Assembly: GCA_041494445.1 (NCBI GenBank)
Contig: JBGQAU010000004.1
Location: 278-64,277, forward strand
DNA length: 64,000 nucleotides
Source: Acidobacteriota bacterium
GTDB lineage: Bacteria > Acidobacteriota > Polarisedimenticolia > Polarisedimenticolales > JAIQFR01
Direction: 5' to 3'
The notes beneath the pieces were generated by a model. It ran no database searches, was not told where the DNA came from, and saw nothing but the letters and a program-made list of their open reading frames with translations. The translations under genes and the position numbers were made by a program. The stretch's first letter is position 1, and each line of letters opens with the position of its first letter. Shown here piece after piece: positions 1 to 64,000 of this stretch.

Positions 1-81
1 TCGTGACCCGAGAGGAAGAGGGCATCTTGATGCGCTCGCCTCCGGCTCGCGCCTTTGCGGGTTCGAGTCCTGGTGGGGGCA
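1..81 (+). other. tRNA-like 3' segment (copy 1), cut by the window edge
   Basis: It has T-arm-like GGTTCGAGTCC at 60-70, an acceptor-like TGGGGGC-A at 74-81 and a long GC hairpin at 32-52. Positions 10-85 are about 75% identical by eye to 2351-2428. I could not fold a clean anticodon arm. Confidence 0.3.
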
Positions 82-171
82 TTCACGGCTGCCGGTGACG
101 AACCAGGCCCCAAGTGACTGAATTAGCGACGGTTAAATGATCCAGCTGGGCATCGGTCCCGACTTGTTACC

Positions 172-1245
172 TTGTCTATTACTAATAGACGCGCTACTAT
201 TACGGACATGGTTCCTCCAAACGACGCCATCATCCACCGTTGCGTGGAACGCCTGCGCGAACTGCCGTTCGTGGAGGAGGTCACCCTGCGCCAGGAGGTC
301 GACCGACTCGCCGGCAGGGTCGACGGGGTGATCCGCGTCGTCACCACGACCACCAAGAAGGACTACGTGATCGAGGCCACTCGAACGCACCTGACCCAAA
401 CCGTCGTGCAAGGAGTGATCGCTCGAGCGGCTCGATACGCGCCCACACCATGGATCTTGTTCGCGAGGCACGTGGGGCGCCCTCTGGCCCACCTGCTCGC
501 CGAGCAAGACGTGAACTTCGTGGATCTGGCAGGTAACTGCCGGCTCCGCGTGAATCGGAAGCACTTCGGAATGATCGAAGGACGCCCCCCCGAACGCCGC
601 CCCCGGGAAGGACGTGGCATCGGTGTACCGGGCCTGCAGATTCTGTTCGCAATCCTCGTCCGACCGGCGCTTCTGAACGCGCCGATCCGCACCCTCGCGG
701 AAGCCGCGGGCGTGGCAAGAGCCACCGCTGCGGACCGACTCGCTCAGCTCCGGGAGCAGGGCCTCGTCTTCGAGATGAACCGAGAAAAGCGCCTCGCCGA
801 ACCTCGGCGAATCCTCGATCGATGGCTGAAGGGCTACGAAACGCAGGTTCGCCCCCGCCTTCTCATCGGGCGGTACCGAACCCAGGACCGGGATCCGAAT
901 GCCCTCGAGCAGCGCATCGAGCAGGAGCTCGGCAACGATCTCGGATGGGCGTGGGGTGGCGGCGCGGCCGCGTACCGGCTCACCCGGTACTACCGTGGTC
1001 CGGACACGACCGTGCACATCCAACCGGATCCCGGGATCGATGTCGTCAAGCGTCTGCGCGCCCTCCGCGCGAACGACGGACCGCTGATCCTGATGCGAGC
1101 GCCCGGGCCGATCGCGTTCGAAGGCGAGCAGCCCCGCACGGTGAACCCGCTCCTCATCTACACGGAGTTGCTGTTCGCCGAAGACAAGCGGGCCCGTGAG
1201 GCGGCCGACATGATTCAGAGGAAGTACTTGGGACATCTCACATGA
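172..1245 (+). CDS. AbiEi-like (type IV TA) antitoxin / wHTH regulator, putative
   Basis: 357-aa ORF with coding-like composition. It shares a 4-nt ATGA overlap with the downstream nucleotidyltransferase-like ORF. The central segment is HTH-like (IRTLAEAAGVARATAADRLAQLREQGLV). The family assignment is from recollection of AbiEi architecture. Confidence 0.5.
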   Translation: MSITNRRATITDMVPPNDAIIHRCVERLRELPFVEEVTLRQEVDRLAGRVDGVIRVVTTTTKKDYVIEATRTHLTQTVVQGVIARAARYAPTPWILFARHVGRPLAHLLAEQDVNFVDLAGNCRLRVNRKHFGMIEGRPPERRPREGRGIGVPGLQILFAILVRPALLNAPIRTLAEAAGVARATAADRLAQLREQGLVFEMNREKRLAEPRRILDRWLKGYETQVRPRLLIGRYRTQDRDPNALEQRIEQELGNDLGWAWGGGAAAYRLTRYYRGPDTTVHIQPDPGIDVVKRLRALRANDGPLILMRAPGPIAFEGEQPRTVNPLLIYTELLFAEDKRAREAADMIQRKYLGHLT

Positions 1246-2030
1246 ACGGCTTCGTGCCGACCCACGTTCCGGTTCTGCGGGCGTTGGGAGAAATCTGGGG
1301 CCCCGATCGTTTCATCGTCATCGGCGCGGCGGCCGTGGGTTATCACATCGGCATGACCTGGCGCGGAACGCTCGACCTCGACCTGTCCGTCGCCGCTGGA
1401 ATCGAGAAATACGAGGCGGATCTCGAAGGCCTGGGCTGGCGTCAAGACGAGAAGGTGCCGCAACGCTGGTATTCGCCCGAGGATCTGATCATCGATGTCG
1501 TCCCTGCAGAGCCGAATTCGATCCGTGCCGGCAGTTTCGCCTGGCCGGATGGCAGCACGATGAACCTGCTCGGATTCCGGCTTGCCTTCGCGGATGCAAT
1601 CCCGGTCGAGATCGGACTCGCAACCAACATTCGAGTCGCGTCGTTGAGGTCGATCGTGGTCCTGAAGATGTCTGCGTATCTGGACACGCCGTGGGAACGG
1701 GAAACCGACCTCGCGGACATAGCGCACATTCTGGAAGCGTTCGTCGGGCCCGACGCGGACGAACGATGGAGTCCCGAGGTCATCGAGCTGGGCCTCGACT
1801 ACGACGACGTGAGCCCGTACCTGCTCGGGAGCCAGCTCGCAACGGTGGTGGACGGACCCGAGTCCACGCTCATCCGTCGATTCCTGCGTTCAGCCGAAGA
1901 CGACACGGATGGACTGGCGACACTTGGGCGGATGGCGCGTCGCGCGCCGGCCGGCTGGCGGGATCCCGACTCGCTCCGATCGCGGGTCCGAGCGTTCGGC
2001 CGGGAACTTGGCGTAAAACGGCACCTTTGA
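1242..2030 (+). CDS. AbiEii/AbiGii-like nucleotidyltransferase toxin, putative
   Basis: The N-terminal motif IGAAAVGYHIGMTWRGTLDLDLSV matches the GG-x-A...R-x-T-x-D-[IL]-D pattern of AbiEii-type NTases. It is translationally coupled to the upstream ORF. Confidence 0.55.
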   Translation: MNGFVPTHVPVLRALGEIWGPDRFIVIGAAAVGYHIGMTWRGTLDLDLSVAAGIEKYEADLEGLGWRQDEKVPQRWYSPEDLIIDVVPAEPNSIRAGSFAWPDGSTMNLLGFRLAFADAIPVEIGLATNIRVASLRSIVVLKMSAYLDTPWERETDLADIAHILEAFVGPDADERWSPEVIELGLDYDDVSPYLLGSQLATVVDGPESTLIRRFLRSAEDDTDGLATLGRMARRAPAGWRDPDSLRSRVRAFGRELGVKRHL

Positions 2031-2170
2031 GCGCGGCACACGACTCTTGACAGATCCTCAAGACGGGCATGGGCGAGTGCGAGAACGACATCCTCGCTGC
2101 GCTGCCGAACCGGCGATCCCCCTGGCGCTCGGGGCGTGCTGCACCAGCTCGCCTCTCGGATCGCGCGTCC

Positions 2171-2247
2171 GTGCGCAACTCGCGCAACTCTACGCAAACT
2201 CTACGCAACAGCATGGAAGCGGTGGACACCGATGGAAGCGGTGGACA
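2171..2247. repeat. Two sets of short tandem direct repeats (iteron-like)
   Basis: GCGCAACTC GCGCAACTC TACGCAAACTC TACGCAAC lies at 2173-2209. ATGGAAGCGGTGGACA occurs twice, at 2213-2228 and 2232-2247, separated by 3 nt. Confidence 0.6.
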
Positions 2248-2254
2248 AGAAAAT

Positions 2255-2289
2255 GGGCGCCGTTTCGGAAAAAGCTTGAAACGGCGCCC
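2255..2289. terminator. Perfect 12-bp inverted repeat hairpin, terminator-like
   Basis: GGGCGCCGTTTC (2255-2266), an 11-nt loop, then GAAACGGCGCCC (2278-2289), followed by TCGAAATTTT. A short T-run is also present on the opposite strand. Confidence 0.5.
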
Positions 2290-2350
2290 TCGAAATTTTC
2301 CCTCATAATCCGCTGGTCCCAGGTGTGCTCGCCCTTCGGGCTCGCCACCG

Positions 2351-2424
2351 GAGAGGAATCTGGCTTCTCTTGACGCGTTCGCCTCCGGCGAACGCTCTCG
2401 CCGGTTCGAGTCCTAGTGGGGACA
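2351..2424 (+). other. tRNA-like 3' segment (copy 2, degenerate)
   Basis: Same layout as copy 1: GAGAGGAA..., a perfect 9-bp hairpin GCGTTCGCC-TCC-GGCGAACGC, then GGTTCGAGTCC and TGGGGAC-A. The T-stem pairing is poor, so this is probably a decayed duplicate. Confidence 0.3.
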
Positions 2425-2520
2425 TTCGGTGCTCCAGAGGCGACTGACGGTCGCTCTCGGGCCGAACCGGACGTCTTGGGGATGCGGACGGGAACGACGG
2501 GACAGAAGGATGGAGGCGAG

Positions 2521-3123
2521 GTGAACAGAGTCATCCTAGAGATCTTCTCCGACTACCTCTGACCGTACTGCTGGCTGGCGGAGCCGGCCGTGCACGAGCT
2601 CGTGAAATCGGACCCGGCCGTCGAGATCGTCTGGCGCGCGTTCGAGTTGCGTCCCGAGCCCGTCCCGACCCTCGATCCGGGCGGAGAGTACCTGCAGCGC
2701 GCTTGGGAGCACTCGGTGCATCCGCTGGCCGAGAGGCTGGGGGTGACGATGCGGCTCCCGGCCTTCCAGCCCCGCTCCCGACGGGCGCACGAGGCGGCGC
2801 ACTGGGCGCGGTCGCGAGGGCGCTTCGACGATTTCCACGCGGCCGTCTTCCGCGCCTTCTTCGAGAGGGGGGAGGACATCGGTGGGATCGCGGTCCTCGT
2901 CTCCCTCGCCGAGGCGCAAGGGCTGGACGGCGAGTCGTTACGCGACGCGCTCGAGCGTCGCGAGTCCGAGAAGAGCGTGCTCGCCGACGAGCGTGAAGCG
3001 GAGGCGCTCGGGATCCACGGCGTCCCGGCGTTCATCGCGGATCGACGAGCCGCGCTGACCGGCGTTCAACCCGTGGAAAACCTAAGGAAGATCGTCGAGC
3101 GCGTTCGCGCCGCGAGGGGATGA
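2521..3123 (+). CDS. DsbA/FrnE-family thiol:disulfide oxidoreductase with in-frame TGA (probable selenocysteine, U-P-Y-C redox motif)
   Basis: GGAGG at 2512-2516 is followed by GTG at 2521. The frame reads MNRVILEIFSDYL-TGA(2560-2562)-PYCWLAEPAVHEL and continues into track ORF 2590..3123. The TGA sits where the family has the first Cys of CPxC, and a hairpin follows it. Confidence 0.7.
2573..2589 (+). promoter_or_regulatory. SECIS-like hairpin downstream of the in-frame TGA
   Basis: GGCTGGC-GGA-GCCGGCC forms a 7-bp stem including one G-U pair. It starts 10 nt after the TGA and has G residues in the apical loop. Confidence 0.45.
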
Positions 3124-3189
3124 ATCCGGCGGGCATCGGGCGCCCGTACTACATCAGCGGCGTGAGCTCCACCGAGAGCCGGGGAGCGG

Positions 3190-3368
3190 TCAGAACGCAA
3201 GCCAGGCCATCACGAAGAACGTGTCGTTTCCCGAGGCGTTCCGGCCGGTGTCCGCGTAGTTACTCCCGCTCCCGTCGAACTTCCCGTACGCCGTGTACTG
3301 GAGCGAGAGTCTTGCGTTCTGCCACGGCATGAAGTCGAAGCCGGCGACGAACACAACGGGTCCGACGC
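3190..3368 (-). pseudogene. C-terminal remnant of an outer-membrane beta-barrel protein
   Basis: The minus-frame tail ...FDFMPWQNARLSLQYTAYGKFDGSGSNYADTGRNASGNDTFFVMAWLAF* has alternating beta-strand character and a terminal aromatic residue. Upstream, the frame runs into the icl coding region, so no room remains for a full gene. Confidence 0.35.
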
Positions 3369-5639
3369 CTAGGTCGGCGGCGGCCCCGTCTTGTCGATCA
3401 GACGCATCAGCGCGCGGCGGTCGGGTTCGAGCAGCTCGGCGATCCGATCTTTGTGGACTTCCGCGACGATGATGTGCCCGACCTCGTTGCGGACGTCGCG
3501 GAAAATCCCGTGGCTCTTCATCTTCCTGGCCTGGTACTCGTTGTCCTCGGTCGGATCGACGTAGTGCACCAAGGACGCCTTGTACCGGTGAATCAAGAAA
3601 AGGGTCACCAGGGTCATCAGCCTCTTCTTGCGCAGGGATCGGTCGAACGCGTTCTGGTCGCGAACCGAGAGGATGCTGCGGTCTCGCCGGTCGTGGATGT
3701 TGGCGAAGATGACGTTCGCCTTTTCCTCGCCCGTCTGGCTGAAGAGGCCCAGCTCCAGGACTTCCGAGCCGGGGGTGTGCGGCCGCAGATGCACCCGCAG
3801 CTCCAGCGGGAGCTGGTAGTGTTTTGCCCACAGGCCGAGCCACTCCGCGAGTAGCTTGGGCGGAACCTCGGTCTGGACCAGATGCTGGACCTGGGTCGAG
3901 CCCTTCCCCATCGCCTTGGTCGCCGCGGTGTGGCCGGTGGAGGCCATCAACGCGCTGTCGAGCCGCGGGCCGCCCACGAGGGTCTGCGGCGTCCGGTACG
4001 GCGATTCGAGCAATCGGAATTTCCTCTGCAGGCGCGCCAGGGCCAGCATGCCGTCCTGTCTCAGGGCTGCGGCGAATTCCTCGGCCGCGAGGCCGTCGAT
4101 CTGGTGCCCTCCGTACGTAATGAAGTTGAAGACGTAGCCGAGCTTCCCTAGCTCTTCCGGAAAGCGCCTCATCTCCTCGTCGCTCATTCCGGTGGTGTCC
4201 CAGTTGAACGACGGCGAGAGGTTGTACGCGAGCATCTTGTCGGGGTACTCGGCGTGAATAGCGCGCGCGAACGTCCGGGCGTCCTCGAGGTCGGCCGTCT
4301 TGGTCTCCATCCAGAGCAGGTCGGCGAACGGGGCGACCGCGAGCGACTTCGAGGCCGCGTACTCGATCCCGCTCTCGACCTGGTAGTAGCCCTCGGGCGA
4401 CTTCGTCGGCTCGCAGTCCCAGTTGACGTGGATGCCGAGCGACAGAGCCTTCTCGCGAGCGGCGTAGAAGGAGGCCTTCCGGGCGAAAGCCTGCCACTCC
4501 TCGACGCTCACGTCGAAACGCTGTCCCTCGGCCAACCTGAGGGACAGCGCGTCCGCCACCGCCTGGCCGTACGTCTTCAGCCCCGCTTCCGCCTCCCAGG
4601 CATCCACGCAGCGAGTCAGGATCCCGTCGAGAGCCTGCTCGAGGATGGGCGATTTCGCGCTCTTCAGCGCGCTGGCTGCATCCCTGACGAGCGCCGTCAC
4701 ACCGGTCCGCTCGAGCCACTTGAAGGCGGCGTCGTATTCGACCTCGGAGATCGCATAGAGGAGGTGCCCGCGGGCCTCGCCGATCCCCAGATCGTGGAGC
4801 ATCTTGAGGATGGCGATGTTGCAGACCTTGTAGCTCGGCAGGTCGACGTTCGTCGCGCCGAGAATGAACGGCTGATCGCGCTCGTCGCCGCGTCCATCGA
4901 TGAAGGTTGCGGACTCCGCGTCGGTGCGGGCCACGATGATCCCCGGCACCCCCATGATGTCGAGCTGGAAGCGGGCAGCGTTCAGCCGCTTGATCTGCTC
5001 GTCCTGGGGCACCAGTACCTTGCCCCCCTGGTGGCCGCACTTCTTGACGCCCGGCTTCTGGTCCTCGATGTGGAAGCCGGGTATGCCCACCTCCACGAAA
5101 CGGCGGATCAGGTTCCGGACGTGGGCGTCGCCGCCGTGGCCGGTGTCGGCGTCGGCGATGATGAACGGCCGATAGTCGACGACCGGGGTGGTCTCGAGCT
5201 GTTTCGCGCTCATGCGCGCGCGGGCGAAATGCTGGTTCTTGTCGGCGGCCAGCAGCATTCGCACGATGGGAGCTCCCTCGTCCGGCACCTGGCTGAGCGG
5301 ATAGCTCGCCAGGTCGGCTCCCGGATCTTCCGCGCGCGATCCCTTCGCGGAGGTCGCCCAGCCGCCGAGGTAGATCGCCTCGATTCCGAGCCGTTTCATG
5401 GTCACGGCCTGGCCCGGGGAGTAGGGACCGAACGTGGTGATCTGGGATCGCTGCGCGAAGAGTTCCCGGAGGCGCTCGTAGAACGCCTCGCCCGCGGCCC
5501 GGGCGACGACGTAGTCGGTCCGGATGGTTCCGCGCTGCTCGGCGACCTCGCGAGGGGAATAGAGCCTCACGATCCCCTCGAATCGCGGGCTGTCGAGCCA
5601 CTCTCGGACCTCCGCGACCTGCTGCTCGAACGAAATCAT
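3369..5639 (-). CDS. aceA: Isocitrate lyase (long form, 756 aa)
   Basis: It carries the [12 protein letters not shown] (KKCGH) signature plus [10 protein letters not shown] and TDAESA. The start MISFEQQ at 5639 overlaps the malate synthase stop (ATGA). Confidence 0.9.
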
Positions 5640-7669
5640 ACGGAATGCCTGCCTCTCTCCTCGTCCCGCGCAGCGACGAAGTCCAGGTTCTCGGTGATCC
5701 GCGTGCCGTCCCTGGCGTACGCGTCCATGTACAGGCCGATCCGCCGTCTCGCCTCGTCGAGATCGTGGTTGTCCAGGTTGATGTTGAGGAGGTCGATGTA
5801 CCACGGTGCCTTGACGTCGGCCCGCACGTAGGTGCGGACGATCTCGCGGGCGATCGGAAGCGTCGTGTCCTTCGAGTCGTCGTGGACGTCCCGGTTCCCC
5901 GCGGCGCGGAGCTTCGCGTGCTCGGAGACGAGCAGCCTCTCGAAGAGCTCCGGGGTGAACGGATCGCCGGCTCTCGTCCCCGTGTCGGTATCGGCCTCGG
6001 TCAGGCGGGCGCGCTTGTGCAGCCACTCCCAGAGGATGCTCAGGCGGATCTCGCCCGTCGCCATGTCCTCCATCAGGTAGAGCACGTCGTCGTTCCCGAA
6101 GAAGTCGGCGGGCTTGAGCGCGGCCGCCTGAAACCCCTGTCCGAAGGCATTGCCGTACTGCAGGGCGACGCTCAGGAGGTCACGTGCCCCTCGGACGGTG
6201 CGGGGCGCGGGCTCGAGCGACGTGAGGCCGGCCGCATCGGCCCCGGTGTAGGTGAGGCGGGGGAACGGGCGGCCGAGCTGGTTGTCCTCTCCGATTCTCT
6301 CCCACACGGGTCGCACGATGTGCACCATCTTCCAGTGGGCGATCCACTTCCCGCTCGCGCCCTCGCGCTGTTCCCGCACGGCACCCGCGACGGCCTTCTG
6401 CATTCCGCTTTCCACCCCGGCCCGCGAGCCGACGGGGATGTTGGGCTCCATACCGCCCTGCCACAACGCGAAGCGCCCCTGCCGGTCGGGCGTGTTGACC
6501 GCGCGCCGGACGCGATCCTCGTAGTTCCTCATGTACCCGTATGTCATCGTGACGGCGTCGATGTTGGGGTTCTGGAAATCGGGATCCCACGCCATGGCAT
6601 CGGAAACGCTATTGATGTAGTCCCAGCGTCCGGTATTGAAGCCGACGAAGCGCGGGCCGAGAGCGGCGCGGATTTCCATGAGCTGGAAACTGGCCTCGAG
6701 CTGCTCGACGAGCACGTAGACCTTCACGGTTCCTCGGGCCAGGCCGAGGTGCGCTTCGAGCGCGGAGAGGATGTCGCTCCACAGCGCGGCTTCCTCGGCC
6801 GTCTGGATCTTGGGGAGGTACACGACCACGGACGCGCCGGAGCCGCGAAGCGCCTCGTGGTTGTGGACGACGTACAGCGCGGCATCGACGATCGACGCCG
6901 AGAACCCCCTGCCGTCTCTCCACCGCACGTGACGGTCGTCCAGGTGAAGCCCCCGGACTCGAAAGATCCTCGTCGTGAACTCGAGCTGCTTCCTCCATTC
7001 CTCGATGATCGGGCGTCCGAAGAAGCCCCGCGCCCACGCGTTCATCTCCTCGGCCACCTGGGCTGCGACCTGCAGGAAGACCGGGCTCGCTCCGATGGCC
7101 AGCTTGAGGTTCCGCTGGTTGTCGAGCGACATCGTCGAGATCTGACCGAGTGCGTCCTCGCCATCGAACATCCACCCGTCGGCGCCCGAGAGCAGGGCGT
7201 AGGCGACGTTCCGGATGCTCTTCTCGAGAGGCTCGTTCGGCTTCGCCGCGGGACCCGTCCCCTGGATCCACTGACGCCTCAGATCGGGAGGAATCTCGCC
7301 GCCCGCGAAGTTCCCCTCCCTGGCGTCACGGACCCTGATCCGCGTCCGCGAAATCACGGACTCCGGGTCGAGGAACCCGATCCTCTCCCTCGTTCGCGCC
7401 CGCTCCGCCCTCCGCCGGGCGCGAGCGGCCATGAGCGCTCTTCGATCGGGATCGAACCTCGCCAGAGCGGCGAGAGCCGACAACGCTCCGGGGGTGAAGA
7501 TGTCCGGGTACTCTCTCTCGACGCCGGCACGTAGCTCGAGCCCGGAGGCGCCGCCGGACGCGCCGGTATCCCTGAGTTTCGCATCCACCCCACAACTCAA
7601 GAGGGACCCCCGCTCCCGCGCCCGATCCGGCCCGGACCCTGCCCGCGGCTTCGATCCGCACGGTGGCAC
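5636..7669 (-). CDS. Malate synthase
   Basis: Motifs WMFDGEDA and [12 protein letters not shown], among others, support the family. It is translationally coupled to isocitrate lyase. The start codon is uncertain and the N-terminus may be shorter. Confidence 0.8.
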
Positions 7670-7923
7670 CCCGCGGGCCCGAAAACCGCGCCTCCATCAT
7701 ACGATGACAGCTCGAACTGCGGCGGGACGCGAAGACTCGGGCCTACTTCAGAACCGCCTGACGGCCTTGTTGCGCCCCAGCTTCAGGACCTTCACGTCGG
7801 GATGGACGAGCGCGCCGTCTCAAATGGGCGGCAGAGCACCCCGGGGTGGCGGCGAGCTGCTGGAGCAGCTCCGTGGCAGGGACGCTCCAAGACCCGGGCG
7901 GGCGCTCGTCCATGGGAGTCCCC

Positions 7924-8619
7924 CTACGCGATGACCCTGGCGATGACGAAGGCCGCGGTGGCAGCGAGCCCGCCGATCAGGACCGTCTGGAGCGCGCTGC
8001 GCACCGGCGTCGTGCCCGTGAAACGGCCCTTGATGTACCCGAAGACCGTCAAGGCCACGAGGGTGGCCGCCACCGAGAAGATGAGAGCCGTCCTCGCGCT
8101 GGCACAGAGGAGGTAGGGTCCCAGAGGGACGAAGCCTCCGCCGATGTACGCGCCGGCGATGGTGAGCGCGCTGGCCAGGGCGCGCCGCGGATCGGGCCTC
8201 TCCAGGCCCAACTCGAAGCGCATCATGAAATCGACAAAGGCCTCGGGCCGCTTGCTGAGCGAGTCCACGATGGGCGCGCTCTCCTCCGGCGTCAGGCCGT
8301 AGGACTGAAGCACCTCCCCGACTTCTGCCGCCTCCGCGCCAGGCTGTCCACGCACCTCCCGCTCCTCGCGTGCGCGCTCGCTGCTGTAGTGCTCCGCATC
8401 GCTCTTGGCCGCGAGGTAGCCGCCCAGGCCCATCGCGATCGAACCCGCCGCAATCTCAGCCAGGCCCGCGGTGACGATGATGCCGGTGGAGGTCACAGCG
8501 CCTGACAGCCCGGCCGCCAGCGCGAAGGGCACCGTCAAGCCATCCGACATCCCGATCACGGTGTCTCTGACGAATTCGCCGGCTGTGAAGTGGTGCTCGA
8601 TGTGCGGGGTTTGTGGCAT
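7924..8619 (-). CDS. VIT1/CCC1-family Fe/Mn transporter
   Basis: MPQTPHIEHHFTAGEFVRDTVIGMSDGLTVPFALAAGLSGA... is followed by C-terminal TM helices. The start is taken at Met 121 of the track ORF. Confidence 0.75.
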   Translation of the reverse strand: MPQTPHIEHHFTAGEFVRDTVIGMSDGLTVPFALAAGLSGAVTSTGIIVTAGLAEIAAGSIAMGLGGYLAAKSDAEHYSSERAREEREVRGQPGAEAAEVGEVLQSYGLTPEESAPIVDSLSKRPEAFVDFMMRFELGLERPDPRRALASALTIAGAYIGGGFVPLGPYLLCASARTALIFSVAATLVALTVFGYIKGRFTGTTPVRSALQTVLIGGLAATAAFVIARVIA

Positions 8620-8716
8620 CGCATTGCTCCCTAATCCGGCTGCCTGGCAGCGGGGAATCTCACAGCCCAGGCCTCTTGGGGCGGGCCTATCCCGGGTCGT
8701 GCAGACTGGGGCGAGC

Positions 8717-9760
8717 TCAGGCGGAGAAAGGTGCCTCGGATCGGACCGCGCCGTCCTGGTCCCCGCTCGCCCCGATCGCACACCCGGGAACGTCCGCCAG
8801 CGTCTCCCAGCGGCCGTAGCGGGCGATCCATTCCTGGTGGCAGGCCTGAGCGATCGTGAGGGCCAGAGGTACGCCCACCAGGACGGCGGGCACGAGCGCC
8901 ACCGCGCCGGGGAGATTGCGGATGCGCCTGCGTCGTGATGCCGTGCCGAGGTCCACCAGAAGATGCCAGTAGTACTCACCTACAATGGAATACACATCTC
9001 TTACCAGGGCCCCGAGGCCCGGAGGTAGCCCGCCGACGGCGCAGATCCCGCGCCGCAGGCTGTCCAGATACTCCGCCTTCGATCGCCCAGGGGCCGCCGT
9101 GTGGACGGTCGCGATGCGCGAGGTGCGGTGCGCGTCGCTTCCGCCTACCATGACCTTTGAACTCGAGCCTCGGGAATCGACCAGCGCCTTCAGAGTCGTG
9201 CCGTGACTTCGCGGGTCCGATCCGTTGCAGATCTCGATGGCCGGGACCATCGGGAGCACCTTCGCGAGGTGGCGGCGCGCGGAACGAATCGACCGGAACC
9301 CTCTAAAGGGATGGTTTAGAACGAAAAACGCTCCTCGCGAACGCAACTCGGCGATCAGCTCGAAGCAGTTGCCGCGCAGACGGGAGATGTCCTCGTGGAG
9401 TCGCTCGTCCACGTCGAACACGCTGATGTGAATCCTCTGCGAGGAGCCCGGGAACCACGTGTCCACCTCCTCGCCGATGATGACTTGATCCTCGGCCTCC
9501 GGACATTGCGAGAGAAAATCGAGCGCGCCGGAGATCGTGTTGTGGTCGGTGAAGCAGACGAAGTCCATTCCCCGCGCGCGGGCCGTCTCGAACGCCGCCC
9601 GAGGCGCCACGTAGGAATCCTGAGCACCGATTGGCCGTAGATGCCCCCAACCCGAAAAGCTCGTGTGAACGTGCAAGTCCACGCGCTTCCAGCCCCGTGG
9701 AAGCGGGGCCGGACCTGGCCCGCGGGCGGAATCCCGCCCCGGCACCGGTCGCTCCGGCAT
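8717..9760 (-). CDS. PHP-domain metal-dependent phosphoesterase with C-terminal TM segment
   Basis: VDLHVHTSFS and FTDHNT motifs are present. AGGGAAG lies 8 nt upstream of the ATG at 9760. Confidence 0.7.
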   Translation of the reverse strand: MPERPVPGRDSARGPGPAPLPRGWKRVDLHVHTSFSGWGHLRPIGAQDSYVAPRAAFETARARGMDFVCFTDHNTISGALDFLSQCPEAEDQVIIGEEVDTWFPGSSQRIHISVFDVDERLHEDISRLRGNCFELIAELRSRGAFFVLNHPFRGFRSIRSARRHLAKVLPMVPAIEICNGSDPRSHGTTLKALVDSRGSSSKVMVGGSDAHRTSRIATVHTAAPGRSKAEYLDSLRRGICAVGGLPPGLGALVRDVYSIVGEYYWHLLVDLGTASRRRRIRNLPGAVALVPAVLVGVPLALTIAQACHQEWIARYGRWETLADVPGCAIGASGDQDGAVRSEAPFSA

Positions 9761-10038
9761 CAGCGACTTCCCTTGAGAGCGGCCGAGGTTCGCTGCGTGG
9801 ATCTCATGTCCCGCCTCCCCTCCCGACCCGGCGACGCGTCCATCTCCGCGCATGACTGCGAGCGGGTTATCCTCGGCCGAGTCTACACCCCCGTCGCGGC
9901 CGCGACGAGCGGGCTTGCCGCGGTTCCGGCGGTCTGCCCGCGGACGCACGTCGGCGCGAGGATGCGCGTCGGAGTCGGTATAATACCAGGGGGCGCTGGG
10001 GGCGGTCGCGCGGCTCGGGTTCGTCCGGGAGAAACGGC

Positions 10039-10731
10039 GTGAGTCTCGAAGTTCCTGCCATCCTGGAAGGCCGCGGGCTCGTGAGGAACTATCGCCTGGG
10101 CGCCACCGTGGTTCCCGCCTTGAGGGGAGTTCGTCTGGAGATCCGGCGCGGCGAGTTCCTCGTCCTCCAGGGACCCTCCGGATCGGGGAAGACGACCCTG
10201 ATGAACCTGCTGGGCCTTCTGGACCGGCCTGACGAGGGGGAGATGTTGCTCGACGGCCGCGGGATCGAAGGGCTGGACGAGAATGCCCTCGCGGACCTAC
10301 GCCGGGACCGCATCGGTTTCGTCTTCCAGACCTTCAACCTCGTTCCGGTCCTCACGATCGCGGAGAACGTGGAGTATCCGTTGATGCTCAAAGGCGTGCC
10401 CCCGATCGAGAGACGGCGGCGGGCCCACAGCCTGCTCGCCCGGGTGGGACTCGCCGGCAGGGAAGCGTCCCGACCGGACCTGCTCTCCGGAGGCGAACGT
10501 CAACGAGTCGCGATCGCCCGCGCGGTGGTCAACGAGCCCGACGTCGTTCTGGCGGACGAGCCCACCGCGAGCCTCGACACGCGGACCTCCGACGAGATCC
10601 TCCGCCTCGTGGACGAGCTCAACGAGGAACGTGGCGTGGCCTTCGTCGTGGCCACCCACGATCCGAAGGTGGTCGCGAAAGCCCGCCGAGTCCTCACCCT
10701 CCAGGACGGACGCTTCGTGGAGACGGAATGA
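10039..10731 (+). CDS. ABC transporter ATP-binding protein (LolD/MacB-type)
   Basis: Walker A GPSGSGKTT, signature LSGGERQRVAIARA and Walker B VVLADEPT are all present. Confidence 0.9.
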   Translation: MSLEVPAILEGRGLVRNYRLGATVVPALRGVRLEIRRGEFLVLQGPSGSGKTTLMNLLGLLDRPDEGEMLLDGRGIEGLDENALADLRRDRIGFVFQTFNLVPVLTIAENVEYPLMLKGVPPIERRRRAHSLLARVGLAGREASRPDLLSGGERQRVAIARAVVNEPDVVLADEPTASLDTRTSDEILRLVDELNEERGVAFVVATHDPKVVAKARRVLTLQDGRFVETE

Positions 10732-11954
10732 CCCTCTGGCACCTGGCCCTTCGCAACGTCGCCCGCAACCGGCGCAGAAGCCTGCTCACGGGGGGTGTCG
10801 TCGTATTCGGGTTCGCTGCCTTCGCGCTGGCGGGTGGCTTCATGGCGCAGAGCCTCGAAGGGCTACGCGAGGGGACGATCCGGAGCGGACTGGGGCACGT
10901 GCAGCTTGCCGATCCCGCGGAGTTCGAGGGCGGCGGCGAAGGGTCGCTGGAGCACGGGCTCGACGCGGCCGATCGGATCGAACGGATCCTGAGACGCGAT
11001 GCGGATGTGGTGGAGATCCTGCCGCGGATCGAATTCGTCGGGCTCCTGAGCGGGGAGGGCCGGTCCGTACCGTTTCTCGGAGTGGGACTCGATCCGATTC
11101 CCGAGGCTCGAACGATGGACTACCCCGACATCCTCGCGTCCGGCCGCTGGCTCAGGGACCGGAGCGAGCGCTGCGTCGTTCTCGGCGTCGGTCTGGCACG
11201 GGCGCTCTCGGTACGGGACGGGGACACGGTGACGATGCTCGCCACCACCGCCGATGGCGTCCTGAACGCCGTCGACGCGACCGTCGTGGGCCTGGTCGAC
11301 ATCCCGATCCGGGAGCTGAGCGAACGCTACCTGGCCACATCGCTGAGCCTGGCGGGCGAGCTGCTGGGAGTCTCGGACCGGGTCTCGAGGCTCGTCGTCG
11401 TGCTCCGCTCCGCCGGCAAAGCACCGGAAGCGCTCGAGAGGCTGAGGCAGCTGCTGCGGCGCGAAGGGATCGAGCTCGCCGGAAGAACCTGGGAAGATCT
11501 GGCGGTCTTCTATCGCCAGGTGCGTCTGCTGTACCTCGGGATATTCGGATTCATGGGGCTGGTCCTCGTGGTCGTCGTTCTCCTGGCCGCGGCGAACACC
11601 ATGCTGATGGCGGCGGCCGAGAGGACGCGCGAGATCGGAACGCTTCGCGCCCTCGGCACGCGACCGGGCCTGATCCGGCGACTGTTCCTGCTCGAGGGCA
11701 TCCTTCTCGCGGCGGGCGGCTGCGTCGTCGGCGCGGCGCTCTCGGTCGTGCTTCGTCTCGTCCTGAACCACTCCGGGATCATGCTCCCGCCGCCTCCCGG
11801 CGCCGCCCACGGCTCGCCTCTTCACGTGCAGTTCTTCGGACTCGCATACGGGGCCGGAGCAGCCGCCATGTTCGTGACGCTCACGCTCGCGTCGTACTTT
11901 CCGGCCCGCCGTGCGTCGAGAATGTCGATCGTGGACGCCCTGACCCATGTCTGA
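10728..11954 (+). CDS. ABC transporter permease, FtsX/LolC/E-like
   Basis: 408 aa with an N-terminal TM helix, a large periplasmic loop and three C-terminal TM helices. It shares an ATGA overlap with the ATPase gene. Confidence 0.8.
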   Translation: MTLWHLALRNVARNRRRSLLTGGVVVFGFAAFALAGGFMAQSLEGLREGTIRSGLGHVQLADPAEFEGGGEGSLEHGLDAADRIERILRRDADVVEILPRIEFVGLLSGEGRSVPFLGVGLDPIPEARTMDYPDILASGRWLRDRSERCVVLGVGLARALSVRDGDTVTMLATTADGVLNAVDATVVGLVDIPIRELSERYLATSLSLAGELLGVSDRVSRLVVVLRSAGKAPEALERLRQLLRREGIELAGRTWEDLAVFYRQVRLLYLGIFGFMGLVLVVVVLLAAANTMLMAAAERTREIGTLRALGTRPGLIRRLFLLEGILLAAGGCVVGAALSVVLRLVLNHSGIMLPPPPGAAHGSPLHVQFFGLAYGAGAAAMFVTLTLASYFPARRASRMSIVDALTHV

Positions 11955-12738
11955 CCGTGACCGAGTCGGGCGTCGACGCCCCGGAGGTCGACTCGGGGCC
12001 GGGATCGCACTCCTTCTCTTCACGGGGCTCGGCTCGCAGTCGAGCGCCGGGATCCCCGCGCAGGAGTTGCTCGAAGCCGCGGACGCGCCGCGGCACGTCA
12101 TCGAGGAGGGCGTGATCTCGGTGCGGGTGGTCGTGCGGGAGCGTGACGGGACCACCGCGGAGTCCGAGCTGGGGGTGTACGTCAGGGGCTCCGACAACAC
12201 CCTCTGCGTCTTCCGGGAGGGCAAGCAGAAGGGGAGGAAGGTCCTCGTGGTCGGGAACCGGGTCTGGTTGATCGTCCCGGGTTCGAAGCGTCTCGTCGCC
12301 GTCAGTGCCAACCAGCGGCTCCTGGGAGGAGCCTCGGTGGCCGATCTGGCCCGGCTGCGGCTGGCCGACGAATTCGACGGGACTCTGAGGGACGGTGCGG
12401 AATCCTACGAGGACATACCATGCTGGGTCCTGGATCTGAAGGCGAGAAGCGCGAGGTCTTCCTACGCCGCCGGCACGCTCTGGGTCGGAATGAAGGACCG
12501 ACTTCCACGACGGTTGCGCCTGACGCTGCGCTCCGGGAAAGAGGCGAAGGAAATTCTCTTCAGGTCCTTTCGCCGGGAGGGGAGCCGAGCGGTTCTCGCC
12601 CAGATGGAGATCCGGCACCTTCTCGCCCACGAGCGAGGGGAGGTGACCGTTCTCGACTTCCTTCGCTATCAGCCCGCGTCCCTGGATTCAGCGATCTTCT
12701 CTCCGGCGGGTGCGCAGTCCTCCCGCGACGCGCCGTGA
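11947..12738 (+). CDS. LolA-like outer-membrane lipoprotein-sorting protein
   Basis: It has a signal peptide. Its length and the C-terminal pattern (...MEIRHLL...VTVLDFLRYQPASLDSAIFSP) are typical of the LolA_like family found next to FtsX permeases. Confidence 0.6.
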   Translation: MSDRDRVGRRRPGGRLGAGIALLLFTGLGSQSSAGIPAQELLEAADAPRHVIEEGVISVRVVVRERDGTTAESELGVYVRGSDNTLCVFREGKQKGRKVLVVGNRVWLIVPGSKRLVAVSANQRLLGGASVADLARLRLADEFDGTLRDGAESYEDIPCWVLDLKARSARSSYAAGTLWVGMKDRLPRRLRLTLRSGKEAKEILFRSFRREGSRAVLAQMEIRHLLAHERGEVTVLDFLRYQPASLDSAIFSPAGAQSSRDAP

Positions 12739-12832
12739 AATCGTCGACCGGTGAGGGGGCCCGACGTGACCGCGCTCGGGAAGGTTCGCTCGGCGGCAGG
12801 GAGATCCTCGCCGCGGATGCGGGGGTCTTCGA

Positions 12833-13768
12833 ATGAGCCGGTGGTACACCCACGGCTGGAACACGACGACGTCGCTGCGGTTGATTCTCACCATCGTCCC
12901 GCGCGTGCCACGGTGGCTGGTTCCTGCCATGGGCGCCGTGACCACGGCGATCTGCCTCGCCGGCATGAAACGCGAGCGGAAGGCCGTGACACGAAACCTC
13001 CGTCGCGTTCTGGGTCGGGGCGGCTGGCGCCTGCGCCGCGTCGCCTGGAGCCTCTTCTACAACTTCAGCCGCTTCATGGTGAGCTACTGCGATCTGTCGA
13101 CCATGACTCCCGAGCGGCTGGGGTCGCGTCTTGCCGCGGATCCGTCCGGAGAGCATCGGATCCGCGCCGCTCTGGACCGCGGCAACGGCGTCGTCGCCCT
13201 CACGGCCCACCTCGGGAACTGGGAGGTCGCGACGCGGATGCTTCAGGGCACCGGACGTCCCGTACGCGTGGCGATGCAGCTCGAGCGGGCCAACGCGGCG
13301 GAGCGATGGCTGAATCGTCTGCGGGAGCAAGGGGGCGTCCGTGTCCTGCAGGTCGGGCAGGACCCGGGAAGCGTGCTCGCGCTCCGCGCCGCGCTCGCGA
13401 GGAACGAGATCGTGGCGATGCAGGGAGACCGCGCGCCGGGCGATCGGGTTGTCGAGGTCGACCTGTTCGGCGCGCCGTTCCGGTTTCCGCTGGGTCCCTT
13501 CCTGCTGGCGTATGGCTGCGATGCTCCGCTGATTCCGGCGTTCGTCTTGCAGGAAGGTTGGTGGCGCTGGCGCAGCGAGGTCGGCGAGCCGGTCCGGTTC
13601 CCGCGCACCGGAGACCGGCACGCCGACATCGTCGCGGGCGTCTCCCAGTACGCGGCGCAGCTCGAGCGTGTCGTCCGGTGTCATCCGGATCAGTGGTTCA
13701 ACTTCTACGACCTCTGGCCGTCGTCCGAGCCGGCGGGCTCGAATCGTGAGGGGTCACCGCGTGAGTGA
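12833..13768 (+). CDS. LpxL/HtrB-like lysophospholipid (lipid A-type) acyltransferase
   Basis: It has the HLGNWE (HX4[D/E]) acyltransferase motif and an N-terminal TM helix. Confidence 0.7.
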   Translation: MSRWYTHGWNTTTSLRLILTIVPRVPRWLVPAMGAVTTAICLAGMKRERKAVTRNLRRVLGRGGWRLRRVAWSLFYNFSRFMVSYCDLSTMTPERLGSRLAADPSGEHRIRAALDRGNGVVALTAHLGNWEVATRMLQGTGRPVRVAMQLERANAAERWLNRLREQGGVRVLQVGQDPGSVLALRAALARNEIVAMQGDRAPGDRVVEVDLFGAPFRFPLGPFLLAYGCDAPLIPAFVLQEGWWRWRSEVGEPVRFPRTGDRHADIVAGVSQYAAQLERVVRCHPDQWFNFYDLWPSSEPAGSNREGSPRE

Positions 13769-13848
13769 CCCCCTGGCCGGGAGAGGAACCGAGCGAGCGG
13801 CCTCGCGCTCGTCACGGGTCGCGCGCTTGGCATGATACGATATCTTCT

Positions 13849-14142
13849 ATGATCGAGGACGGTCCGCTGAGGCAGGAGCTGAAAGACCTGCTGCTAGCGA
13901 GGTTGCGCCTCCCGGGCGTGTCGGCGGACTCCATTCGAGACGACGATCCCCTCGTGGGGGGGCCGCTGGGTCTGGACTCCATCGACGTGCTCGAGCTCAC
14001 TCTCGCCGTCGAGGAGCGATACGGCTTCAAGATCGCGGACGAGAAGGTCGGGCGGGAGGCGTTCCGGTCGATCGCCAGGCTTGCCGAGTTCGTGCGCCAG
14101 CAGCGTGTCTCCGGCGGTGGCCCGGGATCCGCCCGTACATGA
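13849..14142 (+). CDS. Acyl carrier protein
   Basis: LGLDSIDVLEL is a phosphopantetheine attachment motif. It is about 97 aa from Met 29 of the track ORF, and its stop overlaps the KS start. Confidence 0.8.
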   Translation: MIEDGPLRQELKDLLLARLRLPGVSADSIRDDDPLVGGPLGLDSIDVLELTLAVEERYGFKIADEKVGREAFRSIARLAEFVRQQRVSGGGPGSART

Positions 14143-15353
14143 CCGGCGTGAAGCGCGAGTCTCGTGTCGTCATCACGGGCTGCGGGACCATCAACGCCCT
14201 GGGGCGCGACGTTCAGTCCTCGTGGGATCGTCTCGTCGCCGGCCGATGCGGAATCGGCCTTCTTAGCGCCCCTCTCGGAGGGGGACCCGTTCGGTTCGCC
14301 GCTGCCGTGAGCGAACCGCTGCCGGGAGCAGGCGCGTCGGCGATTTCTTCGCGGACCGCCCGTCTGGCTCTGGCGGCTGCGGAAGAGGCCGCCCGCCAGG
14401 CGAGGCTCTCCGAAATCGACGGCCGCGAGCGCGTCGGAGTGATCGTTGGAACGACGACGGGTGGAATCCGCGAGACGGAGGACTACTTCGTCTCCCGGCA
14501 GCGCGGGAGGCCCGGACGCCGCTCGGCCATCGTCGTGTTCGAGAAGGCCGGGACCTCCGACCTTCTGGCGACGCGGTTCGGTCTCGGGGGACCGCGTTTC
14601 ACGCTCCACACGGCCTGCGCCTCCGGCGCTTCGGCGATCGTGATCGGTGCCGAGTTGATTCGGGGCGGATATGTGGATGCGGTAATCGCCGGAGGCGCCG
14701 ATGCCCTGGCCCGCATGGTCCTGAGTGGTTTTCATTCGCTGCGGGTCGTCGCTCCGGAACCGTGCCGCCCGTTCGACCGCAGTCGATGCGGGCTCTCGTT
14801 GGGCGAGGGGGCCGGGATGATGGTTCTGGAACGAGAATCGCGTGCGGTGGAACGCGGGGCGGAGGTGCTGGCGGTGCTGCTCGGCGGAGGGCAGAGCACC
14901 GACGCGCACCACCTGACAGCGCCGGCTCCGGACGGCTGCGGTGCGGCCCGCGCGATCCGGGCGGCGCTGGCCCGAGCGAACGTCGCCGCGGAGGCGGTCG
15001 ACCACGTGAACGCGCACGGCACGGGGACCCTTCTGAACGACGCGGCCGAGGCGGCATCCATCACGGCAGTGCTCGGGAAGCGGACCCTACGGTGTCCGGT
15101 CACCTCGATCAAGGGGAGCATCGGACACACGTTGGGCGCCGCGGGAGCCATCGAGGCGGTCGTGGCGGTGCAGACCCTACGGACGGGGCTCATCCCGCCG
15201 ACCGTCGGTCTTCGCGAGCCCGACCCCGAATTCGGGCTCGATGTCGTCCAGGATCGTGCCCGCCGTGAGGATGTGCGCGTGGTTGTGTCGAACTCGTTCG
15301 GGTTCGGAGGCGCGAACGCCGTGCTCTGTCTGGGTAGGGCGGACTACCGATGA
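14139..15353 (+). CDS. Beta-ketoacyl-ACP synthase (FabF/FabB-type KS)
   Basis: The Cys-His-His triad is present in the contexts HTACASGASAI, VNAHGTGT and GSIGHTLGAAG. Confidence 0.9.
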   Translation: MTGVKRESRVVITGCGTINALGRDVQSSWDRLVAGRCGIGLLSAPLGGGPVRFAAAVSEPLPGAGASAISSRTARLALAAAEEAARQARLSEIDGRERVGVIVGTTTGGIRETEDYFVSRQRGRPGRRSAIVVFEKAGTSDLLATRFGLGGPRFTLHTACASGASAIVIGAELIRGGYVDAVIAGGADALARMVLSGFHSLRVVAPEPCRPFDRSRCGLSLGEGAGMMVLERESRAVERGAEVLAVLLGGGQSTDAHHLTAPAPDGCGAARAIRAALARANVAAEAVDHVNAHGTGTLLNDAAEAASITAVLGKRTLRCPVTSIKGSIGHTLGAAGAIEAVVAVQTLRTGLIPPTVGLREPDPEFGLDVVQDRARREDVRVVVSNSFGFGGANAVLCLGRADYR

Positions 15354-16309
15354 ACACTCCGCCCGTCGTCACGGGGATGGGTGCCGTCTGTCCTCTCGGC
15401 GAGAGCGTGCCTCAAGCGCTCGCCGGCTTCCGGAGCGCGGGACCCGCGGCAACTCGCGTGGACTTCGATTTCGGCGCGCGATTGTCCCCCAACCACAGGA
15501 GACGTCTCGACAGGCTCTCGCAGCTCGTGCTGGCGGCTTGTCTGGAGGCGGCCGAGCAGGCCACTTGGGGGCAGATCGACGGCGATCGGGCCGCGCTGGT
15601 GATCGGCACCGGCCTCGGCTGTCTCGAGAAAACCGAGTCCTACCTTCGTGGCATCGCGGACGAGGGTCTCGACTACGCGAACGCGATGAACTTCCCGGAT
15701 TCGATGGACAGCTCGCCTGCCGCCCACGTCGCCATGGCCCTCGGTTGCCACGGCCCGACCCTGACCGTCACGCAGCGCGAGATCACCGGCGAGAGCGCGT
15801 TGATACTCGCGGATCTCCTGCTGCGTCAGGGAACCGTGGATGTGGTCATGGTCGCCGCGGGGGACGCCGCGAGCCCGGAGCTCGAACGGCTCCTATCCCG
15901 CTTCGCTCCGGGATTACGGCCGGGGGAAGCCGCCGCCGCGCTCGTCCTCGAGACGACGGAGTCCGCGGCGCGACGTGGAGCGAGAATCATCGGATCGCTG
16001 ATCGGGCACGGGCAAGCCGGTTTTCCGCTCGCCGGCACGGCTCTGAGGTGTGGCGCGCCCGAAGTCCTGGCCAGGGCGCGGGAACTGGCGCTTTCCATGG
16101 CCGGGATTCCCCCCGGTCAGGCAGGCGAGATTCCCACCGTCGTGGCGGAGGAGATCTCGAGCCGCATCGGCTGGGTCCTGGCCGATGGCGTACTCCGCGC
16201 GGTCCTCGCGATGGATCGGATCGCTGCCCGGGCCGGGGGCGCCGCCATCGTGGCGCGACAGGCTCGAGGGGGCTCGTCCGCCGCGGTCGTCCTCGGGCCT
16301 GGACGGTGA
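15350..16309 (+). CDS. KS-like protein lacking the catalytic Cys (chain-length-factor-like)
   Basis: It has a KS N-terminal fold (VVTGMGAVCPLG). The position aligned by eye to the KS Cys reads TVTQREITGESAL, with no Cys. It shares an ATGA overlap with the KS gene. Confidence 0.65.
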   Translation: MNTPPVVTGMGAVCPLGESVPQALAGFRSAGPAATRVDFDFGARLSPNHRRRLDRLSQLVLAACLEAAEQATWGQIDGDRAALVIGTGLGCLEKTESYLRGIADEGLDYANAMNFPDSMDSSPAAHVAMALGCHGPTLTVTQREITGESALILADLLLRQGTVDVVMVAAGDAASPELERLLSRFAPGLRPGEAAAALVLETTESAARRGARIIGSLIGHGQAGFPLAGTALRCGAPEVLARARELALSMAGIPPGQAGEIPTVVAEEISSRIGWVLADGVLRAVLAMDRIAARAGGAAIVARQARGGSSAAVVLGPGR

Positions 16310-16312
16310 GCC

Positions 16313-16984
16313 GTGAGAATCGCGGCGCTCGTTCCCGCCTACGATGCCGAAAGCACGGTGGCCGACGTCGTGGAAGCGACCCGACGGGTTCTGCCCGAGG
16401 TCGTCGTGGTCGACGATGGGTCCTCGGACCACACCGCTACGGTGGCCCGAGGCGCAGGGGCCGTCGTGCTTCGGCTGGACTCGAATGGAGGAAAGGGAGC
16501 CGCGCTCCGTGCGGGTTTCCGGCATCTCCTCGAAGGCGGCGCCGAAGCCGTGGTGACCCTCGATGCGGATGGGCAGCACGACCCCGGCGAGATTCCGCGG
16601 CTCGTGGAACTCTGGAGCTCGTCGGGCGCCGGGGTCGTGATCGGATCGCAGCTCCACCTGCGAGGAGGGATGCTCCCGATCCGCCGCTTCGGCAACCGTT
16701 TCGCGGACCGCGCGATTTCCTTCTTCGCGGGTGTCCGCGTCGCGGGCACGCAAAGCGGATTTCGACTCTACGACGCACGCCTCCTGCGTTCTCTGCGACT
16801 TACCGGCACCGGGTATGAGCTGGAGAGCGAGATCATCGTCAAGGCCGTAAGGTCCGGCTTCCGGGTGCTGAGCATTCCCGTTCAGCTTCGATGGGTCGAG
16901 GGATCGACGACCAGCCACTACCGGCCGTGGCGGGACACCGCCCGCATCTGCGTCAGGGTCGTGGCGAGCCGTCTGCGGCGCTAG
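16313..16984 (+). CDS. Family 2 glycosyltransferase
   Basis: VVVDDGSSDHT and LDADGQHDP motifs are present. Confidence 0.8.
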   Translation: MRIAALVPAYDAESTVADVVEATRRVLPEVVVVDDGSSDHTATVARGAGAVVLRLDSNGGKGAALRAGFRHLLEGGAEAVVTLDADGQHDPGEIPRLVELWSSSGAGVVIGSQLHLRGGMLPIRRFGNRFADRAISFFAGVRVAGTQSGFRLYDARLLRSLRLTGTGYELESEIIVKAVRSGFRVLSIPVQLRWVEGSTTSHYRPWRDTARICVRVVASRLRR

Positions 16985-16986
16985 GG

Positions 16987-17739
16987 ATGTTTCTCCGGAT
17001 TTCCGTCGCGATGCACCTGGCGCTCCTGGCGCTGTTTCTGCGAAACGGGCCGCTGACCCTGGCCCTCCTGCTCGGTTACGGCATCTACCACGGGTTTCTC
17101 GCATGGGGGGTCCTCCATCCCAGGAGCAGGATCTTCGGACCCAACCGATCGCGACTTGCGACGGAGGAGCGGGTCGCGGTTCTGACGTTCGACGATGGCC
17201 CCCACCCCGAGGTCACGCCCCGAGTCCTCGAAATCCTCCGCGCAAGGGGAGTACGCGCGACGTTCTTCCTCGTCGGGAGGCACGTCGAGCGCCATCCGGA
17301 TATCGTTCGACGGATCGCGGCGGACGGACACACGCTGGGTTGCCACTCCTACCAGCATTCGTACCTCTTCTGGTCTCTACCGGCGAGCCGGCTCCTGCGC
17401 GAGGTCCGGGCATCCCAGGCGGCGGTCGAGGCGGCGTCGGGAAGGCCGTGCGTATGGTTCCGCGCCCCCGTGGGAATGAAAAACTGCCTTCTCCACCCGG
17501 TCCTCGCTCGCTTCGGACTCGACCTGGTGAGCTGGGATGTCCGTTTCCCGAAGAGGACGTCCACCGACCGCGAAGGCCTCCGTCGGCACCTCCGGCGGAG
17601 GGTCGCGCCGGGAAGCATTCTTCTCCTCCACGACGGGCACGATCGCAAACCCGAAGGGAATCCCGCCGTGCTCGAGGTTCTCCCCCGGCTTCTCTCGGCG
17701 CTCGACGCGATGGGGTACCGGTGCGTCCCGCTGCTTTAG
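16987..17739 (+). CDS. Polysaccharide deacetylase (NodB homology) with N-terminal TM helices
   Basis: LTFDDGPHP, GCHSYQH and LLLHDG motifs are present. The start is taken at Met 33 of the track ORF, 2 nt after the GT2 stop. Confidence 0.8.
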   Translation: MFLRISVAMHLALLALFLRNGPLTLALLLGYGIYHGFLAWGVLHPRSRIFGPNRSRLATEERVAVLTFDDGPHPEVTPRVLEILRARGVRATFFLVGRHVERHPDIVRRIAADGHTLGCHSYQHSYLFWSLPASRLLREVRASQAAVEAASGRPCVWFRAPVGMKNCLLHPVLARFGLDLVSWDVRFPKRTSTDREGLRRHLRRRVAPGSILLLHDGHDRKPEGNPAVLEVLPRLLSALDAMGYRCVPLL

Positions 17740-17958
17740 GTCGCCTTGACCTTCCGTACCGCGCGGCGGCCGAGTCGCCGAAGGCGGCCGACGGGCGCGA
17801 TCGGTCGCGATTTTGCCGGTGGGACGCACGGAGCCGGAGGAGGTAAGATGCGCGCGGCCGCCGGACGACGGGGACCGGGCGGGGGGCACTCCCGAGCCAC
17901 GGGGGGGCGCTCCCGAGCCGGGACGCGCGCCGGCCCGCGAGGAGTCGAGGAGAACAAC

Positions 17959-19833
17959 ATGCCCGGAAGGCTCGCCGAGCGGGCGATCGTCGCAGCTTCC
18001 GACGTTCTCTGGGTAGTCTTCCAAGGCATCCATAGAAGGTTCGCGCCGCGCGTGTTCCAACCCAAATGGGCTCCGTCGTCCCTGCTCAAGAGCACCCAGC
18101 GGACCCACCCGGCGCTCGGGTTCCCCCGTCGCACCCGCTCGCTCTGCCCCACCTGCGTGAAGGACGCGCGGGCCCGGGTGCTCGCGGGAGAACTGGCCGT
18201 CGAGGACCTCGTCGGCGGACACCACGCGGAAATCGACGCCGACATCATCGAGCGCGACGGCAAGGTGTGGATGGTGAAGACCTGTCCCACCCACGGCCGA
18301 GTCGAGGACGTCCTCTCGACCGACCCGGCGTTCCTGCGCCGGATCGAGTCCCTCGACCCCGGGCGCGATTTCCGAATGGCCCCCGACAGGCTTCACGAGC
18401 ACGGTTCGAGCGCGATTCGCTACGGACGCGGATCGGTGCTCACCATCGATCTCACCAACCGCTGCAACATGATGTGCAATCCGTGTTTCGCGGACGCGAA
18501 CCAGGTCGGCTACGTACACGAGCTGGAGTGGCGAACCATCCAGGGAATCCTGGACAACGCCCTTGAGGTGAGGCCCCGACGGCAGATGTCGGTCCAGTTC
18601 TCGGGCGGGGAGCCGACCCTCTCCCCGTACTTCGTCCCGGCGGTTGCCTACGCGCGGAAGCTGGGGTACATGGCCGTGCAGGTCGCGACCAACGGGATTC
18701 GCTTCGCCCAGGACCCCGAGTTCGCGCGTGAAGCGGCTCGGGCGGGGCTGAGGCTCGCCTACCTGCAGTTCGACGGCGTCGGGAACGAGGCGAATCGCCA
18801 CCGGAACGTGGCCAACTTGTTCGACGTCAAGCGGCGCGCCATCGAGAACCTGCACGCCGCCGGTGTGGATGTCACGCTCGTGGCCACGATCGTCAACACG
18901 ATCAGCAACCACCAGGTGGGCCCCATCATCCGCTTCGTCATCGAGAACATCCACAAGGTCAACGCGCTCGTCTTCCAGCCCGTGTCCTTCACGGGACGGG
19001 ACGAGGACGTGGATGACGAGACACGGGCGCGTCAGCGATACACGCTGGCGCAGCTCGCTCATGACGTGAAGGACCAGCTCGGGACCACCGAGCCGCTGAG
19101 AGACTGGTTTCCGCTCTCCGCCTCCGGACCGTTCGCCGATCTCAAGGATCTCCTATGGGGTCCTCAGGCGGAGTGGGGCTCTCTGAGCTGCAGCTCGCAC
19201 CCCGACTGCGGCGTGGCCACGTTTCTCGTCGTCAACGAGAAGACGAGGCAAGCGGTGCCCGCCATGCGGCTCGTGAACATCGACCGCCTGCTCGAGGACC
19301 TCAGAGTCATCACCGATTCGGCTCGGGGTCGGCGGCTCACGCTATTCCAGACCGCGCTTGCTCTGCTCCGGAACATGAAGGTGAGCGGGTTCCCGGCGGA
19401 CCTGAGCGTCTTGGACCTCCTGAAGACCCTCGACGGGTACAACCGGATGACCCTGGGGATCGCGGACCGGAACCGCCACGTGTGGCGGTCCGTGATGGTA
19501 GGCAGCATGTGGTTTCAGGACCTCTTCAACTTCGACTTCCAGCGGACCGAGATGTGCGTCATTCCTTACGGCACCGAGCGGGGAGAGATCTCGTTCTGCG
19601 CGTACAACACCGGCATCGGATGGCGGAGGATCATCGAGGCCATGCACAAGACCGCGACGACTGCGGAGTGGAACCGTAAGATGGGTCGCCATGCGGTCTA
19701 CGCCGGCGGTCGGCCGATCCCGCTTCCCCCGGTGGAGAGCCCGGCGACCGGGGCGAGCCGTATCGAGACACGACGGGTCGACGAGCGGGCAACGGTCGGG
19801 GCCGCGGCCCGAGAGGGCTCTTCCGGCGCGTGA
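17959..19833 (+). CDS. Radical SAM enzyme resembling the tetraether lipid synthase family (Tes / GDGT-MAS, MJ0619-like)
   Basis: It has the CX3CX2C motif CNMMCNPC. The N-terminus carries SLCPTC...KTCPTHG, a zinc-ribbon/rubredoxin-like pair. The C-terminus has ISFCAYNTGIGWR. It is 624 aa from the ATG at 17959, which has a GAGGAG-type RBS. The family call is from memory of this architecture. Confidence 0.6.
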   Translation: MPGRLAERAIVAASDVLWVVFQGIHRRFAPRVFQPKWAPSSLLKSTQRTHPALGFPRRTRSLCPTCVKDARARVLAGELAVEDLVGGHHAEIDADIIERDGKVWMVKTCPTHGRVEDVLSTDPAFLRRIESLDPGRDFRMAPDRLHEHGSSAIRYGRGSVLTIDLTNRCNMMCNPCFADANQVGYVHELEWRTIQGILDNALEVRPRRQMSVQFSGGEPTLSPYFVPAVAYARKLGYMAVQVATNGIRFAQDPEFAREAARAGLRLAYLQFDGVGNEANRHRNVANLFDVKRRAIENLHAAGVDVTLVATIVNTISNHQVGPIIRFVIENIHKVNALVFQPVSFTGRDEDVDDETRARQRYTLAQLAHDVKDQLGTTEPLRDWFPLSASGPFADLKDLLWGPQAEWGSLSCSSHPDCGVATFLVVNEKTRQAVPAMRLVNIDRLLEDLRVITDSARGRRLTLFQTALALLRNMKVSGFPADLSVLDLLKTLDGYNRMTLGIADRNRHVWRSVMVGSMWFQDLFNFDFQRTEMCVIPYGTERGEISFCAYNTGIGWRRIIEAMHKTATTAEWNRKMGRHAVYAGGRPIPLPPVESPATGASRIETRRVDERATVGAAAREGSSGA

Positions 19834-19847
19834 CGACGGGAGCCGAA

Positions 19848-20000
19848 GGGCGCGCTCTGACGCTCGCCGGGGAGGGAGACGAGGGAGCGCGGAGCTTCGG
19901 CATCCACGTTGCCGCTTCCCATCGTGGGGAGATCCTCGAGCACCCGGATCGTTCGCGGCAACTCGAACGGGGCGACCCGCTCCGTTAGGTCGCCTCGGAA
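19848..20000 (-). pseudogene. Duplicated 3' fragment of the aryl/acyl-CoA ligase gene (repeat copy A)
   Basis: About 150 nt are roughly 93% identical by eye to 20858-21010. The fragment encodes ...LTERVAPFELPRTIRVLEDLPTMGSGNVDAEAPRSLVSLPGER with the stop codon lost (TAG to CAG). Confidence 0.75.
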
Positions 20001-20006
20001 TCTACG

Positions 20007-20795
20007 ATGGCGCGTCACAATAACCCCCCTTCGTTGGATCGGTTCGCATGGGCGGCCGAAGCCGTCGGCTGGCGCTATCGCACGGCCGGGCGTTTCGCGC
20101 AGGGCTTCGTGCGCGGCAAACTCCGTCATGATCCGGTGTACCGGGAACTCCTGAACATCGGCGTGCCACCAGAGGAAGGAGCGGTGTTGGACCTGGGCTG
20201 CGGGCGCGGAATCGCCGTCACGCTGCTGGCGACCGCTTTCCCCTTCGACGTGTCGTCGTGCGCTACAGATCTGACGCCGCCGCGTTGGGTGGGCATGGAA
20301 CGGCGCCCCTTCCATGCCGCGGTGGCGCGCGCGGCTCTGGGCGAAGAGGCGGAGATCAGCACCCAGGACGTGCTCGCCGCGACGCTTCCCCGCTCGCGTC
20401 TGATCCTCCTGATCGATGTGTTGCATTATCTCGGTCGTGACGAACAGGACCGCTTGCTCGAACGTGCGGCCGCGGCGTTGACGGACGGTGGTCTTCTGGT
20501 CATGCGGGAGACCGATGCTGATGGGGGCTGGCGCTATTGGATGACCGCCGCAGCCGAACGGCTCTCGGCATGGCTGCGCGGAGAATGGCACCAGGCTTAC
20601 CACTATCGTGGTCAGTCCGATTGGTCAACTCGGCTCCGGGGATTGGGCTTGGGCGTCGAAACGCGTCCGATGAGCGCCGGAACGCCGTTCGCCAACGTCC
20701 TGTTCGTTGCGCGGCGAGCCGCGGGGTCGGTTACGACGGTTCCGAGAGCGAGTCAGACACGCGCATCCTGCCCATCCGTTTCGGACCTGGGGTGA
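20007..20795 (+). CDS. Class I SAM-dependent methyltransferase (APE-cluster type)
   Basis: VLDLGCGRG is SAM-binding motif I. The N-terminal FVRGKLRHDPVY segment resembles, as I recall, methyltransferases of aryl-polyene clusters. Confidence 0.7.
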   Translation: MARHNNPPSLDRFAWAAEAVGWRYRTAGRFAQGFVRGKLRHDPVYRELLNIGVPPEEGAVLDLGCGRGIAVTLLATAFPFDVSSCATDLTPPRWVGMERRPFHAAVARAALGEEAEISTQDVLAATLPRSRLILLIDVLHYLGRDEQDRLLERAAAALTDGGLLVMRETDADGGWRYWMTAAAERLSAWLRGEWHQAYHYRGQSDWSTRLRGLGLGVETRPMSAGTPFANVLFVARRAAGSVTTVPRASQTRASCPSVSDLG

Positions 20796-20866
20796 ACCGA
20801 CTCTCATGTGGGGTGTCCAAGGCCGAGAACCGCCGCCGCGACAGCGGCGGATGCAATGGGCGCGCT

Positions 20867-22225
20867 CTAACGCTCGCCGGGGAGGGAGACGAGGGAGCGC
20901 AGAGCCTCGGCATCCACCTTGCCGCTTCCCATCGTGGGGAGCTCCTCGAGCACCCGGATCGTTCGCGGCACCTTGAACGGGGCGACCCGCTCCGTCAGGT
21001 GGCCTCGAATGCCCGACGCAGTGGCTTCCGCACCCGGGACGACCGTCACGAACAGCGCGACGGCGGGCTCGCCGTAGCGCCCGTAAGTGACGGCGTACGC
21101 CTGCTCGATGGCGGGGTGCGAGAGGGCGGCTCGCACGATCTCGCTGGTGGAGAATCGCCGTCCTCCCACCTTGACGATGGAATCGGCGCGCCCCAGGAGC
21201 AGAAAGCCGTCCCCCGCGGCCTCTGCGAGATCGTCGGTCCGGTGCCATGAATCGGGGTTCTCCTGCCACGGCGAGCGGATGGCGAGCCGCCCGTCGCCGG
21301 GTTCCACCTTCCACTCGAGGCCGGGGAGCGAGGTCCACGGGCCTTCGTCGTCGCGGGTCGCGATACCGCCCGTTTCGGTAGAGCCGTAGACCTGCCGAAT
21401 CCGCCGGCCCGCAAGGCTGGCGAAGCGCTTTCCGACATCCGCCGGCAAGGGGGCTCCTGAGCTCAGAAACGTGGTGGGCGGCAACGGCTCCCGGACGACC
21501 TCATTCATCAGCCGGTAGTGCGAGGGGACGCCGATGACGAGGTCGGGCCTCTGTTCGCGGATCCGCTCGACCCACGCGTGCGGGGTCGCGCCGCGGAGGA
21601 ACCCCGTGCGACCGCCGGTGGCCGCCGGCAGGTAGAGTCCGTAGATGTAACCCAGGATGTGGAACGGAGGAACAAGACAGAGAACCGTGCACGGCCGGGG
21701 GGAGCGCAGCCAGCCCTGTTCGACCTCGAACTCCCGCGCGAGCTGGTAGGCGCGCTTTACGGTACGCTTGGGTTCTCCCGTGGAGCCGGAGGTCAGGAAT
21801 GCGACCTCGGCCGAGTGCTCTGCCGGGAAGACCGCTTCAAGCGGCGCCGAGCCTCCCTCCCGGACACGGATCGTGGCGCTTCCCTCCGGCTCGTCGGCCG
21901 GGACGAGGACGGCGCCACGGCCACCGATGGCGTCGACACCCCGAGGCTCGGCCCGCGAGGCGGGATCGAGGAGGAGGGGCGCCCGACCGGTCTTCCACGC
22001 CCCGAGGAGCGACGCGATCACGAAAGCCGCGGAGTGCGATCGGACCGCGATCGAGTCCACACCCCCGGAGTGGACGGCGTGAGCGGCATCGGCGGCGAGG
22101 GCGAGTAGCCTTCCAACCGTCCAGGGTTCGCCGTTCTCTTCGAGAAAGACGCGCTCCCGATCCTCGGAGAAGGTGGCTGCGAGGGGAGGCCGGCGTGAGG
22201 CGCCGGCGCGGCTCTTCGGAGTCAT
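20867..22225 (-). CDS. AMP-dependent synthetase/ligase (aryl- or acyl-CoA/ACP ligase)
   Basis: FLTSGSTGEPKRTV and YGSTETG motifs are present. The start MTPKSRAG at 22225 overlaps the ammonia-lyase stop (ATGA). Confidence 0.85.
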   Translation of the reverse strand: MTPKSRAGASRRPPLAATFSEDRERVFLEENGEPWTVGRLLALAADAAHAVHSGGVDSIAVRSHSAAFVIASLLGAWKTGRAPLLLDPASRAEPRGVDAIGGRGAVLVPADEPEGSATIRVREGGSAPLEAVFPAEHSAEVAFLTSGSTGEPKRTVKRAYQLAREFEVEQGWLRSPRPCTVLCLVPPFHILGYIYGLYLPAATGGRTGFLRGATPHAWVERIREQRPDLVIGVPSHYRLMNEVVREPLPPTTFLSSGAPLPADVGKRFASLAGRRIRQVYGSTETGGIATRDDEGPWTSLPGLEWKVEPGDGRLAIRSPWQENPDSWHRTDDLAEAAGDGFLLLGRADSIVKVGGRRFSTSEIVRAALSHPAIEQAYAVTYGRYGEPAVALFVTVVPGAEATASGIRGHLTERVAPFKVPRTIRVLEELPTMGSGKVDAEALRSLVSLPGER

Positions 22226-23736
22226 CTCGAGCCGGTGCCGCTCTCGACCCACGCGGCGATCTGCGCGAGGTCCTCGTCCAGCCGCCGGTCGGCGCGGAGC
22301 ACGGGCGACAGGGAGCGAACGCTCCGCAGCAACAGGCGCCCCTCGCGCGAGAGGCGCGACTCGTCCCGGAGGTGCGCCGCGTTCGACAGCGCGATCAGCT
22401 CGCTGCCCAGCACTCGCGACACGAGCCCGACCACCTCGCTGGCGTTCACAGCGGCGTTGAGCCCCATGCTCACCTTGTCCTGGTTGGCACACTCGGTCGA
22501 GCGGGAGAGCGTGCTGTCCGGGGCCGACCTCTGTACGGCAAGGGACGTGAGGGCGCTGCAGGTGATCTGGAGGCCCTTGATGCCGCAGCCACCGTAAGGG
22601 ACGAGGGTCTCCGGCAGCCCCATGTTGTGTGGACTCTCCACGAGCAACGCGAACTGCCGATCCACGAGGTCCGCGATGGACGCGGCCGCGATCTTGATCA
22701 GGTCCATCGCCAGGGCCACATGGCCGCCGTAGAAGTTCCCGCCAAACAGGACGCCGTCGTCAGGGTCCACCAGAGGGTTGTCGTTGACGCTGTTCAGCTC
22801 GACTCCGAGCACCTGCCGCGTCCACGTCAGGGCGTCCCGCGTCGCGCCGAGCACCTGCGGGCTGCAGCGGATCGAGTATCGGTCCTGGACCGGGCGCCCC
22901 TCGACGCGGGGCGGGTCGAGGAGCCGGCTCCCGCGAAGCGCGGCTCGGATGTTCCTGGCGCTCGCGATCTGTCCGGGATGGGGCTTGACGGCATGTACGC
23001 GCGGATGGAACGCCTGGGACCGCCCGTAGAGCACCTCGGCCGCCAGGGCCGACGCCCGCTCCGCGACGCGCACGACCCGCTCGAGCCGCTCGACGGCGAG
23101 GAGGCCGAGGGCGGTCATGACGGACGTGCCGTTCATGATCGCCAGCGTCTCCTTCGGCACGAAGACAAAGGGCGTCAGCCCCGCGGCGCGCAGCGCCCGG
23201 CTTGCGAGAACGATCTTTCCGCGATGCCATGCCTCGCGCTCGCCGGCCAGCACCGCCGCGACGTACGAGAGGGGCGTCAGGTCTCCCGAGGCCCCCACGG
23301 AGCCGAGGCGAGGGATCGCGGGGACGACACCCCGGTTCAGCAGGTCGCGAATCGCCTCGAGCAAGGAGAACCGGACGGCCGAGTATCCCTTGGAGAGGGA
23401 CACCAGGCGCGCGAACAGGACGGCGCGCCCCTCGGCCTCCGACAACGGCTCGCCGGCGCCGCACCCGTGCTGCTCCATGATGGAGCGGGCGTAGGCGATC
23501 TGCTCGCGCGGGCCGACCGGCTGCGACGAGGCGTTCCCGACGCCCGTCGACACGCCGTAGACGCGCTCCCCCGCGCGAAGCGCGCACTCCAGCGTCACGC
23601 GCGACTGCCGGATCCGTCTCCGCCATCCGCGGCTGGACGCAAGCTCGACCCGGTCGCCGCGAAGGGCGACGCCGATCACGACGTCCGCCGACACCTCACG
23701 GCCGTCGACTCGCACGGCTCGGCGGCGCGATTTCAT
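22222..23736 (-). CDS. Aromatic amino acid ammonia-lyase (HAL/PAL/TAL family)
   Basis: GASGDLTPLSY carries the MIO-forming Ala-Ser-Gly. The start is chosen at MKSRRRAVRVDG, with AAGGA 8 nt upstream. Alternative ATGs lie at 23745 and 23757. Confidence 0.85.
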   Translation of the reverse strand: MKSRRRAVRVDGREVSADVVIGVALRGDRVELASSRGWRRRIRQSRVTLECALRAGERVYGVSTGVGNASSQPVGPREQIAYARSIMEQHGCGAGEPLSEAEGRAVLFARLVSLSKGYSAVRFSLLEAIRDLLNRGVVPAIPRLGSVGASGDLTPLSYVAAVLAGEREAWHRGKIVLASRALRAAGLTPFVFVPKETLAIMNGTSVMTALGLLAVERLERVVRVAERASALAAEVLYGRSQAFHPRVHAVKPHPGQIASARNIRAALRGSRLLDPPRVEGRPVQDRYSIRCSPQVLGATRDALTWTRQVLGVELNSVNDNPLVDPDDGVLFGGNFYGGHVALAMDLIKIAAASIADLVDRQFALLVESPHNMGLPETLVPYGGCGIKGLQITCSALTSLAVQRSAPDSTLSRSTECANQDKVSMGLNAAVNASEVVGLVSRVLGSELIALSNAAHLRDESRLSREGRLLLRSVRSLSPVLRADRRLDEDLAQIAAWVESGTGSR

Positions 23737-23941
23737 AATGCCCATCCTTGTCGTCATCCGAATCGAATCCGGGAGGAGGCTGCCGACAAACAATTTCCTT
23801 CACGGCGCGCGCCTCGACGCTTCCTCCCCAGACCGGTAGAACCGTAGCGGTTGACCGAGGAAGCGTCAAGGGCCCGGCTCGGCTTGTTTCCGCCGGATCG
23901 TCGGCGGAGCTCCGGCCCCGTACGGCTGCCGGGCGCCGGCT

Positions 23942-24367
23942 TCACGGGATCGTGGTGCTGATCGTCGCCTCGACGCGGCTCTCGCCCTCGAGGGTGACGA
24001 CGGCCTCATAAACGTTCAGCGGACCCGTCCGTTTCGCGAGGCGAACGGAGACCCGAAGGGGGCGGTCGACCGGCAGCACCTCCGCGTGGAAGACCGCGTC
24101 GCGTACGCCGACCAGGTACCCGATCCGGGGCGAAACCGCGCCTTCGGACTTGAGACGGGCCAGCGCCTCGACCGCTGCGGCTGCTTGGGCCGCGATCTCG
24201 AGGCCGACGAACGCGGGGGCGCTTCCCTCGGAAGCGAAGGGATTGTTCGCGGGAATCCGGGCGCGGCAGACCAGACGGTCCTCCAGGATCTCCTCGACCG
24301 CTTCCAGGAGCCGCGTGGGGCCCCGGTGGGGAAGGAGGTTCTCGAGGTCGGGTTGCACTGCGGCCAT
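23942..24367 (-). CDS. Hotdog-fold 3-hydroxyacyl-ACP dehydratase (APE-type)
   Basis: It has an LLPHRGPTRLL motif and a 141-aa hotdog-size protein. Confidence 0.65.
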   Translation of the reverse strand: MAAVQPDLENLLPHRGPTRLLEAVEEILEDRLVCRARIPANNPFASEGSAPAFVGLEIAAQAAAAVEALARLKSEGAVSPRIGYLVGVRDAVFHAEVLPVDRPLRVSVRLAKRTGPLNVYEAVVTLEGESRVEATISTTIP

Positions 24368-24371
24368 GGCG

Positions 24372-24716
24372 TCACTTGCCTCCCATCACGACGAGGAATC
24401 CGCTGCTCATCCATTCCTCGCCACGGCGGATGTCGAAGGAGATACTCCCGTCCGCGGCGGGCCGGCTGATCGAAACGTCGAGAACGTCGCCAGGCGCGAC
24501 CGGGCGCCGCAGGCGGAGGAAAGGAACGGCCGAGATCGAAGCCTCACGGCCCGTCACCGCGGCGAGCGCCTGCGCGGCGACCGCCAAATGCGCGATCGCC
24601 GGCAGCACCGGTCGGCCTGGGAAATGCCCGTCGAAGACCGGGTGCTCTCCGGGGATCGAGATTCGGCAGCTCCACCCGTCCGGCGTCGTCGAGCACGCAA
24701 GAAGCGGAAAATTCAT
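24372..24716 (-). CDS. FabZ/FabA-like hotdog dehydratase
   Basis: It has an HFPGRPVLPAI motif and is 114 aa from MNFPLLAC at 24716. Confidence 0.65.
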   Translation of the reverse strand: MNFPLLACSTTPDGWSCRISIPGEHPVFDGHFPGRPVLPAIAHLAVAAQALAAVTGREASISAVPFLRLRRPVAPGDVLDVSISRPAADGSISFDIRRGEEWMSSGFLVVMGGK

Positions 24717-24901
24717 CCGCGCGCCGCCTCCCGGCAAACTACGCCGTGTTCGCCCTCTCGCCGCGGGCCTTCGCGAATCGCCAGACCAAGAACAGGTCGC
24801 GGAGAGCCCAAGAACCGCAGTGATTCTGCCACGGCTCCATGAAATGGTCACCGTCGATCGAACCGCGCCTTCCGCCGATGAGCGATCCGCCGACGGGTCC
24901 G

Positions 24902-24921
24902 GGTAGGGTTTTACCCCATGG
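24902..24921 (+). promoter_or_regulatory. Conserved inverted-repeat motif, site 1 (GGTAGGGTTTTACCCCATGG)
   Basis: It lies 47 nt upstream of the PLC-like gene ATG. The 22-mer 24901-24922 is identical to site 2 in inverted orientation. Confidence 0.6.
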
Positions 24922-24968
24922 ATTGCGTTCGGCTCGCCGCGTACCTTGCAAGAGAAAAGGAGTGAAAC

Positions 24969-26246
24969 ATGCCTGGGACTGTCCGCGCGGCGGCAGTTCT
25001 TCTCGTCGTGCTCATGGGCAGCGGCGGTGCGTTCGCGTACTCCGTTCTGACGCACGAGGAAATCGTAGACCTGGTCTGGGCCGACTCGTTTCAACCCCTC
25101 CTGCTCAAGCGATATCCGGGATTGTCGGAAGACCAGATCAAGGAGGCGCACGCCTACGCGTACGGAGGCGCCGTCATCCAGGATCTCGGCTACTACCCAT
25201 TCGGTAGCAGAGGATTCAGCGACTTGCTGCATTACGTCCGCAGCGGAGACTTCGTTCGCGAGCTGTTGCTCGAAAGCCAGGACGTCAACGAGTACGCCTT
25301 CGCGCTGGGCTCACTGTCGCACTATGCGTCGGACATCGCCGGTCACCCGGCGGTCAACCATGCCGTCGCGATCGCGTATCCGAAGCTACGAGCGGAGTTT
25401 GGCGAGTCCGTTCGGTACGCCCAGAACAAGAAGGCGCATTTGAAAACGGAGTTCGGGTTCGACACGGTGCAGGTCGCGAAGAACCGTTATGCGTCGAAGC
25501 AGTACCACGACTTCATCGGGTTCCGAGTGGCCAAGTCCCTGCTGGAGCGGGTCTTCCCGGTTGTGTACGGCATGGAGTTGAAAGAGGTGCTTACCCACGA
25601 GGATCTGGCAGTCGGTTCGTATCGTTTCGCTGTCAGCCGTCTCATTCCGCAAATGACCCAAGTCGCGCTGCGAGCCCACAAGAAGGATCTGATGCGCGAA
25701 ACCCCGAACTTCGCGAAACAGAAGTTCCTGTTCCGTCTTTCGCGCTCTGATTATGAGAAGGAGTGGGGAAAGGACTACGTGAAGCCGGGCTTGGGCACGC
25801 GCTTCTTGTCAGCACTCCTGCGATTCGTGCCGAAAATCGGTCCCTTCAAGAAATTGAGGTTCAACAGCCCGACCGCGGAAACAGAAGACCTGTACATCAA
25901 GAGCATCAATGCAACCGTCGATCAGTACCGGGCCTTTCTCGAGGCAGTGCGCACGGACACACTGGTGCTGCCCAACTACGATCTGGATAGCGGCCACGCG
26001 ACCAAGGCAGCGGAATACTCCCTCACGGACGACGCGTACGCACAGTTGCTGGCCCAGTTAGCGGAACGGAAATTCGATCTGACGTCGCCGGAGCTGCGCG
26101 ACGACATCCTGAAGTTCTACTCCGACCTCTCTGCTCCGATCGAGACGAAAAAGGACCGGGTTCGCTGGCAGGGCATGATGACGTCGCTGGACCTGTTGAT
26201 TTGCGTGGAGCCGGCGCCGACCGTGGCGGGCAGCGCTGCACGGTGA
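24969..26246 (+). CDS. Secreted zinc-dependent phospholipase C-like protein
   Basis: It has a signal peptide (AAVLLVVLMGSGGAFA) and an N-terminal YSVLTHEEI...DLGYYPFG...HYASDIAGHP histidine pattern. The family call is from memory. Confidence 0.5.
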   Translation: MPGTVRAAAVLLVVLMGSGGAFAYSVLTHEEIVDLVWADSFQPLLLKRYPGLSEDQIKEAHAYAYGGAVIQDLGYYPFGSRGFSDLLHYVRSGDFVRELLLESQDVNEYAFALGSLSHYASDIAGHPAVNHAVAIAYPKLRAEFGESVRYAQNKKAHLKTEFGFDTVQVAKNRYASKQYHDFIGFRVAKSLLERVFPVVYGMELKEVLTHEDLAVGSYRFAVSRLIPQMTQVALRAHKKDLMRETPNFAKQKFLFRLSRSDYEKEWGKDYVKPGLGTRFLSALLRFVPKIGPFKKLRFNSPTAETEDLYIKSINATVDQYRAFLEAVRTDTLVLPNYDLDSGHATKAAEYSLTDDAYAQLLAQLAERKFDLTSPELRDDILKFYSDLSAPIETKKDRVRWQGMMTSLDLLICVEPAPTVAGSAAR

Positions 26247-26599
26247 TCACCCATGCGCTTCCGCTGCAGGCCGTTCCTTTCCTGAGCGATTGGAACAACA
26301 CGGTAGGTCGTTCGGTCGTCCCGCGCGCGACTCTCGAAATTCGGAATAGCCTGTGAACCTCGTCATCGTCGGCCGGAACTCGCGTGAACACCATGGGGTG
26401 CTCGCGCCGGGCGGCGGTCCGGCCACCGGGATTCCCTGGGCCTCGATGCTGGCTGAAGACCCTACGGTCGCCCTAGAGTGGCTCCGGACGTCACTGGAGG
26501 CCGGAGAAGCCGATCTCGAGCTCGACACGCCGGCTGCGGAGGTTGGCTTGAACTCGAGAATTGTCGTACTCTAACGTGTCCATCAGAGGGTGCCCTCCA

Positions 26600-28345
26600 A
26601 TGAAGAACAAGGGTCCCAAATCCACTTTCCCCGCCCGTCGTCTGCCCAAGTGTCCCACGGGCATCCAGGGTCTCGACGAGATCACGAATGGCGGATTGCC
26701 GCGTGGGCGGCCCACGCTGGTGTGCGGCGGCGCGGGCTGCGGCAAGACGCTGTTCGCAGCGGAATTCCTCGTGCGCGGCGCGGTGCAGTTCGGCGAGCCG
26801 GGCGTTTTCATGTCCTTCGAGGAGACGGAAGCCGAGTTGAAGGGCAACGTCGCGTTGCTCGGATTCGATTTGGCGGGCCTGGTTCGTCGCAAGAAAATGC
26901 TCCTCGACCACGTTTACATCGAGCGCAGTGAAATCCAGGAGACCGGCGAGTATGACCTCGAAGGGTTGTTCGTTCGGCTGAATCACGCGATCGGTTCCAT
27001 CGGCGCCAAGCGCGTGGTGCTGGACACGCTCGAAGCGCTGTTCGCCGGCCTGCCCAACGAAGCCATCTTGCGCGCCGAGTTGCGCCGGCTGTTTCGCTGG
27101 CTCAAGAACAAGGGCGTGACGGCGGTCATCACGGCCGAGCGCGGTCACGAACACCTGACGCGCCACGGGCTGGAGGAATACGTATCCGACTGCGTCATCG
27201 TGCTCGACCATCGGATCAATGAGCAGATTGCCACGCGGCATCTGCGGGTGGTGAAATATCGCGGCTCGCCGCATGGCACCAACGAATATCCCTTCCTCAT
27301 CGGTGACGACGGCATCAGCGTGTTGCCCATCACGTCGCTGGGGTTGAATCACGCGGCGTCAAGCAAACGGATTTCCACCGGCATCCCGCGGCTCGACGCG
27401 ATGTTGGGCGGTCGGGGCTTTTTTCGCGGCAGCAGCATTCTGCTCACAGGCACGCCCGGCACCGGCAAGACCAGCGCCGCCGCATTCTTTGCCCAAGCCG
27501 CCGCCCGGCGCGGTGAGCGCGCGCTCTACTTCGCGTTCGAGGAGTCACCCAGCCAGATCATGCGCAACATGCAGTCCATCGATTTGCGCCTTGAACCTTG
27601 GATAAGGCGCGACTTGCTGCGGTTTCACTCGGCGCGGCCGACGCTCTACGGCCTAGAAATGCACCTGGCGATCATGTTCAAGGAGATCTTCACGTTCAAG
27701 CCCGCCGTCGTCGTCGTGGACCCGATGACCAGCCTGCTGGTCGCGGGCAGTGAATCCGAGACCAAGGCGATGGTGACGCGGCTGATCGATTTCTTGAAGA
27801 GTCAACAAATCACTTCGCTCTTCACCAGTCTCACGCACGCCGGCAACCCGCTGCAGCAAAGTGAAATCGCCATCTCCTCGCTCATGGATTCCTGGCTGCT
27901 GTTGCAGGACATCGAGGGCAACGGTGAGCGCAATCGCGTTCTCTACGTGCTCAAAGCGCGCGGCATGGCGCACTCGAACCAGAGCCGCGAGTTCCTGATT
28001 TCGGACCGTGGCATTGACCTGGTGGACGCTTACGTCGGTCCAGGCGGCGTGTTGACAGGCGCGGCCCGCGCGGCGCAAACCGCCCGCGACAAAGCCGGAG
28101 CGCTCGCCAGCCAACAGGAGACCGCCCGCCGGCAGCGCGATTTGGAGCGCAAACGCGCCGCCCTCGAGCGTCAAATCGCCGCGCTACGCTCCGAGTATGA
28201 CGCCGAGGAAGAGGAACTCCGGCGCTTGGACGAAGAGGTCGCTAGGCGAACCCGCGCGGTGACCACCGAGCGGACGGAATTGGCCCGCTTGCGCCATGCG
28301 GATGCCACGGTGGCGTCCCGCGCGCGGGGCAAACCCAGACCCTAG
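26600..28345 (+). CDS. kaiC: KaiC homolog with long C-terminal coiled-coil extension
   Basis: It has two RecA-like halves with Walker A motifs GGAGCGKT and GTPGTGKTS. ISSL sits at the position of the cyanobacterial phosphosite pair. A heptad-like, charged tail of about 100 aa (RRQRDLERKRAALERQIAALRSEYDAEEEELRRLDEEV...) follows. An alternative TTG start lies at 26561. Confidence 0.85.
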   Translation: MKNKGPKSTFPARRLPKCPTGIQGLDEITNGGLPRGRPTLVCGGAGCGKTLFAAEFLVRGAVQFGEPGVFMSFEETEAELKGNVALLGFDLAGLVRRKKMLLDHVYIERSEIQETGEYDLEGLFVRLNHAIGSIGAKRVVLDTLEALFAGLPNEAILRAELRRLFRWLKNKGVTAVITAERGHEHLTRHGLEEYVSDCVIVLDHRINEQIATRHLRVVKYRGSPHGTNEYPFLIGDDGISVLPITSLGLNHAASSKRISTGIPRLDAMLGGRGFFRGSSILLTGTPGTGKTSAAAFFAQAAARRGERALYFAFEESPSQIMRNMQSIDLRLEPWIRRDLLRFHSARPTLYGLEMHLAIMFKEIFTFKPAVVVVDPMTSLLVAGSESETKAMVTRLIDFLKSQQITSLFTSLTHAGNPLQQSEIAISSLMDSWLLLQDIEGNGERNRVLYVLKARGMAHSNQSREFLISDRGIDLVDAYVGPGGVLTGAARAAQTARDKAGALASQQETARRQRDLERKRAALERQIAALRSEYDAEEEELRRLDEEVARRTRAVTTERTELARLRHADATVASRARGKPRP

Positions 28346-28357
28346 GAGAGAATATTG

Positions 28358-28687
28358 ATGAAAACCAAAACGGGGAAACGACGCAAATCCGACTCCACTG
28401 GCGTGCCAACCAATACCTGGAAATTGCGTCTTTACGTAGCCGGGCAGACGCCCAGATCGATGACGGCTTTCGCGAACCTGAAAGAGATCTGCGAAAACCA
28501 CCTCAAGAACCGTTATAGCATCGAGGTCATCGACCTGATGAAGCAGCCGCATCTTTCCAAAGGCGACCAAATCCTGGCCATTCCCACGCTCGTGCGCAAG
28601 CTGCCACCGCCCGTGCGGAAGATCATTGGCGACCTGTCCGACACCGAGCGCGTGCTCGTCGGATTGGATTTGCGCGCCACCGAATGA
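28358..28687 (+). CDS. kaiB: KaiB homolog 1
   Basis: [12 protein letters not shown]...[34 protein letters not shown] is close to canonical KaiB. Confidence 0.85.
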
Positions 28688-28702
28688 CCGAAGCGAGAGT
28701 CG

Positions 28703-29056
28703 GTGAGAAGAACCAATACGCACCGCGCGACCAAGGCCTTTGAAAAGGCCCTGGCCACCCGACCCACGGGCAACTACGTCCTGCGACTGTACGTGGCGGG
28801 GGCCACCGACAGATCGCGCCGGGCCGTCCTGCGCGCCCGTCAGCTGTGCGAAACCGAACTGAAAGGCACTTGCGAGCTGGAAGTGATCGACGTCTATCAG
28901 CAGCCCATCCTGGCGCGCGACGGCCAGATCGTGGCGACCCCGACACTCGTCAAGGAATTCCCGCCGCCGGTGCGCCGGCTCATTGGCGACCTGGCGAACA
29001 CCACCCGGCTTTTTGTCGGGTTGGATTTGGACACGAAAGGTAAGGCCAGGCGGTGA
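28703..29056 (+). CDS. kaiB: KaiB homolog 2 (tandem paralog)
   Basis: LRLYVAGATDRS...IVATPTLVKEFPPPVRRLIGDLANTTRLFVGLDL matches KaiB. Its stop overlaps the GTG start of the downstream kinase. Confidence 0.8.
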   Translation: MRRTNTHRATKAFEKALATRPTGNYVLRLYVAGATDRSRRAVLRARQLCETELKGTCELEVIDVYQQPILARDGQIVATPTLVKEFPPPVRRLIGDLANTTRLFVGLDLDTKGKARR

Positions 29057-30264
29057 AAAGTGCCCGCCGCCAACATTCCTCTCGCCCCGCGCCCTCCCGC
29101 GAGCTCGCCGAGCTCCGCGTGCGCCTCGCCGAAGCGGAGGAAACGCTCCAGGCCATTCGCAACGGCGAGGTGGATGCGGTGGTGGTCACGGGCAAGCAGG
29201 GCGCCCAAGTGTTCACGCTGGAAGGCGCCGAGCGCGCCTACCGCGTGCTCATCGAATCCATGAACGAAGGGGCGCTGACCCTTACGGATGACAAGACGAT
29301 TCTTTACGCCAACCAGCGCTTCGCAAGAATGGTCAAGTGCCCGCTGGAGCGGGTAATCGGCAGATCCTTTGATCGCTTTATCTCCGCCGAAGACCTGGAA
29401 ACGCTCCAACCGCTCCTGAAACGGGTCGCCAAATCCGGCTCCAAGTTCCAAGTGCCACTAAGCGCCAGCGATGGTTCGCAAATGCCGGCGCAAGTCTCCA
29501 TTCGTCGGGTGCCAAAGAGGGATTCCAACCGCGCGACCTTCGCCGTGGTGGTGACGGACATGACGGAGGCCCGGCGCAACGAGGAGAAGCTGCGGGCGTT
29601 GTCCCAGCGCCTCGTGCAAGCGCAGGAAGCCGAGCGCGGGCGAGTGGCCCGCGAGTTGCACGACCACATTACGCAGCTTCTCTGCGCCATCCTTTTTCGC
29701 TGCCAGGCGCTGGCGGACAAACTGTCGGCGCGCGATGAGCCATCGAAGGGAGAGGCGATGAGACTGCGCGAGATGCTCGGCGAGGCTGCCGAAGAAGTGG
29801 AGCGCATCTCGCGTAATCTGCGGCCCAGCGTTTTGGAGGAGCTGGGTCTCCTCGACGCCCTGCGCGCCACCGGCGTGGAGTTCGCGGATCGGACGGGCGT
29901 GTCCGTCGAGATGTCTTGCGTGAAGTCGACCGCGCGGCTGCCCGCCGACATCGAGCTGACGCTCTACCGCGTCCTCCAGGAAGCCTTGGGAAACGTCGAG
30001 AGGCACGCACGCGCTCGCCACGTTATCGCGCGCCTAAGCCTGCAGGGCGCCTTCGTTCAGTTGGTGATCCATGACGACGGGATCGGCTTCGACCCGGATC
30101 ATCACCCGGCCAGACGAAAAGCAAGGGGCGGCCTTGGTCTCCTCAGCATGCGCGAGCGAGCCACGTATGTGGGCGGCACCCTGAAGGTCAAGTCCATTCG
30201 CCGCGTCGGCACGGAAATCGAGGTGCGCATTCCCCTGCCGCTGAGTGCCACGGCGGCTGACTGA
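29053..30264 (+). CDS. PAS-domain sensor histidine kinase (HisKA_3 / NarX-type)
   Basis: It has an N-terminal coiled segment plus a PAS domain (ILYANQRFARMV...), the H-box ERGRVARELHDHITQ and a C-terminal HATPase_c domain. Confidence 0.8.
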   Translation: MKSARRQHSSRPAPSRELAELRVRLAEAEETLQAIRNGEVDAVVVTGKQGAQVFTLEGAERAYRVLIESMNEGALTLTDDKTILYANQRFARMVKCPLERVIGRSFDRFISAEDLETLQPLLKRVAKSGSKFQVPLSASDGSQMPAQVSIRRVPKRDSNRATFAVVVTDMTEARRNEEKLRALSQRLVQAQEAERGRVARELHDHITQLLCAILFRCQALADKLSARDEPSKGEAMRLREMLGEAAEEVERISRNLRPSVLEELGLLDALRATGVEFADRTGVSVEMSCVKSTARLPADIELTLYRVLQEALGNVERHARARHVIARLSLQGAFVQLVIHDDGIGFDPDHHPARRKARGGLGLLSMRERATYVGGTLKVKSIRRVGTEIEVRIPLPLSATAAD

Positions 30265-30443
30265 ACGGATTTTGAAACAAGTCACTGTCGTGCCGGCTGA
30301 AGACCACCATGTCGTCCGAGAGGGTCTTCGGTCATTATTGGAACACGATCCCGATATTGAAGTGGTCAAGGGATAGGGAATCTCGTCGCCGCGACCCCGG
30401 GCTGGGTCGATCTCGGCGGGACGGGGAAAGGGTGGGGGAACGG

Positions 30444-31124
30444 CTAATCGATCGTGAACCGGACACGGCTCTCGACGATCCCCGCGTTGATGGCGTAGCG
30501 GGTGAGGCCCGCGGTGTCGTGGATGTCCAGCTTGCTCATTAGATGCTGCCGGTGCTTCTCGACGGTCTTGATGCTGATGCCGAGTTCGTCCGCCGCCTGC
30601 TTGTTGGCCATTCCTTCGGCAATCAGCTGGAGTACCTCCACCTCGCGCGAGGTCAGGCCGGCGGCTCCCTTCTTGATTCTTCCATTCGCTCCATGGGACG
30701 AATTCTGCTGAAGATCGCCGAGCCGCCTGGCGATGGATGGGCTGAAGAACCTGTTCCCGTTGTGAACTTCCCGAATCGCCTTGGCGAGAACGAGGGCGGA
30801 CGTCTGTTTGATCAGGTACCCCGCCGCGCCGAGTTCGATCACTTGCTCGACGTACGCGTCATCGCCATGCGCGGACAAAACGATGATCTTGGTGGCCGGC
30901 AGTTCTTTGAGAATCTGCTTGGTGGCTTCCAGGCCGTTGAGGAGCGGCATCGCGAGGTCCATGACGACCACTGCCGGCAGAAGCTTCTTGGTCAGCAACA
31001 CGGCTTGGCGGCCGTTCTGCGCTTCGCCGACCACCTCGATGTCGTCTTCCATCTCCAGTAACGTCCGCAGCCCCTCTCGGACTATCGTGTGGTCGTCGGC
31101 CAGCAGCACGCTGATTGGTTTCAT
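30444..31124 (-). CDS. NarL/FixJ-family response regulator (REC + LuxR-type HTH)
   Basis: LLADDH...MDLAMP marks the receiver domain. LTSREVEVLQLIAEGMANKQAADELGISIKTVEKHRQHLMSKL marks the HTH. Confidence 0.9.
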   Translation of the reverse strand: MKPISVLLADDHTIVREGLRTLLEMEDDIEVVGEAQNGRQAVLLTKKLLPAVVVMDLAMPLLNGLEATKQILKELPATKIIVLSAHGDDAYVEQVIELGAAGYLIKQTSALVLAKAIREVHNGNRFFSPSIARRLGDLQQNSSHGANGRIKKGAAGLTSREVEVLQLIAEGMANKQAADELGISIKTVEKHRQHLMSKLDIHDTAGLTRYAINAGIVESRVRFTID

Positions 31125-32296
31125 TTCATGGACTCGACTTGAGCGTTCGGCGATCCCTTACGACCGTTATTGTATGGAATCTTCGCGCGAATGGTGGTGC
31201 CTTTGCCCGGTGCGGATTCGACGGTAAAGCTGCCGCCGACCATCTCGACCCGCTCTCGCATGCCGATCAACCCCAATCGTCCGACCCTCTTGGCGACGAG
31301 GAAGCGCTCCACCCGAAAGGACTTGCCGTTGTCGTGTATTTCCATCTGAACGACGTCCTGGACCTTCCGAATGCCCACCGTCACCTTGCTGGCTCCTGCA
31401 TGCTTTTCGACATTGGTGAATGCCTCCTGGGCTACGCGATAGAGCACCGTTCGCTTGTCGCTGGTCAGGTGTTCAATCGAGGCGGAGGCCGTGAAGTCAA
31501 CGGGGATGTGCGTCCGCCTCGTAAAGCCCTTCATGTAGGAATGGAGAGCGGGAATGAGCCCCAGGTCGTCCAGAAGCGGCGGACGTAATTCCCGCGCGAA
31601 CCGATGCACCGTGTTCATCGACCTTTCCACGAGCCGTTGAGTGCTGGCGATCTTTCCTTTGAGGCCGGTGTTGTTAACCGTGGCCTCCTTCGTCAACGTC
31701 GCCAGTCTGACATTGATGGCCGTCAAGATCTGGCCGATTTCATCGTGAAGCTCGCGGCTGATCTTCTTTCGCTCTTCCTCCTGCGAGGACAGAAGCTCGT
31801 GGGTAAGTCGCCTCAAGTGTTCCTGCATGTGACGGGATTTCTCCAGCAACTCCCCGTAGTGTCGCTCGCTTTTCTTGAGGGCGCCCTGCACGGCCTCGCG
31901 GCGGCGGATTTCGCGTCTCAGCTGCCGGAGCGCCACGGTCAGCTCGGCGGTCCGCTGGCGCAAGGTCACGTTCAGTCGATTGAAACGGCTGCTGCTCTTC
32001 AGCGCGGAGCGATGGCCGTTCCCGACCGGTGTGAGTGCCTTGGCAAAAAAGCTCGCCGCGTGCTTGAGCATCTCATCGCCGCTTCTGGATGTGGGGCCCG
32101 GAGGCAGCAGTCTGATCACAGCCTGTTCGTGGATGCTGATCAGGTCCAACGTGTCCAGTCCCAGTGCCAGGGCTTCGCGTCCGAGGTTCTCAGCCGGCCG
32201 CAAGCTCGTCCCCGGCTTCAGCGCCAGTTGCTTTCGCAACGCCACCACGTATCGTCGCGACAAACCGCTCGCGCTGCCTTTGGAGCCGGAACTCAT
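31121..32296 (-). CDS. Histidine kinase (HisKA_3) with RsbU-N-like N-terminal domain
   Basis: It has the H-box ERKKISRELHDEIGQ and an HATPase_c domain. It shares an ATGA overlap with the response regulator gene. The start is chosen at MSSGSKGS (32296). Confidence 0.75.
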   Translation of the reverse strand: MSSGSKGSASGLSRRYVVALRKQLALKPGTSLRPAENLGREALALGLDTLDLISIHEQAVIRLLPPGPTSRSGDEMLKHAASFFAKALTPVGNGHRSALKSSSRFNRLNVTLRQRTAELTVALRQLRREIRRREAVQGALKKSERHYGELLEKSRHMQEHLRRLTHELLSSQEEERKKISRELHDEIGQILTAINVRLATLTKEATVNNTGLKGKIASTQRLVERSMNTVHRFARELRPPLLDDLGLIPALHSYMKGFTRRTHIPVDFTASASIEHLTSDKRTVLYRVAQEAFTNVEKHAGASKVTVGIRKVQDVVQMEIHDNGKSFRVERFLVAKRVGRLGLIGMRERVEMVGGSFTVESAPGKGTTIRAKIPYNNGRKGSPNAQVESMK

Positions 32297-32373
32297 GCGC
32301 GACCTCTCGCCGGGCGTGTCGCCGGGCGACCCACGACAACCACGGTCATTGTCAGACGGTCGCCTCGATTTGT

Positions 32374-32393
32374 CCATGGGGTAAAACCCTACC
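32374..32393 (-). promoter_or_regulatory. Conserved motif, site 2 (reads GGTAGGGTTTTACCCCATGG on the minus strand)
   Basis: It lies 77 nt upstream of the HK-RR operon start and is divergent from site 3. Confidence 0.6.
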
Positions 32394-32473
32394 CGCGGCG
32401 CTGGCGCGCCTGCCTGGTGGCGCCTTATTCTTGCGCGAGGATCCGTGCGCGGGGAGCTCGTCCGACGGTCCAC

Positions 32474-32493
32474 AGTAGGGTTTCACCCCATCG
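32474..32493 (+). promoter_or_regulatory. Conserved motif, site 3 (AGTAGGGTTTCACCCCATCG)
   Basis: It lies 57 nt upstream of the lmo0937-like miniprotein ATG. Confidence 0.55.
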
Positions 32494-32550
32494 CGAGGCA
32501 CCGGCGCGTGGCGTAGCGTATACCTCGAACCGGGGAGAAAGGAGACGACC

Positions 32551-32703
32551 ATGTTGTGGACGATTGCGGTAGTTCTGGGGATTCTGTGGCTACTGGGGTT
32601 CGTGTCCAGTTACACGATGGGAGGGTTCATCCACATCCTGCTGGTGCTCGCGATCATCGTGGTGCTGATCAGGGTCATCCAAGGACGACGAGTGCTGTCG
32701 TAG
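32551..32703 (+). CDS. lmo0937-family small membrane protein (50 aa), absent from the ORF track
   Basis: AAAGGAG RBS precedes the ATG. The product is MLWTIAVVLGILWLLGFVSSYTMGGFIHILLVLAIIVVLIRVIQGRRVLS*, which matches my recollection of this miniprotein family. Confidence 0.7.
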   Translation: MLWTIAVVLGILWLLGFVSSYTMGGFIHILLVLAIIVVLIRVIQGRRVLS

Positions 32704-32802
32704 ACAGCCGTCGGCGGAGCCTGGAGCACTCGAGGGTTCGATGAGACCTAAGACGCTATTCGCGCTCATATCGATCATGTCACGTGATCAGGAGGTACGG
32801 TC

Positions 32803-34173
32803 TTGAGATACATCCGAGTAGCTGTTCTCGTGATCGCCGCCGTGGCTCTCGCGGTCGTTCTCGCGCAGCCGGTGCGCGCCGAGGTATCGTTCGACTTCGC
32901 TTATTCCAATCTGAGCCAACACGGTTCCTGGCTCGTCTCGGCGCAGTACGGGCACGTCTGGCAGCCGAGGGAATACAACCGGGAGTGGAACCCCTACTAC
33001 GACGGTCACTGGGTCTACACCGACATGGGTTGGACGTGGGTCTCGGACTACGAGTGGGGAGCCATTCCCTATCACTACGGGACGTGGGTCGCCGATCCCG
33101 ACGACGGATGGGTATGGATTCCGGGGAGCGTCTGGGCACCGTCCTGGGTCGTCTTCCGTACCGGTTCCGATTACATCGGCTGGGCCCCCGTGCCTCCGGG
33201 CTTCTCCGTGGGCATGTCGATCGACTTCGGAGGGCCGTCGAGCTTCGTGTTCGTCTCTTCCCGCGACTTCCTCGCGCCGAGACTTCGCACGTCGATCATC
33301 CCCATGAATCGCACGAGCGTGTTCATGAACAACACGACCGTGGTGAACAACATCGTGGTTCAGAACAACGTCGTGGTCAATCGCGGCCCCGACTACAGGA
33401 TCGTGGAGAGAGCCACCGGTCACGCCATCCGTGAGCAACGCATCGAGAGCGTCGCCAGAGTGGCGCCGTTCGCGAACGTCAGCCGCGCTCAACTGGCCGT
33501 CGCCCCCGAAAGGGCAAGACAGGGCCTCCGGGTCGCCGAGCCGGTCCCCGCAAACCGTCCCCTCCCGGTCGCCGACAAGGGCGGGAACCGCCAGCGGAAC
33601 ACCTCGCCGGCCGACGCGTCGAGGCCCCTGAACGGGCGTGAAGCGGCCCGGCCGAACACTCAGGAACGGGCGACCGCGCCCGCGGCGGCGATGCCGAGCA
33701 GAGCCGCCGACGCCGCGCAGAAGGCGAACGCCAAGGCGAACGCGGATCGGAGTGCACAGGCGCAGCGGGACGCCAGCGTGAAGGCGGATCAGAGTGCAAG
33801 GACGCAGGCGAACGCCAAGGCGAACGCGGACCGGAGTGCACAGGCGCAGCGTAACGCCAGCGTGAAGGCGGATCAGAGTGCAAGGACGCAGGCGAACTCC
33901 AAGGCGAACGCGGATCGGAGTGCACAGGCGCAGCGTAACGCCAACGTGAAGGCGGCGCAGAGCGCGAACGCACAGGCGAACGCCAAGGCGAAGGCGGATC
34001 AGACCGCAAGGGCACAGGCGAACCCCAAGGCGAACGCGCAGCAGAGCGCAAAGGCACAGGCGAACGCCAAGGCGAAGGCGGACGCGAAGGCCAAGAAGGA
34101 CAACCCGGAAAAGAAGGATCAGAGCTCCGACAAGCCCCCCACCCCGGAGGCGAAGGAAGGATCCCATCAGTAG
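32803..34173 (+). CDS. Secreted W/Y-rich protein (DUF6600-like) with repetitive Ala/Gln/Lys-rich tail
   Basis: It has a TTG start after AGGAGG and a signal peptide. The N-terminal domain is rich in W-x-P / G-x-W patterns. The C-terminus contains in-frame 28-aa tandem repeats. Confidence 0.6.
   Translation: MRYIRVAVLVIAAVALAVVLAQPVRAEVSFDFAYSNLSQHGSWLVSAQYGHVWQPREYNREWNPYYDGHWVYTDMGWTWVSDYEWGAIPYHYGTWVADPDDGWVWIPGSVWAPSWVVFRTGSDYIGWAPVPPGFSVGMSIDFGGPSSFVFVSSRDFLAPRLRTSIIPMNRTSVFMNNTTVVNNIVVQNNVVVNRGPDYRIVERATGHAIREQRIESVARVAPFANVSRAQLAVAPERARQGLRVAEPVPANRPLPVADKGGNRQRNTSPADASRPLNGREAARPNTQERATAPAAAMPSRAADAAQKANAKANADRSAQAQRDASVKADQSARTQANAKANADRSAQAQRNASVKADQSARTQANSKANADRSAQAQRNANVKAAQSANAQANAKAKADQTARAQANPKANAQQSAKAQANAKAKADAKAKKDNPEKKDQSSDKPPTPEAKEGSHQ
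33724..34100 (+). repeat. 84-nt in-frame tandem repeat (about 2.5 good copies, then degenerate copies)
   Basis: Units at 33724-33807 and 33808-33891 are nearly identical, and the unit at 33892-33975 diverges in its second half. Each unit encodes ANAKANADRSAQAQR[DN]ASVKADQSARTQ. Confidence 0.85.
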
Positions 34174-34308
34174 ATAGCCGGCGGTGCTCGTCATCGGGCT
34201 CGTCGCGACGCCCGTGACGGGCTCGACGTCGTGCCTCAGGTTGCCCCAGCGGTAACGGGCACCGACGCAGAGGGTTTTCGCCTTCGGCTAACAAACTGGA
34301 GGATTTCG

Positions 34309-34542
34309 ATGAGACTGAAGACGGTAATCGCCGGCATCTTGATCGTTCTGGGCATCGTGGCGTTGGCCTACCAGGGCATCACGTACACCAGCATGGGAAG
34401 AGTTATCGATCTCGGCCCCATGCACGTGACGAGCGAGGAAACCCACCATATCCCGCTGCCGCCGATCCTCGGAGTGATCGCGCTGGTCGGCGGGATCGTC
34501 CTGCTGGTCGTGGATCGGAGGCGTCTCGACCCCGCGGCGTAG
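34309..34542 (+). CDS. Small two-TM membrane protein, hypothetical
   Basis: CTGGAGG RBS precedes the start. The product is MRLKTVIAGILIVLGIVALAYQG...ILGVIALVGGIVLLVV. Confidence 0.5.
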   Translation: MRLKTVIAGILIVLGIVALAYQGITYTSMGRVIDLGPMHVTSEETHHIPLPPILGVIALVGGIVLLVVDRRRLDPAA

Positions 34543-34652
34543 TGATGATGGGCAGACGAGCCCGAAGTTGGAGGAAGGCGTCTCGGGAGTGGTCCTCACG
34601 TAAGAGTGCAGAAGGAAGCTTGCTTTCCCCGCGAGCACGTCCACTCACCCAT

Positions 34653-34672
34653 GGTAGGGTTCTGCCCCATAG
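34653..34672 (+). promoter_or_regulatory. Conserved motif, site 4 (GGTAGGGTTCTGCCCCATAG)
   Basis: It lies immediately upstream of the SYLF gene fragment. Confidence 0.5.
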
Positions 34673-34708
34673 ATGAGGGTCGGCGCGCGGCATACCCTAT
34701 GCCGGTGT

Positions 34709-34894
34709 CTCGACGGCTCCGTCGTGAAACCGGACCAGGACGCCAACGCACGCCTGTATCGCGAGAAGACCTCCGGGAAGGAGATCCTGGTGGACTCAAA
34801 GCTCGCCGTCCCGGCTTCAGCGCGGCCCCTCGTGGATTCGATCCGCCGACACATGGCGGCCGCCGTCGCCAAGGAGAAAGCAGAGAAGAGGTGA
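34709..34894 (+). pseudogene. C-terminal fragment of a SYLF-domain gene (paralog of 39479..40195)
   Basis: About 190 nt are roughly 90% identical by eye to 40010-40201. The fragment encodes LDGSVVKPDQDANARLYREKTSGKEILVDSKLAVPASARPLVDSIRRHMAAAVAKEKAEKR*, and the N-terminal two thirds of the gene are missing. Confidence 0.7.
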
Positions 34895-35131
34895 GCGGGG
34901 TCCGCTGACCTCTCGCCTGTCGGCTCGCCTCCGGGACGTCCGGGAGCGAGCCGCAGTTTTTTCGCCGACGCTCCTCCCCCAGAGCCCAAAACCGATTCTC
35001 GGAAGGGGAAAGAGGAGCCATCATGAAGACGACCGAGGTTCGGCAGGATCTCGCATGGCTTGCCTGGAGCCTTCCCGGTCTTGGTGTCCGCCAGGTGGGA
35101 CACCATGGATTCATGACCCGAACGAGTGGGC

Positions 35132-35151
35132 GGTAGGGTTACACCCCATGG
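35132..35151 (+). promoter_or_regulatory. Conserved motif, site 5 (GGTAGGGTTACACCCCATGG)
   Basis: It lies 74 nt upstream of the frameshifted lmo0937-like ORF, and PBP1A follows in the same direction. Confidence 0.55.
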
Positions 35152-35225
35152 AGGCGAGGAACGTCTCGACGTAGTGTCCGAGGTGAAAGGCGGTGCCTCG
35201 TGGGCTTCGCGAGAGGGAGAACGTC

Positions 35226-35407
35226 ATGTTGTGGACCGTGGCGGTGATCCTGTTGGTCTTGTGGCTTCTGGGTCTGAGGAGCCATCCATGAATCCCAGGA
35301 TCGTCGTAGAAATTGTTCTCATCGCCCTGGGCGTCGTGGCGCGTGGCCCGAACAAGCGGCGTCTTCTCCCCGACCCCGAAGCAGCCAGGTCTCTGCACCG
35401 TCCGTGA
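35226..35407 (+). pseudogene. Frameshifted lmo0937-family miniprotein gene
   Basis: Frame A gives MLWTVAVILLVLWLLGLRSHP*. Another frame continues SMNPRIVVEIVLIALGVVARGPNKRR, which is colinear with TMGGFIHILLVLAIIVVLIRVIQGRR of the intact copy. Confidence 0.5.
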
Positions 35408-35416
35408 AGTGTCGCC

Positions 35417-37936
35417 ATGTCCACGCAGATGCCGTTCCAGGGTCCTCCAGTTGATATCGCCGAAGAGCGCCGCCGGGGCCGGATCGGCGTGCAGGGCGGA
35501 GGAAGCCCCGGTAGACCCCGCGTCCAACCTCCCGAGGTCCCGCGCGCACCAGACTTGCGGCCCGACTCGTCCCGGCGGATCCTGCGCCACGGCGGCGATC
35601 GATTGCGCCCGGGACGGGAAGCTCCGATCGGCGCGGCCGTCTCGCGCCCGCAGTTCAGCGGTACCCTCGTGGCCGGTCGCCGGCGCTTCGCATGGCGGCG
35701 CCGCGCGGTGTGCCTCGTGGCCCCGCCTCTGGCGCTGCTCTTGCTCCTGGCGGCGGTCCTCGCCCACCGCGTCTACTTCGACCGGAGCGGCCTCCCCAAC
35801 CTCGAGTCCTTCCTCCGTTTCGAGCCCCCCAGGATCGGTGAGATCTACGACGACCGGGGCAAGGTCCTGATCCAGCTGGCGCGGGAGTACCGCCGGGTCG
35901 TCTCCTACTACGAGGTGCCTCCCATCCTGCGCGAGGCCATCCTGGCGGCCGAGGACAAGAACTTCTTCTCCCACTCCGGCGTGGATTACCGCGCGCTGCC
36001 ACGGGTGGTCCAGAAAACAGCCATGCATTCGCTGGCCGCATGGTGGAGGGGCGATGGGTTCCGGGTGCTCTTCCCCCAGGGTGGCTCGACGCTCACGCAA
36101 CAGCTCGTCCGCAGCTACTTCCTCCAGGATCTGACGATCCGTGAGAACAGCGGTTTCCTCATCGGCCACGGACTGACGACGCGAGTCCTCTCAGCGGTCC
36201 TGGGTGTTCGAGTCACGAACAAACTCTTTCGGAAGATGGAGGAGGTCCGCCTGTCGTTCTGGCTCGAGGAGGAGATGCGCCGGCGCTGCGGATCGCTCGA
36301 CCAGGCCAAGCGCGAGATCTTCGCCCGCTACGCCAGCTTCATCTACCTGGGCAACGGTCGCTACGGATTCGCCGCCGCCTCGGAGTATTACTTCGGCAAG
36401 CCCCTGTCGAGCTACACCCCGGAGGACGCGGGGAAGGCGGCGCTGCTGGCGGGGATCAGCAAGTCGCCCAGGTCTTACGCTCCGGTGCCCGGCAATGCGC
36501 GGCCCCTGCGCCGCCGCAACGGGATCCTGGCCCTCATGGCGGGCAACGGATGCATCTCCGAGGGCCTCGCGGCGCGCTGCCAGGCCGAGCCGATCCGCGT
36601 GGCGGAGCGCAGCCTGGTCAGGACCGACGCTCCCGGCGCTATTGCGAACGTCCTCGAGGAGCTGAAGCAGCACGGCGGGAGCCGTTTCGGGATCGAGGAC
36701 CTGCTTCAGGGGCGGATCTCGGTCCGCTCCACGGTGGACGGCCGGGTGCAGACCGTCGTGAACGAAGCCCTGGAGAACGGCCTGGCCCTCTACGAGAAGC
36801 GGCACCGCAAATCGAAGGGGTTGATCCAGGGATCGGTGGTGGTGCTGCGCAACGCGGACGCGGCGATCCTCGCCGAAGCGGGCGGGCGACAGGTCTTCAA
36901 GGAACGCTCCACGCGGTACTCCGACCTGAACCGCGTCACGGGCTCGTTACGGCAGCCGGGCTCCGCGTGGAAGCCGATCGTGTACCTGGCCGCATTCCGC
37001 CAGGGGCTCGACCTCGACACGGCAGTGCCCGACGAGCCCATCGAGGTCCCCCTGGGCGCCGATCGCGGTGTGAAGTGGATCGCGAACTACGACAACCAGT
37101 TCAAGGGCCTGATCCCGGTTCGCCAGGCCCTGGCCGAGTCCCGCAACGCCGTGGCCGTGTGGATCGCCCGCGAGATCGGCGTGGCCGAGGTGAACCGGAC
37201 CGCCCGGCAGCTGGGCATCCGCACTCCGCTGCAGCAGTACATCAGCACGGCGCTGGGTGCGTCGGAGGTGCGGCTGCTTGAGCTGGCGGGCGCCTATCGC
37301 GCCATGGCTTCAGGGGTCCTGCCGGAGCCCCACGTCATCGCCCGAGTAACCGACGCCTCCGGTGGTGTCGTGCTCTACGAGGCGCCCCGGACCGGGCCGG
37401 ACATCGGCTCGGACGGGCCGAGCGCCGCCGAGCTGAGCCTGATCCAGGAGGGGCTGCGCGGGGTGGTCCGCCTGCCGGAAGGCACGGCCCACACCCTCGA
37501 CAGCCTCGACTTCCCGATCCCGGTGATGGGCAAGACCGGGACGACGAGCGACTTCCGCGACGCGCTGTTCGTCGGATCCACGTACGGGCGGCAGGGGATC
37601 ACGGTGGCGGTCCGCATCGGCTTCGACGACAACCGCGCGCTGGGCGAGAAGGAGACCGGGTCGCGCGCAGCGCTGCCGATCTTCCGCGAGATCATGCTCC
37701 GCCTTTACAAGGACCAGCTGGTGGGGCCCCTGCCGCAGTTTCCCTGCGAAATCGAGGCGCGGATCGACGAGTACCTGGCGACGCAGGCCGTGCGGGAGGC
37801 TTGGCGCGACGAGCGTCCACCGGCCCTCGAAGACGGACTGACCTTCCTGCCCCCGAAGATCTCGGCTTCCCGGACCCTCCTGCACCGCTCCACCTGCGAC
37901 TCTTCGGAGACGGCTGCAGTCGCGTCGGTGCGCTGA
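35417..37936 (+). CDS. Class A penicillin-binding protein (PBP1A: glycosyltransferase + transpeptidase)
   Basis: EDKNFFSHSGVD and GGSTLTQQ mark the GT51 domain. GSAWKP (SxxK), SRN and KTGTT mark the transpeptidase domain. The start is uncertain. Confidence 0.85.
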   Translation: MSTQMPFQGPPVDIAEERRRGRIGVQGGGSPGRPRVQPPEVPRAPDLRPDSSRRILRHGGDRLRPGREAPIGAAVSRPQFSGTLVAGRRRFAWRRRAVCLVAPPLALLLLLAAVLAHRVYFDRSGLPNLESFLRFEPPRIGEIYDDRGKVLIQLAREYRRVVSYYEVPPILREAILAAEDKNFFSHSGVDYRALPRVVQKTAMHSLAAWWRGDGFRVLFPQGGSTLTQQLVRSYFLQDLTIRENSGFLIGHGLTTRVLSAVLGVRVTNKLFRKMEEVRLSFWLEEEMRRRCGSLDQAKREIFARYASFIYLGNGRYGFAAASEYYFGKPLSSYTPEDAGKAALLAGISKSPRSYAPVPGNARPLRRRNGILALMAGNGCISEGLAARCQAEPIRVAERSLVRTDAPGAIANVLEELKQHGGSRFGIEDLLQGRISVRSTVDGRVQTVVNEALENGLALYEKRHRKSKGLIQGSVVVLRNADAAILAEAGGRQVFKERSTRYSDLNRVTGSLRQPGSAWKPIVYLAAFRQGLDLDTAVPDEPIEVPLGADRGVKWIANYDNQFKGLIPVRQALAESRNAVAVWIAREIGVAEVNRTARQLGIRTPLQQYISTALGASEVRLLELAGAYRAMASGVLPEPHVIARVTDASGGVVLYEAPRTGPDIGSDGPSAAELSLIQEGLRGVVRLPEGTAHTLDSLDFPIPVMGKTGTTSDFRDALFVGSTYGRQGITVAVRIGFDDNRALGEKETGSRAALPIFREIMLRLYKDQLVGPLPQFPCEIEARIDEYLATQAVREAWRDERPPALEDGLTFLPPKISASRTLLHRSTCDSSETAAVASVR

Positions 37937-38022
37937 GCCGCCGTGAGGATGTTCCTGCCGATCGATTCAGAGACCGTGGGGTCGCCGGCGCTACGTTCGC
38001 ACCCGCACTCTCCGATCCCGTC

Positions 38023-38042
38023 GGTAGGGTTACACCCCATAT
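38023..38042 (+). promoter_or_regulatory. Conserved motif, site 6 (GGTAGGGTTACACCCCATAT)
   Basis: It lies 341 nt upstream of the DUF3494 lipoprotein gene. Confidence 0.45.
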
Positions 38043-38383
38043 ACGGATCGACGCCGGCGACAAACAATGATGACGTTCGTCTGCAACTGAAACCGTCGTC
38101 GAGGTGACCCGTGAGTTCTGGATCCGCGCATAAGTTGTCCGGGTGGTCCCAGGGCTCCCCAGCGGTCCCGCCAGAGCCCGTGGCGCACGAGCCACGAGCG
38201 AGCTTCCGGCCGGTCGAGAGACCCGGCCGCCGAGCGGTTGCAGCCGGTCTCGACAGGCTGGATTTGGCCGAGAGTCACGAGCAAACGCGCAGGAGTGCCC
38301 CGCGTAGGCGTGAACGCCTGCTTTTCGAACAACATTACGAATAACTCCGCGCCGAGTGCGTGGAGCCTGAGGGGAAAACGAAG

Positions 38384-39112
38384 ATGCGAAAACACAACGG
38401 TCTGGGCGTGTCAGCCACGGTCATCCCATTGCTGCTGACCGGTCTTCTCGCAGCATGCGGCGGTTCTTCCGGCGGCGGCGTTCTGAACCCGCCGTTTGGC
38501 CACGGTGGCGGGCAACCCGTGAGCCTCGGCACGGCCTCCGCTTTCGGCGTCCTGGCCGGCCAATCGGTCACGAACAGCGGAGCGACGACGATCACTGGGG
38601 ATCTCGGAATCTGGCCGGGCAACACGCTGACGGGAGCTCCATCGGTAACCGGGGCGACCCACCTCGGCGATGCGACCGCACAGAGTGCTCAGTCCGCCTT
38701 GACGGCTGCGTACAACGACGCCGCCGGACGAGCCGCAGGGAGCACGATCGCGGGCGATCTCGGTGGCCGGACCCTGGCCCCTGGCGTGTACAAGTCCACG
38801 TCAACGCTCGAGATTACCTCGGCGGACGTCACGCTCAATGCCGGGGGCAATTCGAGCGCGGTATTCGTCTTCCAGATCGCCTCCTCGCTCACGGTGGGCG
38901 TCGGTCGCCGAGTCATCCTGAGCGGCGGCGCACAGCCTTCCCAGATAACCTGGCAGGTCGGTAGCTCCGCGACGCTCGGAACGAATTCCAGTGTCTCGGG
39001 GAATATTCTCGCTTTGACAACGGTCTCGATGGGTACCGGCGCAACGCTGGACGGACGAGCGATGGCGCGGAACGGCTCGGTGACGCTCCTGGCCAATACG
39101 ATCACCCCGTGA
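38384..39112 (+). CDS. DUF3494 (ice-binding-protein-like) lipoprotein
   Basis: It has a lipobox LLAACGG. SAFGVLAGQSVTNSGATTITGDLGIWPG... and the repetitive beta-solenoid-like T/S/G-rich pattern are typical of the ice-binding family. Confidence 0.65.
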   Translation: MRKHNGLGVSATVIPLLLTGLLAACGGSSGGGVLNPPFGHGGGQPVSLGTASAFGVLAGQSVTNSGATTITGDLGIWPGNTLTGAPSVTGATHLGDATAQSAQSALTAAYNDAAGRAAGSTIAGDLGGRTLAPGVYKSTSTLEITSADVTLNAGGNSSAVFVFQIASSLTVGVGRRVILSGGAQPSQITWQVGSSATLGTNSSVSGNILALTTVSMGTGATLDGRAMARNGSVTLLANTITP

Positions 39113-39295
39113 CGCGAAAGGCGTGCGCCGAGCGCTCACGCGAGGCGTTGGCGAGTTCCGATGGGCGCTCCTCACCGGCGCCGTCGCACTCGCCCTCGTG
39201 ACGCCGCGCGCGGCGCCTCGGGGCGGGACTGGCTCACCTCCCGTGGCGGCGACGAGCGACGGGGACAGCGCTGGCGGAAAACCTGGAGGTCCCTC

Positions 39296-39315
39296 GGTAG
39301 GGTTTTGCCCCATGG
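39296..39315 (+). promoter_or_regulatory. Conserved motif, site 7 (GGTAGGGTTTTGCCCCATGG)
   Basis: It lies 163 nt upstream of the SYLF gene ATG. Confidence 0.55.
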
Positions 39316-39478
39316 ATATGGGCCCACCCACGGAATAGCATCGCTCTCGAGTCAGAAGACAGCTGGTTCCGGATCTCGCGCGGTCTTGCTCCCATCGCTT
39401 CCGTAATCCTTGTGCGGGCGCGGTGCGGGATCCGAGGCAAAGCACCACCAACAAGGAAGAAAGGAAAGGCACCAAGCC

Positions 39479-40195
39479 ATGCGGACCCGATTCATCGCGA
39501 TTCCGCTCGTACTCTTTCTGGCCCTCTCCGCGGCGGCCTCGACCGGGCTGACCAAGAAGGACAGGACGACACTGCACGAGGCCGTGGTGGTCCTCGACGC
39601 CCTCACGAGCGCCCCTGACAAGGGCATCCCGCAGGAGCTCCTCGCGAAGGCCGACTGCATCCTGATCTTTCCCTCCGTGACCAAGGCTGCCTTCGTCGTG
39701 GGGGGCAAGGGCGGTCACGGCGTCGCTTCGTGCCGCCAGCCCGACGGCAGCATGGGCTCCGCGGCGTTCTACACGGTCGGGGGTGCGAGCGTCGGCTTCC
39801 AGATCGGCGGGCAGTCGGCCGATGTCGTGATGCTCATCATGAACAAGAATGGGGTCGACCACCTCCTCGCGGACCGCTTCACAATCGGCGGCGAGGCCAC
39901 CGCCACGGCCGGCCCTGTGGGACGCACGGCCCAGGCGGCGACGGACGCGCAGATGCACGCGCAGATCCTGTCCTGGTCCCGTTCGCGCGGCCTCTTCGTC
40001 GGCGCGGCCCTCGACGGTTCGGTCGTGAAGCCGAACCAGGACGCCAACGCACGCCTGTATGGCGAGAAGACCTCCGGGAAGGAGATCCTGGTGGACTCAA
40101 AGCTCGCCGTCCCGGCCTCGGCCCGGCCCCTCGTGGATTCGATCCGCAAGCACATGGCGGCCGCCGCCGCCCACGAGAAGGCAGAGAAGAAGTGA
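39479..40195 (+). CDS. Lipid-binding SYLF (Ysc84/DUF500) domain protein, secreted
   Basis: It has a signal peptide. ILIFPSVTKAAFVVGGKGGHGV...GASVGFQIGGQSADVVMLIM is typical of the SYLF domain. Confidence 0.7.
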   Translation: MRTRFIAIPLVLFLALSAAASTGLTKKDRTTLHEAVVVLDALTSAPDKGIPQELLAKADCILIFPSVTKAAFVVGGKGGHGVASCRQPDGSMGSAAFYTVGGASVGFQIGGQSADVVMLIMNKNGVDHLLADRFTIGGEATATAGPVGRTAQAATDAQMHAQILSWSRSRGLFVGAALDGSVVKPNQDANARLYGEKTSGKEILVDSKLAVPASARPLVDSIRKHMAAAAAHEKAEKK

Positions 40196-40335
40196 GCGGA
40201 GCCCGGTGCCCCCTTCGACCCAAGAAGAGCAGATGCGGCTTCCACCCGCTCTCGACCGCCACTAGATCGAGAAGCATGTTCGCAGTTCCCGGAGCGCTTC
40301 TTTCGGAGCGCTCACTTCACACGCAGGAGACTTCA

Positions 40336-40740
40336 ATGAGAAAGATCGTATGGCTCGCAGCATTCGCAGTCATCCTCTCCACGTTGGCCATCGCGGGCCC
40401 CCAGGTCGCGGTCCTCGACGGCACGAGCTGGAAGGTCGAGGTGAAGCCGGACTCCATGGCCAAGGACAAGGGAGAGAAAGAGTTCAAGGAGACCATGACG
40501 TTCGCGGATGGCAAAATTTCCTTGAGCGCTCCGAAAGTCGGTTTCGAGGCTTCGCCCTACACCGTATCGAAAACCGGCGAGAAGAACTGGACCTTCAAGG
40601 CGGAGCGGACTAGCGAGGGCGAAGGCAGCTCGGTCTGGACAGGAACCGTTCACGGCAACGACGTCGAAGGCAAGTTGATCTGGACGAAGAACGACGGAGC
40701 CGTTCTGACCTACACCTTCAAGGGTCACAAGCTCGATTGA
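40336..40740 (+). CDS. Small secreted protein, hypothetical (134 aa)
   Basis: It has an AGGAGA RBS and a signal peptide (MRKIVWLAAFAVILSTLAIAG). I recognised no family. Confidence 0.5.
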   Translation: MRKIVWLAAFAVILSTLAIAGPQVAVLDGTSWKVEVKPDSMAKDKGEKEFKETMTFADGKISLSAPKVGFEASPYTVSKTGEKNWTFKAERTSEGEGSSVWTGTVHGNDVEGKLIWTKNDGAVLTYTFKGHKLD

Positions 40741-40808
40741 GCCAGTCTTGAACCTGAGGATGGCTCCCCCGGTCTCTCGGCCCGGGGAGCTTGCTCCGGG
40801 CCCGCGCC

Positions 40809-43004
40809 TCAGGGATGGGGGCCGAGCCGCGGGTCCATCTCGCCCAGGAGGTGCTTGGCGCCGTCCACGTCGGTCATCACCCAGAGCATGTAGCGCACGT
40901 CGACCAGGATCGACCGCGTACGCACGGGGTCGAAGACGATGTCCGATCCGACCGTGTCGAAGGTGCCGTCGAAGAGCAGCCCGACCAGCTCGCCCCTGGC
41001 GTTCAGCGCGGGAGAGCCCGAGTTGCCCCCCGTGGTGTCCACCGTGGCCAGGAAGTTCACCGGCACGTCGCCGAGCCTGGGGGTCGCGTAGGGCGTCTTC
41101 TTGCCGGCGCGGAGCGCGGCGATCGCGTCCAGCTCGGCCTTGGGCGCGTCGAAGGGGGACTTGCCGGTGTGCTTCTCCACGATCCCGGCGAGCGTCGTCT
41201 GCGGCAGGTACACGAGCCCGTCGCGCGCGCCGACCCCCTCGACCTTGCCGAACGTCACCCGCAGGGTGCCGTTGGCGTCGGGCGGGAGGAGGCCGCCCGA
41301 GAACTCCAGCAGCGCGCGGACGTACCGCGGCGTGAGCCGCGAGCGCAGTCCCTCGTTCTTCTTGTCGCGCTCCTCGATCTCCTCCCTCGCCGGGTACAGG
41401 AGCGCGGCCAGATCGATGAAGCTGTCCTTGGCCGAGAGCACCTCGGCGGTGGGCTTCTCGAGGAGCCCGAGGCGCAGCGCCAGGTCGGAGAGCCGCGTCC
41501 CCGCGTAGACCTTGTCGAGGAACGCGTCGATCGCGCGCCCGGCGTCGGCGTCGCTCATCCCGGCGGCGAGCCCGGCGGCCGCGTCCAGCGGCGCGACGCG
41601 CGAGCCGGCGGGCAGGCGTGCCGCCTCGAGCAGGCCGTAGCGGAACAGCGCGCGGTCGACCCTGAGGTCGAGCGTCTTCTGCTGCCGCTCGTCGCGCTCG
41701 CGGATCCGCTTCCAGTTGCGCTCCTGGTAGTCGGGGTCGCGATCGAGGTCCGCCTTCGCCCGCTCGAGCGAGAGCTTGTAGATCGTCCCGGCCGACACGA
41801 GCAGCGTGGATCCGGACGTGACCGCGCGGAGAGCGGAATCTCGCTCGCGGGTCCTGTTCTCCTCCGCGGTCAGGGCGTCGAGCGCCGGAAGAACGTCCCC
41901 GTACTCCTTCAGACGCGCGAGGTCGGCCGCGATCCATGCGGTGAGCGTCTTCTCGCGCGCTTCCTTGGCGCCGAGGAGGTTGGCCTGGAGGAGGCCCTTC
42001 AGCTTTCCGCGGTTGTTGGTGAGGCCGTTGTTGAGGCCGCGCACCCGGTTGGCGACCTTGATCCGGATCTCCGGGTCGTCGCGCGACACGTCCTCGAGGA
42101 TCGCCAGCTGGTCCTCCGAGCGCTTGATCTGCCGCGGGAGCGTCCACTCGGTCATCCGCCGGATCGCCGAGTATGTCTCCATCCTGCGGGTCGAGCCCGG
42201 GTAGCCGACGACGAAGACCGGATCGCCCGGTTCGACCCCCTTCGGGTCGATCTCGAGCCGATGCTTCGGATGGTACGGCACGTTGTCCTTCGAGAACGGC
42301 GCGGACTTTCCCTCCTTGGTGACGTACGCGCGGTAGAAGCCGAAGTCGCCCGTGTGGCGCGGCCACTGCCAGTTGTCGGTCTCGCCCCCGAACGAGCCTA
42401 TCCCGGCCGCGGGCGTGTACACGAGCCGGACGTCCTGGATCTCGAGCTGCGCGATCTCGAAGTAGCGGTACCCCTCGAAGAAGCTCGCGACGCGGCACCG
42501 GAGGCCGTCCTTCTCGCAATCCTTGATGCGCTCCTTGGTCCGTCGCTCGATGACCTCGTAGCGCGCGCGGTCGTCGATCTTCGGGTCGATGTTCCCGGTG
42601 ATCTCGTCGGTGACCTCCCTCGCCGACAGCGTCACGTAGGCGCGGCTGCCCGGCCCGGCCCACAGCTCCTCCTCCCGCGTCTTCGCGAGGTAGCCGTCCT
42701 CGAGCAGGTTGCGCGCGGCGGTCGAGTTGTACTGCAGCGCGCCGGTCACGCAGTGCTGGTTCGTGACGATCAGGCCGTCCGACGAGACGAACGACGCGCT
42801 GCAGCCGCCGAGGGAGACCACCGCTCCCATCGGATAGCCCGTGAGGTCCGCGAAGGTCTTCGGGTCGCCCTTGAAGCCGATCGCATCCAGCTGTTTCCGG
42901 AGCTCGGGAACCTGCTGCGGCATCCACATGCCCTCCTCGGCGAGGGCGGAGCAGCAGCACGCTACGATGGCGAGGAGACAGGTCAGAAGCCGGAAGCCTC
43001 TCAC
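40809..43004 (-). CDS. S46-family dipeptidyl-peptidase (DPP7/DPP11-like)
   Basis: EGMWMPQQ follows the signal peptide, and IVTNQHC and GGNSGSP (catalytic Ser context) are present. The GTG start at 43004 is preceded by GGGAGG. Confidence 0.8.
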   Translation of the reverse strand: MRGFRLLTCLLAIVACCCSALAEEGMWMPQQVPELRKQLDAIGFKGDPKTFADLTGYPMGAVVSLGGCSASFVSSDGLIVTNQHCVTGALQYNSTAARNLLEDGYLAKTREEELWAGPGSRAYVTLSAREVTDEITGNIDPKIDDRARYEVIERRTKERIKDCEKDGLRCRVASFFEGYRYFEIAQLEIQDVRLVYTPAAGIGSFGGETDNWQWPRHTGDFGFYRAYVTKEGKSAPFSKDNVPYHPKHRLEIDPKGVEPGDPVFVVGYPGSTRRMETYSAIRRMTEWTLPRQIKRSEDQLAILEDVSRDDPEIRIKVANRVRGLNNGLTNNRGKLKGLLQANLLGAKEAREKTLTAWIAADLARLKEYGDVLPALDALTAEENRTRERDSALRAVTSGSTLLVSAGTIYKLSLERAKADLDRDPDYQERNWKRIRERDERQQKTLDLRVDRALFRYGLLEAARLPAGSRVAPLDAAAGLAAGMSDADAGRAIDAFLDKVYAGTRLSDLALRLGLLEKPTAEVLSAKDSFIDLAALLYPAREEIEERDKKNEGLRSRLTPRYVRALLEFSGGLLPPDANGTLRVTFGKVEGVGARDGLVYLPQTTLAGIVEKHTGKSPFDAPKAELDAIAALRAGKKTPYATPRLGDVPVNFLATVDTTGGNSGSPALNARGELVGLLFDGTFDTVGSDIVFDPVRTRSILVDVRYMLWVMTDVDGAKHLLGEMDPRLGPHP

Positions 43005-43198
43005 GCGAACCTCCCTTGGTTTTCGGTGACCGGGATATTCTGTCACGAACGGGTCCCGCCGCGAGGTAGGATCGCCCCTCGTGCTCCACCGACACCGCTT
43101 TCGAACTATGATTCGCCACCGGGCCCGTCGTGAGCGCCCTGAGGCCCGCGACCCGAATCCGCTGGGAGCGAGCGCGACAAGGCAAGGGAGGAAACGAC

Positions 43199-43555
43199 AT
43201 GACTCAGGAAACCGGGCAACCCAAACAGTTCTCCGGCGAGCTTCCCGCCGCCCGTCCCGTGAAGTTGGACGAGCTGGTGAGCTACGCCCCGGGCTCGGTC
43301 GTCAGCCGCACGCTGGTGAAGAACGCCGCGGGAACGATCACGCTGTTCGCGTTCGATGCCGGCCAGGGTCTGAGCGAGCACTCGGCGCCGTACGACGCCG
43401 TGGTTCAGGTCCTCGACGGCGCGGTGACTCTCTCCATCGGCGGCAAGGCGGTGCCGGCCGCCGCCGGAGAAACGGTCCTCATGCCCGCGAACGTCCCCCA
43501 CGCCGTGCACGCGTCGCAGCGGTTCAAGATGGTGCTCACGATGATCCGCGGATAG
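43199..43555 (+). CDS. Cupin-domain protein
   Basis: It is a 118-aa small beta-barrel. GLSEHSAPYDAVVQVLDG...PANVPHAV is a cupin motif pair. The RBS is AAGGGAGG. Confidence 0.65.
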   Translation: MTQETGQPKQFSGELPAARPVKLDELVSYAPGSVVSRTLVKNAAGTITLFAFDAGQGLSEHSAPYDAVVQVLDGAVTLSIGGKAVPAAAGETVLMPANVPHAVHASQRFKMVLTMIRG

Positions 43556-43601
43556 TACCGCGCGGGCCGGACCGCAAGCTTCTCGACGCCAGGAGGAGGA
43601 G

Positions 43602-44906
43602 ATGTCCATGAAGGTATCCCGGGTGTTGACGGTGATGGGGCTGCTTCTGACGGCGCTCGCGATCCGCGCCGCCGACGCTCCCAACTGCGTCGGCTGTCAC
43701 GGGTCGAAGGGGATCGCCGGGAGCGCCCTGCGGGACTGGAAGACCTCGAAGCACGCGGCGAACGACGTGGGCTGCGCAACCTGCCACCTGACCGGAGACA
43801 CGACGAAGAAGACCAGCGCCTGCGACACGAGCGGGGTGGTCCGCGCCGTCCCCGGGAAGATCTGCGGCGAGTGCCACGGGGAGCAGTTCGGGCAATTCGC
43901 GCACAGCAAGCACGCCGCCGCGTGGATCGCGATGGATGCGATGCCCACCACGAAGGACCAGCCCAAGGCGATGATGGACGGGATGAAGGGGTGCGGCGGC
44001 TGCCACCGGGTCGGCTACGACACGGGGCGCTGCGACTCGTGCCACACGCGGCACCTCTTCTCGGCGGCGGAGGCCCGTCGGCCCGAGGCCTGCGCGACGT
44101 GCCACATGGGGTTCGACCACCCGCAGTGGGAGATGTACTCCACGTCGAAGCACGGCGTGATCTACTCCCTGGGCGCGCCGGATTGGGACTGGGACATGCC
44201 ACTGTCCGAGTGGTTCAAGGACCCCTCGAAGCCCAGCACCGGTCCGCGCGCCCCGACGTGCGCCTTCTGCCACATGCCCAACGGCAACCACGGCGTTCGG
44301 ACCTCGTGGGGATTTCTCGCCGTCCGGCTGCCCGAGGACGACGCGGAGTGGATGAAGGACCGCGCCACGATCCTCCAGGGCCTCGGGGTCCTCGACAAGG
44401 AGGGCAAGCCGACCGCCCGCCTGGACGTGGTCAAGGCGGGCGACGTGGCCCGTCTCACCAAGGAGTCGTGGCAGGCCGAGCGCGATCGGATGCTCGGGCA
44501 GTGCGGCAAGTGCCACGCGCCCTCGTTCGCCAAGGAGGAGCTCGGGAAGGGAGACGAGATCCTCAAGGCGGCGGACCACCTGATGGCCGAGGCGATCCGC
44601 GAGGTCGACGGGCTCTACCGCGACGGGATTCTCGAGGAGCCGAAGGACCGCCCGTTCCACGTGGACGTCCTGCGCTTCTACGAGGTCCAGCACCCGATCG
44701 AGCAGAAGCTGTACGTCATGCTCATGGAGCACCGGATGCGGACGTTCCAGGGCGCGTTCCACATGAACCCGGATTACCAGCACTGGTACGGCTGGGCCGA
44801 GATGAAACGCGACCTCGCGGAGATCCGGTCCGAGGCGGCGACGCTTCGCCGCGAGCGCCCGAAGGCGGCGCCGGCCGCGAAGACCGCGCCGGCCAGGAAG
44901 AAGTAG
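43602..44906 (+). CDS. Octaheme c-type cytochrome, hydroxylamine-oxidoreductase (HAO)-like
   Basis: It has a signal peptide and eight CxxCH motifs: CVGCH, CATCH, CGECH, CGGCH, CDSCH, CATCH, CAFCH and CGKCH. The second ATG at 43608 has better RBS spacing. Confidence 0.6.
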   Translation: MSMKVSRVLTVMGLLLTALAIRAADAPNCVGCHGSKGIAGSALRDWKTSKHAANDVGCATCHLTGDTTKKTSACDTSGVVRAVPGKICGECHGEQFGQFAHSKHAAAWIAMDAMPTTKDQPKAMMDGMKGCGGCHRVGYDTGRCDSCHTRHLFSAAEARRPEACATCHMGFDHPQWEMYSTSKHGVIYSLGAPDWDWDMPLSEWFKDPSKPSTGPRAPTCAFCHMPNGNHGVRTSWGFLAVRLPEDDAEWMKDRATILQGLGVLDKEGKPTARLDVVKAGDVARLTKESWQAERDRMLGQCGKCHAPSFAKEELGKGDEILKAADHLMAEAIREVDGLYRDGILEEPKDRPFHVDVLRFYEVQHPIEQKLYVMLMEHRMRTFQGAFHMNPDYQHWYGWAEMKRDLAEIRSEAATLRRERPKAAPAAKTAPARKK

Positions 44907-45143
44907 CGCGGTGCGCCCGGGAGGATCCGCGCCCGAAACGCGCCGACGCGGGGACGGGCGCGCGCGAGCTGACGCCGCCTCGCCGGCGTGCGGCCCCGGG
45001 CCTTCCGAGCCGCGGAATCACTTTACCCAGTACCCCCGTTAGGCGCGACCTGCCGAACGTCATCGCGGTGGCCGCGTCCGATCGAGTAGGCCTTCAGGCC
45101 GATTGCCGATCTTGGTACCGATCGGAGCACCGGGAGCGGGTCC

Positions 45144-47267
45144 CTAACGACCGGTCCCTACCGGCGCCCGGCGACGCGCCTCCGCGAGCGCCCGGCTCGC
45201 GCTCTGGTTGCCGGGCTCGATCCTGAGGACCTCCTCGAAGTGCGCGATCGCGTCGGCGAGCTTGCCCTGCCTCGCCAGGAGCAGGCCGAGATTGAAGTGG
45301 GCGGTCGTGTCGCGGGGGTCGAGGCGCAGCACCTGGGCGAAGTGGCGCGCCGCCTGCTCGGTGTCGCCCTGCATCGCGAGCACGATTGCCAGGTTGTTGT
45401 GCGCCGCCGACAGGTCGGGCGCGATCTCGATCGCCTTCGAGATCTCCTCGACGGCCTCGGCGGCGCGCCCCTGGCGGCCCAGCACCGAGCCCAGGTTGTT
45501 GCGGGCCTCGGCGAATCCGGGATCGATCCGGATCGCCTCGCGGTACGCCGCCGCGGCTTCGTCGAGCCGTCCCCCATCGCGCAGCTCGTTGGCGCGCTCG
45601 AAGCTTGCCCGGGCCTCGGGCGCCACCTTTGCGGGGACGCTCGGCCGCGCGGCCTGCCGCCGTTGGACCTCGAGAGCGGCCCGGATCAGGCCGCCGATGG
45701 CGGGCTCGTCCGGCTCCAGGCGCTCCGCCTCGCGGAAGGCCACGATCGCACCGTCGACATCGCCCGTCTTGCCGAGAGCGTTCCCGAGGTTCAGCCAGGC
45801 CTCGACGTGCGATGGGTTCACCTTCAGCGCCTCCCGGTAGAGAACGATCGCCTCGCCGATCCGGCCCTTCCCCTGAAGGGCGACGCCGAGGTTCGAGAGC
45901 GCCGGCGCGTGGTCGGGGCGGATCCGCCGCGCCTCCTCGAGGTGCGTGATGGCCTCGTCGAGCCGGCCTTCCCGCGTGAGCGCTCCTCCCAGATTGTTCT
46001 GCACGATGTAGTTGTCGGCCGTGACCGCGAGCGTGTGCTCGAAGAGGGTCACGCTGTCGCGCCAGTAGCCGACCTGGCGCCACGTCAGGATCGAGGCGCC
46101 CAACACGGCCAGCGCGGCCGCCGAGCCGAGAGCCGGGCGCCCGTACCGCCACGCCCCGAGCAGGTCCGGCGCGCCCCACGCCAGCATCACGAACACGCCG
46201 ACCAGGGGGACGTAGGTGTAACGGTCCGCGGACGACTGCATGCCCACCTGCACGACGCCGATCACGGGAACGAGCGTGCCGACGTACCAGAGCCAGCCGG
46301 TGAAGAGATACGGGGCTCGTCGCGCGACCGCCAGGACGGCCGCGGTGATCGCCGCCAGTACCGCGCAGGCCCCCGCGACCTTCCAGGCCGGCAGCGAGGC
46401 GGACAGCGGATAGAGCACCCCGAGGCCGGCCGGCCAGAACGTCCTGGCGAGATACGTCACGTACGCGACCACGGCGTTCGTTAGCCTCGCCCAGAACGGC
46501 AGCACGTCGAGCGCGGTCACCGCGCCTCCGCGCTGCTGGACGACGAAGGTCACGGCGGACGACACGGCGGCGAGAGCGAAGAGCGGCAGCTTCTCCGAAA
46601 CGAGCCTGAACGGCGGGATCCATCGCGTCCCGCCGCCCCAGCGCCGGAGCGGCCAGAAATCCAGCAAGAGGAGAACGAACGGCAACGTGACGAGCATCGG
46701 CTTGGCCATCAGCCCGAGAGCGAAGAGCACCGGGACGAGCACGCGGGTCGCCGTCGTGGGTCGCGCGACGTGTCGCGCGTAGGCGAGGAGGGTCAGCATC
46801 CAGAAGAGCGTGCTCAGCACGTCCTTGCGCTCGGCCGCCCACGCCACCGACTCGACGTGGAGCGGGTGCAGGGCGAACAGCGCGGCGACCATCGCGCTTC
46901 GCCACAAAGCACCGGTCATGAGGTGGAGCGCGAGCAGCAGTAGCACGGCGTTGAGGGCGTGCAGCCCCACCGAGACGAGATGATGGCCTGAGGGAGCGAG
47001 CCCGAAGACCTCGCAGTCGAGCGCGTGCGAGAGCCAGGTCAGGGGATGCCAGTTGCTCTGGGCACCGGTGCGGAAGGCCCAAGCCACCGTCTCGAACGTC
47101 AGGCCGGAGCGGACGTGCGGGTTGTCCGTGACGTAGGCGGGGTCGTCGTAGTCGACGAACCCGTTGCCGGCTACCGGGCGGTAGGCCGCGCCCACGAGGA
47201 CGACGAGCGCGAGAGAGAGCAGGACGAGCCGTGAGACCGGAGCGGGAGAACCGTGCTCGTGAGCCAT
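45144..47267 (-). CDS. Membrane protein with TMTC/PMT-like N-terminal domain and C-terminal TPR repeats
   Basis: The N-terminus has multiple TM helices (…NWHPLTWLSHALD…LHPLHVESVAWAAERKD…). Several TPR units follow (AIxxxxEALRxxP patterns). Confidence 0.55.
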   Translation of the reverse strand: MAHEHGSPAPVSRLVLLSLALVVLVGAAYRPVAGNGFVDYDDPAYVTDNPHVRSGLTFETVAWAFRTGAQSNWHPLTWLSHALDCEVFGLAPSGHHLVSVGLHALNAVLLLLALHLMTGALWRSAMVAALFALHPLHVESVAWAAERKDVLSTLFWMLTLLAYARHVARPTTATRVLVPVLFALGLMAKPMLVTLPFVLLLLDFWPLRRWGGGTRWIPPFRLVSEKLPLFALAAVSSAVTFVVQQRGGAVTALDVLPFWARLTNAVVAYVTYLARTFWPAGLGVLYPLSASLPAWKVAGACAVLAAITAAVLAVARRAPYLFTGWLWYVGTLVPVIGVVQVGMQSSADRYTYVPLVGVFVMLAWGAPDLLGAWRYGRPALGSAAALAVLGASILTWRQVGYWRDSVTLFEHTLAVTADNYIVQNNLGGALTREGRLDEAITHLEEARRIRPDHAPALSNLGVALQGKGRIGEAIVLYREALKVNPSHVEAWLNLGNALGKTGDVDGAIVAFREAERLEPDEPAIGGLIRAALEVQRRQAARPSVPAKVAPEARASFERANELRDGGRLDEAAAAYREAIRIDPGFAEARNNLGSVLGRQGRAAEAVEEISKAIEIAPDLSAAHNNLAIVLAMQGDTEQAARHFAQVLRLDPRDTTAHFNLGLLLARQGKLADAIAHFEEVLRIEPGNQSASRALAEARRRAPVGTGR

Positions 47268-47399
47268 TCAGGATCCACTCTCTGAGAAACCCGACGCCGC
47301 GCGATCGGTTCGGGCCGGACCCCTCGGGAGCGCCGGCCGCACGCGGAAGCCTGCAAGTCTACACCCCGCGACGGTGCGTGCGCCGGAAGGTCCGCGGCG

Positions 47400-48494
47400 T
47401 CAGCGCCGGTCCTCGCGACGCTCGCTCGCGCCCGGGTCCACGGCCCAGCCCTCGCTCGAGCGCCGGAATGCCGCCAGCTTCGCGGGATTCCGCTCGCGCC
47501 ACTCCAGCCCCTCGGGGTCGCCCGCGGCCCGCCTTATGTCGTAGGCGAGCGCCTCCATGTGCCCGCCGGCGCGCATCGCGTCGAAGTAGGCGAGGACGAA
47601 GGGTCCCCAGAACGGGACGTCCACCTCCCGCGCGTGGAGCGACGAAACGAGCTTCAGCATGGTGTCGAGGGCATAGACGAAGAACGTGGCCTCGCTCTTC
47701 TCCTTCCACGGCCCGCTTCGGCGCAGGATCGCGATCATCGACATCCCGGCGACCTCCGCCGCGCTCGGCGACGACCGTGCCGTCTCGGTCGGCACGCGCG
47801 CGCGGATCACCTGGCGGGGGCCGCCGTCCCTCGACGCCGCCGGAGCGTCCAGGTTCTCGAAGAACATCGCCCACATCCTCTTCGCGATCTGCTCCGAAGG
47901 CGTATCCCTCTCGAGCGTCAGCGAGCGCGCGTAGGCCGCGAAGGCTCTCCCCTTCGCACCGGAGTCGTAAAGGGTGTCGCCGAAGGCGCGCCAGATCTCG
48001 GCGCGGTAAGGGGAGTCCCGGAGACAGCTTTCGAACGCCTCGATCGCCGGCTCGGACCTTCCCTGCGCGGAGAGGCTCAACGCGAGGTGGAAGCGAAGCG
48101 TCGGGTCCGTGGGCCGGACCGCGAGTCCCCTGCGAAACACGCTCTCGGCGAGCGCCCAGTGTCCGAGCATGGCATGGGACGAGCCGAGCAGCACCCACGC
48201 CCCCTGCGGAGCGGTGTCGGGGGTCGCGACGATTCGATCGAGCATCTCTATCGCCGAGAGGTGCTCGCCCTTCGAGAACGTCGAGAAGGCCATCTCGTAA
48301 CGGGCGTCCGCGTTCGACGGGTCCGCGTCGAGAACGCGTCGGAAGATGCGGATCGCGTCGTCGTACTCCCCCGCCTCGTGCGATTGGACGCCCGCGAGGA
48401 GAAGCTCGCCGGCGTCGGGAGGCACAGGCGATGCGGCGCGGGCGGGCGACACGATGAGGACTGCGGCGGCGAGAAGTGTCGGGGCGAGACGCAT
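47400..48494 (-). CDS. Secreted TPR-repeat protein
   Basis: The start MRLAPTLLAAAVLIVSPARA at 48494 gives a signal peptide. The N-terminal half contains TPR-like repeats. Confidence 0.5.
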   Translation of the reverse strand: MRLAPTLLAAAVLIVSPARAASPVPPDAGELLLAGVQSHEAGEYDDAIRIFRRVLDADPSNADARYEMAFSTFSKGEHLSAIEMLDRIVATPDTAPQGAWVLLGSSHAMLGHWALAESVFRRGLAVRPTDPTLRFHLALSLSAQGRSEPAIEAFESCLRDSPYRAEIWRAFGDTLYDSGAKGRAFAAYARSLTLERDTPSEQIAKRMWAMFFENLDAPAASRDGGPRQVIRARVPTETARSSPSAAEVAGMSMIAILRRSGPWKEKSEATFFVYALDTMLKLVSSLHAREVDVPFWGPFVLAYFDAMRAGGHMEALAYDIRRAAGDPEGLEWRERNPAKLAAFRRSSEGWAVDPGASERREDRR

Positions 48495-48747
48495 GGGTTC
48501 GGTTCCTCCGTCCTCAATGTGTGTCGCGGGTGGTGGAAAATCGAGCCGCGGTCGAAGGATTCCCACGAGTCGGAGGGCCGTCCGGCAGGCGTTTGTTACG
48601 CGGGCGGGCCCCGATCGGGTAAGAAGGTTAGGGGCGATCCCTGCCGTCGTGGCCCCTCCGCGGTATATTCCCTTCCCGGCGAACGGTCGAGAGAGCGAGG
48701 CGCGCCGGCGCCGGCTCCCGGACCTCGCCCCGAGGGAAAGGAGTCGC

Positions 48748-51700
48748 ATGCGCTCGCTCCCCGATCGCTTCCGGCTGAGGTCGGCCGTCCTCCTCCTGGC
48801 CGCCCTCGCGGCCGCGTCGTTCACGAGCGGGGTCGCCGCCAAGCGGCCGACGCGGCTGGACGCCTTCGCCGCGAGCCCCGCGATGCGCGCGCTCGCGCCG
48901 GAAACGGCATCGCCGGCCTTCGTGAGCGCCGGGAGCTTGGTCCAGGCCGAGCCGCGGCTCGGCGTCCCCACGTTCGTCTGGGCGGCGCGTCGGCCGGTCC
49001 CCTCCGGCGTCCGCGGCCCCGAGGATGCCGCGCGGCGCTATCTCGCGGATCTCGCGGGACTCTATCGCCTCGACGCGGCGGACACCGACGCGGCCTCGGT
49101 GCGCCTCGTCCATGACACGGGACGGGGCGTCGTCGTCGTGAAGTTCCGGGAAGTGGTCGAGGGGATCGAGGTCTTCCGCGAGGAGCTGAGCATCGCGATG
49201 AAGAGGGACCTGTCGCTGGTCTCACTGTCGGGCTATCTGAGCGGCGCTCCCGCGCGGGCCGGGAAGGATCTCGCCGGCGCGTACCGGCTGGGGCCGCGGG
49301 AGGCGATCGCGGCGGCCTACCTGGAAATGGAAGGGGAGAGCCTGACCGCGGCGGAGCTTCGCGGCCGCGGGGAGCGACGGGGATCCTACGAGCACTTCGA
49401 CCTCAACACCCTGTCGAAATCCGGAGCCTCGCTGACCGGCGGGGCGCGGGCCAAGAGGGTACTGTTCCACCTGCCCGACCGTTTCGTGCCCTCCTACTAC
49501 GTCGAGCTCGACGTGCGCCCGGACGCGAGCACCGGCGGGGAGATGAACTCCTTCGTGGTGTCGGGACTCGACGGCACGATCCTCTTCCGGAACGACCTCA
49601 CCGCCTCCGATTCGTTTACCTACCGTGTCTGGGCGGAGACCGGGAGCCCGTACCGGCCGTTCGACGGGCCGCAGGGGAACTCCGCGAGCCCGCACCCGAC
49701 GGGGGCGCCGAACGGGTTCCAGCCGGCTTTCGTGGCCCCGAGCCTCGTCGCCCTCCAGAACGGGCCGATCAGCACGAACGACCCGTGGCTGCCGACCGGG
49801 AGCACGACCACCGTCGGGAACAACGTCGACGCCTACGCGGACCTCGTATCCCCGGACGGCTTCGGGAGCGGGGACTACCGGGCCTCGACGACGTCCTCCG
49901 GCGTCTTCGACCGGATCTACGACACGACCCGTCCGCCGAACGACAGCCAGAGCCAGATCATGGCGGCGACGACCCAGCTCTTCTACGACGTCAACTTCTT
50001 CCACGACTGGTACTACGACCCGGGATTCGACGAGGCGTCGGGGAACGCCCAGGAGAGCAACTACGGCAGGGGCGGGCTGGAGCACGACAGGATCCACGCC
50101 GAGGCGCAGGACTACGGCGGGACCAACAACGCCAACATGTCGACACCGGCGGACGGCGGGAACCCCCGCATGCAGATGTACGTCTGGACGCCGAACACCG
50201 CAGCCTACGTCGTCGCCACGCCACCAGGCTCGACCTACGCGAGCGGGACGGCGGCTTTCGGACCGCAGTCGTTCGACGCGACGGGATCGGTCGTCCTGGT
50301 CAACGACGGGACGTCCCCGGTCACGGACGCGTGCCAGGCGATCACGAACAACGTCGCCGGGAAGATCGCCCTCATCGATCGCGGCACCTGCACGTTCAAG
50401 CAGAAGGCGGTCTACGCGCAGAACGCCGGCGCCATCGGGGTCATCCTCGCGAACAACACGACGGGCGCAGCACCGGCCATGGGCGACGGGAGCCCGGCGG
50501 GGACCATCTCGATCCCCGTGCTCTCGGTCACGCAGACGGACGGCAACTCCATCAAGACGGCCTTGGGAGGCGGCGCCGTAACCGCGCGCCTCTACCGCGA
50601 GGCCGCGCCGAACCGGGACGGCACCATCGACAACACGATCGTCGCGCACGAGTGGGGGCACTACATCAGCAACCGGCTCGTCGGCGACGCGAACGGACTC
50701 GGGAACAACCAGGGAGGAGGGATGGGAGAGGGCTGGGGGGACTTCCACGCCCTTCTCCTGGTCGTGAGGCCGGAGGATACGGCCGTTCCCTCGAACACCT
50801 CGTTCAACGGGGTCTACGGCATCACCGGCTACGTCGCCGGAGGCAGCGCGCCGCTGGGCGGCGGGAACAACGGCTACTTCTTCGGGATCCGCCGCTACCC
50901 GTACTCCACCGATTTCACCAAGAATCCGCTCACCTTCCGGCACATCTCCGACGGGGTCCCGCTGCCCGCCGGGGTGCCGACGTCCGGATTCGGGTCGTCG
51001 TACAACTCGGAGGTCCACAACACGGGGGAGGTCTGGGCGAGCATGCTGTGGGAATGCTACGCCTCGATCCTCCGCGACACGCTCGGGGCCACGCCCAGGC
51101 TCACCTTCGACCAGGCCCAGCAGCGGATGCGTGACTACCTCGTGGCCGGCTACAAGCTCACCCCGGCGGACCCGACCTTCGTCGAGGCCCGCGACGCGCT
51201 CCTGGCCGCGATCGTGGCCAACGACGCCGCGGACTACGCGCTGTGCTCGGCGGCGTTCGCGCGCCGCGGAATGGGCCTTCGCGCGGTCGCGCCGGACCGC
51301 TACTCGACGGACAACACGGGGGTCGTCGAGAGCTATGCCTCGGGCAACGATCTCGCCTTGGTCTCCGCGACGCTCGACGACGCGGTGAGCTCGTGCGATT
51401 CGGACGGCGTGCTGGACGACGCCGAGACCGGGAACCTGACGATCACGCTCAGGAACGTGGGGACCGGTGCCCTGGCGGCGACTTCCGCGACCGTCTCCTC
51501 GAGCAACCCCGGGGTTTCGCTCCCCGCGGGCGCGAGCGTCGACTTCCCGCCCTCCCAGCCCATGCAGACCACGACCGCGTCGATCCCGGTCCGCCTCGGC
51601 CTTGTCGCGGGCATCCAGGAGATCGACTTCGACATCGCGTACCGCGATCCCGCCTTCGCGATTCCCGGGGACGTCGTCGCGACCCGATCGTACCGGGGCA

Positions 51701-52680
51701 ACACGGACGAGCTGCCGGCGTATTCGAAGGCCGACGCCGTCGAGTGCGTCTCGACACCGTGGACGCCGGGCGGCTCCCCGGCTTTCGATGCCGGGTCCGG
51801 ATGGAGGCGGGTGGAAGTGACCGCGCTCGACCACCGCTGGCTCGGGCCGGACCCGGGCAGCGGCCCCACGGACCAGTTCCTGGTCTCCCCGACATTGCAG
51901 GTGAGCGCGACCGGCAGCTTCGGGTTCACGTTCCGCCACCGTTACTCCTTCGAGTACGACGCCACGCCGACCTACTACGACGGCGGGGTGATCGAGATCA
52001 GCACCAACGGCGGGGCCGGCTGGACGGACATCGGGGCCTCGGCGACCCCGGGCTACAACGGGACGCTGAGCACGTGCTGCTCGAACCCGCTCGGGGGGCG
52101 CACGGCCTACGTCCGGACGAACGCGAGCTACCCGTCGCTCGACACGGTGTCCGTGAATCTCGGAACCGGCTACCACGGGGCCGCGGTCCTGGTGCGGTTC
52201 CGGGTGGCGGCGGACGAGGCCGGCGGCGGCGCGGGCTGGGAGATCGACGACGTCACCTTCTCGGGGATCGACAACTCGCCCTTCCCGGTTCTCATCGTGG
52301 ACCAGGGCCTCTGCCTGGAGCCGGGCGGCGTTCCCGAGACCGGCGCGGAAGGGACCCCGCTCAGGCTGCAAAAGAACGCCGGGAACCCGGCGTTGCTCGA
52401 TCTCTCGTGGGGTGCCTCCTGCGGCAGCGACGTCGGCGCGTATGCCGTGTACGAGGGGGCCCTTGGGGCGTTCTACGACGAGATCCCGCTGAGCTGCAGC
52501 GTTGCCGGCACCGCGCTCACCGGGCAGGCGCCCGGCGCCGGGTCGCGCTACTACCTGGTCGCGCCGCTGTCGTCCCTGAAGAGCGACAAGGAAGGGAGCC
52601 ACGGCTCGAGCACGAGCGGCGAGCGGCCGCTCGGCCCTTCCGCTTGTCGGACAGTCCTGGACACGCAAGCCTGCCAATGA
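48748..52680 (+). CDS. M36 (fungalysin-like) metallopeptidase with PA domain and large C-terminal extension
   Basis: HEWGHYISNRL carries HExxH. A PA-domain-like insert is present (GKIALIDRGTCTFKQKAVYAQNAGAIGVILANN). It has a signal peptide, and the RBS GGAAAGGAG precedes the ATG at 48748. Confidence 0.7.
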   Translation: MRSLPDRFRLRSAVLLLAALAAASFTSGVAAKRPTRLDAFAASPAMRALAPETASPAFVSAGSLVQAEPRLGVPTFVWAARRPVPSGVRGPEDAARRYLADLAGLYRLDAADTDAASVRLVHDTGRGVVVVKFREVVEGIEVFREELSIAMKRDLSLVSLSGYLSGAPARAGKDLAGAYRLGPREAIAAAYLEMEGESLTAAELRGRGERRGSYEHFDLNTLSKSGASLTGGARAKRVLFHLPDRFVPSYYVELDVRPDASTGGEMNSFVVSGLDGTILFRNDLTASDSFTYRVWAETGSPYRPFDGPQGNSASPHPTGAPNGFQPAFVAPSLVALQNGPISTNDPWLPTGSTTTVGNNVDAYADLVSPDGFGSGDYRASTTSSGVFDRIYDTTRPPNDSQSQIMAATTQLFYDVNFFHDWYYDPGFDEASGNAQESNYGRGGLEHDRIHAEAQDYGGTNNANMSTPADGGNPRMQMYVWTPNTAAYVVATPPGSTYASGTAAFGPQSFDATGSVVLVNDGTSPVTDACQAITNNVAGKIALIDRGTCTFKQKAVYAQNAGAIGVILANNTTGAAPAMGDGSPAGTISIPVLSVTQTDGNSIKTALGGGAVTARLYREAAPNRDGTIDNTIVAHEWGHYISNRLVGDANGLGNNQGGGMGEGWGDFHALLLVVRPEDTAVPSNTSFNGVYGITGYVAGGSAPLGGGNNGYFFGIRRYPYSTDFTKNPLTFRHISDGVPLPAGVPTSGFGSSYNSEVHNTGEVWASMLWECYASILRDTLGATPRLTFDQAQQRMRDYLVAGYKLTPADPTFVEARDALLAAIVANDAADYALCSAAFARRGMGLRAVAPDRYSTDNTGVVESYASGNDLALVSATLDDAVSSCDSDGVLDDAETGNLTITLRNVGTGALAATSATVSSSNPGVSLPAGASVDFPPSQPMQTTTASIPVRLGLVAGIQEIDFDIAYRDPAFAIPGDVVATRSYRGNTDELPAYSKADAVECVSTPWTPGGSPAFDAGSGWRRVEVTALDHRWLGPDPGSGPTDQFLVSPTLQVSATGSFGFTFRHRYSFEYDATPTYYDGGVIEISTNGGAGWTDIGASATPGYNGTLSTCCSNPLGGRTAYVRTNASYPSLDTVSVNLGTGYHGAAVLVRFRVAADEAGGGAGWEIDDVTFSGIDNSPFPVLIVDQGLCLEPGGVPETGAEGTPLRLQKNAGNPALLDLSWGASCGSDVGAYAVYEGALGAFYDEIPLSCSVAGTALTGQAPGAGSRYYLVAPLSSLKSDKEGSHGSSTSGERPLGPSACRTVLDTQACQ

Positions 52681-52728
52681 GGCGGGCGGTCGCCCGAGGA
52701 TCGCGATTCCGTCGGACTCTCGGTTAGC

Positions 52729-53958
52729 ATGGAGCGGGAGGACTCCATGTCGACGAGCCGCCGCCCGATCCCCCCGACGCCGGCGGAGCGGATCCTCCGC
52801 CCGTTCCGGGAGTTCCTGAGGGTCGAAGCCTCGGCCGGGATCCTCCTCCTCCTCTGCACCGGCGTCGCGCTGGCGTGGGCCAACTCGCGCGCAGGATCCC
52901 TCTACTTCGAGGCGGCCCGCGCCACGGTCACCGTCGGCGTCGGCCCGTTCGTCCTCTCGAAGCCGCTCCTGGTCTGGATCAACGACGCGCTCATGGCGGT
53001 CTTCTTCCTCGTCGTTGGGCTCGAGATCAAGCGCGAGATCCTCGTCGGGGAGCTCTCGTCTCCCAAGAAAGCCGCGCTTCCGCTCCTCGCCGCGGCCGGC
53101 GGCATGATCGTTCCCGCCGCGATCTACCTCTCGCTGAACGCAGGGACCGACAGGGCCGCGGGGTGGGGGATCCCGGTGGCGACCGACATCGCGTTCGCGA
53201 TCGGCGTGCTCACCCTCGTCGGGAAGCGCGTGCCCCTGGGGCTCAAGGTCTTTCTCACGGCGCTCGCGATCGCGGACGACCTCGGCGCCGTGCTGGTGAT
53301 CGCGATCTTCTACGGCGGGAGGCTCGACGGGGCCGCGCTCCTGGCCGTCGCCGCGTTCATGGCCCTGCTGATCGTGGCGAACTGGGCGGGCGTGCGCGAG
53401 CCGCTGTTCTACTGCCTGCTCGGCGTCGGCCTGTGGCTCGCGGTCTTCCGGTCGGGGGTGCACCCCACGGTGGCCGGGGTCCTGCTAGCCGCGGCCATTC
53501 CCTCCCGCTCGCGGATCGACGTCGAGGAAGCCGCGCCCCCACTAGAGAGGATCGAGCACGCGCTTCACCCGTGGGTCATGTACCTCATCATGCCGGTGTT
53601 CGCCTTCTTCAACTCCGCCGTGGTCTTCGAAGGCAACCCCTGGAAAGCGCTGTCGCATCCCGCGACCCTCGGGGTGGTGCTCGCCCTCGTGGTCGGAAAG
53701 CCCGTGGGCATCACCCTTTCGTCCTGGCTCGCGGTTCGCTTCAAGCTCGCGGCGCTGCCCGAGGGTGTCGGCTGGAGGCAGATCGCCGGCGTGGCTTGTA
53801 TCGGAGGGATCGGATTCACGATGTCCCTCTTCATCGCCGGCCTCGCGTTCGACGGCGCCCTGCTCGCGTCGGCGAAGACCGGGATCCTGTTCGCCTCGAC
53901 GGCGGCGGGCGGAGTGGGCTGGCTGGTCCTGCGCGGAGCGACGGCCCGCGGTGAGTGA
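52729..53958 (+). CDS. nhaA: Na+/H+ antiporter NhaA
   Basis: It is a protein of about 400 aa with 12 TM helices. The N-terminus FLRVEASAGILLLLCTGVALAWANS and the DDLGAV motif support the call. Confidence 0.85.
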   Translation: MEREDSMSTSRRPIPPTPAERILRPFREFLRVEASAGILLLLCTGVALAWANSRAGSLYFEAARATVTVGVGPFVLSKPLLVWINDALMAVFFLVVGLEIKREILVGELSSPKKAALPLLAAAGGMIVPAAIYLSLNAGTDRAAGWGIPVATDIAFAIGVLTLVGKRVPLGLKVFLTALAIADDLGAVLVIAIFYGGRLDGAALLAVAAFMALLIVANWAGVREPLFYCLLGVGLWLAVFRSGVHPTVAGVLLAAAIPSRSRIDVEEAAPPLERIEHALHPWVMYLIMPVFAFFNSAVVFEGNPWKALSHPATLGVVLALVVGKPVGITLSSWLAVRFKLAALPEGVGWRQIAGVACIGGIGFTMSLFIAGLAFDGALLASAKTGILFASTAAGGVGWLVLRGATARGE

Positions 53959-54007
53959 CGGGGACGCGTGATGCACCGGTTTCCGGAGCGCTGGGCGCGG
54001 GCTCCGT

Positions 54008-55036
54008 CTAGGATTCCGGGCCGCCCGCCAGGGCCAACCGCGTGATCCGCTCGATCAGGTCCTCGTAAGGGATTCCCGCCTTCCCCGCCGCCTCGGCGAA
54101 GTCCTCTCCCGAGCCGATGTCGGGGTTCGGATTCGCCTCGACGATGGAGAGCTGCCCATCGGACGCCAGGCGCAGGTCGATCCGGCCGTAGCCCCGCATC
54201 TGCAGCACGCGGAACGTCCTCTTCGCCAGGCGCGCGACCGTCTGGAGCGTGCCGGGGGGAAGATCCTCCGCCATCGTGTTGGAGATTCCCCATCGCTCGC
54301 GGTAACCCGGGTCCCACTTCGCCTTGAAGCTGGCGAACCGCGGCTCGCCCTCGGGGACCTTCGAGAACGTCAGCTCGCGGAGCGGGAGAATCCTGAGCCG
54401 CGCGTCGCCGAGAATTCCGGCGTACAGCTCGCGTCCCTCCACGTAGTGTTCCACGATGACGTCCGTCTTCAGACGCTCGTGGAGGAAGTTCACCCGGCGG
54501 AGGGCCTGCTCCTCGGTCTCGGCGAACGAGTCGCGCGCGATCCCCACGGAGCCTTCCTCGGCCAGCGGCTTCACGAGAACGGGCAGGAGGAACTTCCGCA
54601 GCGTCCGCAGCGGCTGGGCGCGCCGGGAGACGACGAACGGGGGCACGGGGACCCGATGGTGCCGCAAGATCTTCTTCGACAGCGCCTTGTCCCTGCAGAT
54701 CATCAGGCCGGGCTGCCCGCAGCCCGTGTACGGGACGGCGAGCAGCTCGAGGACGCCGGCGACATTGCTCTCGAACCGGCGCTGCCCGCGGAAGGCCTCC
54801 ACGAGGTTCCAGACGAGGTCCGGATTCACGCGGTCGACGTGCGCGAGGATCTCGCGGGGATGCTCGTGGATCGGTCCGAGGAGCACCTCGTGGCCGTTGG
54901 AGCGGAGGGCTTTCAGGACGTGCCCCTCCGTGATCCAGTCCTCGCGGGTCCTCATGAGCTCCTCGTACTCTTCGTCGGCCAGGGGAGACTCGTTGACCTC
55001 GAAGAGAGCGAGGACCCTGAGACGCTTCCTGGCCAT
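54008..55036 (-). CDS. ATP-grasp enzyme (D-Ala-D-Ala ligase family)
   Basis: It shows the ATP-grasp fold pattern (PVLVKPLAEEGSVGI...VEHYVEGRELY...RIDLRLASDGQLSIVEANPNP). Its start overlaps the upstream gene's stop (ATGA). Confidence 0.75.
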   Translation of the reverse strand: MARKRLRVLALFEVNESPLADEEYEELMRTREDWITEGHVLKALRSNGHEVLLGPIHEHPREILAHVDRVNPDLVWNLVEAFRGQRRFESNVAGVLELLAVPYTGCGQPGLMICRDKALSKKILRHHRVPVPPFVVSRRAQPLRTLRKFLLPVLVKPLAEEGSVGIARDSFAETEEQALRRVNFLHERLKTDVIVEHYVEGRELYAGILGDARLRILPLRELTFSKVPEGEPRFASFKAKWDPGYRERWGISNTMAEDLPPGTLQTVARLAKRTFRVLQMRGYGRIDLRLASDGQLSIVEANPNPDIGSGEDFAEAAGKAGIPYEDLIERITRLALAGGPES

Positions 55037-56064
55037 CACTTCCTCGGCCGGTACGCATGGGTCCGCAGGCGGTTGACGATGAGCGTGGCGACGTAGGTCG
55101 AGAACCGCACGAGGGTCGAGGCCGGATCGGAGCGCACGACGAGCCGGTGCTCGAGGGCGATTCTCGCGAGGCTCGCGACGACGTGCGTCACGTGCCCCGG
55201 CCGGTCGCCGGACCAGGCCGCGACGGACTCGACGATGAGCCTCTTGTTCCTGCGAATCAACGCCGCGGCGGCGCTCGCGGGCGTCCTCGCGCGCGACGCG
55301 CCGAAGATGGCTCTGAGCTCCCGGACGCAGAGCGAGAGGTCCTCCAGCCGCTGGCGCCGGGACTTCCGCTCGTAGTAGCTCCTGAGGGTGGATTGGAGAA
55401 GCCGCGCCTGGCCCTGGAGCCGCGGCTTCCGGCGCGGCGGACGCCGGCACGCGAGCTCGTGCATGATCCGATCGACGTAGCGGAGCTTCCGCATGGCGGG
55501 CCAACCCGCGTAGCGAGTCCGCCAATGCGAGTTCGGCTGGAGCCAGACGGCGAAGGTCTCGGCGAAGTCCTCGTACGGATGGGATTGCGCGTAGTCGTCC
55601 GGCACGTTGCGCACGAAGTTCTTGCTGACCGGATCGACCTTGTAGAAATAGGGATTGTACGGCGTCCCGGGAGAGCCGAAGACCCGCCGCCAGTCGGGCC
55701 GCCTGTGGAGCCCGTAGGCGTGGTCGAAGGCGTGCCCCGCCTCGTGCCGCAGCAGCTTCATGCACCAGGCCCGCGTTCCCCCCTCCACCTCGAACATCAT
55801 CCGGAATTCCAGCGACATCAGGCGCGGGTGCGCGAGGTAGAACGGGATCCCGATGGTGGCCTCGCCGTCCGGACAGAGCCATTCGGCGGCCAGATAGCAC
55901 GGCGGCCGAAGGGCGAGACCGCGACCCTCGAGTTCTCGGTGGAGCCGGTGGATTTGGGGCTCGAGCGCGCTACCCCGGATCCGCACCTTGAGATCGCGGA
56001 TACGGACCTCGAGGAGGTCCTCGTCGGACAGGTGCGCCCATCTCCCGTCGGCAGGTCGAGCCAT
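55036..56064 (-). CDS. Putative zinc-binding metallopeptidase (HExxH; Peptidase_Mx-like)
   Basis: LLRHEAGHAFDH carries the HExxH motif. The start is chosen at MARPADGRW, with GAGGA 11 nt upstream. The track alternative is 56163. Confidence 0.55.
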   Translation of the reverse strand: MARPADGRWAHLSDEDLLEVRIRDLKVRIRGSALEPQIHRLHRELEGRGLALRPPCYLAAEWLCPDGEATIGIPFYLAHPRLMSLEFRMMFEVEGGTRAWCMKLLRHEAGHAFDHAYGLHRRPDWRRVFGSPGTPYNPYFYKVDPVSKNFVRNVPDDYAQSHPYEDFAETFAVWLQPNSHWRTRYAGWPAMRKLRYVDRIMHELACRRPPRRKPRLQGQARLLQSTLRSYYERKSRRQRLEDLSLCVRELRAIFGASRARTPASAAAALIRRNKRLIVESVAAWSGDRPGHVTHVVASLARIALEHRLVVRSDPASTLVRFSTYVATLIVNRLRTHAYRPRK

Positions 56065-56376
56065 GCCGCGACGGTCCTCGCGGGGAGGCGCGGCGAGCGG
56101 CCGGCGGAACGCCGGCACGGTGCTCGATTCCGACCTCGCGCTTCTCGTGGGGTGCTCGCGCATGGCACCAAGGTTAACCGCGCCCCTCCCGGGCGGTCAA
56201 CGCGCCGGGGGAGCCGGGAGGCGTCGCCTCGCAATTCCGTCGAGACGGTCACCCTTTTCGAGCAAAGGGAGACCGGGGAGCCCCGCGGCCCTCCGGGACG
56301 GGGGGAGGCCGTTTGACCCGCCCCGCACCAGGCCCGATATTCAGTACGTCGGGGAATCTTCCCCGAGGTGGGTTAG

Positions 56377-58863
56377 ATGCGCGAGGACGTCCCGGACGTG
56401 AGCTCGGACACGACCGCCCAGGAAGCCGCCAAGCGGGCGATGATCGAGGTGCAGCGCTACCTCGCGGACGAGATCGCGCCGATGATGGCGGCGGATGCCG
56501 CCGACGTGCTGTTGCGGATGCCGCCCAAGTACGGCGCGATCGTTCTTCGCAGCTGGATCGAGGCCCAGCTCTCGGCGCCGGACCGGGCCGTGCCGGTGTC
56601 GAGCTACGTCTACCACGCCGTGAAGAAGCTCCATCACCTGGCCGAGCTGCACGTCGTGGACCCGAAAGCGATGGCTCGTTACGTGGCGGAGCTGTCGAGG
56701 ATCGTCGTCCGGCTCTGCCCCGAGGGCGAGCAGACCGATCTCCGGCTGAAGCTGAGCCGGATCGCCGAGGCCGAGACGACGCTGTCGGCGCCGGTCAGGC
56801 TCCTGAATCGGGAGATGGGAAGCGCCCGGGTCGAGGCGGAGCTGAAGCGGACCCTGGAGCACCAAGAGGAATCGCGCCCGCGCGCCGCGGACGCCGCTCC
56901 GAGCCCCCGGCTGGCCATGCTCATCGGGCGGCTCGAGGAGCTGGGTGCGATCTCCAAGGAAGGGCCGGCGGACGAGGAAGCCGAGGAGCTCATCGCCCGC
57001 ATGGTGACGAAGGCTGCCGCGGAGGCTCGCGACGGGGAACAGCTCGAGTCCTCTCTCGCCAGGCTGCGAATGCTGGGGATGGAGCCCAGCGTCGACCGGC
57101 GCATGTTCCGCATGCTGGGCCGGCGCCTGCCGGAATGGGAGGTCGATCTGGAGCGCTCCGGGCCGGGCGACGAGAAGCCCGCGGGGCGATTGCTCCAGGC
57201 GATGCGCCGGATCGTGGACACGGCGGGCTCGAGCGAGGAAGGGATCCGCCGCTTCAGCGAGATGGTCTACGCCGCCATCGAGCAGCTCAACGAGGGCCAC
57301 CTGGCGCAGGCCGTGGCGATGCTCGATCTCGCGCAGAGGCTGATCGAGGAGAAGAAGGTGGACCAGGAGCTGGCCCGGATCGTCAAGAACCGGGCGCAGA
57401 GCGCGGTGGCCCTCGGGCCCCTCCGCCAGTTCGCGTCGGCCCCCGCCAAGCACGGGCTGCTTCGAAAGGTGCTGCGGTTCTTCCAGGTTTTCACCCCCGA
57501 AAGTCTCCTGGATCGACTCGACGGCGAGCCCAAGCGGGAGACGCGCAAACTGATGCTGTCCCTGCTCGAGGTGTACAGCACGCCGTGCCGACCCAAGGTG
57601 CTGGAGCGGCTGATGGGCTGCCTGTCCGGCAAGCCGCCCGATCCCAACGGCTTCTACGCCCGGAACCTCGTATTCCTCCTGCGCCGGATCCCGCGCGGCG
57701 CACAGGACGACCCGAGGCAGGAGCTCAAGCTCCTGGCGGAATTCAGCCGGCCCCAGCGTCCGTTCATGGTCACCAAGGAGACGGTGGGCGCGCTGGCCGA
57801 CCCGAGCCTTCCGAAGGTCTCGCAGGTCCTGGCCCAGCGCCTCGAGGACTTCGAGCGCTCGGCACATCCAGGGGTCACGGACTACACCGACGGAGAGATG
57901 CAGGAGATCCTGGACCGGACCTGCGCCGCGCTGGCCCTTCTCGGCACGCAGGAGGCGGTCCGCGCGATCGTGGCCCATGCGCGCCGCGAGGATCTCCGGC
58001 TTGGCGACACGGTCGGCCGCCTGCGGCATCTGGCCGGCTGCGATCTGGCCGGCCACGACGCCCTCCGCGAGATCCTGGATCGGCTGCGAAAAACGCTGCC
58101 GGCCAAGGTCCTCGGGGTCGTCCTGGGACGGCGGGTGGCGGAGGCGAGCAGCCTGGTGCAAGCCCTGTCGGGAACGCGGGAGCCGGAGGTGCGCCGCCTG
58201 TTCGAGGAGATCGTCGAGCGGTATCCGGGCCAGGACTTGGCCGAGCGCGCCCGCGAAGCACTCGTCAAGTTCCAGGCGGAGCCGGCATCGGAGCCGGCGG
58301 CCGCGGAGGGCGTCGCCGGAGACCTCGAGCTGTTCGGCCTGCCGACGCTTCTCCAATCGCTGGCCGACGCGCGCCAGACCGGCCGCCTGATGATCTCCGA
58401 GCGCAACGGTCACGATCGCGCGGTCATCTTCTTTCGCGACGGGAAGATCGCGGGAGGCGAGGCGGGACAGCTCCGGGGTCCGGACGCGGTGTACGAGCTG
58501 ATCGAGCGACCGAGGCCGGGGACCTTCCGCTTCGAGAGGTCGACGCCGGAGGAACCGGCCCGTCCGGAGCAGGGGATGGATGTCGTCCCGCTGATCCTCG
58601 AAGCGATCCGGCGGCACGACGAGTTCCAGGAGGATCGCGCGCTGGTACCCGACGGGGCCTCGCTGATGCCGACGGGCGCGCGCCCGTCCCTGCCCGAGGA
58701 CGAGAGCGACCGGAACCTCGTGGAGGCGGTGTGGCAAGAGGCGTCGCGCGGCACGGCACCGGAAAGCTGCGAAGGCGTGGCGGGGAGTGACGCGTACCGC
58801 GTCCGCCGCCTTTACGCGCACTGGCTCGAGAGCGGCGCTCTCAAGCGCCGCCCCGCGGCGTGA
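56377..58863 (+). CDS. Large cytoplasmic protein with C-terminal DUF4388 (PATAN-like) domain
   Basis: 828 aa and mostly helical. The C-terminus GDLELFGLPTLLQSLADARQTGRLMISERNGHDRAVIFFRDGKIAGGEAG...GTFRFE matches the DUF4388 pattern. Confidence 0.6.
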   Translation: MREDVPDVSSDTTAQEAAKRAMIEVQRYLADEIAPMMAADAADVLLRMPPKYGAIVLRSWIEAQLSAPDRAVPVSSYVYHAVKKLHHLAELHVVDPKAMARYVAELSRIVVRLCPEGEQTDLRLKLSRIAEAETTLSAPVRLLNREMGSARVEAELKRTLEHQEESRPRAADAAPSPRLAMLIGRLEELGAISKEGPADEEAEELIARMVTKAAAEARDGEQLESSLARLRMLGMEPSVDRRMFRMLGRRLPEWEVDLERSGPGDEKPAGRLLQAMRRIVDTAGSSEEGIRRFSEMVYAAIEQLNEGHLAQAVAMLDLAQRLIEEKKVDQELARIVKNRAQSAVALGPLRQFASAPAKHGLLRKVLRFFQVFTPESLLDRLDGEPKRETRKLMLSLLEVYSTPCRPKVLERLMGCLSGKPPDPNGFYARNLVFLLRRIPRGAQDDPRQELKLLAEFSRPQRPFMVTKETVGALADPSLPKVSQVLAQRLEDFERSAHPGVTDYTDGEMQEILDRTCAALALLGTQEAVRAIVAHARREDLRLGDTVGRLRHLAGCDLAGHDALREILDRLRKTLPAKVLGVVLGRRVAEASSLVQALSGTREPEVRRLFEEIVERYPGQDLAERAREALVKFQAEPASEPAAAEGVAGDLELFGLPTLLQSLADARQTGRLMISERNGHDRAVIFFRDGKIAGGEAGQLRGPDAVYELIERPRPGTFRFERSTPEEPARPEQGMDVVPLILEAIRRHDEFQEDRALVPDGASLMPTGARPSLPEDESDRNLVEAVWQEASRGTAPESCEGVAGSDAYRVRRLYAHWLESGALKRRPAA

Positions 58864-59058
58864 GCCCGCGGCCGTCGCCGACACGCGAGCACCGGGCAGC
58901 TCGTGGGCCGGTTCCGTGGGAGTCCTTGTCTCGGGCGGGAAGCTGCCGGTAAGATAAGGGACTCACGGCATCCTTTTTCTACGGATCTCGGGGAGGGCGG
59001 CCGGGCGGGCATCCGCTTCGGCCCGAAGATTGTCGGCGCGTGAAGGAGGAGTCTGACG

Positions 59059-61026
59059 ATGATCGTCGGAGTAATCGGCTCGGGTTCCATCGGACCTGAC
59101 CTCGCCTACGGCTTCGTCGCGGCGCTTGCCGGCGCCGGTGGAGGCAAGGTCTACCTTCACGACATCAAGCAGGAGGCGCTCGACGCCGGCGTCGAGCGCA
59201 TTCGCGGGTACGTGGCGAAGGGCGTCTCGCGGGGAAAGCTGAGCCCGAAGATCGCCAAGGCCATCGACGCGGCGCTGGTCCCGACCCGCGACGTTCGCGA
59301 CCTCGGGAAGTGCGAGTACGTTCTCGAGGCCGCGACCGAGGATCTCGCGATCAAGAAGGTCATCCTGAAGAACCTCGAGAGCGTCGTCCGCGAGGACTGC
59401 CTCATCGGCTTTGCCACGTCGGGAATCCCGCGCTCCCGGATCGCCTCGGAGGCGCGGCATCCGGAACGCTGTTTCGTGAACCACCCGTTCTATCCGGCGT
59501 GGCGAGCTCTCCCCGTCGAGGTGGTCCTGTCCGGCGACGAGGCTCTCGGGGCTCGGATGCTCGGGACGCTGAAGGCGCTAGGGAAGGTGCCGATCGTCAC
59601 CGCCGACGTTCCCTGCTTCGCCGCCGACGACATCTTCTGCAACTACTGCGCCGAGGCGGCGCGGATCGTGGCAGAGGGGGTCGCGACGCCGGCCCAGGTG
59701 GACCAGGTCGTCAACGACGCGATCGGCGGCGGCGGCCCCTTCCTCGTGATGGACCTCACCCGCGGCAACCTCCTGAACGTGCATTGCCTCGAGCTGATGC
59801 GGCAAGACCCCGACGGGAGCGAGTGGTTCGCCCCGCCGCCGATCTTCACGAAGCAGGGCACCACGCCGTGGCACGACCGGAGCAAGCCGGCGGATCCTCG
59901 CATCGATCCTGCCCGCGCCAGGGAGGTCCTGGACCGCATCCTGGCGGTGGTCATGGGCAGGACCCTCCACGTGGCGGACCACGGGATCTGCGACGCCAGG
60001 GAGCTCAACTGGCTGACGCGCAACGCGCTCGGGTTCCGGAAGGGGCTCCTCGACCTCGCCGAGGAATTGGGCGCGCCGCGGGTCCACGAAGTCTGCGCGG
60101 CGTACGCCGCGAGGAACCCCGGCTTCACCGTGCCGAGGAGCGTCGTCGAGCGGCGACTGCCGGCCTTCCTTCGGAACGTCGCGGTCGCGCGCGACGGCGA
60201 GATCGCGGTGGTCGCGATCCAGCGCCCCGAGGTGAGGAACGCCCTCGACGAGCGGACCATGACGGAGCTTCGGGAGGTCTTCTCCGGACTGGCCGCGGAC
60301 GGCGCCGTTCGCGGTGTCGTGCTCACCAGCTTCGACGGCGCCCTGGCCGGGGCCGACATCGGCGAGCTGGCCGCCCTCACGACCCCCGAGGAGGCGCGCG
60401 CCAAGTGCCTTCGCGGTCACTCCGTCCTCGGCGTCATCGAGGCCATGCGCAAGCCCGTCGTGGCCGCTGTGGACGGGCCGGTGCTGGGAGGCGGCGCGGA
60501 GCTCGCGATGGCCTGCCACGCGCGCGTCGTCGGGACGAGCCTCATGCTCGGCCAGCCCGAGGTGAACCTCGGCATCATCCCGGGTTACGGCGGAACCCAA
60601 CGCCTGCCCCGTCTGATCGGCATCGAGCGCGCGCTCGATCTGCTGCGCACCGGCCGGCCCGTCGGCGCCGCCGAGGCCTGCGCATGGGGCTGGGCGAGCG
60701 GCGAGCCCGCCTCGGACATCCTGGCCGCCGCCAAGGACCTCGTCCGAAGGCACCTCGACGGGAAGGCGGTGCTGAGGCCCGTGGACGCGGCGCCGCTCGA
60801 GGTGGCGGACCGGTTTCCCCGGATCGACATCGGCCATCACTCGCTGGTCGCGGACGCGGTTCTGGTGGGCGTGGTGCACGACGGCCTGATGAAGCCCCTG
60901 GCGGAAGGCCTGGCCATCGAGGCGGCGGGCTTCGCGCGGTTGAGGCGGACGGTGGACTACGACATCGGCATGAAGAACTTCGTCCAGAACGGTCCGAGAG
61001 TTCCGGCGGTCTTCCTGAACGAATAG
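59059..61026 (+). CDS. Bifunctional 3-hydroxyacyl-CoA dehydrogenase / enoyl-CoA hydratase (dehydrogenase domain first)
   Basis: GVIGSGSIG is an N-terminal Rossmann motif. The crotonase fold is C-terminal (VAAVDGPVLGGGAELAMACHARV). Confidence 0.85.
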   Translation: MIVGVIGSGSIGPDLAYGFVAALAGAGGGKVYLHDIKQEALDAGVERIRGYVAKGVSRGKLSPKIAKAIDAALVPTRDVRDLGKCEYVLEAATEDLAIKKVILKNLESVVREDCLIGFATSGIPRSRIASEARHPERCFVNHPFYPAWRALPVEVVLSGDEALGARMLGTLKALGKVPIVTADVPCFAADDIFCNYCAEAARIVAEGVATPAQVDQVVNDAIGGGGPFLVMDLTRGNLLNVHCLELMRQDPDGSEWFAPPPIFTKQGTTPWHDRSKPADPRIDPARAREVLDRILAVVMGRTLHVADHGICDARELNWLTRNALGFRKGLLDLAEELGAPRVHEVCAAYAARNPGFTVPRSVVERRLPAFLRNVAVARDGEIAVVAIQRPEVRNALDERTMTELREVFSGLAADGAVRGVVLTSFDGALAGADIGELAALTTPEEARAKCLRGHSVLGVIEAMRKPVVAAVDGPVLGGGAELAMACHARVVGTSLMLGQPEVNLGIIPGYGGTQRLPRLIGIERALDLLRTGRPVGAAEACAWGWASGEPASDILAAAKDLVRRHLDGKAVLRPVDAAPLEVADRFPRIDIGHHSLVADAVLVGVVHDGLMKPLAEGLAIEAAGFARLRRTVDYDIGMKNFVQNGPRVPAVFLNE

Positions 61027-61036
61027 CGGGGGTGGC

Positions 61037-62320
61037 ATGACGACCAAGGACAGAACCATCGTGATCCTCGACGGCGGACGCCGGACGCCGAGGGCGGACA
61101 TCCTCGTGGACAACAGCCGGCCCGGGCTGTTCTCCCGCTTCTCCGCCACCCAGCTCGGCGGAATGGCCATCCAGGCCACGCTGGACCGCACCAAGATCGA
61201 CAAGAGCCTCATCGGACACGTCGTCATGGGCATGGCGATGCACAGCCACCGCGACTCGATCTACGCGGCCCAGGGCATGCGATGGCGGGGCGGGCTCGCC
61301 GACGACGTGCCCGCCCTGACGGTGGCGCGGATCTGCGGCAGCGGGGCCGAGGCGATCGCCGTCGGGTCGGAGATGATCCTCGCCGGCGTCCGTCACGACG
61401 AGGCCCGCCCGTTCGTCGTCGTGGGCGGCGCCGAGAGCATGCAGTACCCGTTCTGTCTCTACAACCACCGCGGGCGCAAGGTCGGAGAGGCCGTACAGAA
61501 GTACGGTCCGGTGGACGTGAGGAGCCTGCCGCCGGGAACCCACCTGCAGGACTCGCTGCTGATGTCGCTCTACGACCCGGGAGCGCGCATGACGATGGCG
61601 AACACCGCCGAGGAGCTGGGGAGGCGCTATTCCGTCACTCGCGAGGAGGCCGACTTGTTCGGCTACCGCTCGCACAGGAACGCGAAGCAGGCCCGTGACA
61701 GCGGCTGGTTCGACGAGGAGATCGAGCCTCTGACCGTGGAAGGGGACGGCACGACCGCGCCCGTCGAGGTGAAGCACGACACGCACATCGTCGATGACGT
61801 GAGCCTGGAGAAGATCGGGCGGCTTCCTCCCGCCTTCGAGCCCGGCGGCATCATCACCGCGGCGAACGCCAGCGCCGTCGTGGATGGCGCTGCGGCCATG
61901 GTGATCGGGAGGGAGACGGACGCGGAGCGGCATGGAGCCAGGGTGCTCGCGCGCGTGATCGGCATGGGTGTCGCCGCCTGCGACCCGCAGATCATGGGGT
62001 GGGGGCCGGTCCCCGCAACGCGCAAGGCCCTGGAGATGGCCGGCGTGAGCGGAGGCTCCCTCGACATCGTGGAACTGAACGAGGCCTTCGCCCCGCAGGC
62101 CCTGGCCTGCGTCCGCGACTTCGAGAAGATGGGCATTGACCCCGAGAAGGTCAATCCCATGGGGAACGCGATCGCTCTCGGCCATCCCCTGGGGGCCACG
62201 GGAGCCGTGCTGACGCTCACCTGCGCTTACGCGCTGCGGCGGACGGCGAGGCGCTACGGCCTGGTCACGATGTGCATCGGCGGAGGGCAGGGAATCGCGC
62301 TGGTCCTCGAGTCGGTCTAG
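61037..62320 (+). CDS. Acetyl-CoA C-acyltransferase (thiolase)
   Basis: Motifs RICGSGAEAI, NEAFAPQALA, GHPLGATGA and CIGGGQG are present. Confidence 0.9.
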   Translation: MTTKDRTIVILDGGRRTPRADILVDNSRPGLFSRFSATQLGGMAIQATLDRTKIDKSLIGHVVMGMAMHSHRDSIYAAQGMRWRGGLADDVPALTVARICGSGAEAIAVGSEMILAGVRHDEARPFVVVGGAESMQYPFCLYNHRGRKVGEAVQKYGPVDVRSLPPGTHLQDSLLMSLYDPGARMTMANTAEELGRRYSVTREEADLFGYRSHRNAKQARDSGWFDEEIEPLTVEGDGTTAPVEVKHDTHIVDDVSLEKIGRLPPAFEPGGIITAANASAVVDGAAAMVIGRETDAERHGARVLARVIGMGVAACDPQIMGWGPVPATRKALEMAGVSGGSLDIVELNEAFAPQALACVRDFEKMGIDPEKVNPMGNAIALGHPLGATGAVLTLTCAYALRRTARRYGLVTMCIGGGQGIALVLESV

Positions 62321-62497
62321 CGCGAGAGGCCCCGGGGGACCGGTTCGAGGACCTCCGCGGAGCCGCTGGGCACCGGGAGGAACGGGCGTTGGAGGTGGTG
62401 GTCGGGCCGGTATTCGGGGTGACATAAGGGCCCCTTCCCGGACGTGGCCCTCAGTTCCGCAGCTTGAATGCCTTATCCCCCGCGAGTATTCGTCGCC

Positions 62498-62779
62498 TCA
62501 GTACTCGTTGATGACGGCCACGCCCACCGTACCGAAGTCGCTCATCGATTCCAGCACGTCGCTGGCTTTCTCGATGGGGATCCGCTGCTCGACCAGCTTC
62601 TCGGGATGAAGCTGCCCGGCTCCAACCATGCGGAGCATCTCGGGGTAGGGTACCTCACCCCTTCCCCACAGGAAGACGAAGGAGCTGACAAGCACGCGGT
62701 CGCAGCGGACGCTTCGTGGTTGATGCGGGCTGGGGTCGTGAAGCTGTCCCCGAAACCGGGGTTGGGCGAACGTCCCCAC
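62498..62779 (-). pseudogene. C-terminal remnant of a zinc-type alcohol dehydrogenase
   Basis: Only ...PEMLRMVGAGQLHPEKLVEQRIPIEKASDVLESMSDFGTVGVAVINEY* looks ADH-like. There is no room for the catalytic and Rossmann domains. Confidence 0.45.
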
Positions 62780-62789
62780 TCGGTGGATA

Positions 62790-64000
62790 ATGAAATGCGC
62801 TGGGGCGTTCGGGGGCGGGCCGGTTCACTTGGTGGAGGGCGGCGTGGCGCAGGAGCAGGCGGGAGCCATCAAGAAGATTCGCGCAACCGGGCCGATGCGG
62901 GAGGTCATGGCCGCTTACTTCCAGGAGCTGGATGAAGCGTCCCGGACAGGCTCGACCAAGGTCGCCTGGTGCACGAGCGTGGGGCCCGCGGAGCTGCTGC
63001 GCAGCTTCGGCTTCCGCGTCTACTTCCCCGAGAACCACGGCGCGCTGCTCGGTTCGTCCCGTGTCGCCTCGGACGTCATCCCCGCTGCCAATGCCATCGG
63101 GTACTCGCCCGACATCTGCTCCTACCTGACCAGCGACGTGGGCTCCTTCCTGCGCGGCCACACCCCGCTGACCAAGGCCTTCGGCATGGCCGGTGTGCCG
63201 AAGCCGGATGTCCTGGTCTACAACACCAACCAGTGCCGCGACGTGCAGGAGTGGTTCGCCTTCTACCAGCGGCACTGGGGCGTGCCGATGGCCGGGATCG
63301 ACACCATGCGCGGCCTCGGAGAAATCACCCGGGACCACCGCGACTCGCTCGTGGCCCAGCACAGGGCCCTCATTCCCACCCTCGAGCGGGTCTCCGGGAA
63401 GAAGTTCGACATGGACCGGCTCAAGGAGGTCGTGGCCTCGAGCTACCGCTGCACCCAGCGATGGAAGAGGGTCCTTCGCCTGGCCGAGCACGACCCCTCG
63501 CCGATCACCTTCTTCGACGGCACCATCCACATGGGCCCGGCGGTCGTGCTCCGGGGCGACGAGCGGGCGGTCCAGTACTACGACGTCCTTATCGCCGAGC
63601 TGGAGGAGAGAATCGCCCAGGGCGTCGGGGCGGTGGACGGCGAGGCCCACCGGTTGTACTGGGAGGGGATGCCGGTCTGGGGCAAGATCCGCGAGCACGC
63701 CGAGACCTTCGCCGGCCACCGAGCCTGCGTCGTCGCCTCGACCTACTGCAACAGCTGGATCTTCGAAGCGCTGGCCGAGGCGGATCCCTTCGAAGGCATG
63801 GCCGGCGCGTACTCGGAGCTGTTCATCGTTCGATCGGAGGCCTTCAAGGAAGACTACCTGAGCGGCATGGCGCGCGACTACCACATCGACGGCATCATCT
63901 ACCACGACGCCAAGACGTGCCCCAACAACTCCAACGACCGGTACGGCATGCCGGAGCGGCTCGCGAAGAAGCTGGGCATCCCGTTCGTCGTCATCCACGG
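62790..64000 (+). CDS. 2-hydroxyacyl-CoA dehydratase family subunit (HgdB/BcrB-like), 3' end beyond the window; not in the ORF track
   Basis: My own translation reads MKCAGAF...AIKKIRATGPMREVMAAYFQELDEASRTGSTKVAWCTSVGPAELLRSFGFRVYFPENHGALLG...DGIIYHDAKTCPNNSNDRYGMPERLAKKLGIPFVVIHG with no stop. The start is uncertain. Confidence 0.65.
   Translation, partial: MKCAGAFGGGPVHLVEGGVAQEQAGAIKKIRATGPMREVMAAYFQELDEASRTGSTKVAWCTSVGPAELLRSFGFRVYFPENHGALLGSSRVASDVIPAANAIGYSPDICSYLTSDVGSFLRGHTPLTKAFGMAGVPKPDVLVYNTNQCRDVQEWFAFYQRHWGVPMAGIDTMRGLGEITRDHRDSLVAQHRALIPTLERVSGKKFDMDRLKEVVASSYRCTQRWKRVLRLAEHDPSPITFFDGTIHMGPAVVLRGDERAVQYYDVLIAELEERIAQGVGAVDGEAHRLYWEGMPVWGKIREHAETFAGHRACVVASTYCNSWIFEALAEADPFEGMAGAYSELFIVRSEAFKEDYLSGMARDYHIDGIIYHDAKTCPNNSNDRYGMPERLAKKLGIPFVVIH

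Follow-up and report, generated by a model that had tools for sequence, protein, structure and literature searches.

Seven copies of a 20-nt inverted repeat lie within one 64-kb stretch of DNA from an Acidobacteriota bacterium (the whole stretch analysed here, referred to as the window). This observation immediately raises two questions: what kind of element is this box, and which protein reads it?

The box and its position in the promoter

When the 64-kb window was scanned with GGTAGGGTTNNNCCCCATGG, allowing up to three mismatches, exactly seven sites were found, and these are the seven 20-nt inverted repeats of the initial annotation, all recovered with the same coordinates and strands. Shuffled sequences gave a mean of 0.11 sites, and none of 100 shuffles reached seven. 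With a position matrix the boxes score 30.0-34.8 bits, values that are circular because the matrix was built on the same seven boxes, and the runner-up in the 64 kb scores 12.8 bits; no other dyad of the box type occurs anywhere else in the window. The annotation also described every site as intergenic and facing a downstream start, which is upheld by GC3, NCBI and JGI gene calls. The distances from the end of the box to the start codon are 47, 77, 57, 74, 341 and 163 nt for sites 1, 2, 3, 5, 6 and 7, respectively, and site 4 adjoins a gene fragment. The GGTCC reported as a shared upstream sequence was present at only three of the seven sites, at a variable distance, and was discarded as not being a real feature. 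In the upstream flanks of 156 sites in other genomes, among the matches listed, there is only a weak preference for C, at both of the positions just before the box.

Positions 3-17 of the box form a dyad core, T(A/G)GGGT-N3-ACCC(C/T)A, in which five of the six hexamer positions are symmetric and which gains symmetry in natural variants that have G for A at position 4 or T for C at position 16. Upstream of six kinase operons the place of the box is taken by a perfect palindrome, ATGGGGTG-TT-CACCCCAT, with the distal half shifted. The half-sites of the box are unequal throughout, with TAGGGT distal, TGGGGT proximal and the polarity always the same, which would not be required by a simple symmetric homodimer site. 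Unequal halves notwithstanding, this is a dyad-symmetric site of about 15-20 bp, as for operators of the NarL/LuxR type.

The repeats had been interpreted as an operator. They are indeed dyad-type sites, but they are not merely operators: each is a promoter element at a fixed position relative to a -10-like hexamer, which was absent from the initial annotation. This hexamer, TAnnnT or nAnnnT, lies exactly 20 nt past the box at all seven window sites (TACCTT, GACAAT, TAGCGT, TACCCT, TAGTGT, AACAAT and TAGCAT for sites 1-7), the background per position being 2.5% for NANNNT and 0.14% for TANNNT. The same peak recurs in other genomes. Among the matches listed there (156 sites), TANNNT is found at offset 20 in 74 cases, at offsets 19 and 21 in 12 cases each and elsewhere in at most five cases each, and ANNNT stands at offset 20 in 111 of the 156. 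The hexamer accompanies 123 of 135 boxes with no mismatch, 39 of 44 with one, 15 of 17 with two, 9 of 13 with three and 3 of 28 with four.

The hexamer at +20 would place the box at about -52 to -33 relative to the predicted transcription start; every such position given here is reckoned from the -10-like hexamer. The final three bases of the box (TRG) fall where a -35 hexamer would begin, and the -35 hexamers that result are poor (T-R-G-c-n-n), hence these promoters should need help. A generic sigma-70 scan at box 2 picks TGGACA-17-GACAAT, which is exactly this pair of hexamers. With the start predicted in this way, the box keeps a fixed position adjoining or overlapping a weak -35 hexamer, with its centre near -42.

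Genes behind the boxes

Domain assignments in the window were made with Pfam, and all its boxes except box 2, together with the genes behind them, are on the plus strand. Box 1 (GGTAGGGTTTTACCCCATGG, 24902-24921), with TACCTT at 24942-24947 after the 20-nt spacer, is the predicted promoter of a gene for a Zn-dependent phospholipase C (24969-26246, ATG at 24969) and possibly also of the Kai cluster behind it; an orthologue of this phospholipase in a Terriglobia MAG, 84% identical, has a box upstream as well. Box 2, a perfect consensus on the minus strand (32393-32374), is followed by the -35-like TGGACA, a 17-nt spacer and GACAAT at 32353-32348, and is the predicted promoter of a kinase/regulator operon. 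Box 3 (32474-32493, TAGCGT at 32514-32519) is predicted to serve three genes, for a DUF5670/lmo0937 miniprotein (32551-32703; NCBIfam lmo0937_fam_TM), a DUF6600 protein (32803-34173) and a small membrane protein (34231-34542). Box 7 (39296-39315, TAGCAT at 39336-39341) is the predicted promoter of an intact Ysc84/SYLF gene (39479-40195) and a gene for a 134-aa lipoprotein (40336-40740), and an 82% identical orthologue in an Acidobacteriota MAG also has a box upstream.

The downstream genes do not amount to seven independent targets, since sites 4, 5 and 6 precede remnants. Box 4 (34653-34672, TACCCT at 34693-34698) is now fused to the 3′ end of a SYLF/Ysc84 gene (34709-34913), which comprises the last ~60 codons plus 19 nt, is a 90% identical copy of 40010-40214 and begins at the predicted transcription start of the box. 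Box 5 (35132-35151, TAGTGT at 35172-35177) is followed by a frameshifted DUF5670 copy from 35226 and then by the gene for PBP1A (35417 or 35708 to 37936), which may be transcribed from it. Behind box 6 (38023-38042, AACAAT at 38063-38068) the 5′ end of the kinase gene is present as a decayed copy, an RsbU_N-type fragment at 38111-38344, after which comes a gene for an ice-binding-like (DUF3494) lipoprotein (38384-39112).

When one genome per species was scanned for the exact pattern, at least 119 stretches matched, with 8 kb visible per locus, and about 108 of those listed belong to the PVC group or Acidobacteriota. Judged from sequence, the box fronts small predicted stress-protection genes in hundreds of Verrucomicrobia, Lentisphaerae and Planctomycetes and in some Acidobacteria, and it heads dozens of operons per genome. 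The families behind the boxes, assigned by Pfam on cluster representatives, include BON, DUF5670, ice-binding-like, PRC-barrel, entericidin, OsmC, CsbD, DUF883, YflT, Ysc84, DUF3185 and DUF2934, to which a Dps-like protein, so called by eye from its sequence, can be added. Counted among the matches listed in other genomes, DUF5670 follows 21 sites, the small membrane protein 12 and Ice_binding 8. The hallmark families of general stress regulons (CsbD, BON, DUF883, OsmC, entericidin, PRC and YflT, with Dps by eye) are all represented, and the description of the targets as stress-type genes thus holds across loci; the names of the families suggest that the box genes are induced by stress. Neither Rfam nor searches of the open-access literature yielded a description of this regulon, in agreement with the annotation, which did not recognise the motif as a known operator.

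The kinase/regulator operon and the Kai cluster

The operon behind box 2 encodes a cytoplasmic histidine kinase (31121-32296, minus strand; start as called by NCBI and JGI) and a NarL/LuxR-type response regulator (30444-31124, minus strand). The kinase consists of an RsbU_N-like N-terminal domain, a coiled coil, HisKA_3 and HATPase_c, and has no membrane segment. RsbU_N scores 25.5 bits in the window kinase, at the 25.5-bit cut-off, and is matched in seven of seven orthologues (best E 3.3e-7). The regulator, with a receiver and a GerE HTH, is the candidate box-binding activator, and its orthologues, 60-73% identical, come after the kinase in 45 of the 51 loci with enough sequence.

The association of the box with this operon holds in both directions. 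Among the matches listed for the at least 119 loci selected by the motif, the RsbU_N-HisKA_3 kinase (26) and the NarL-type regulator (21) are the top two families, and within the 8 kb of each listed locus neither sigma factors nor other DNA-binding proteins or transcription factors are enriched. Of the 34 testable kinase operons selected instead by protein similarity, 27 have an upstream box that points the same way, 21 of them with at most three mismatches and six in the form of the palindromic variant; the other seven orthologous operons have no recognisable box upstream. The two-way enrichment exceeds 100-fold over a random 8-kb piece. A regulator gene that is linked to the sites and is itself preceded by a box is found at box 2, in the motif loci and in the 27 operons.

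In a comparison of 64 orthologues, the mean conservation of the regulator is 0.84 for the HTH, 0.77 for the receiver and 0.50 for the linker, with KTVEKHR in the HTH at least 95% conserved. The HTH being the most conserved part of the protein matches a box that hardly changes across phyla. The nearest solved structure is VraR (5hev; 155.9 bits, E 1.4e-44), and no NCBIfam equivalog cut-off is reached, the best being MctR with 191.5 bits against 300. The suggestion of a dimeric HTH regulator, possibly the adjacent LuxR-type protein acting on its own operon, gains support from the dyad, the enrichment of the kinase and regulator, the 27 of 34 operons and the conservation of the HTH, and the regulator is thereby predicted, by association, to be the reader of the box.

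The earlier view of the adjacent operon is supported as to the kinase and regulator, and has to be corrected by adding, as a probable part of the same circuit, a Kai cluster (26600-30264, plus strand) that is convergent with the regulator gene. The cluster encodes KaiC (26600-28345), two KaiB proteins (28358-28687 and 28703-29056) and a PAS-HisKA_3 kinase (29053-30264). KaiC reaches 723.8 bits against the NCBIfam cut-off of 408; KaiB, with 94.6 bits, stays below its equivalog cut-off of 110 bits. Double-domain KaiC together with KaiB is present, and KaiC (581 aa) resembles the extended KaiC of KaiA-less KaiBC systems (8dba/8fwi, 568 aa) from end to end, C-terminal extension included, matching the 8dba chain over residues 15-565 with 660 bits, against ~340 bits for cyanobacterial KaiC. 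As in those systems, KaiB and a PAS kinase are encoded beside it.

Linkage of KaiBC to the kinase and regulator is conserved. KaiC-KaiB lies between kinase and regulator in one locus (L149), KaiC comes immediately after the kinase in four others (L126, L027, L146 and L054), KaiB, PAS kinase and regulator form a string in L087, and a box precedes KaiC-KaiB in L103. KaiC occurs in only ~10% of the kinase loci. The gene order suggests that the Kai-PAS kinase cluster is probably a second input to the same regulator.

A predicted two-component stress circuit

We propose, with fair confidence, that the box makes up the upstream half of a promoter that depends on a regulator, most likely the one encoded at 30444-31124, which would bind the box and activate its own operon and the stress genes. 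A dimer of the phosphorylated NarL-type regulator would bind the core dyad at about -50 to -36, centred at about -43. The TRG of the box would supply the first three bases of the weak -35 hexamer, 17 nt from the TAnnnT -10, and from there, a position like that of the lux box, the regulator would bring in RNA polymerase with a housekeeping-type sigma factor, in a class II-type activation. Phosphorylation would come from the co-transcribed RsbU_N-HisKA_3 kinase in the cytoplasm and, in this genome, probably also from the PAS-HisKA_3 kinase behind KaiC-KaiB-KaiB. The activated regulator would switch on its own operon through box 2, as well as the clustered small genes for envelope and stress protection.

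The box might instead be the -35-region element of an alternative sigma factor, the response regulator being a mere member of the regulon. The strict spacing to the -10, the constant polarity and the consistently unequal half-sites would suit a sigma factor, and so would the regulon, which has the same families downstream as those of sigma-B, sigma-S and EcfG/NepR/PhyR (CsbD, BON/OsmY, DUF883/ElaB, OsmC, Dps-like, entericidin, PRC-barrel and YflT); the RsbU_N-like domain of the kinase is likewise known from, and apparently borrowed from, the partner-switching pathway of sigma-B. However, sigma region 4 reads 5-7 bp, whereas the conserved block here has 20 nt, from about -52 to -33, and stops at what would be just the start of a -35. 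In place of two short sigma-specific -35 and -10 blocks there is a dyad core, with symmetry-restoring variants and one perfect palindrome with a shifted distal half, upstream of a generic TAnnnT. Alternative sigma factors are usually autoregulated, and no sigma or anti-sigma gene is associated with the box among the at least 119 listed loci (8 kb per locus). We consider a sigma factor quite unlikely.

Another transcription factor encoded elsewhere could bind the box, or the response regulator could bind it as a repressor. Distant regulators are out of view in 8-kb genome pieces, seven of the 34 kinase operons lack the box, and a site adjoining the -35 hexamer could block RNA polymerase. Against another factor speaks the two-way enrichment of kinase and regulator; against repression, the poor -35 hexamers and the spacing of 20 ± 1 nt, which is typical of activators that touch RNA polymerase but needless for a repressor. 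This leaves such a reading unlikely. Much less probable still is a reading without any regulatory role, in which the boxes would be mobile or structural elements (REP or MITE), part of a transcribed RNA or by-products of local segmental duplication. Part of the 34.6-39.3 kb region did arise by duplication, as the SYLF remnant testifies, and sites 4 and 7 have in common a rare G at box position 12. Yet beyond the box and its -10 hexamer the flanks are unrelated, every site lies between genes and faces one of them, and the box, with the same spacing to the -10, precedes unrelated gene families in several phyla. Since the box lies upstream of the -10 hexamer, it would not be transcribed, and it has no Rfam match at gathering or relaxed thresholds.

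The proposed activator circuit has several relatives among known systems. DosR/DevR of Mycobacterium tuberculosis is a NarL-family regulator with the HisKA_3 kinases DosS/DosT, positive autoregulation and a regulon of small stress and dormancy proteins, and its box is a palindrome of ~20 bp with GGG/CCC cores adjoining or over the -35 hexamer. The arrangement here is alike in its regulator and kinase types, in a ~20-bp GGG/CCC box near the -35, in its proposed positive autoregulation and in its small stress proteins. However, DevR is a distant relative of the window regulator, which matches it with only 98.6 bits and scores higher against VraR, DesR and NarL; the box differs from the Dev box in sequence and half-site spacing, sensing would be RsbU_N-like or Kai-linked with PAS rather than GAF-haem, and the system is found in the PVC group and Acidobacteriota instead of Actinobacteria. 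It does not belong to the DosR/DevR regulon. The lux box is a 20-bp imperfect inverted repeat centred near -42.5, with its 3′ end reaching into a weak -35, and is read by a GerE/LuxR-type HTH dimer; our box has the same class II geometry and a predicted reader of the same type, but the sequences are unrelated, LuxR is activated by an acyl-homoserine lactone and not by phosphorylation, and the element here heads far more than a single operon. VraSR and LiaSR, which are positively autoregulated envelope-stress systems, likewise consist of a HisKA_3 kinase and a NarL regulator; their kinases sit in the membrane, unlike the kinase here with its RsbU_N-like domain and no membrane segment, and regulon and box differ.

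The inputs also have parallels. In Pseudomonas, KaiC homologues are reported to adjoin kinases and regulators and to have roles in stress resistance, and the Kai-associated regulators are single-domain proteins that do not bind DNA (bioRxiv 10.1101/2022.01.26.477890); here, in contrast, the partner is a NarL regulator that is predicted to bind DNA and for which a box and a regulon can be recognised. In Vibrio vulnificus, rsbRST is followed by the gene for a two-component sensor protein, and a role of stressosomes in the regulation of two-component signalling has been proposed (PMC4260858). The RsbU_N-like domain of our kinase hints at a comparable link; genes for RsbR, RsbS or RsbT were not seen in the window or the loci.

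General-stress master regulators in Proteobacteria and Gram-positive bacteria are sigma factors. For the PVC group and Acidobacteria, which are abundant in soil, freshwater and gut, we know of no such regulator, and none was found described in open-access searches. It is conceivable, and we suggest it tentatively, that in Verrucomicrobiota, Lentisphaerota, Kiritimatiellota, many Planctomycetota and some Acidobacteriota the general stress response has as its master system this box together with the RsbU_N-HisKA_3 kinase and the NarL regulator, a two-component system thus taking the place of an alternative sigma factor. Where KaiC-KaiB sits in the operon, the genes under the box would then be the first transcriptional output to be defined for a KaiA-less KaiBC outside cyanobacteria. 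The box provides a handle at the sequence level, by which the regulon can be read directly from genomes and metagenomes of these phyla, and it leaves one candidate regulator and two candidate kinases open to test; the promoter activity of the box could serve as a stress reporter. The link with KaiC-KaiB bears on what KaiBC controls in non-photosynthetic bacteria, and that output is testable here because the output regulator is predicted to bind DNA and its target sites are recognisable.

Boxes and promoter geometry in the window

The seven copies of the 20-nt inverted repeat (boxes 1 to 7, starting at 24902, 32374 on the reverse strand, 32474, 34653, 35132, 38023 and 39296) are exactly the positions matched by GGTAGGGTTNNNCCCCATGG with at most three mismatches in a scan of the window, in agreement with the initial annotation; shuffled sequences gave a mean of 0.11 matches, and none of 100 shuffles reached seven. 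A position matrix built from these sites scores them at 30.0–34.8 bits, with the next best match in the 64 kb reaching 12.8 bits. That match (3815–3834, GGTAGTGTTTTGCCCACAGG) was taken as a chance occurrence because it falls inside a long ORF and lacks a −10 hexamer. No additional site was found in the window outside the seven, either by the matrix scan or by relaxed dyad scans with gaps of 2, 3 and 4 nt. The boxes are physically clustered, with seven inside 14.4 kb and zero in the remaining 49 kb, and a locus from another genome (L027) carries five boxes in its 8 kb. Genes were placed using third-position G+C, Pfam matches, and the genes called by NCBI and by JGI on the identical contig JBGOYL010000019.1 (assembly GCA_041479655.1), which the window (67.6% G+C) overlaps. 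By these calls all seven boxes are indeed intergenic and oriented toward a downstream gene, as previously described.

A −10-like hexamer, which the initial annotation had overlooked, is located exactly 20 nt after the box at all seven sites (TACCTT, GACAAT, TAGCGT, TACCCT, TAGTGT, AACAAT and TAGCAT for boxes 1 to 7, respectively), the window background per position being 2.5% for NANNNT and 0.14% for TANNNT. The box would therefore lie at about −52 to −33 relative to the predicted transcription start, and, being upstream of the −10 hexamer, it would not be transcribed. The end of the box (T-R-G) together with the next three bases occupies the position of a −35 hexamer, 17 nt from the −10 hexamer; at box 2, a generic sigma-70 scan returns TGGACA-17-GACAAT.

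The core of the box is T(A/G)GGGT-N3-ACCC(C/T)A. Mismatches pile up at positions 1, 4, 9, 12, 16 and 20, and the substitutions A to G at position 4 and C to T at position 16 make the two half-sites more alike. At the 156 sites of other genomes among the matches listed, offset 20 has 74 occurrences of TANNNT, offsets 19 and 21 have 12 each, and no remaining offset has more than five; ANNNT is found 111 times at offset 20. The upstream GGTCC that several window sites had been said to share is not conserved across these 156 sites. The −10 signal is graded with closeness to the box consensus, the hexamer being present in 123/135, 39/44, 15/17, 9/13 and 3/28 cases with zero, one, two, three and four mismatches, respectively.

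Distribution and downstream genes

An exact scan for GGTAGGGTTNNRCCCCATRG, with one genome per species, returned at least 119 stretches. By manual count of the record titles, the 119 matches listed include about 80 from Verrucomicrobiota, 10 from Lentisphaerae or Victivallales, 6 from Planctomycetota, 5 from Acidobacteriota, 4 from Kiritimatiellia, 3 from the 'PVC group' and 3 from unnamed bacteria. Another four are labelled Bifidobacteriaceae. These loci (L068, L089, L109 and L117, from 'uncultured Bifidobacteriaceae' MAGs) have typical boxes followed by verrucomicrobial-type stress genes, and their label is probably wrong. The matches in an archaeon, a member of the Bacteroidetes, a member of the Solirubrobacterales and a member of the Limnocylindria, four of the 119, are all without a −10 hexamer and look like chance matches. 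Among the matches listed, the closest relative of the window phospholipase C is found in a Terriglobia MAG (84% identity) and that of the window Ysc84 in an Acidobacteriota MAG (82% identity), which makes an acidobacterial origin of the window probable.

ORFs up to 3 kb downstream of 167 sites among the matches listed were clustered, the representatives were searched against Pfam, and the families were recounted with per-family HMMs. Single linkage had joined out-of-frame ORFs to the kinase cluster (29 sites), for which the per-family HMM count is 17. Among these 167 sites, the most frequent family is BON (23 sites), followed by DUF5670/lmo0937 (21), the RsbU_N-type kinase (17), the NarL regulator and a small two-helix membrane protein (12 each), a coiled-coil lipoprotein (9), ice-binding-like proteins (8), PRC-barrel and entericidin (7 each), OsmC, CsbD and DUF883 (6 each), YflT and Ysc84 (5 each), and DUF3185, DUF2934, CBM48 and a holin-like partner of DUF883 (4 each). 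A Dps-like cluster was recognised by eye in five loci among the matches listed. The first gene starts at a median of 70–130 nt past the box. Judged by annotation, the downstream families match those of a general stress regulon, which bears out the earlier description of the targets as stress-type genes.

Linkage to the kinase, the regulator and KaiBC

Behind box 2, the NarL-type response regulator (30444–31124, reverse strand) and the RsbU_N-HisKA_3 kinase (31121–32296, reverse strand) form one operon. When ORFs of the 119 motif-selected loci among the matches listed were clustered, this kinase (26 loci), this regulator (21) and BON (19) were the top three families. In the reverse direction, 80 metagenome loci were collected by their protein similarity to an alignment of seven kinases, and 34 of them were testable, being matched over the full length and having no less than 1.4 kb of upstream sequence. 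A box with at most three mismatches lies upstream of the kinase in the same orientation in 21 of the 34, at a distance of about 110 nt, or of about 750–780 nt with one extra gene between. Six further operons, bringing the total to 27/34, have in place of the box the perfect palindrome ATGGGGTG-TT-CACCCCAT at the same distance and with a −10-like hexamer; its distal half is displaced by one base and its proximal half retains the distance to the −10 hexamer. In the protein-similarity loci, which are unbiased for box flanks, the polarity is constant, with TAGGGT distal and CCCCAT toward the −10 hexamer. The orthologous regulator (60–73% identity) directly follows the kinase in 45 of the 51 loci with enough sequence.

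The boxes of kinase operons are systematically off-consensus (GGTCGGGTTTYACCCCATAT, with GATGCT as −10) or perfect palindromes with a 4-nt gap (ATGGGGTGTTCACCCCAT), as seen in loci L123, L124, L125, L146, L140, L141, L154, L158, L173 and L200, whereas the boxes preceding stress genes are consensus. In the first four of these loci about 115 or 770 nt separate the box from the kinase behind it.

The regulator is a member of the NarL family; among solved structures its best match is VraR (155.9 bits), with DesR, NarL and DevR next. Neither it nor either of the two kinases of the region can be given a curated name, since all three score below every NCBIfam equivalog cut-off. Across 64 orthologues of the regulator, conservation is highest in the HTH domain (0.84, versus 0.77 in the receiver and 0.50 in the linker), and the recognition helix KTVEKHR is conserved to 95% or more, a pattern that would fit a target that is near-invariant between phyla.

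The operon kinase has no membrane segment and consists of an RsbU_N-like N-terminal domain, a coiled coil, HisKA_3 and an ATPase domain, in this order. RsbU_N is matched in all seven kinase orthologues tested (best E 3.3e-7), the window protein scoring 25.5 bits at a 25.5-bit cut-off. In most Verrucomicrobia, the product of the first operon gene is about 235 aa long and carries RsbU_N and HisKA_3 (DHp) but lacks the ATPase domain (for example L049:165–890, L021:274–1008, L027:2089–2787 and L060:833–1564, among others); this protein may modulate or partner the kinase.

Beyond the regulator lies a gene cluster for KaiC, two KaiB and a PAS-HisKA_3 kinase (26600–30264, forward strand); no KaiA was noticed close to this cluster. 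The window KaiC is of the long type (581 aa) and aligns over residues 15–565 with the 568-aa KaiC of PDB 8dba/8fwi (660 bits); its match to cyanobacterial KaiC reaches about 340 bits. Outside the window, too, KaiBC is found linked to the kinase/regulator system. Locus L149 has the order box, short protein, kinase, KaiC, KaiB, regulator; L126, L027, L146 and L054 share the beginning of this order, the kinase being followed immediately by KaiC, where the locus ends. In L103, from Lentisphaerae, the box is followed by two small genes and then KaiC-KaiB, and L087 has KaiB, a PAS kinase and the orthologous regulator, in this order. Since KaiC is present in only about one tenth of kinase loci, we regard it as an accessory input and not as a core part. 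The window KaiC is 76–87% identical to those of linked loci (83–87% to verrucomicrobial copies, and 61% in L103), and the kinase 50–60%. The G+C content is 62–65% across about 24–36 kb (24001–36000) versus 68–70% in both flanks. This drop, together with KaiC identity exceeding that of the kinase, hints that the island may have been acquired horizontally.

State of the window promoters and proposed regulation

Four boxes precede genes that are still intact, namely phospholipase C (box 1), kinase-regulator (box 2), DUF5670-DUF6600 (box 3) and Ysc84 (box 7); behind boxes 4, 5 and 6, remnants come first. Box 4 is joined at the predicted transcription start to 34709–34913, a 90% identical copy of 40010–40214. 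The copied segment is the final 205 nt of the Ysc84 region and includes the 3′ end of the Ysc84/SYLF gene; it looks as though the rest of a duplicated gene was deleted. A rare G at box position 12 is common to boxes 4 and 7. Box 5 is followed by a DUF5670/lmo0937 copy (35226–35400) with a frameshift past about 17 codons and then by PBP1A, which may now be read from box 5. Between box 6 and the ice-binding-like gene lies the decayed remnant of a copied 5′ end (38111–38344), from the gene of the kinase or of its short paralogue. These remnants mark 34.6–39.3 kb as a duplicate of the core island that has decayed in part: its boxes and −10 hexamers are intact, and the flanks have diverged. The DUF6600 gene contains tandem copies at 33722–34083 with a period of 84 nt and 80–88% identity. 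Upstream of and divergent from box 1, 21799–24716 encodes ApeI-like and ApeP-like dehydratases, an aromatic amino acid lyase and an AMP-binding enzyme (JGI calls); these genes may constitute a small cluster of pigment or aryl-polyene type with no connection to the box.

What could read the box? The downstream gene content is similar to that of the sigma-B, sigma-S and EcfG regulons, as would be expected if the box were read by a sigma factor; here, however, no sigma, anti-sigma or other DNA-binding family is enriched in the 119 motif-selected loci among the matches listed, and a sigma factor or another regulator as the reader was rejected on this ground. An RNA element was also considered, and no relevant Rfam match was obtained at the gathering threshold in the whole window and in ten other loci, or at a relaxed threshold in 24.5–40.5 kb. 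Among operators of known regulators, the lux box and the DosR box would act similarly, yet comparison of the regulators places this box in neither family; to our knowledge, their sequences also differ from it.

Taking the motif, its −10 spacing and polarity, the conservation across phyla, the downstream families and the two-way linkage to the kinase/regulator operon as directly observed, we propose the NarL-type regulator as the reader of the box. A dimer of the phosphorylated regulator would bind the dyad, centred near −43, and would activate promoters with a weak −35 hexamer, including that of its own operon. The input would be supplied by the RsbU_N-type kinase and also, if present, by KaiBC via the PAS kinase. 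Activation seems to us more likely than repression, given the poor −35 hexamers and the strict spacing. This activation model does not account for the constant inequality of the half-sites or for the 7 of 34 kinase operons without a box.

Searches of the open-access full-text literature yielded no account of the motif, of a KaiBC system linked to a NarL regulator, or of a general stress regulator for these phyla, and a literature search with the motif sequence string gave unrelated matches only. Pseudomonas KaiC homologues are reported to adjoin kinases and single-domain, non-DNA-binding regulators, and to have roles in stress resistance (bioRxiv 10.1101/2022.01.26.477890). In Vibrio vulnificus, a two-component sensor protein is reported to be encoded downstream of rsbRST (PMC4260858).

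The box, which is conserved unusually widely, is best filed as the putative operator and promoter element of a NarL-family regulon that is so far uncharacterised, and a role of this regulon as a general stress system of the PVC-group phyla and Acidobacteriota is plausible.
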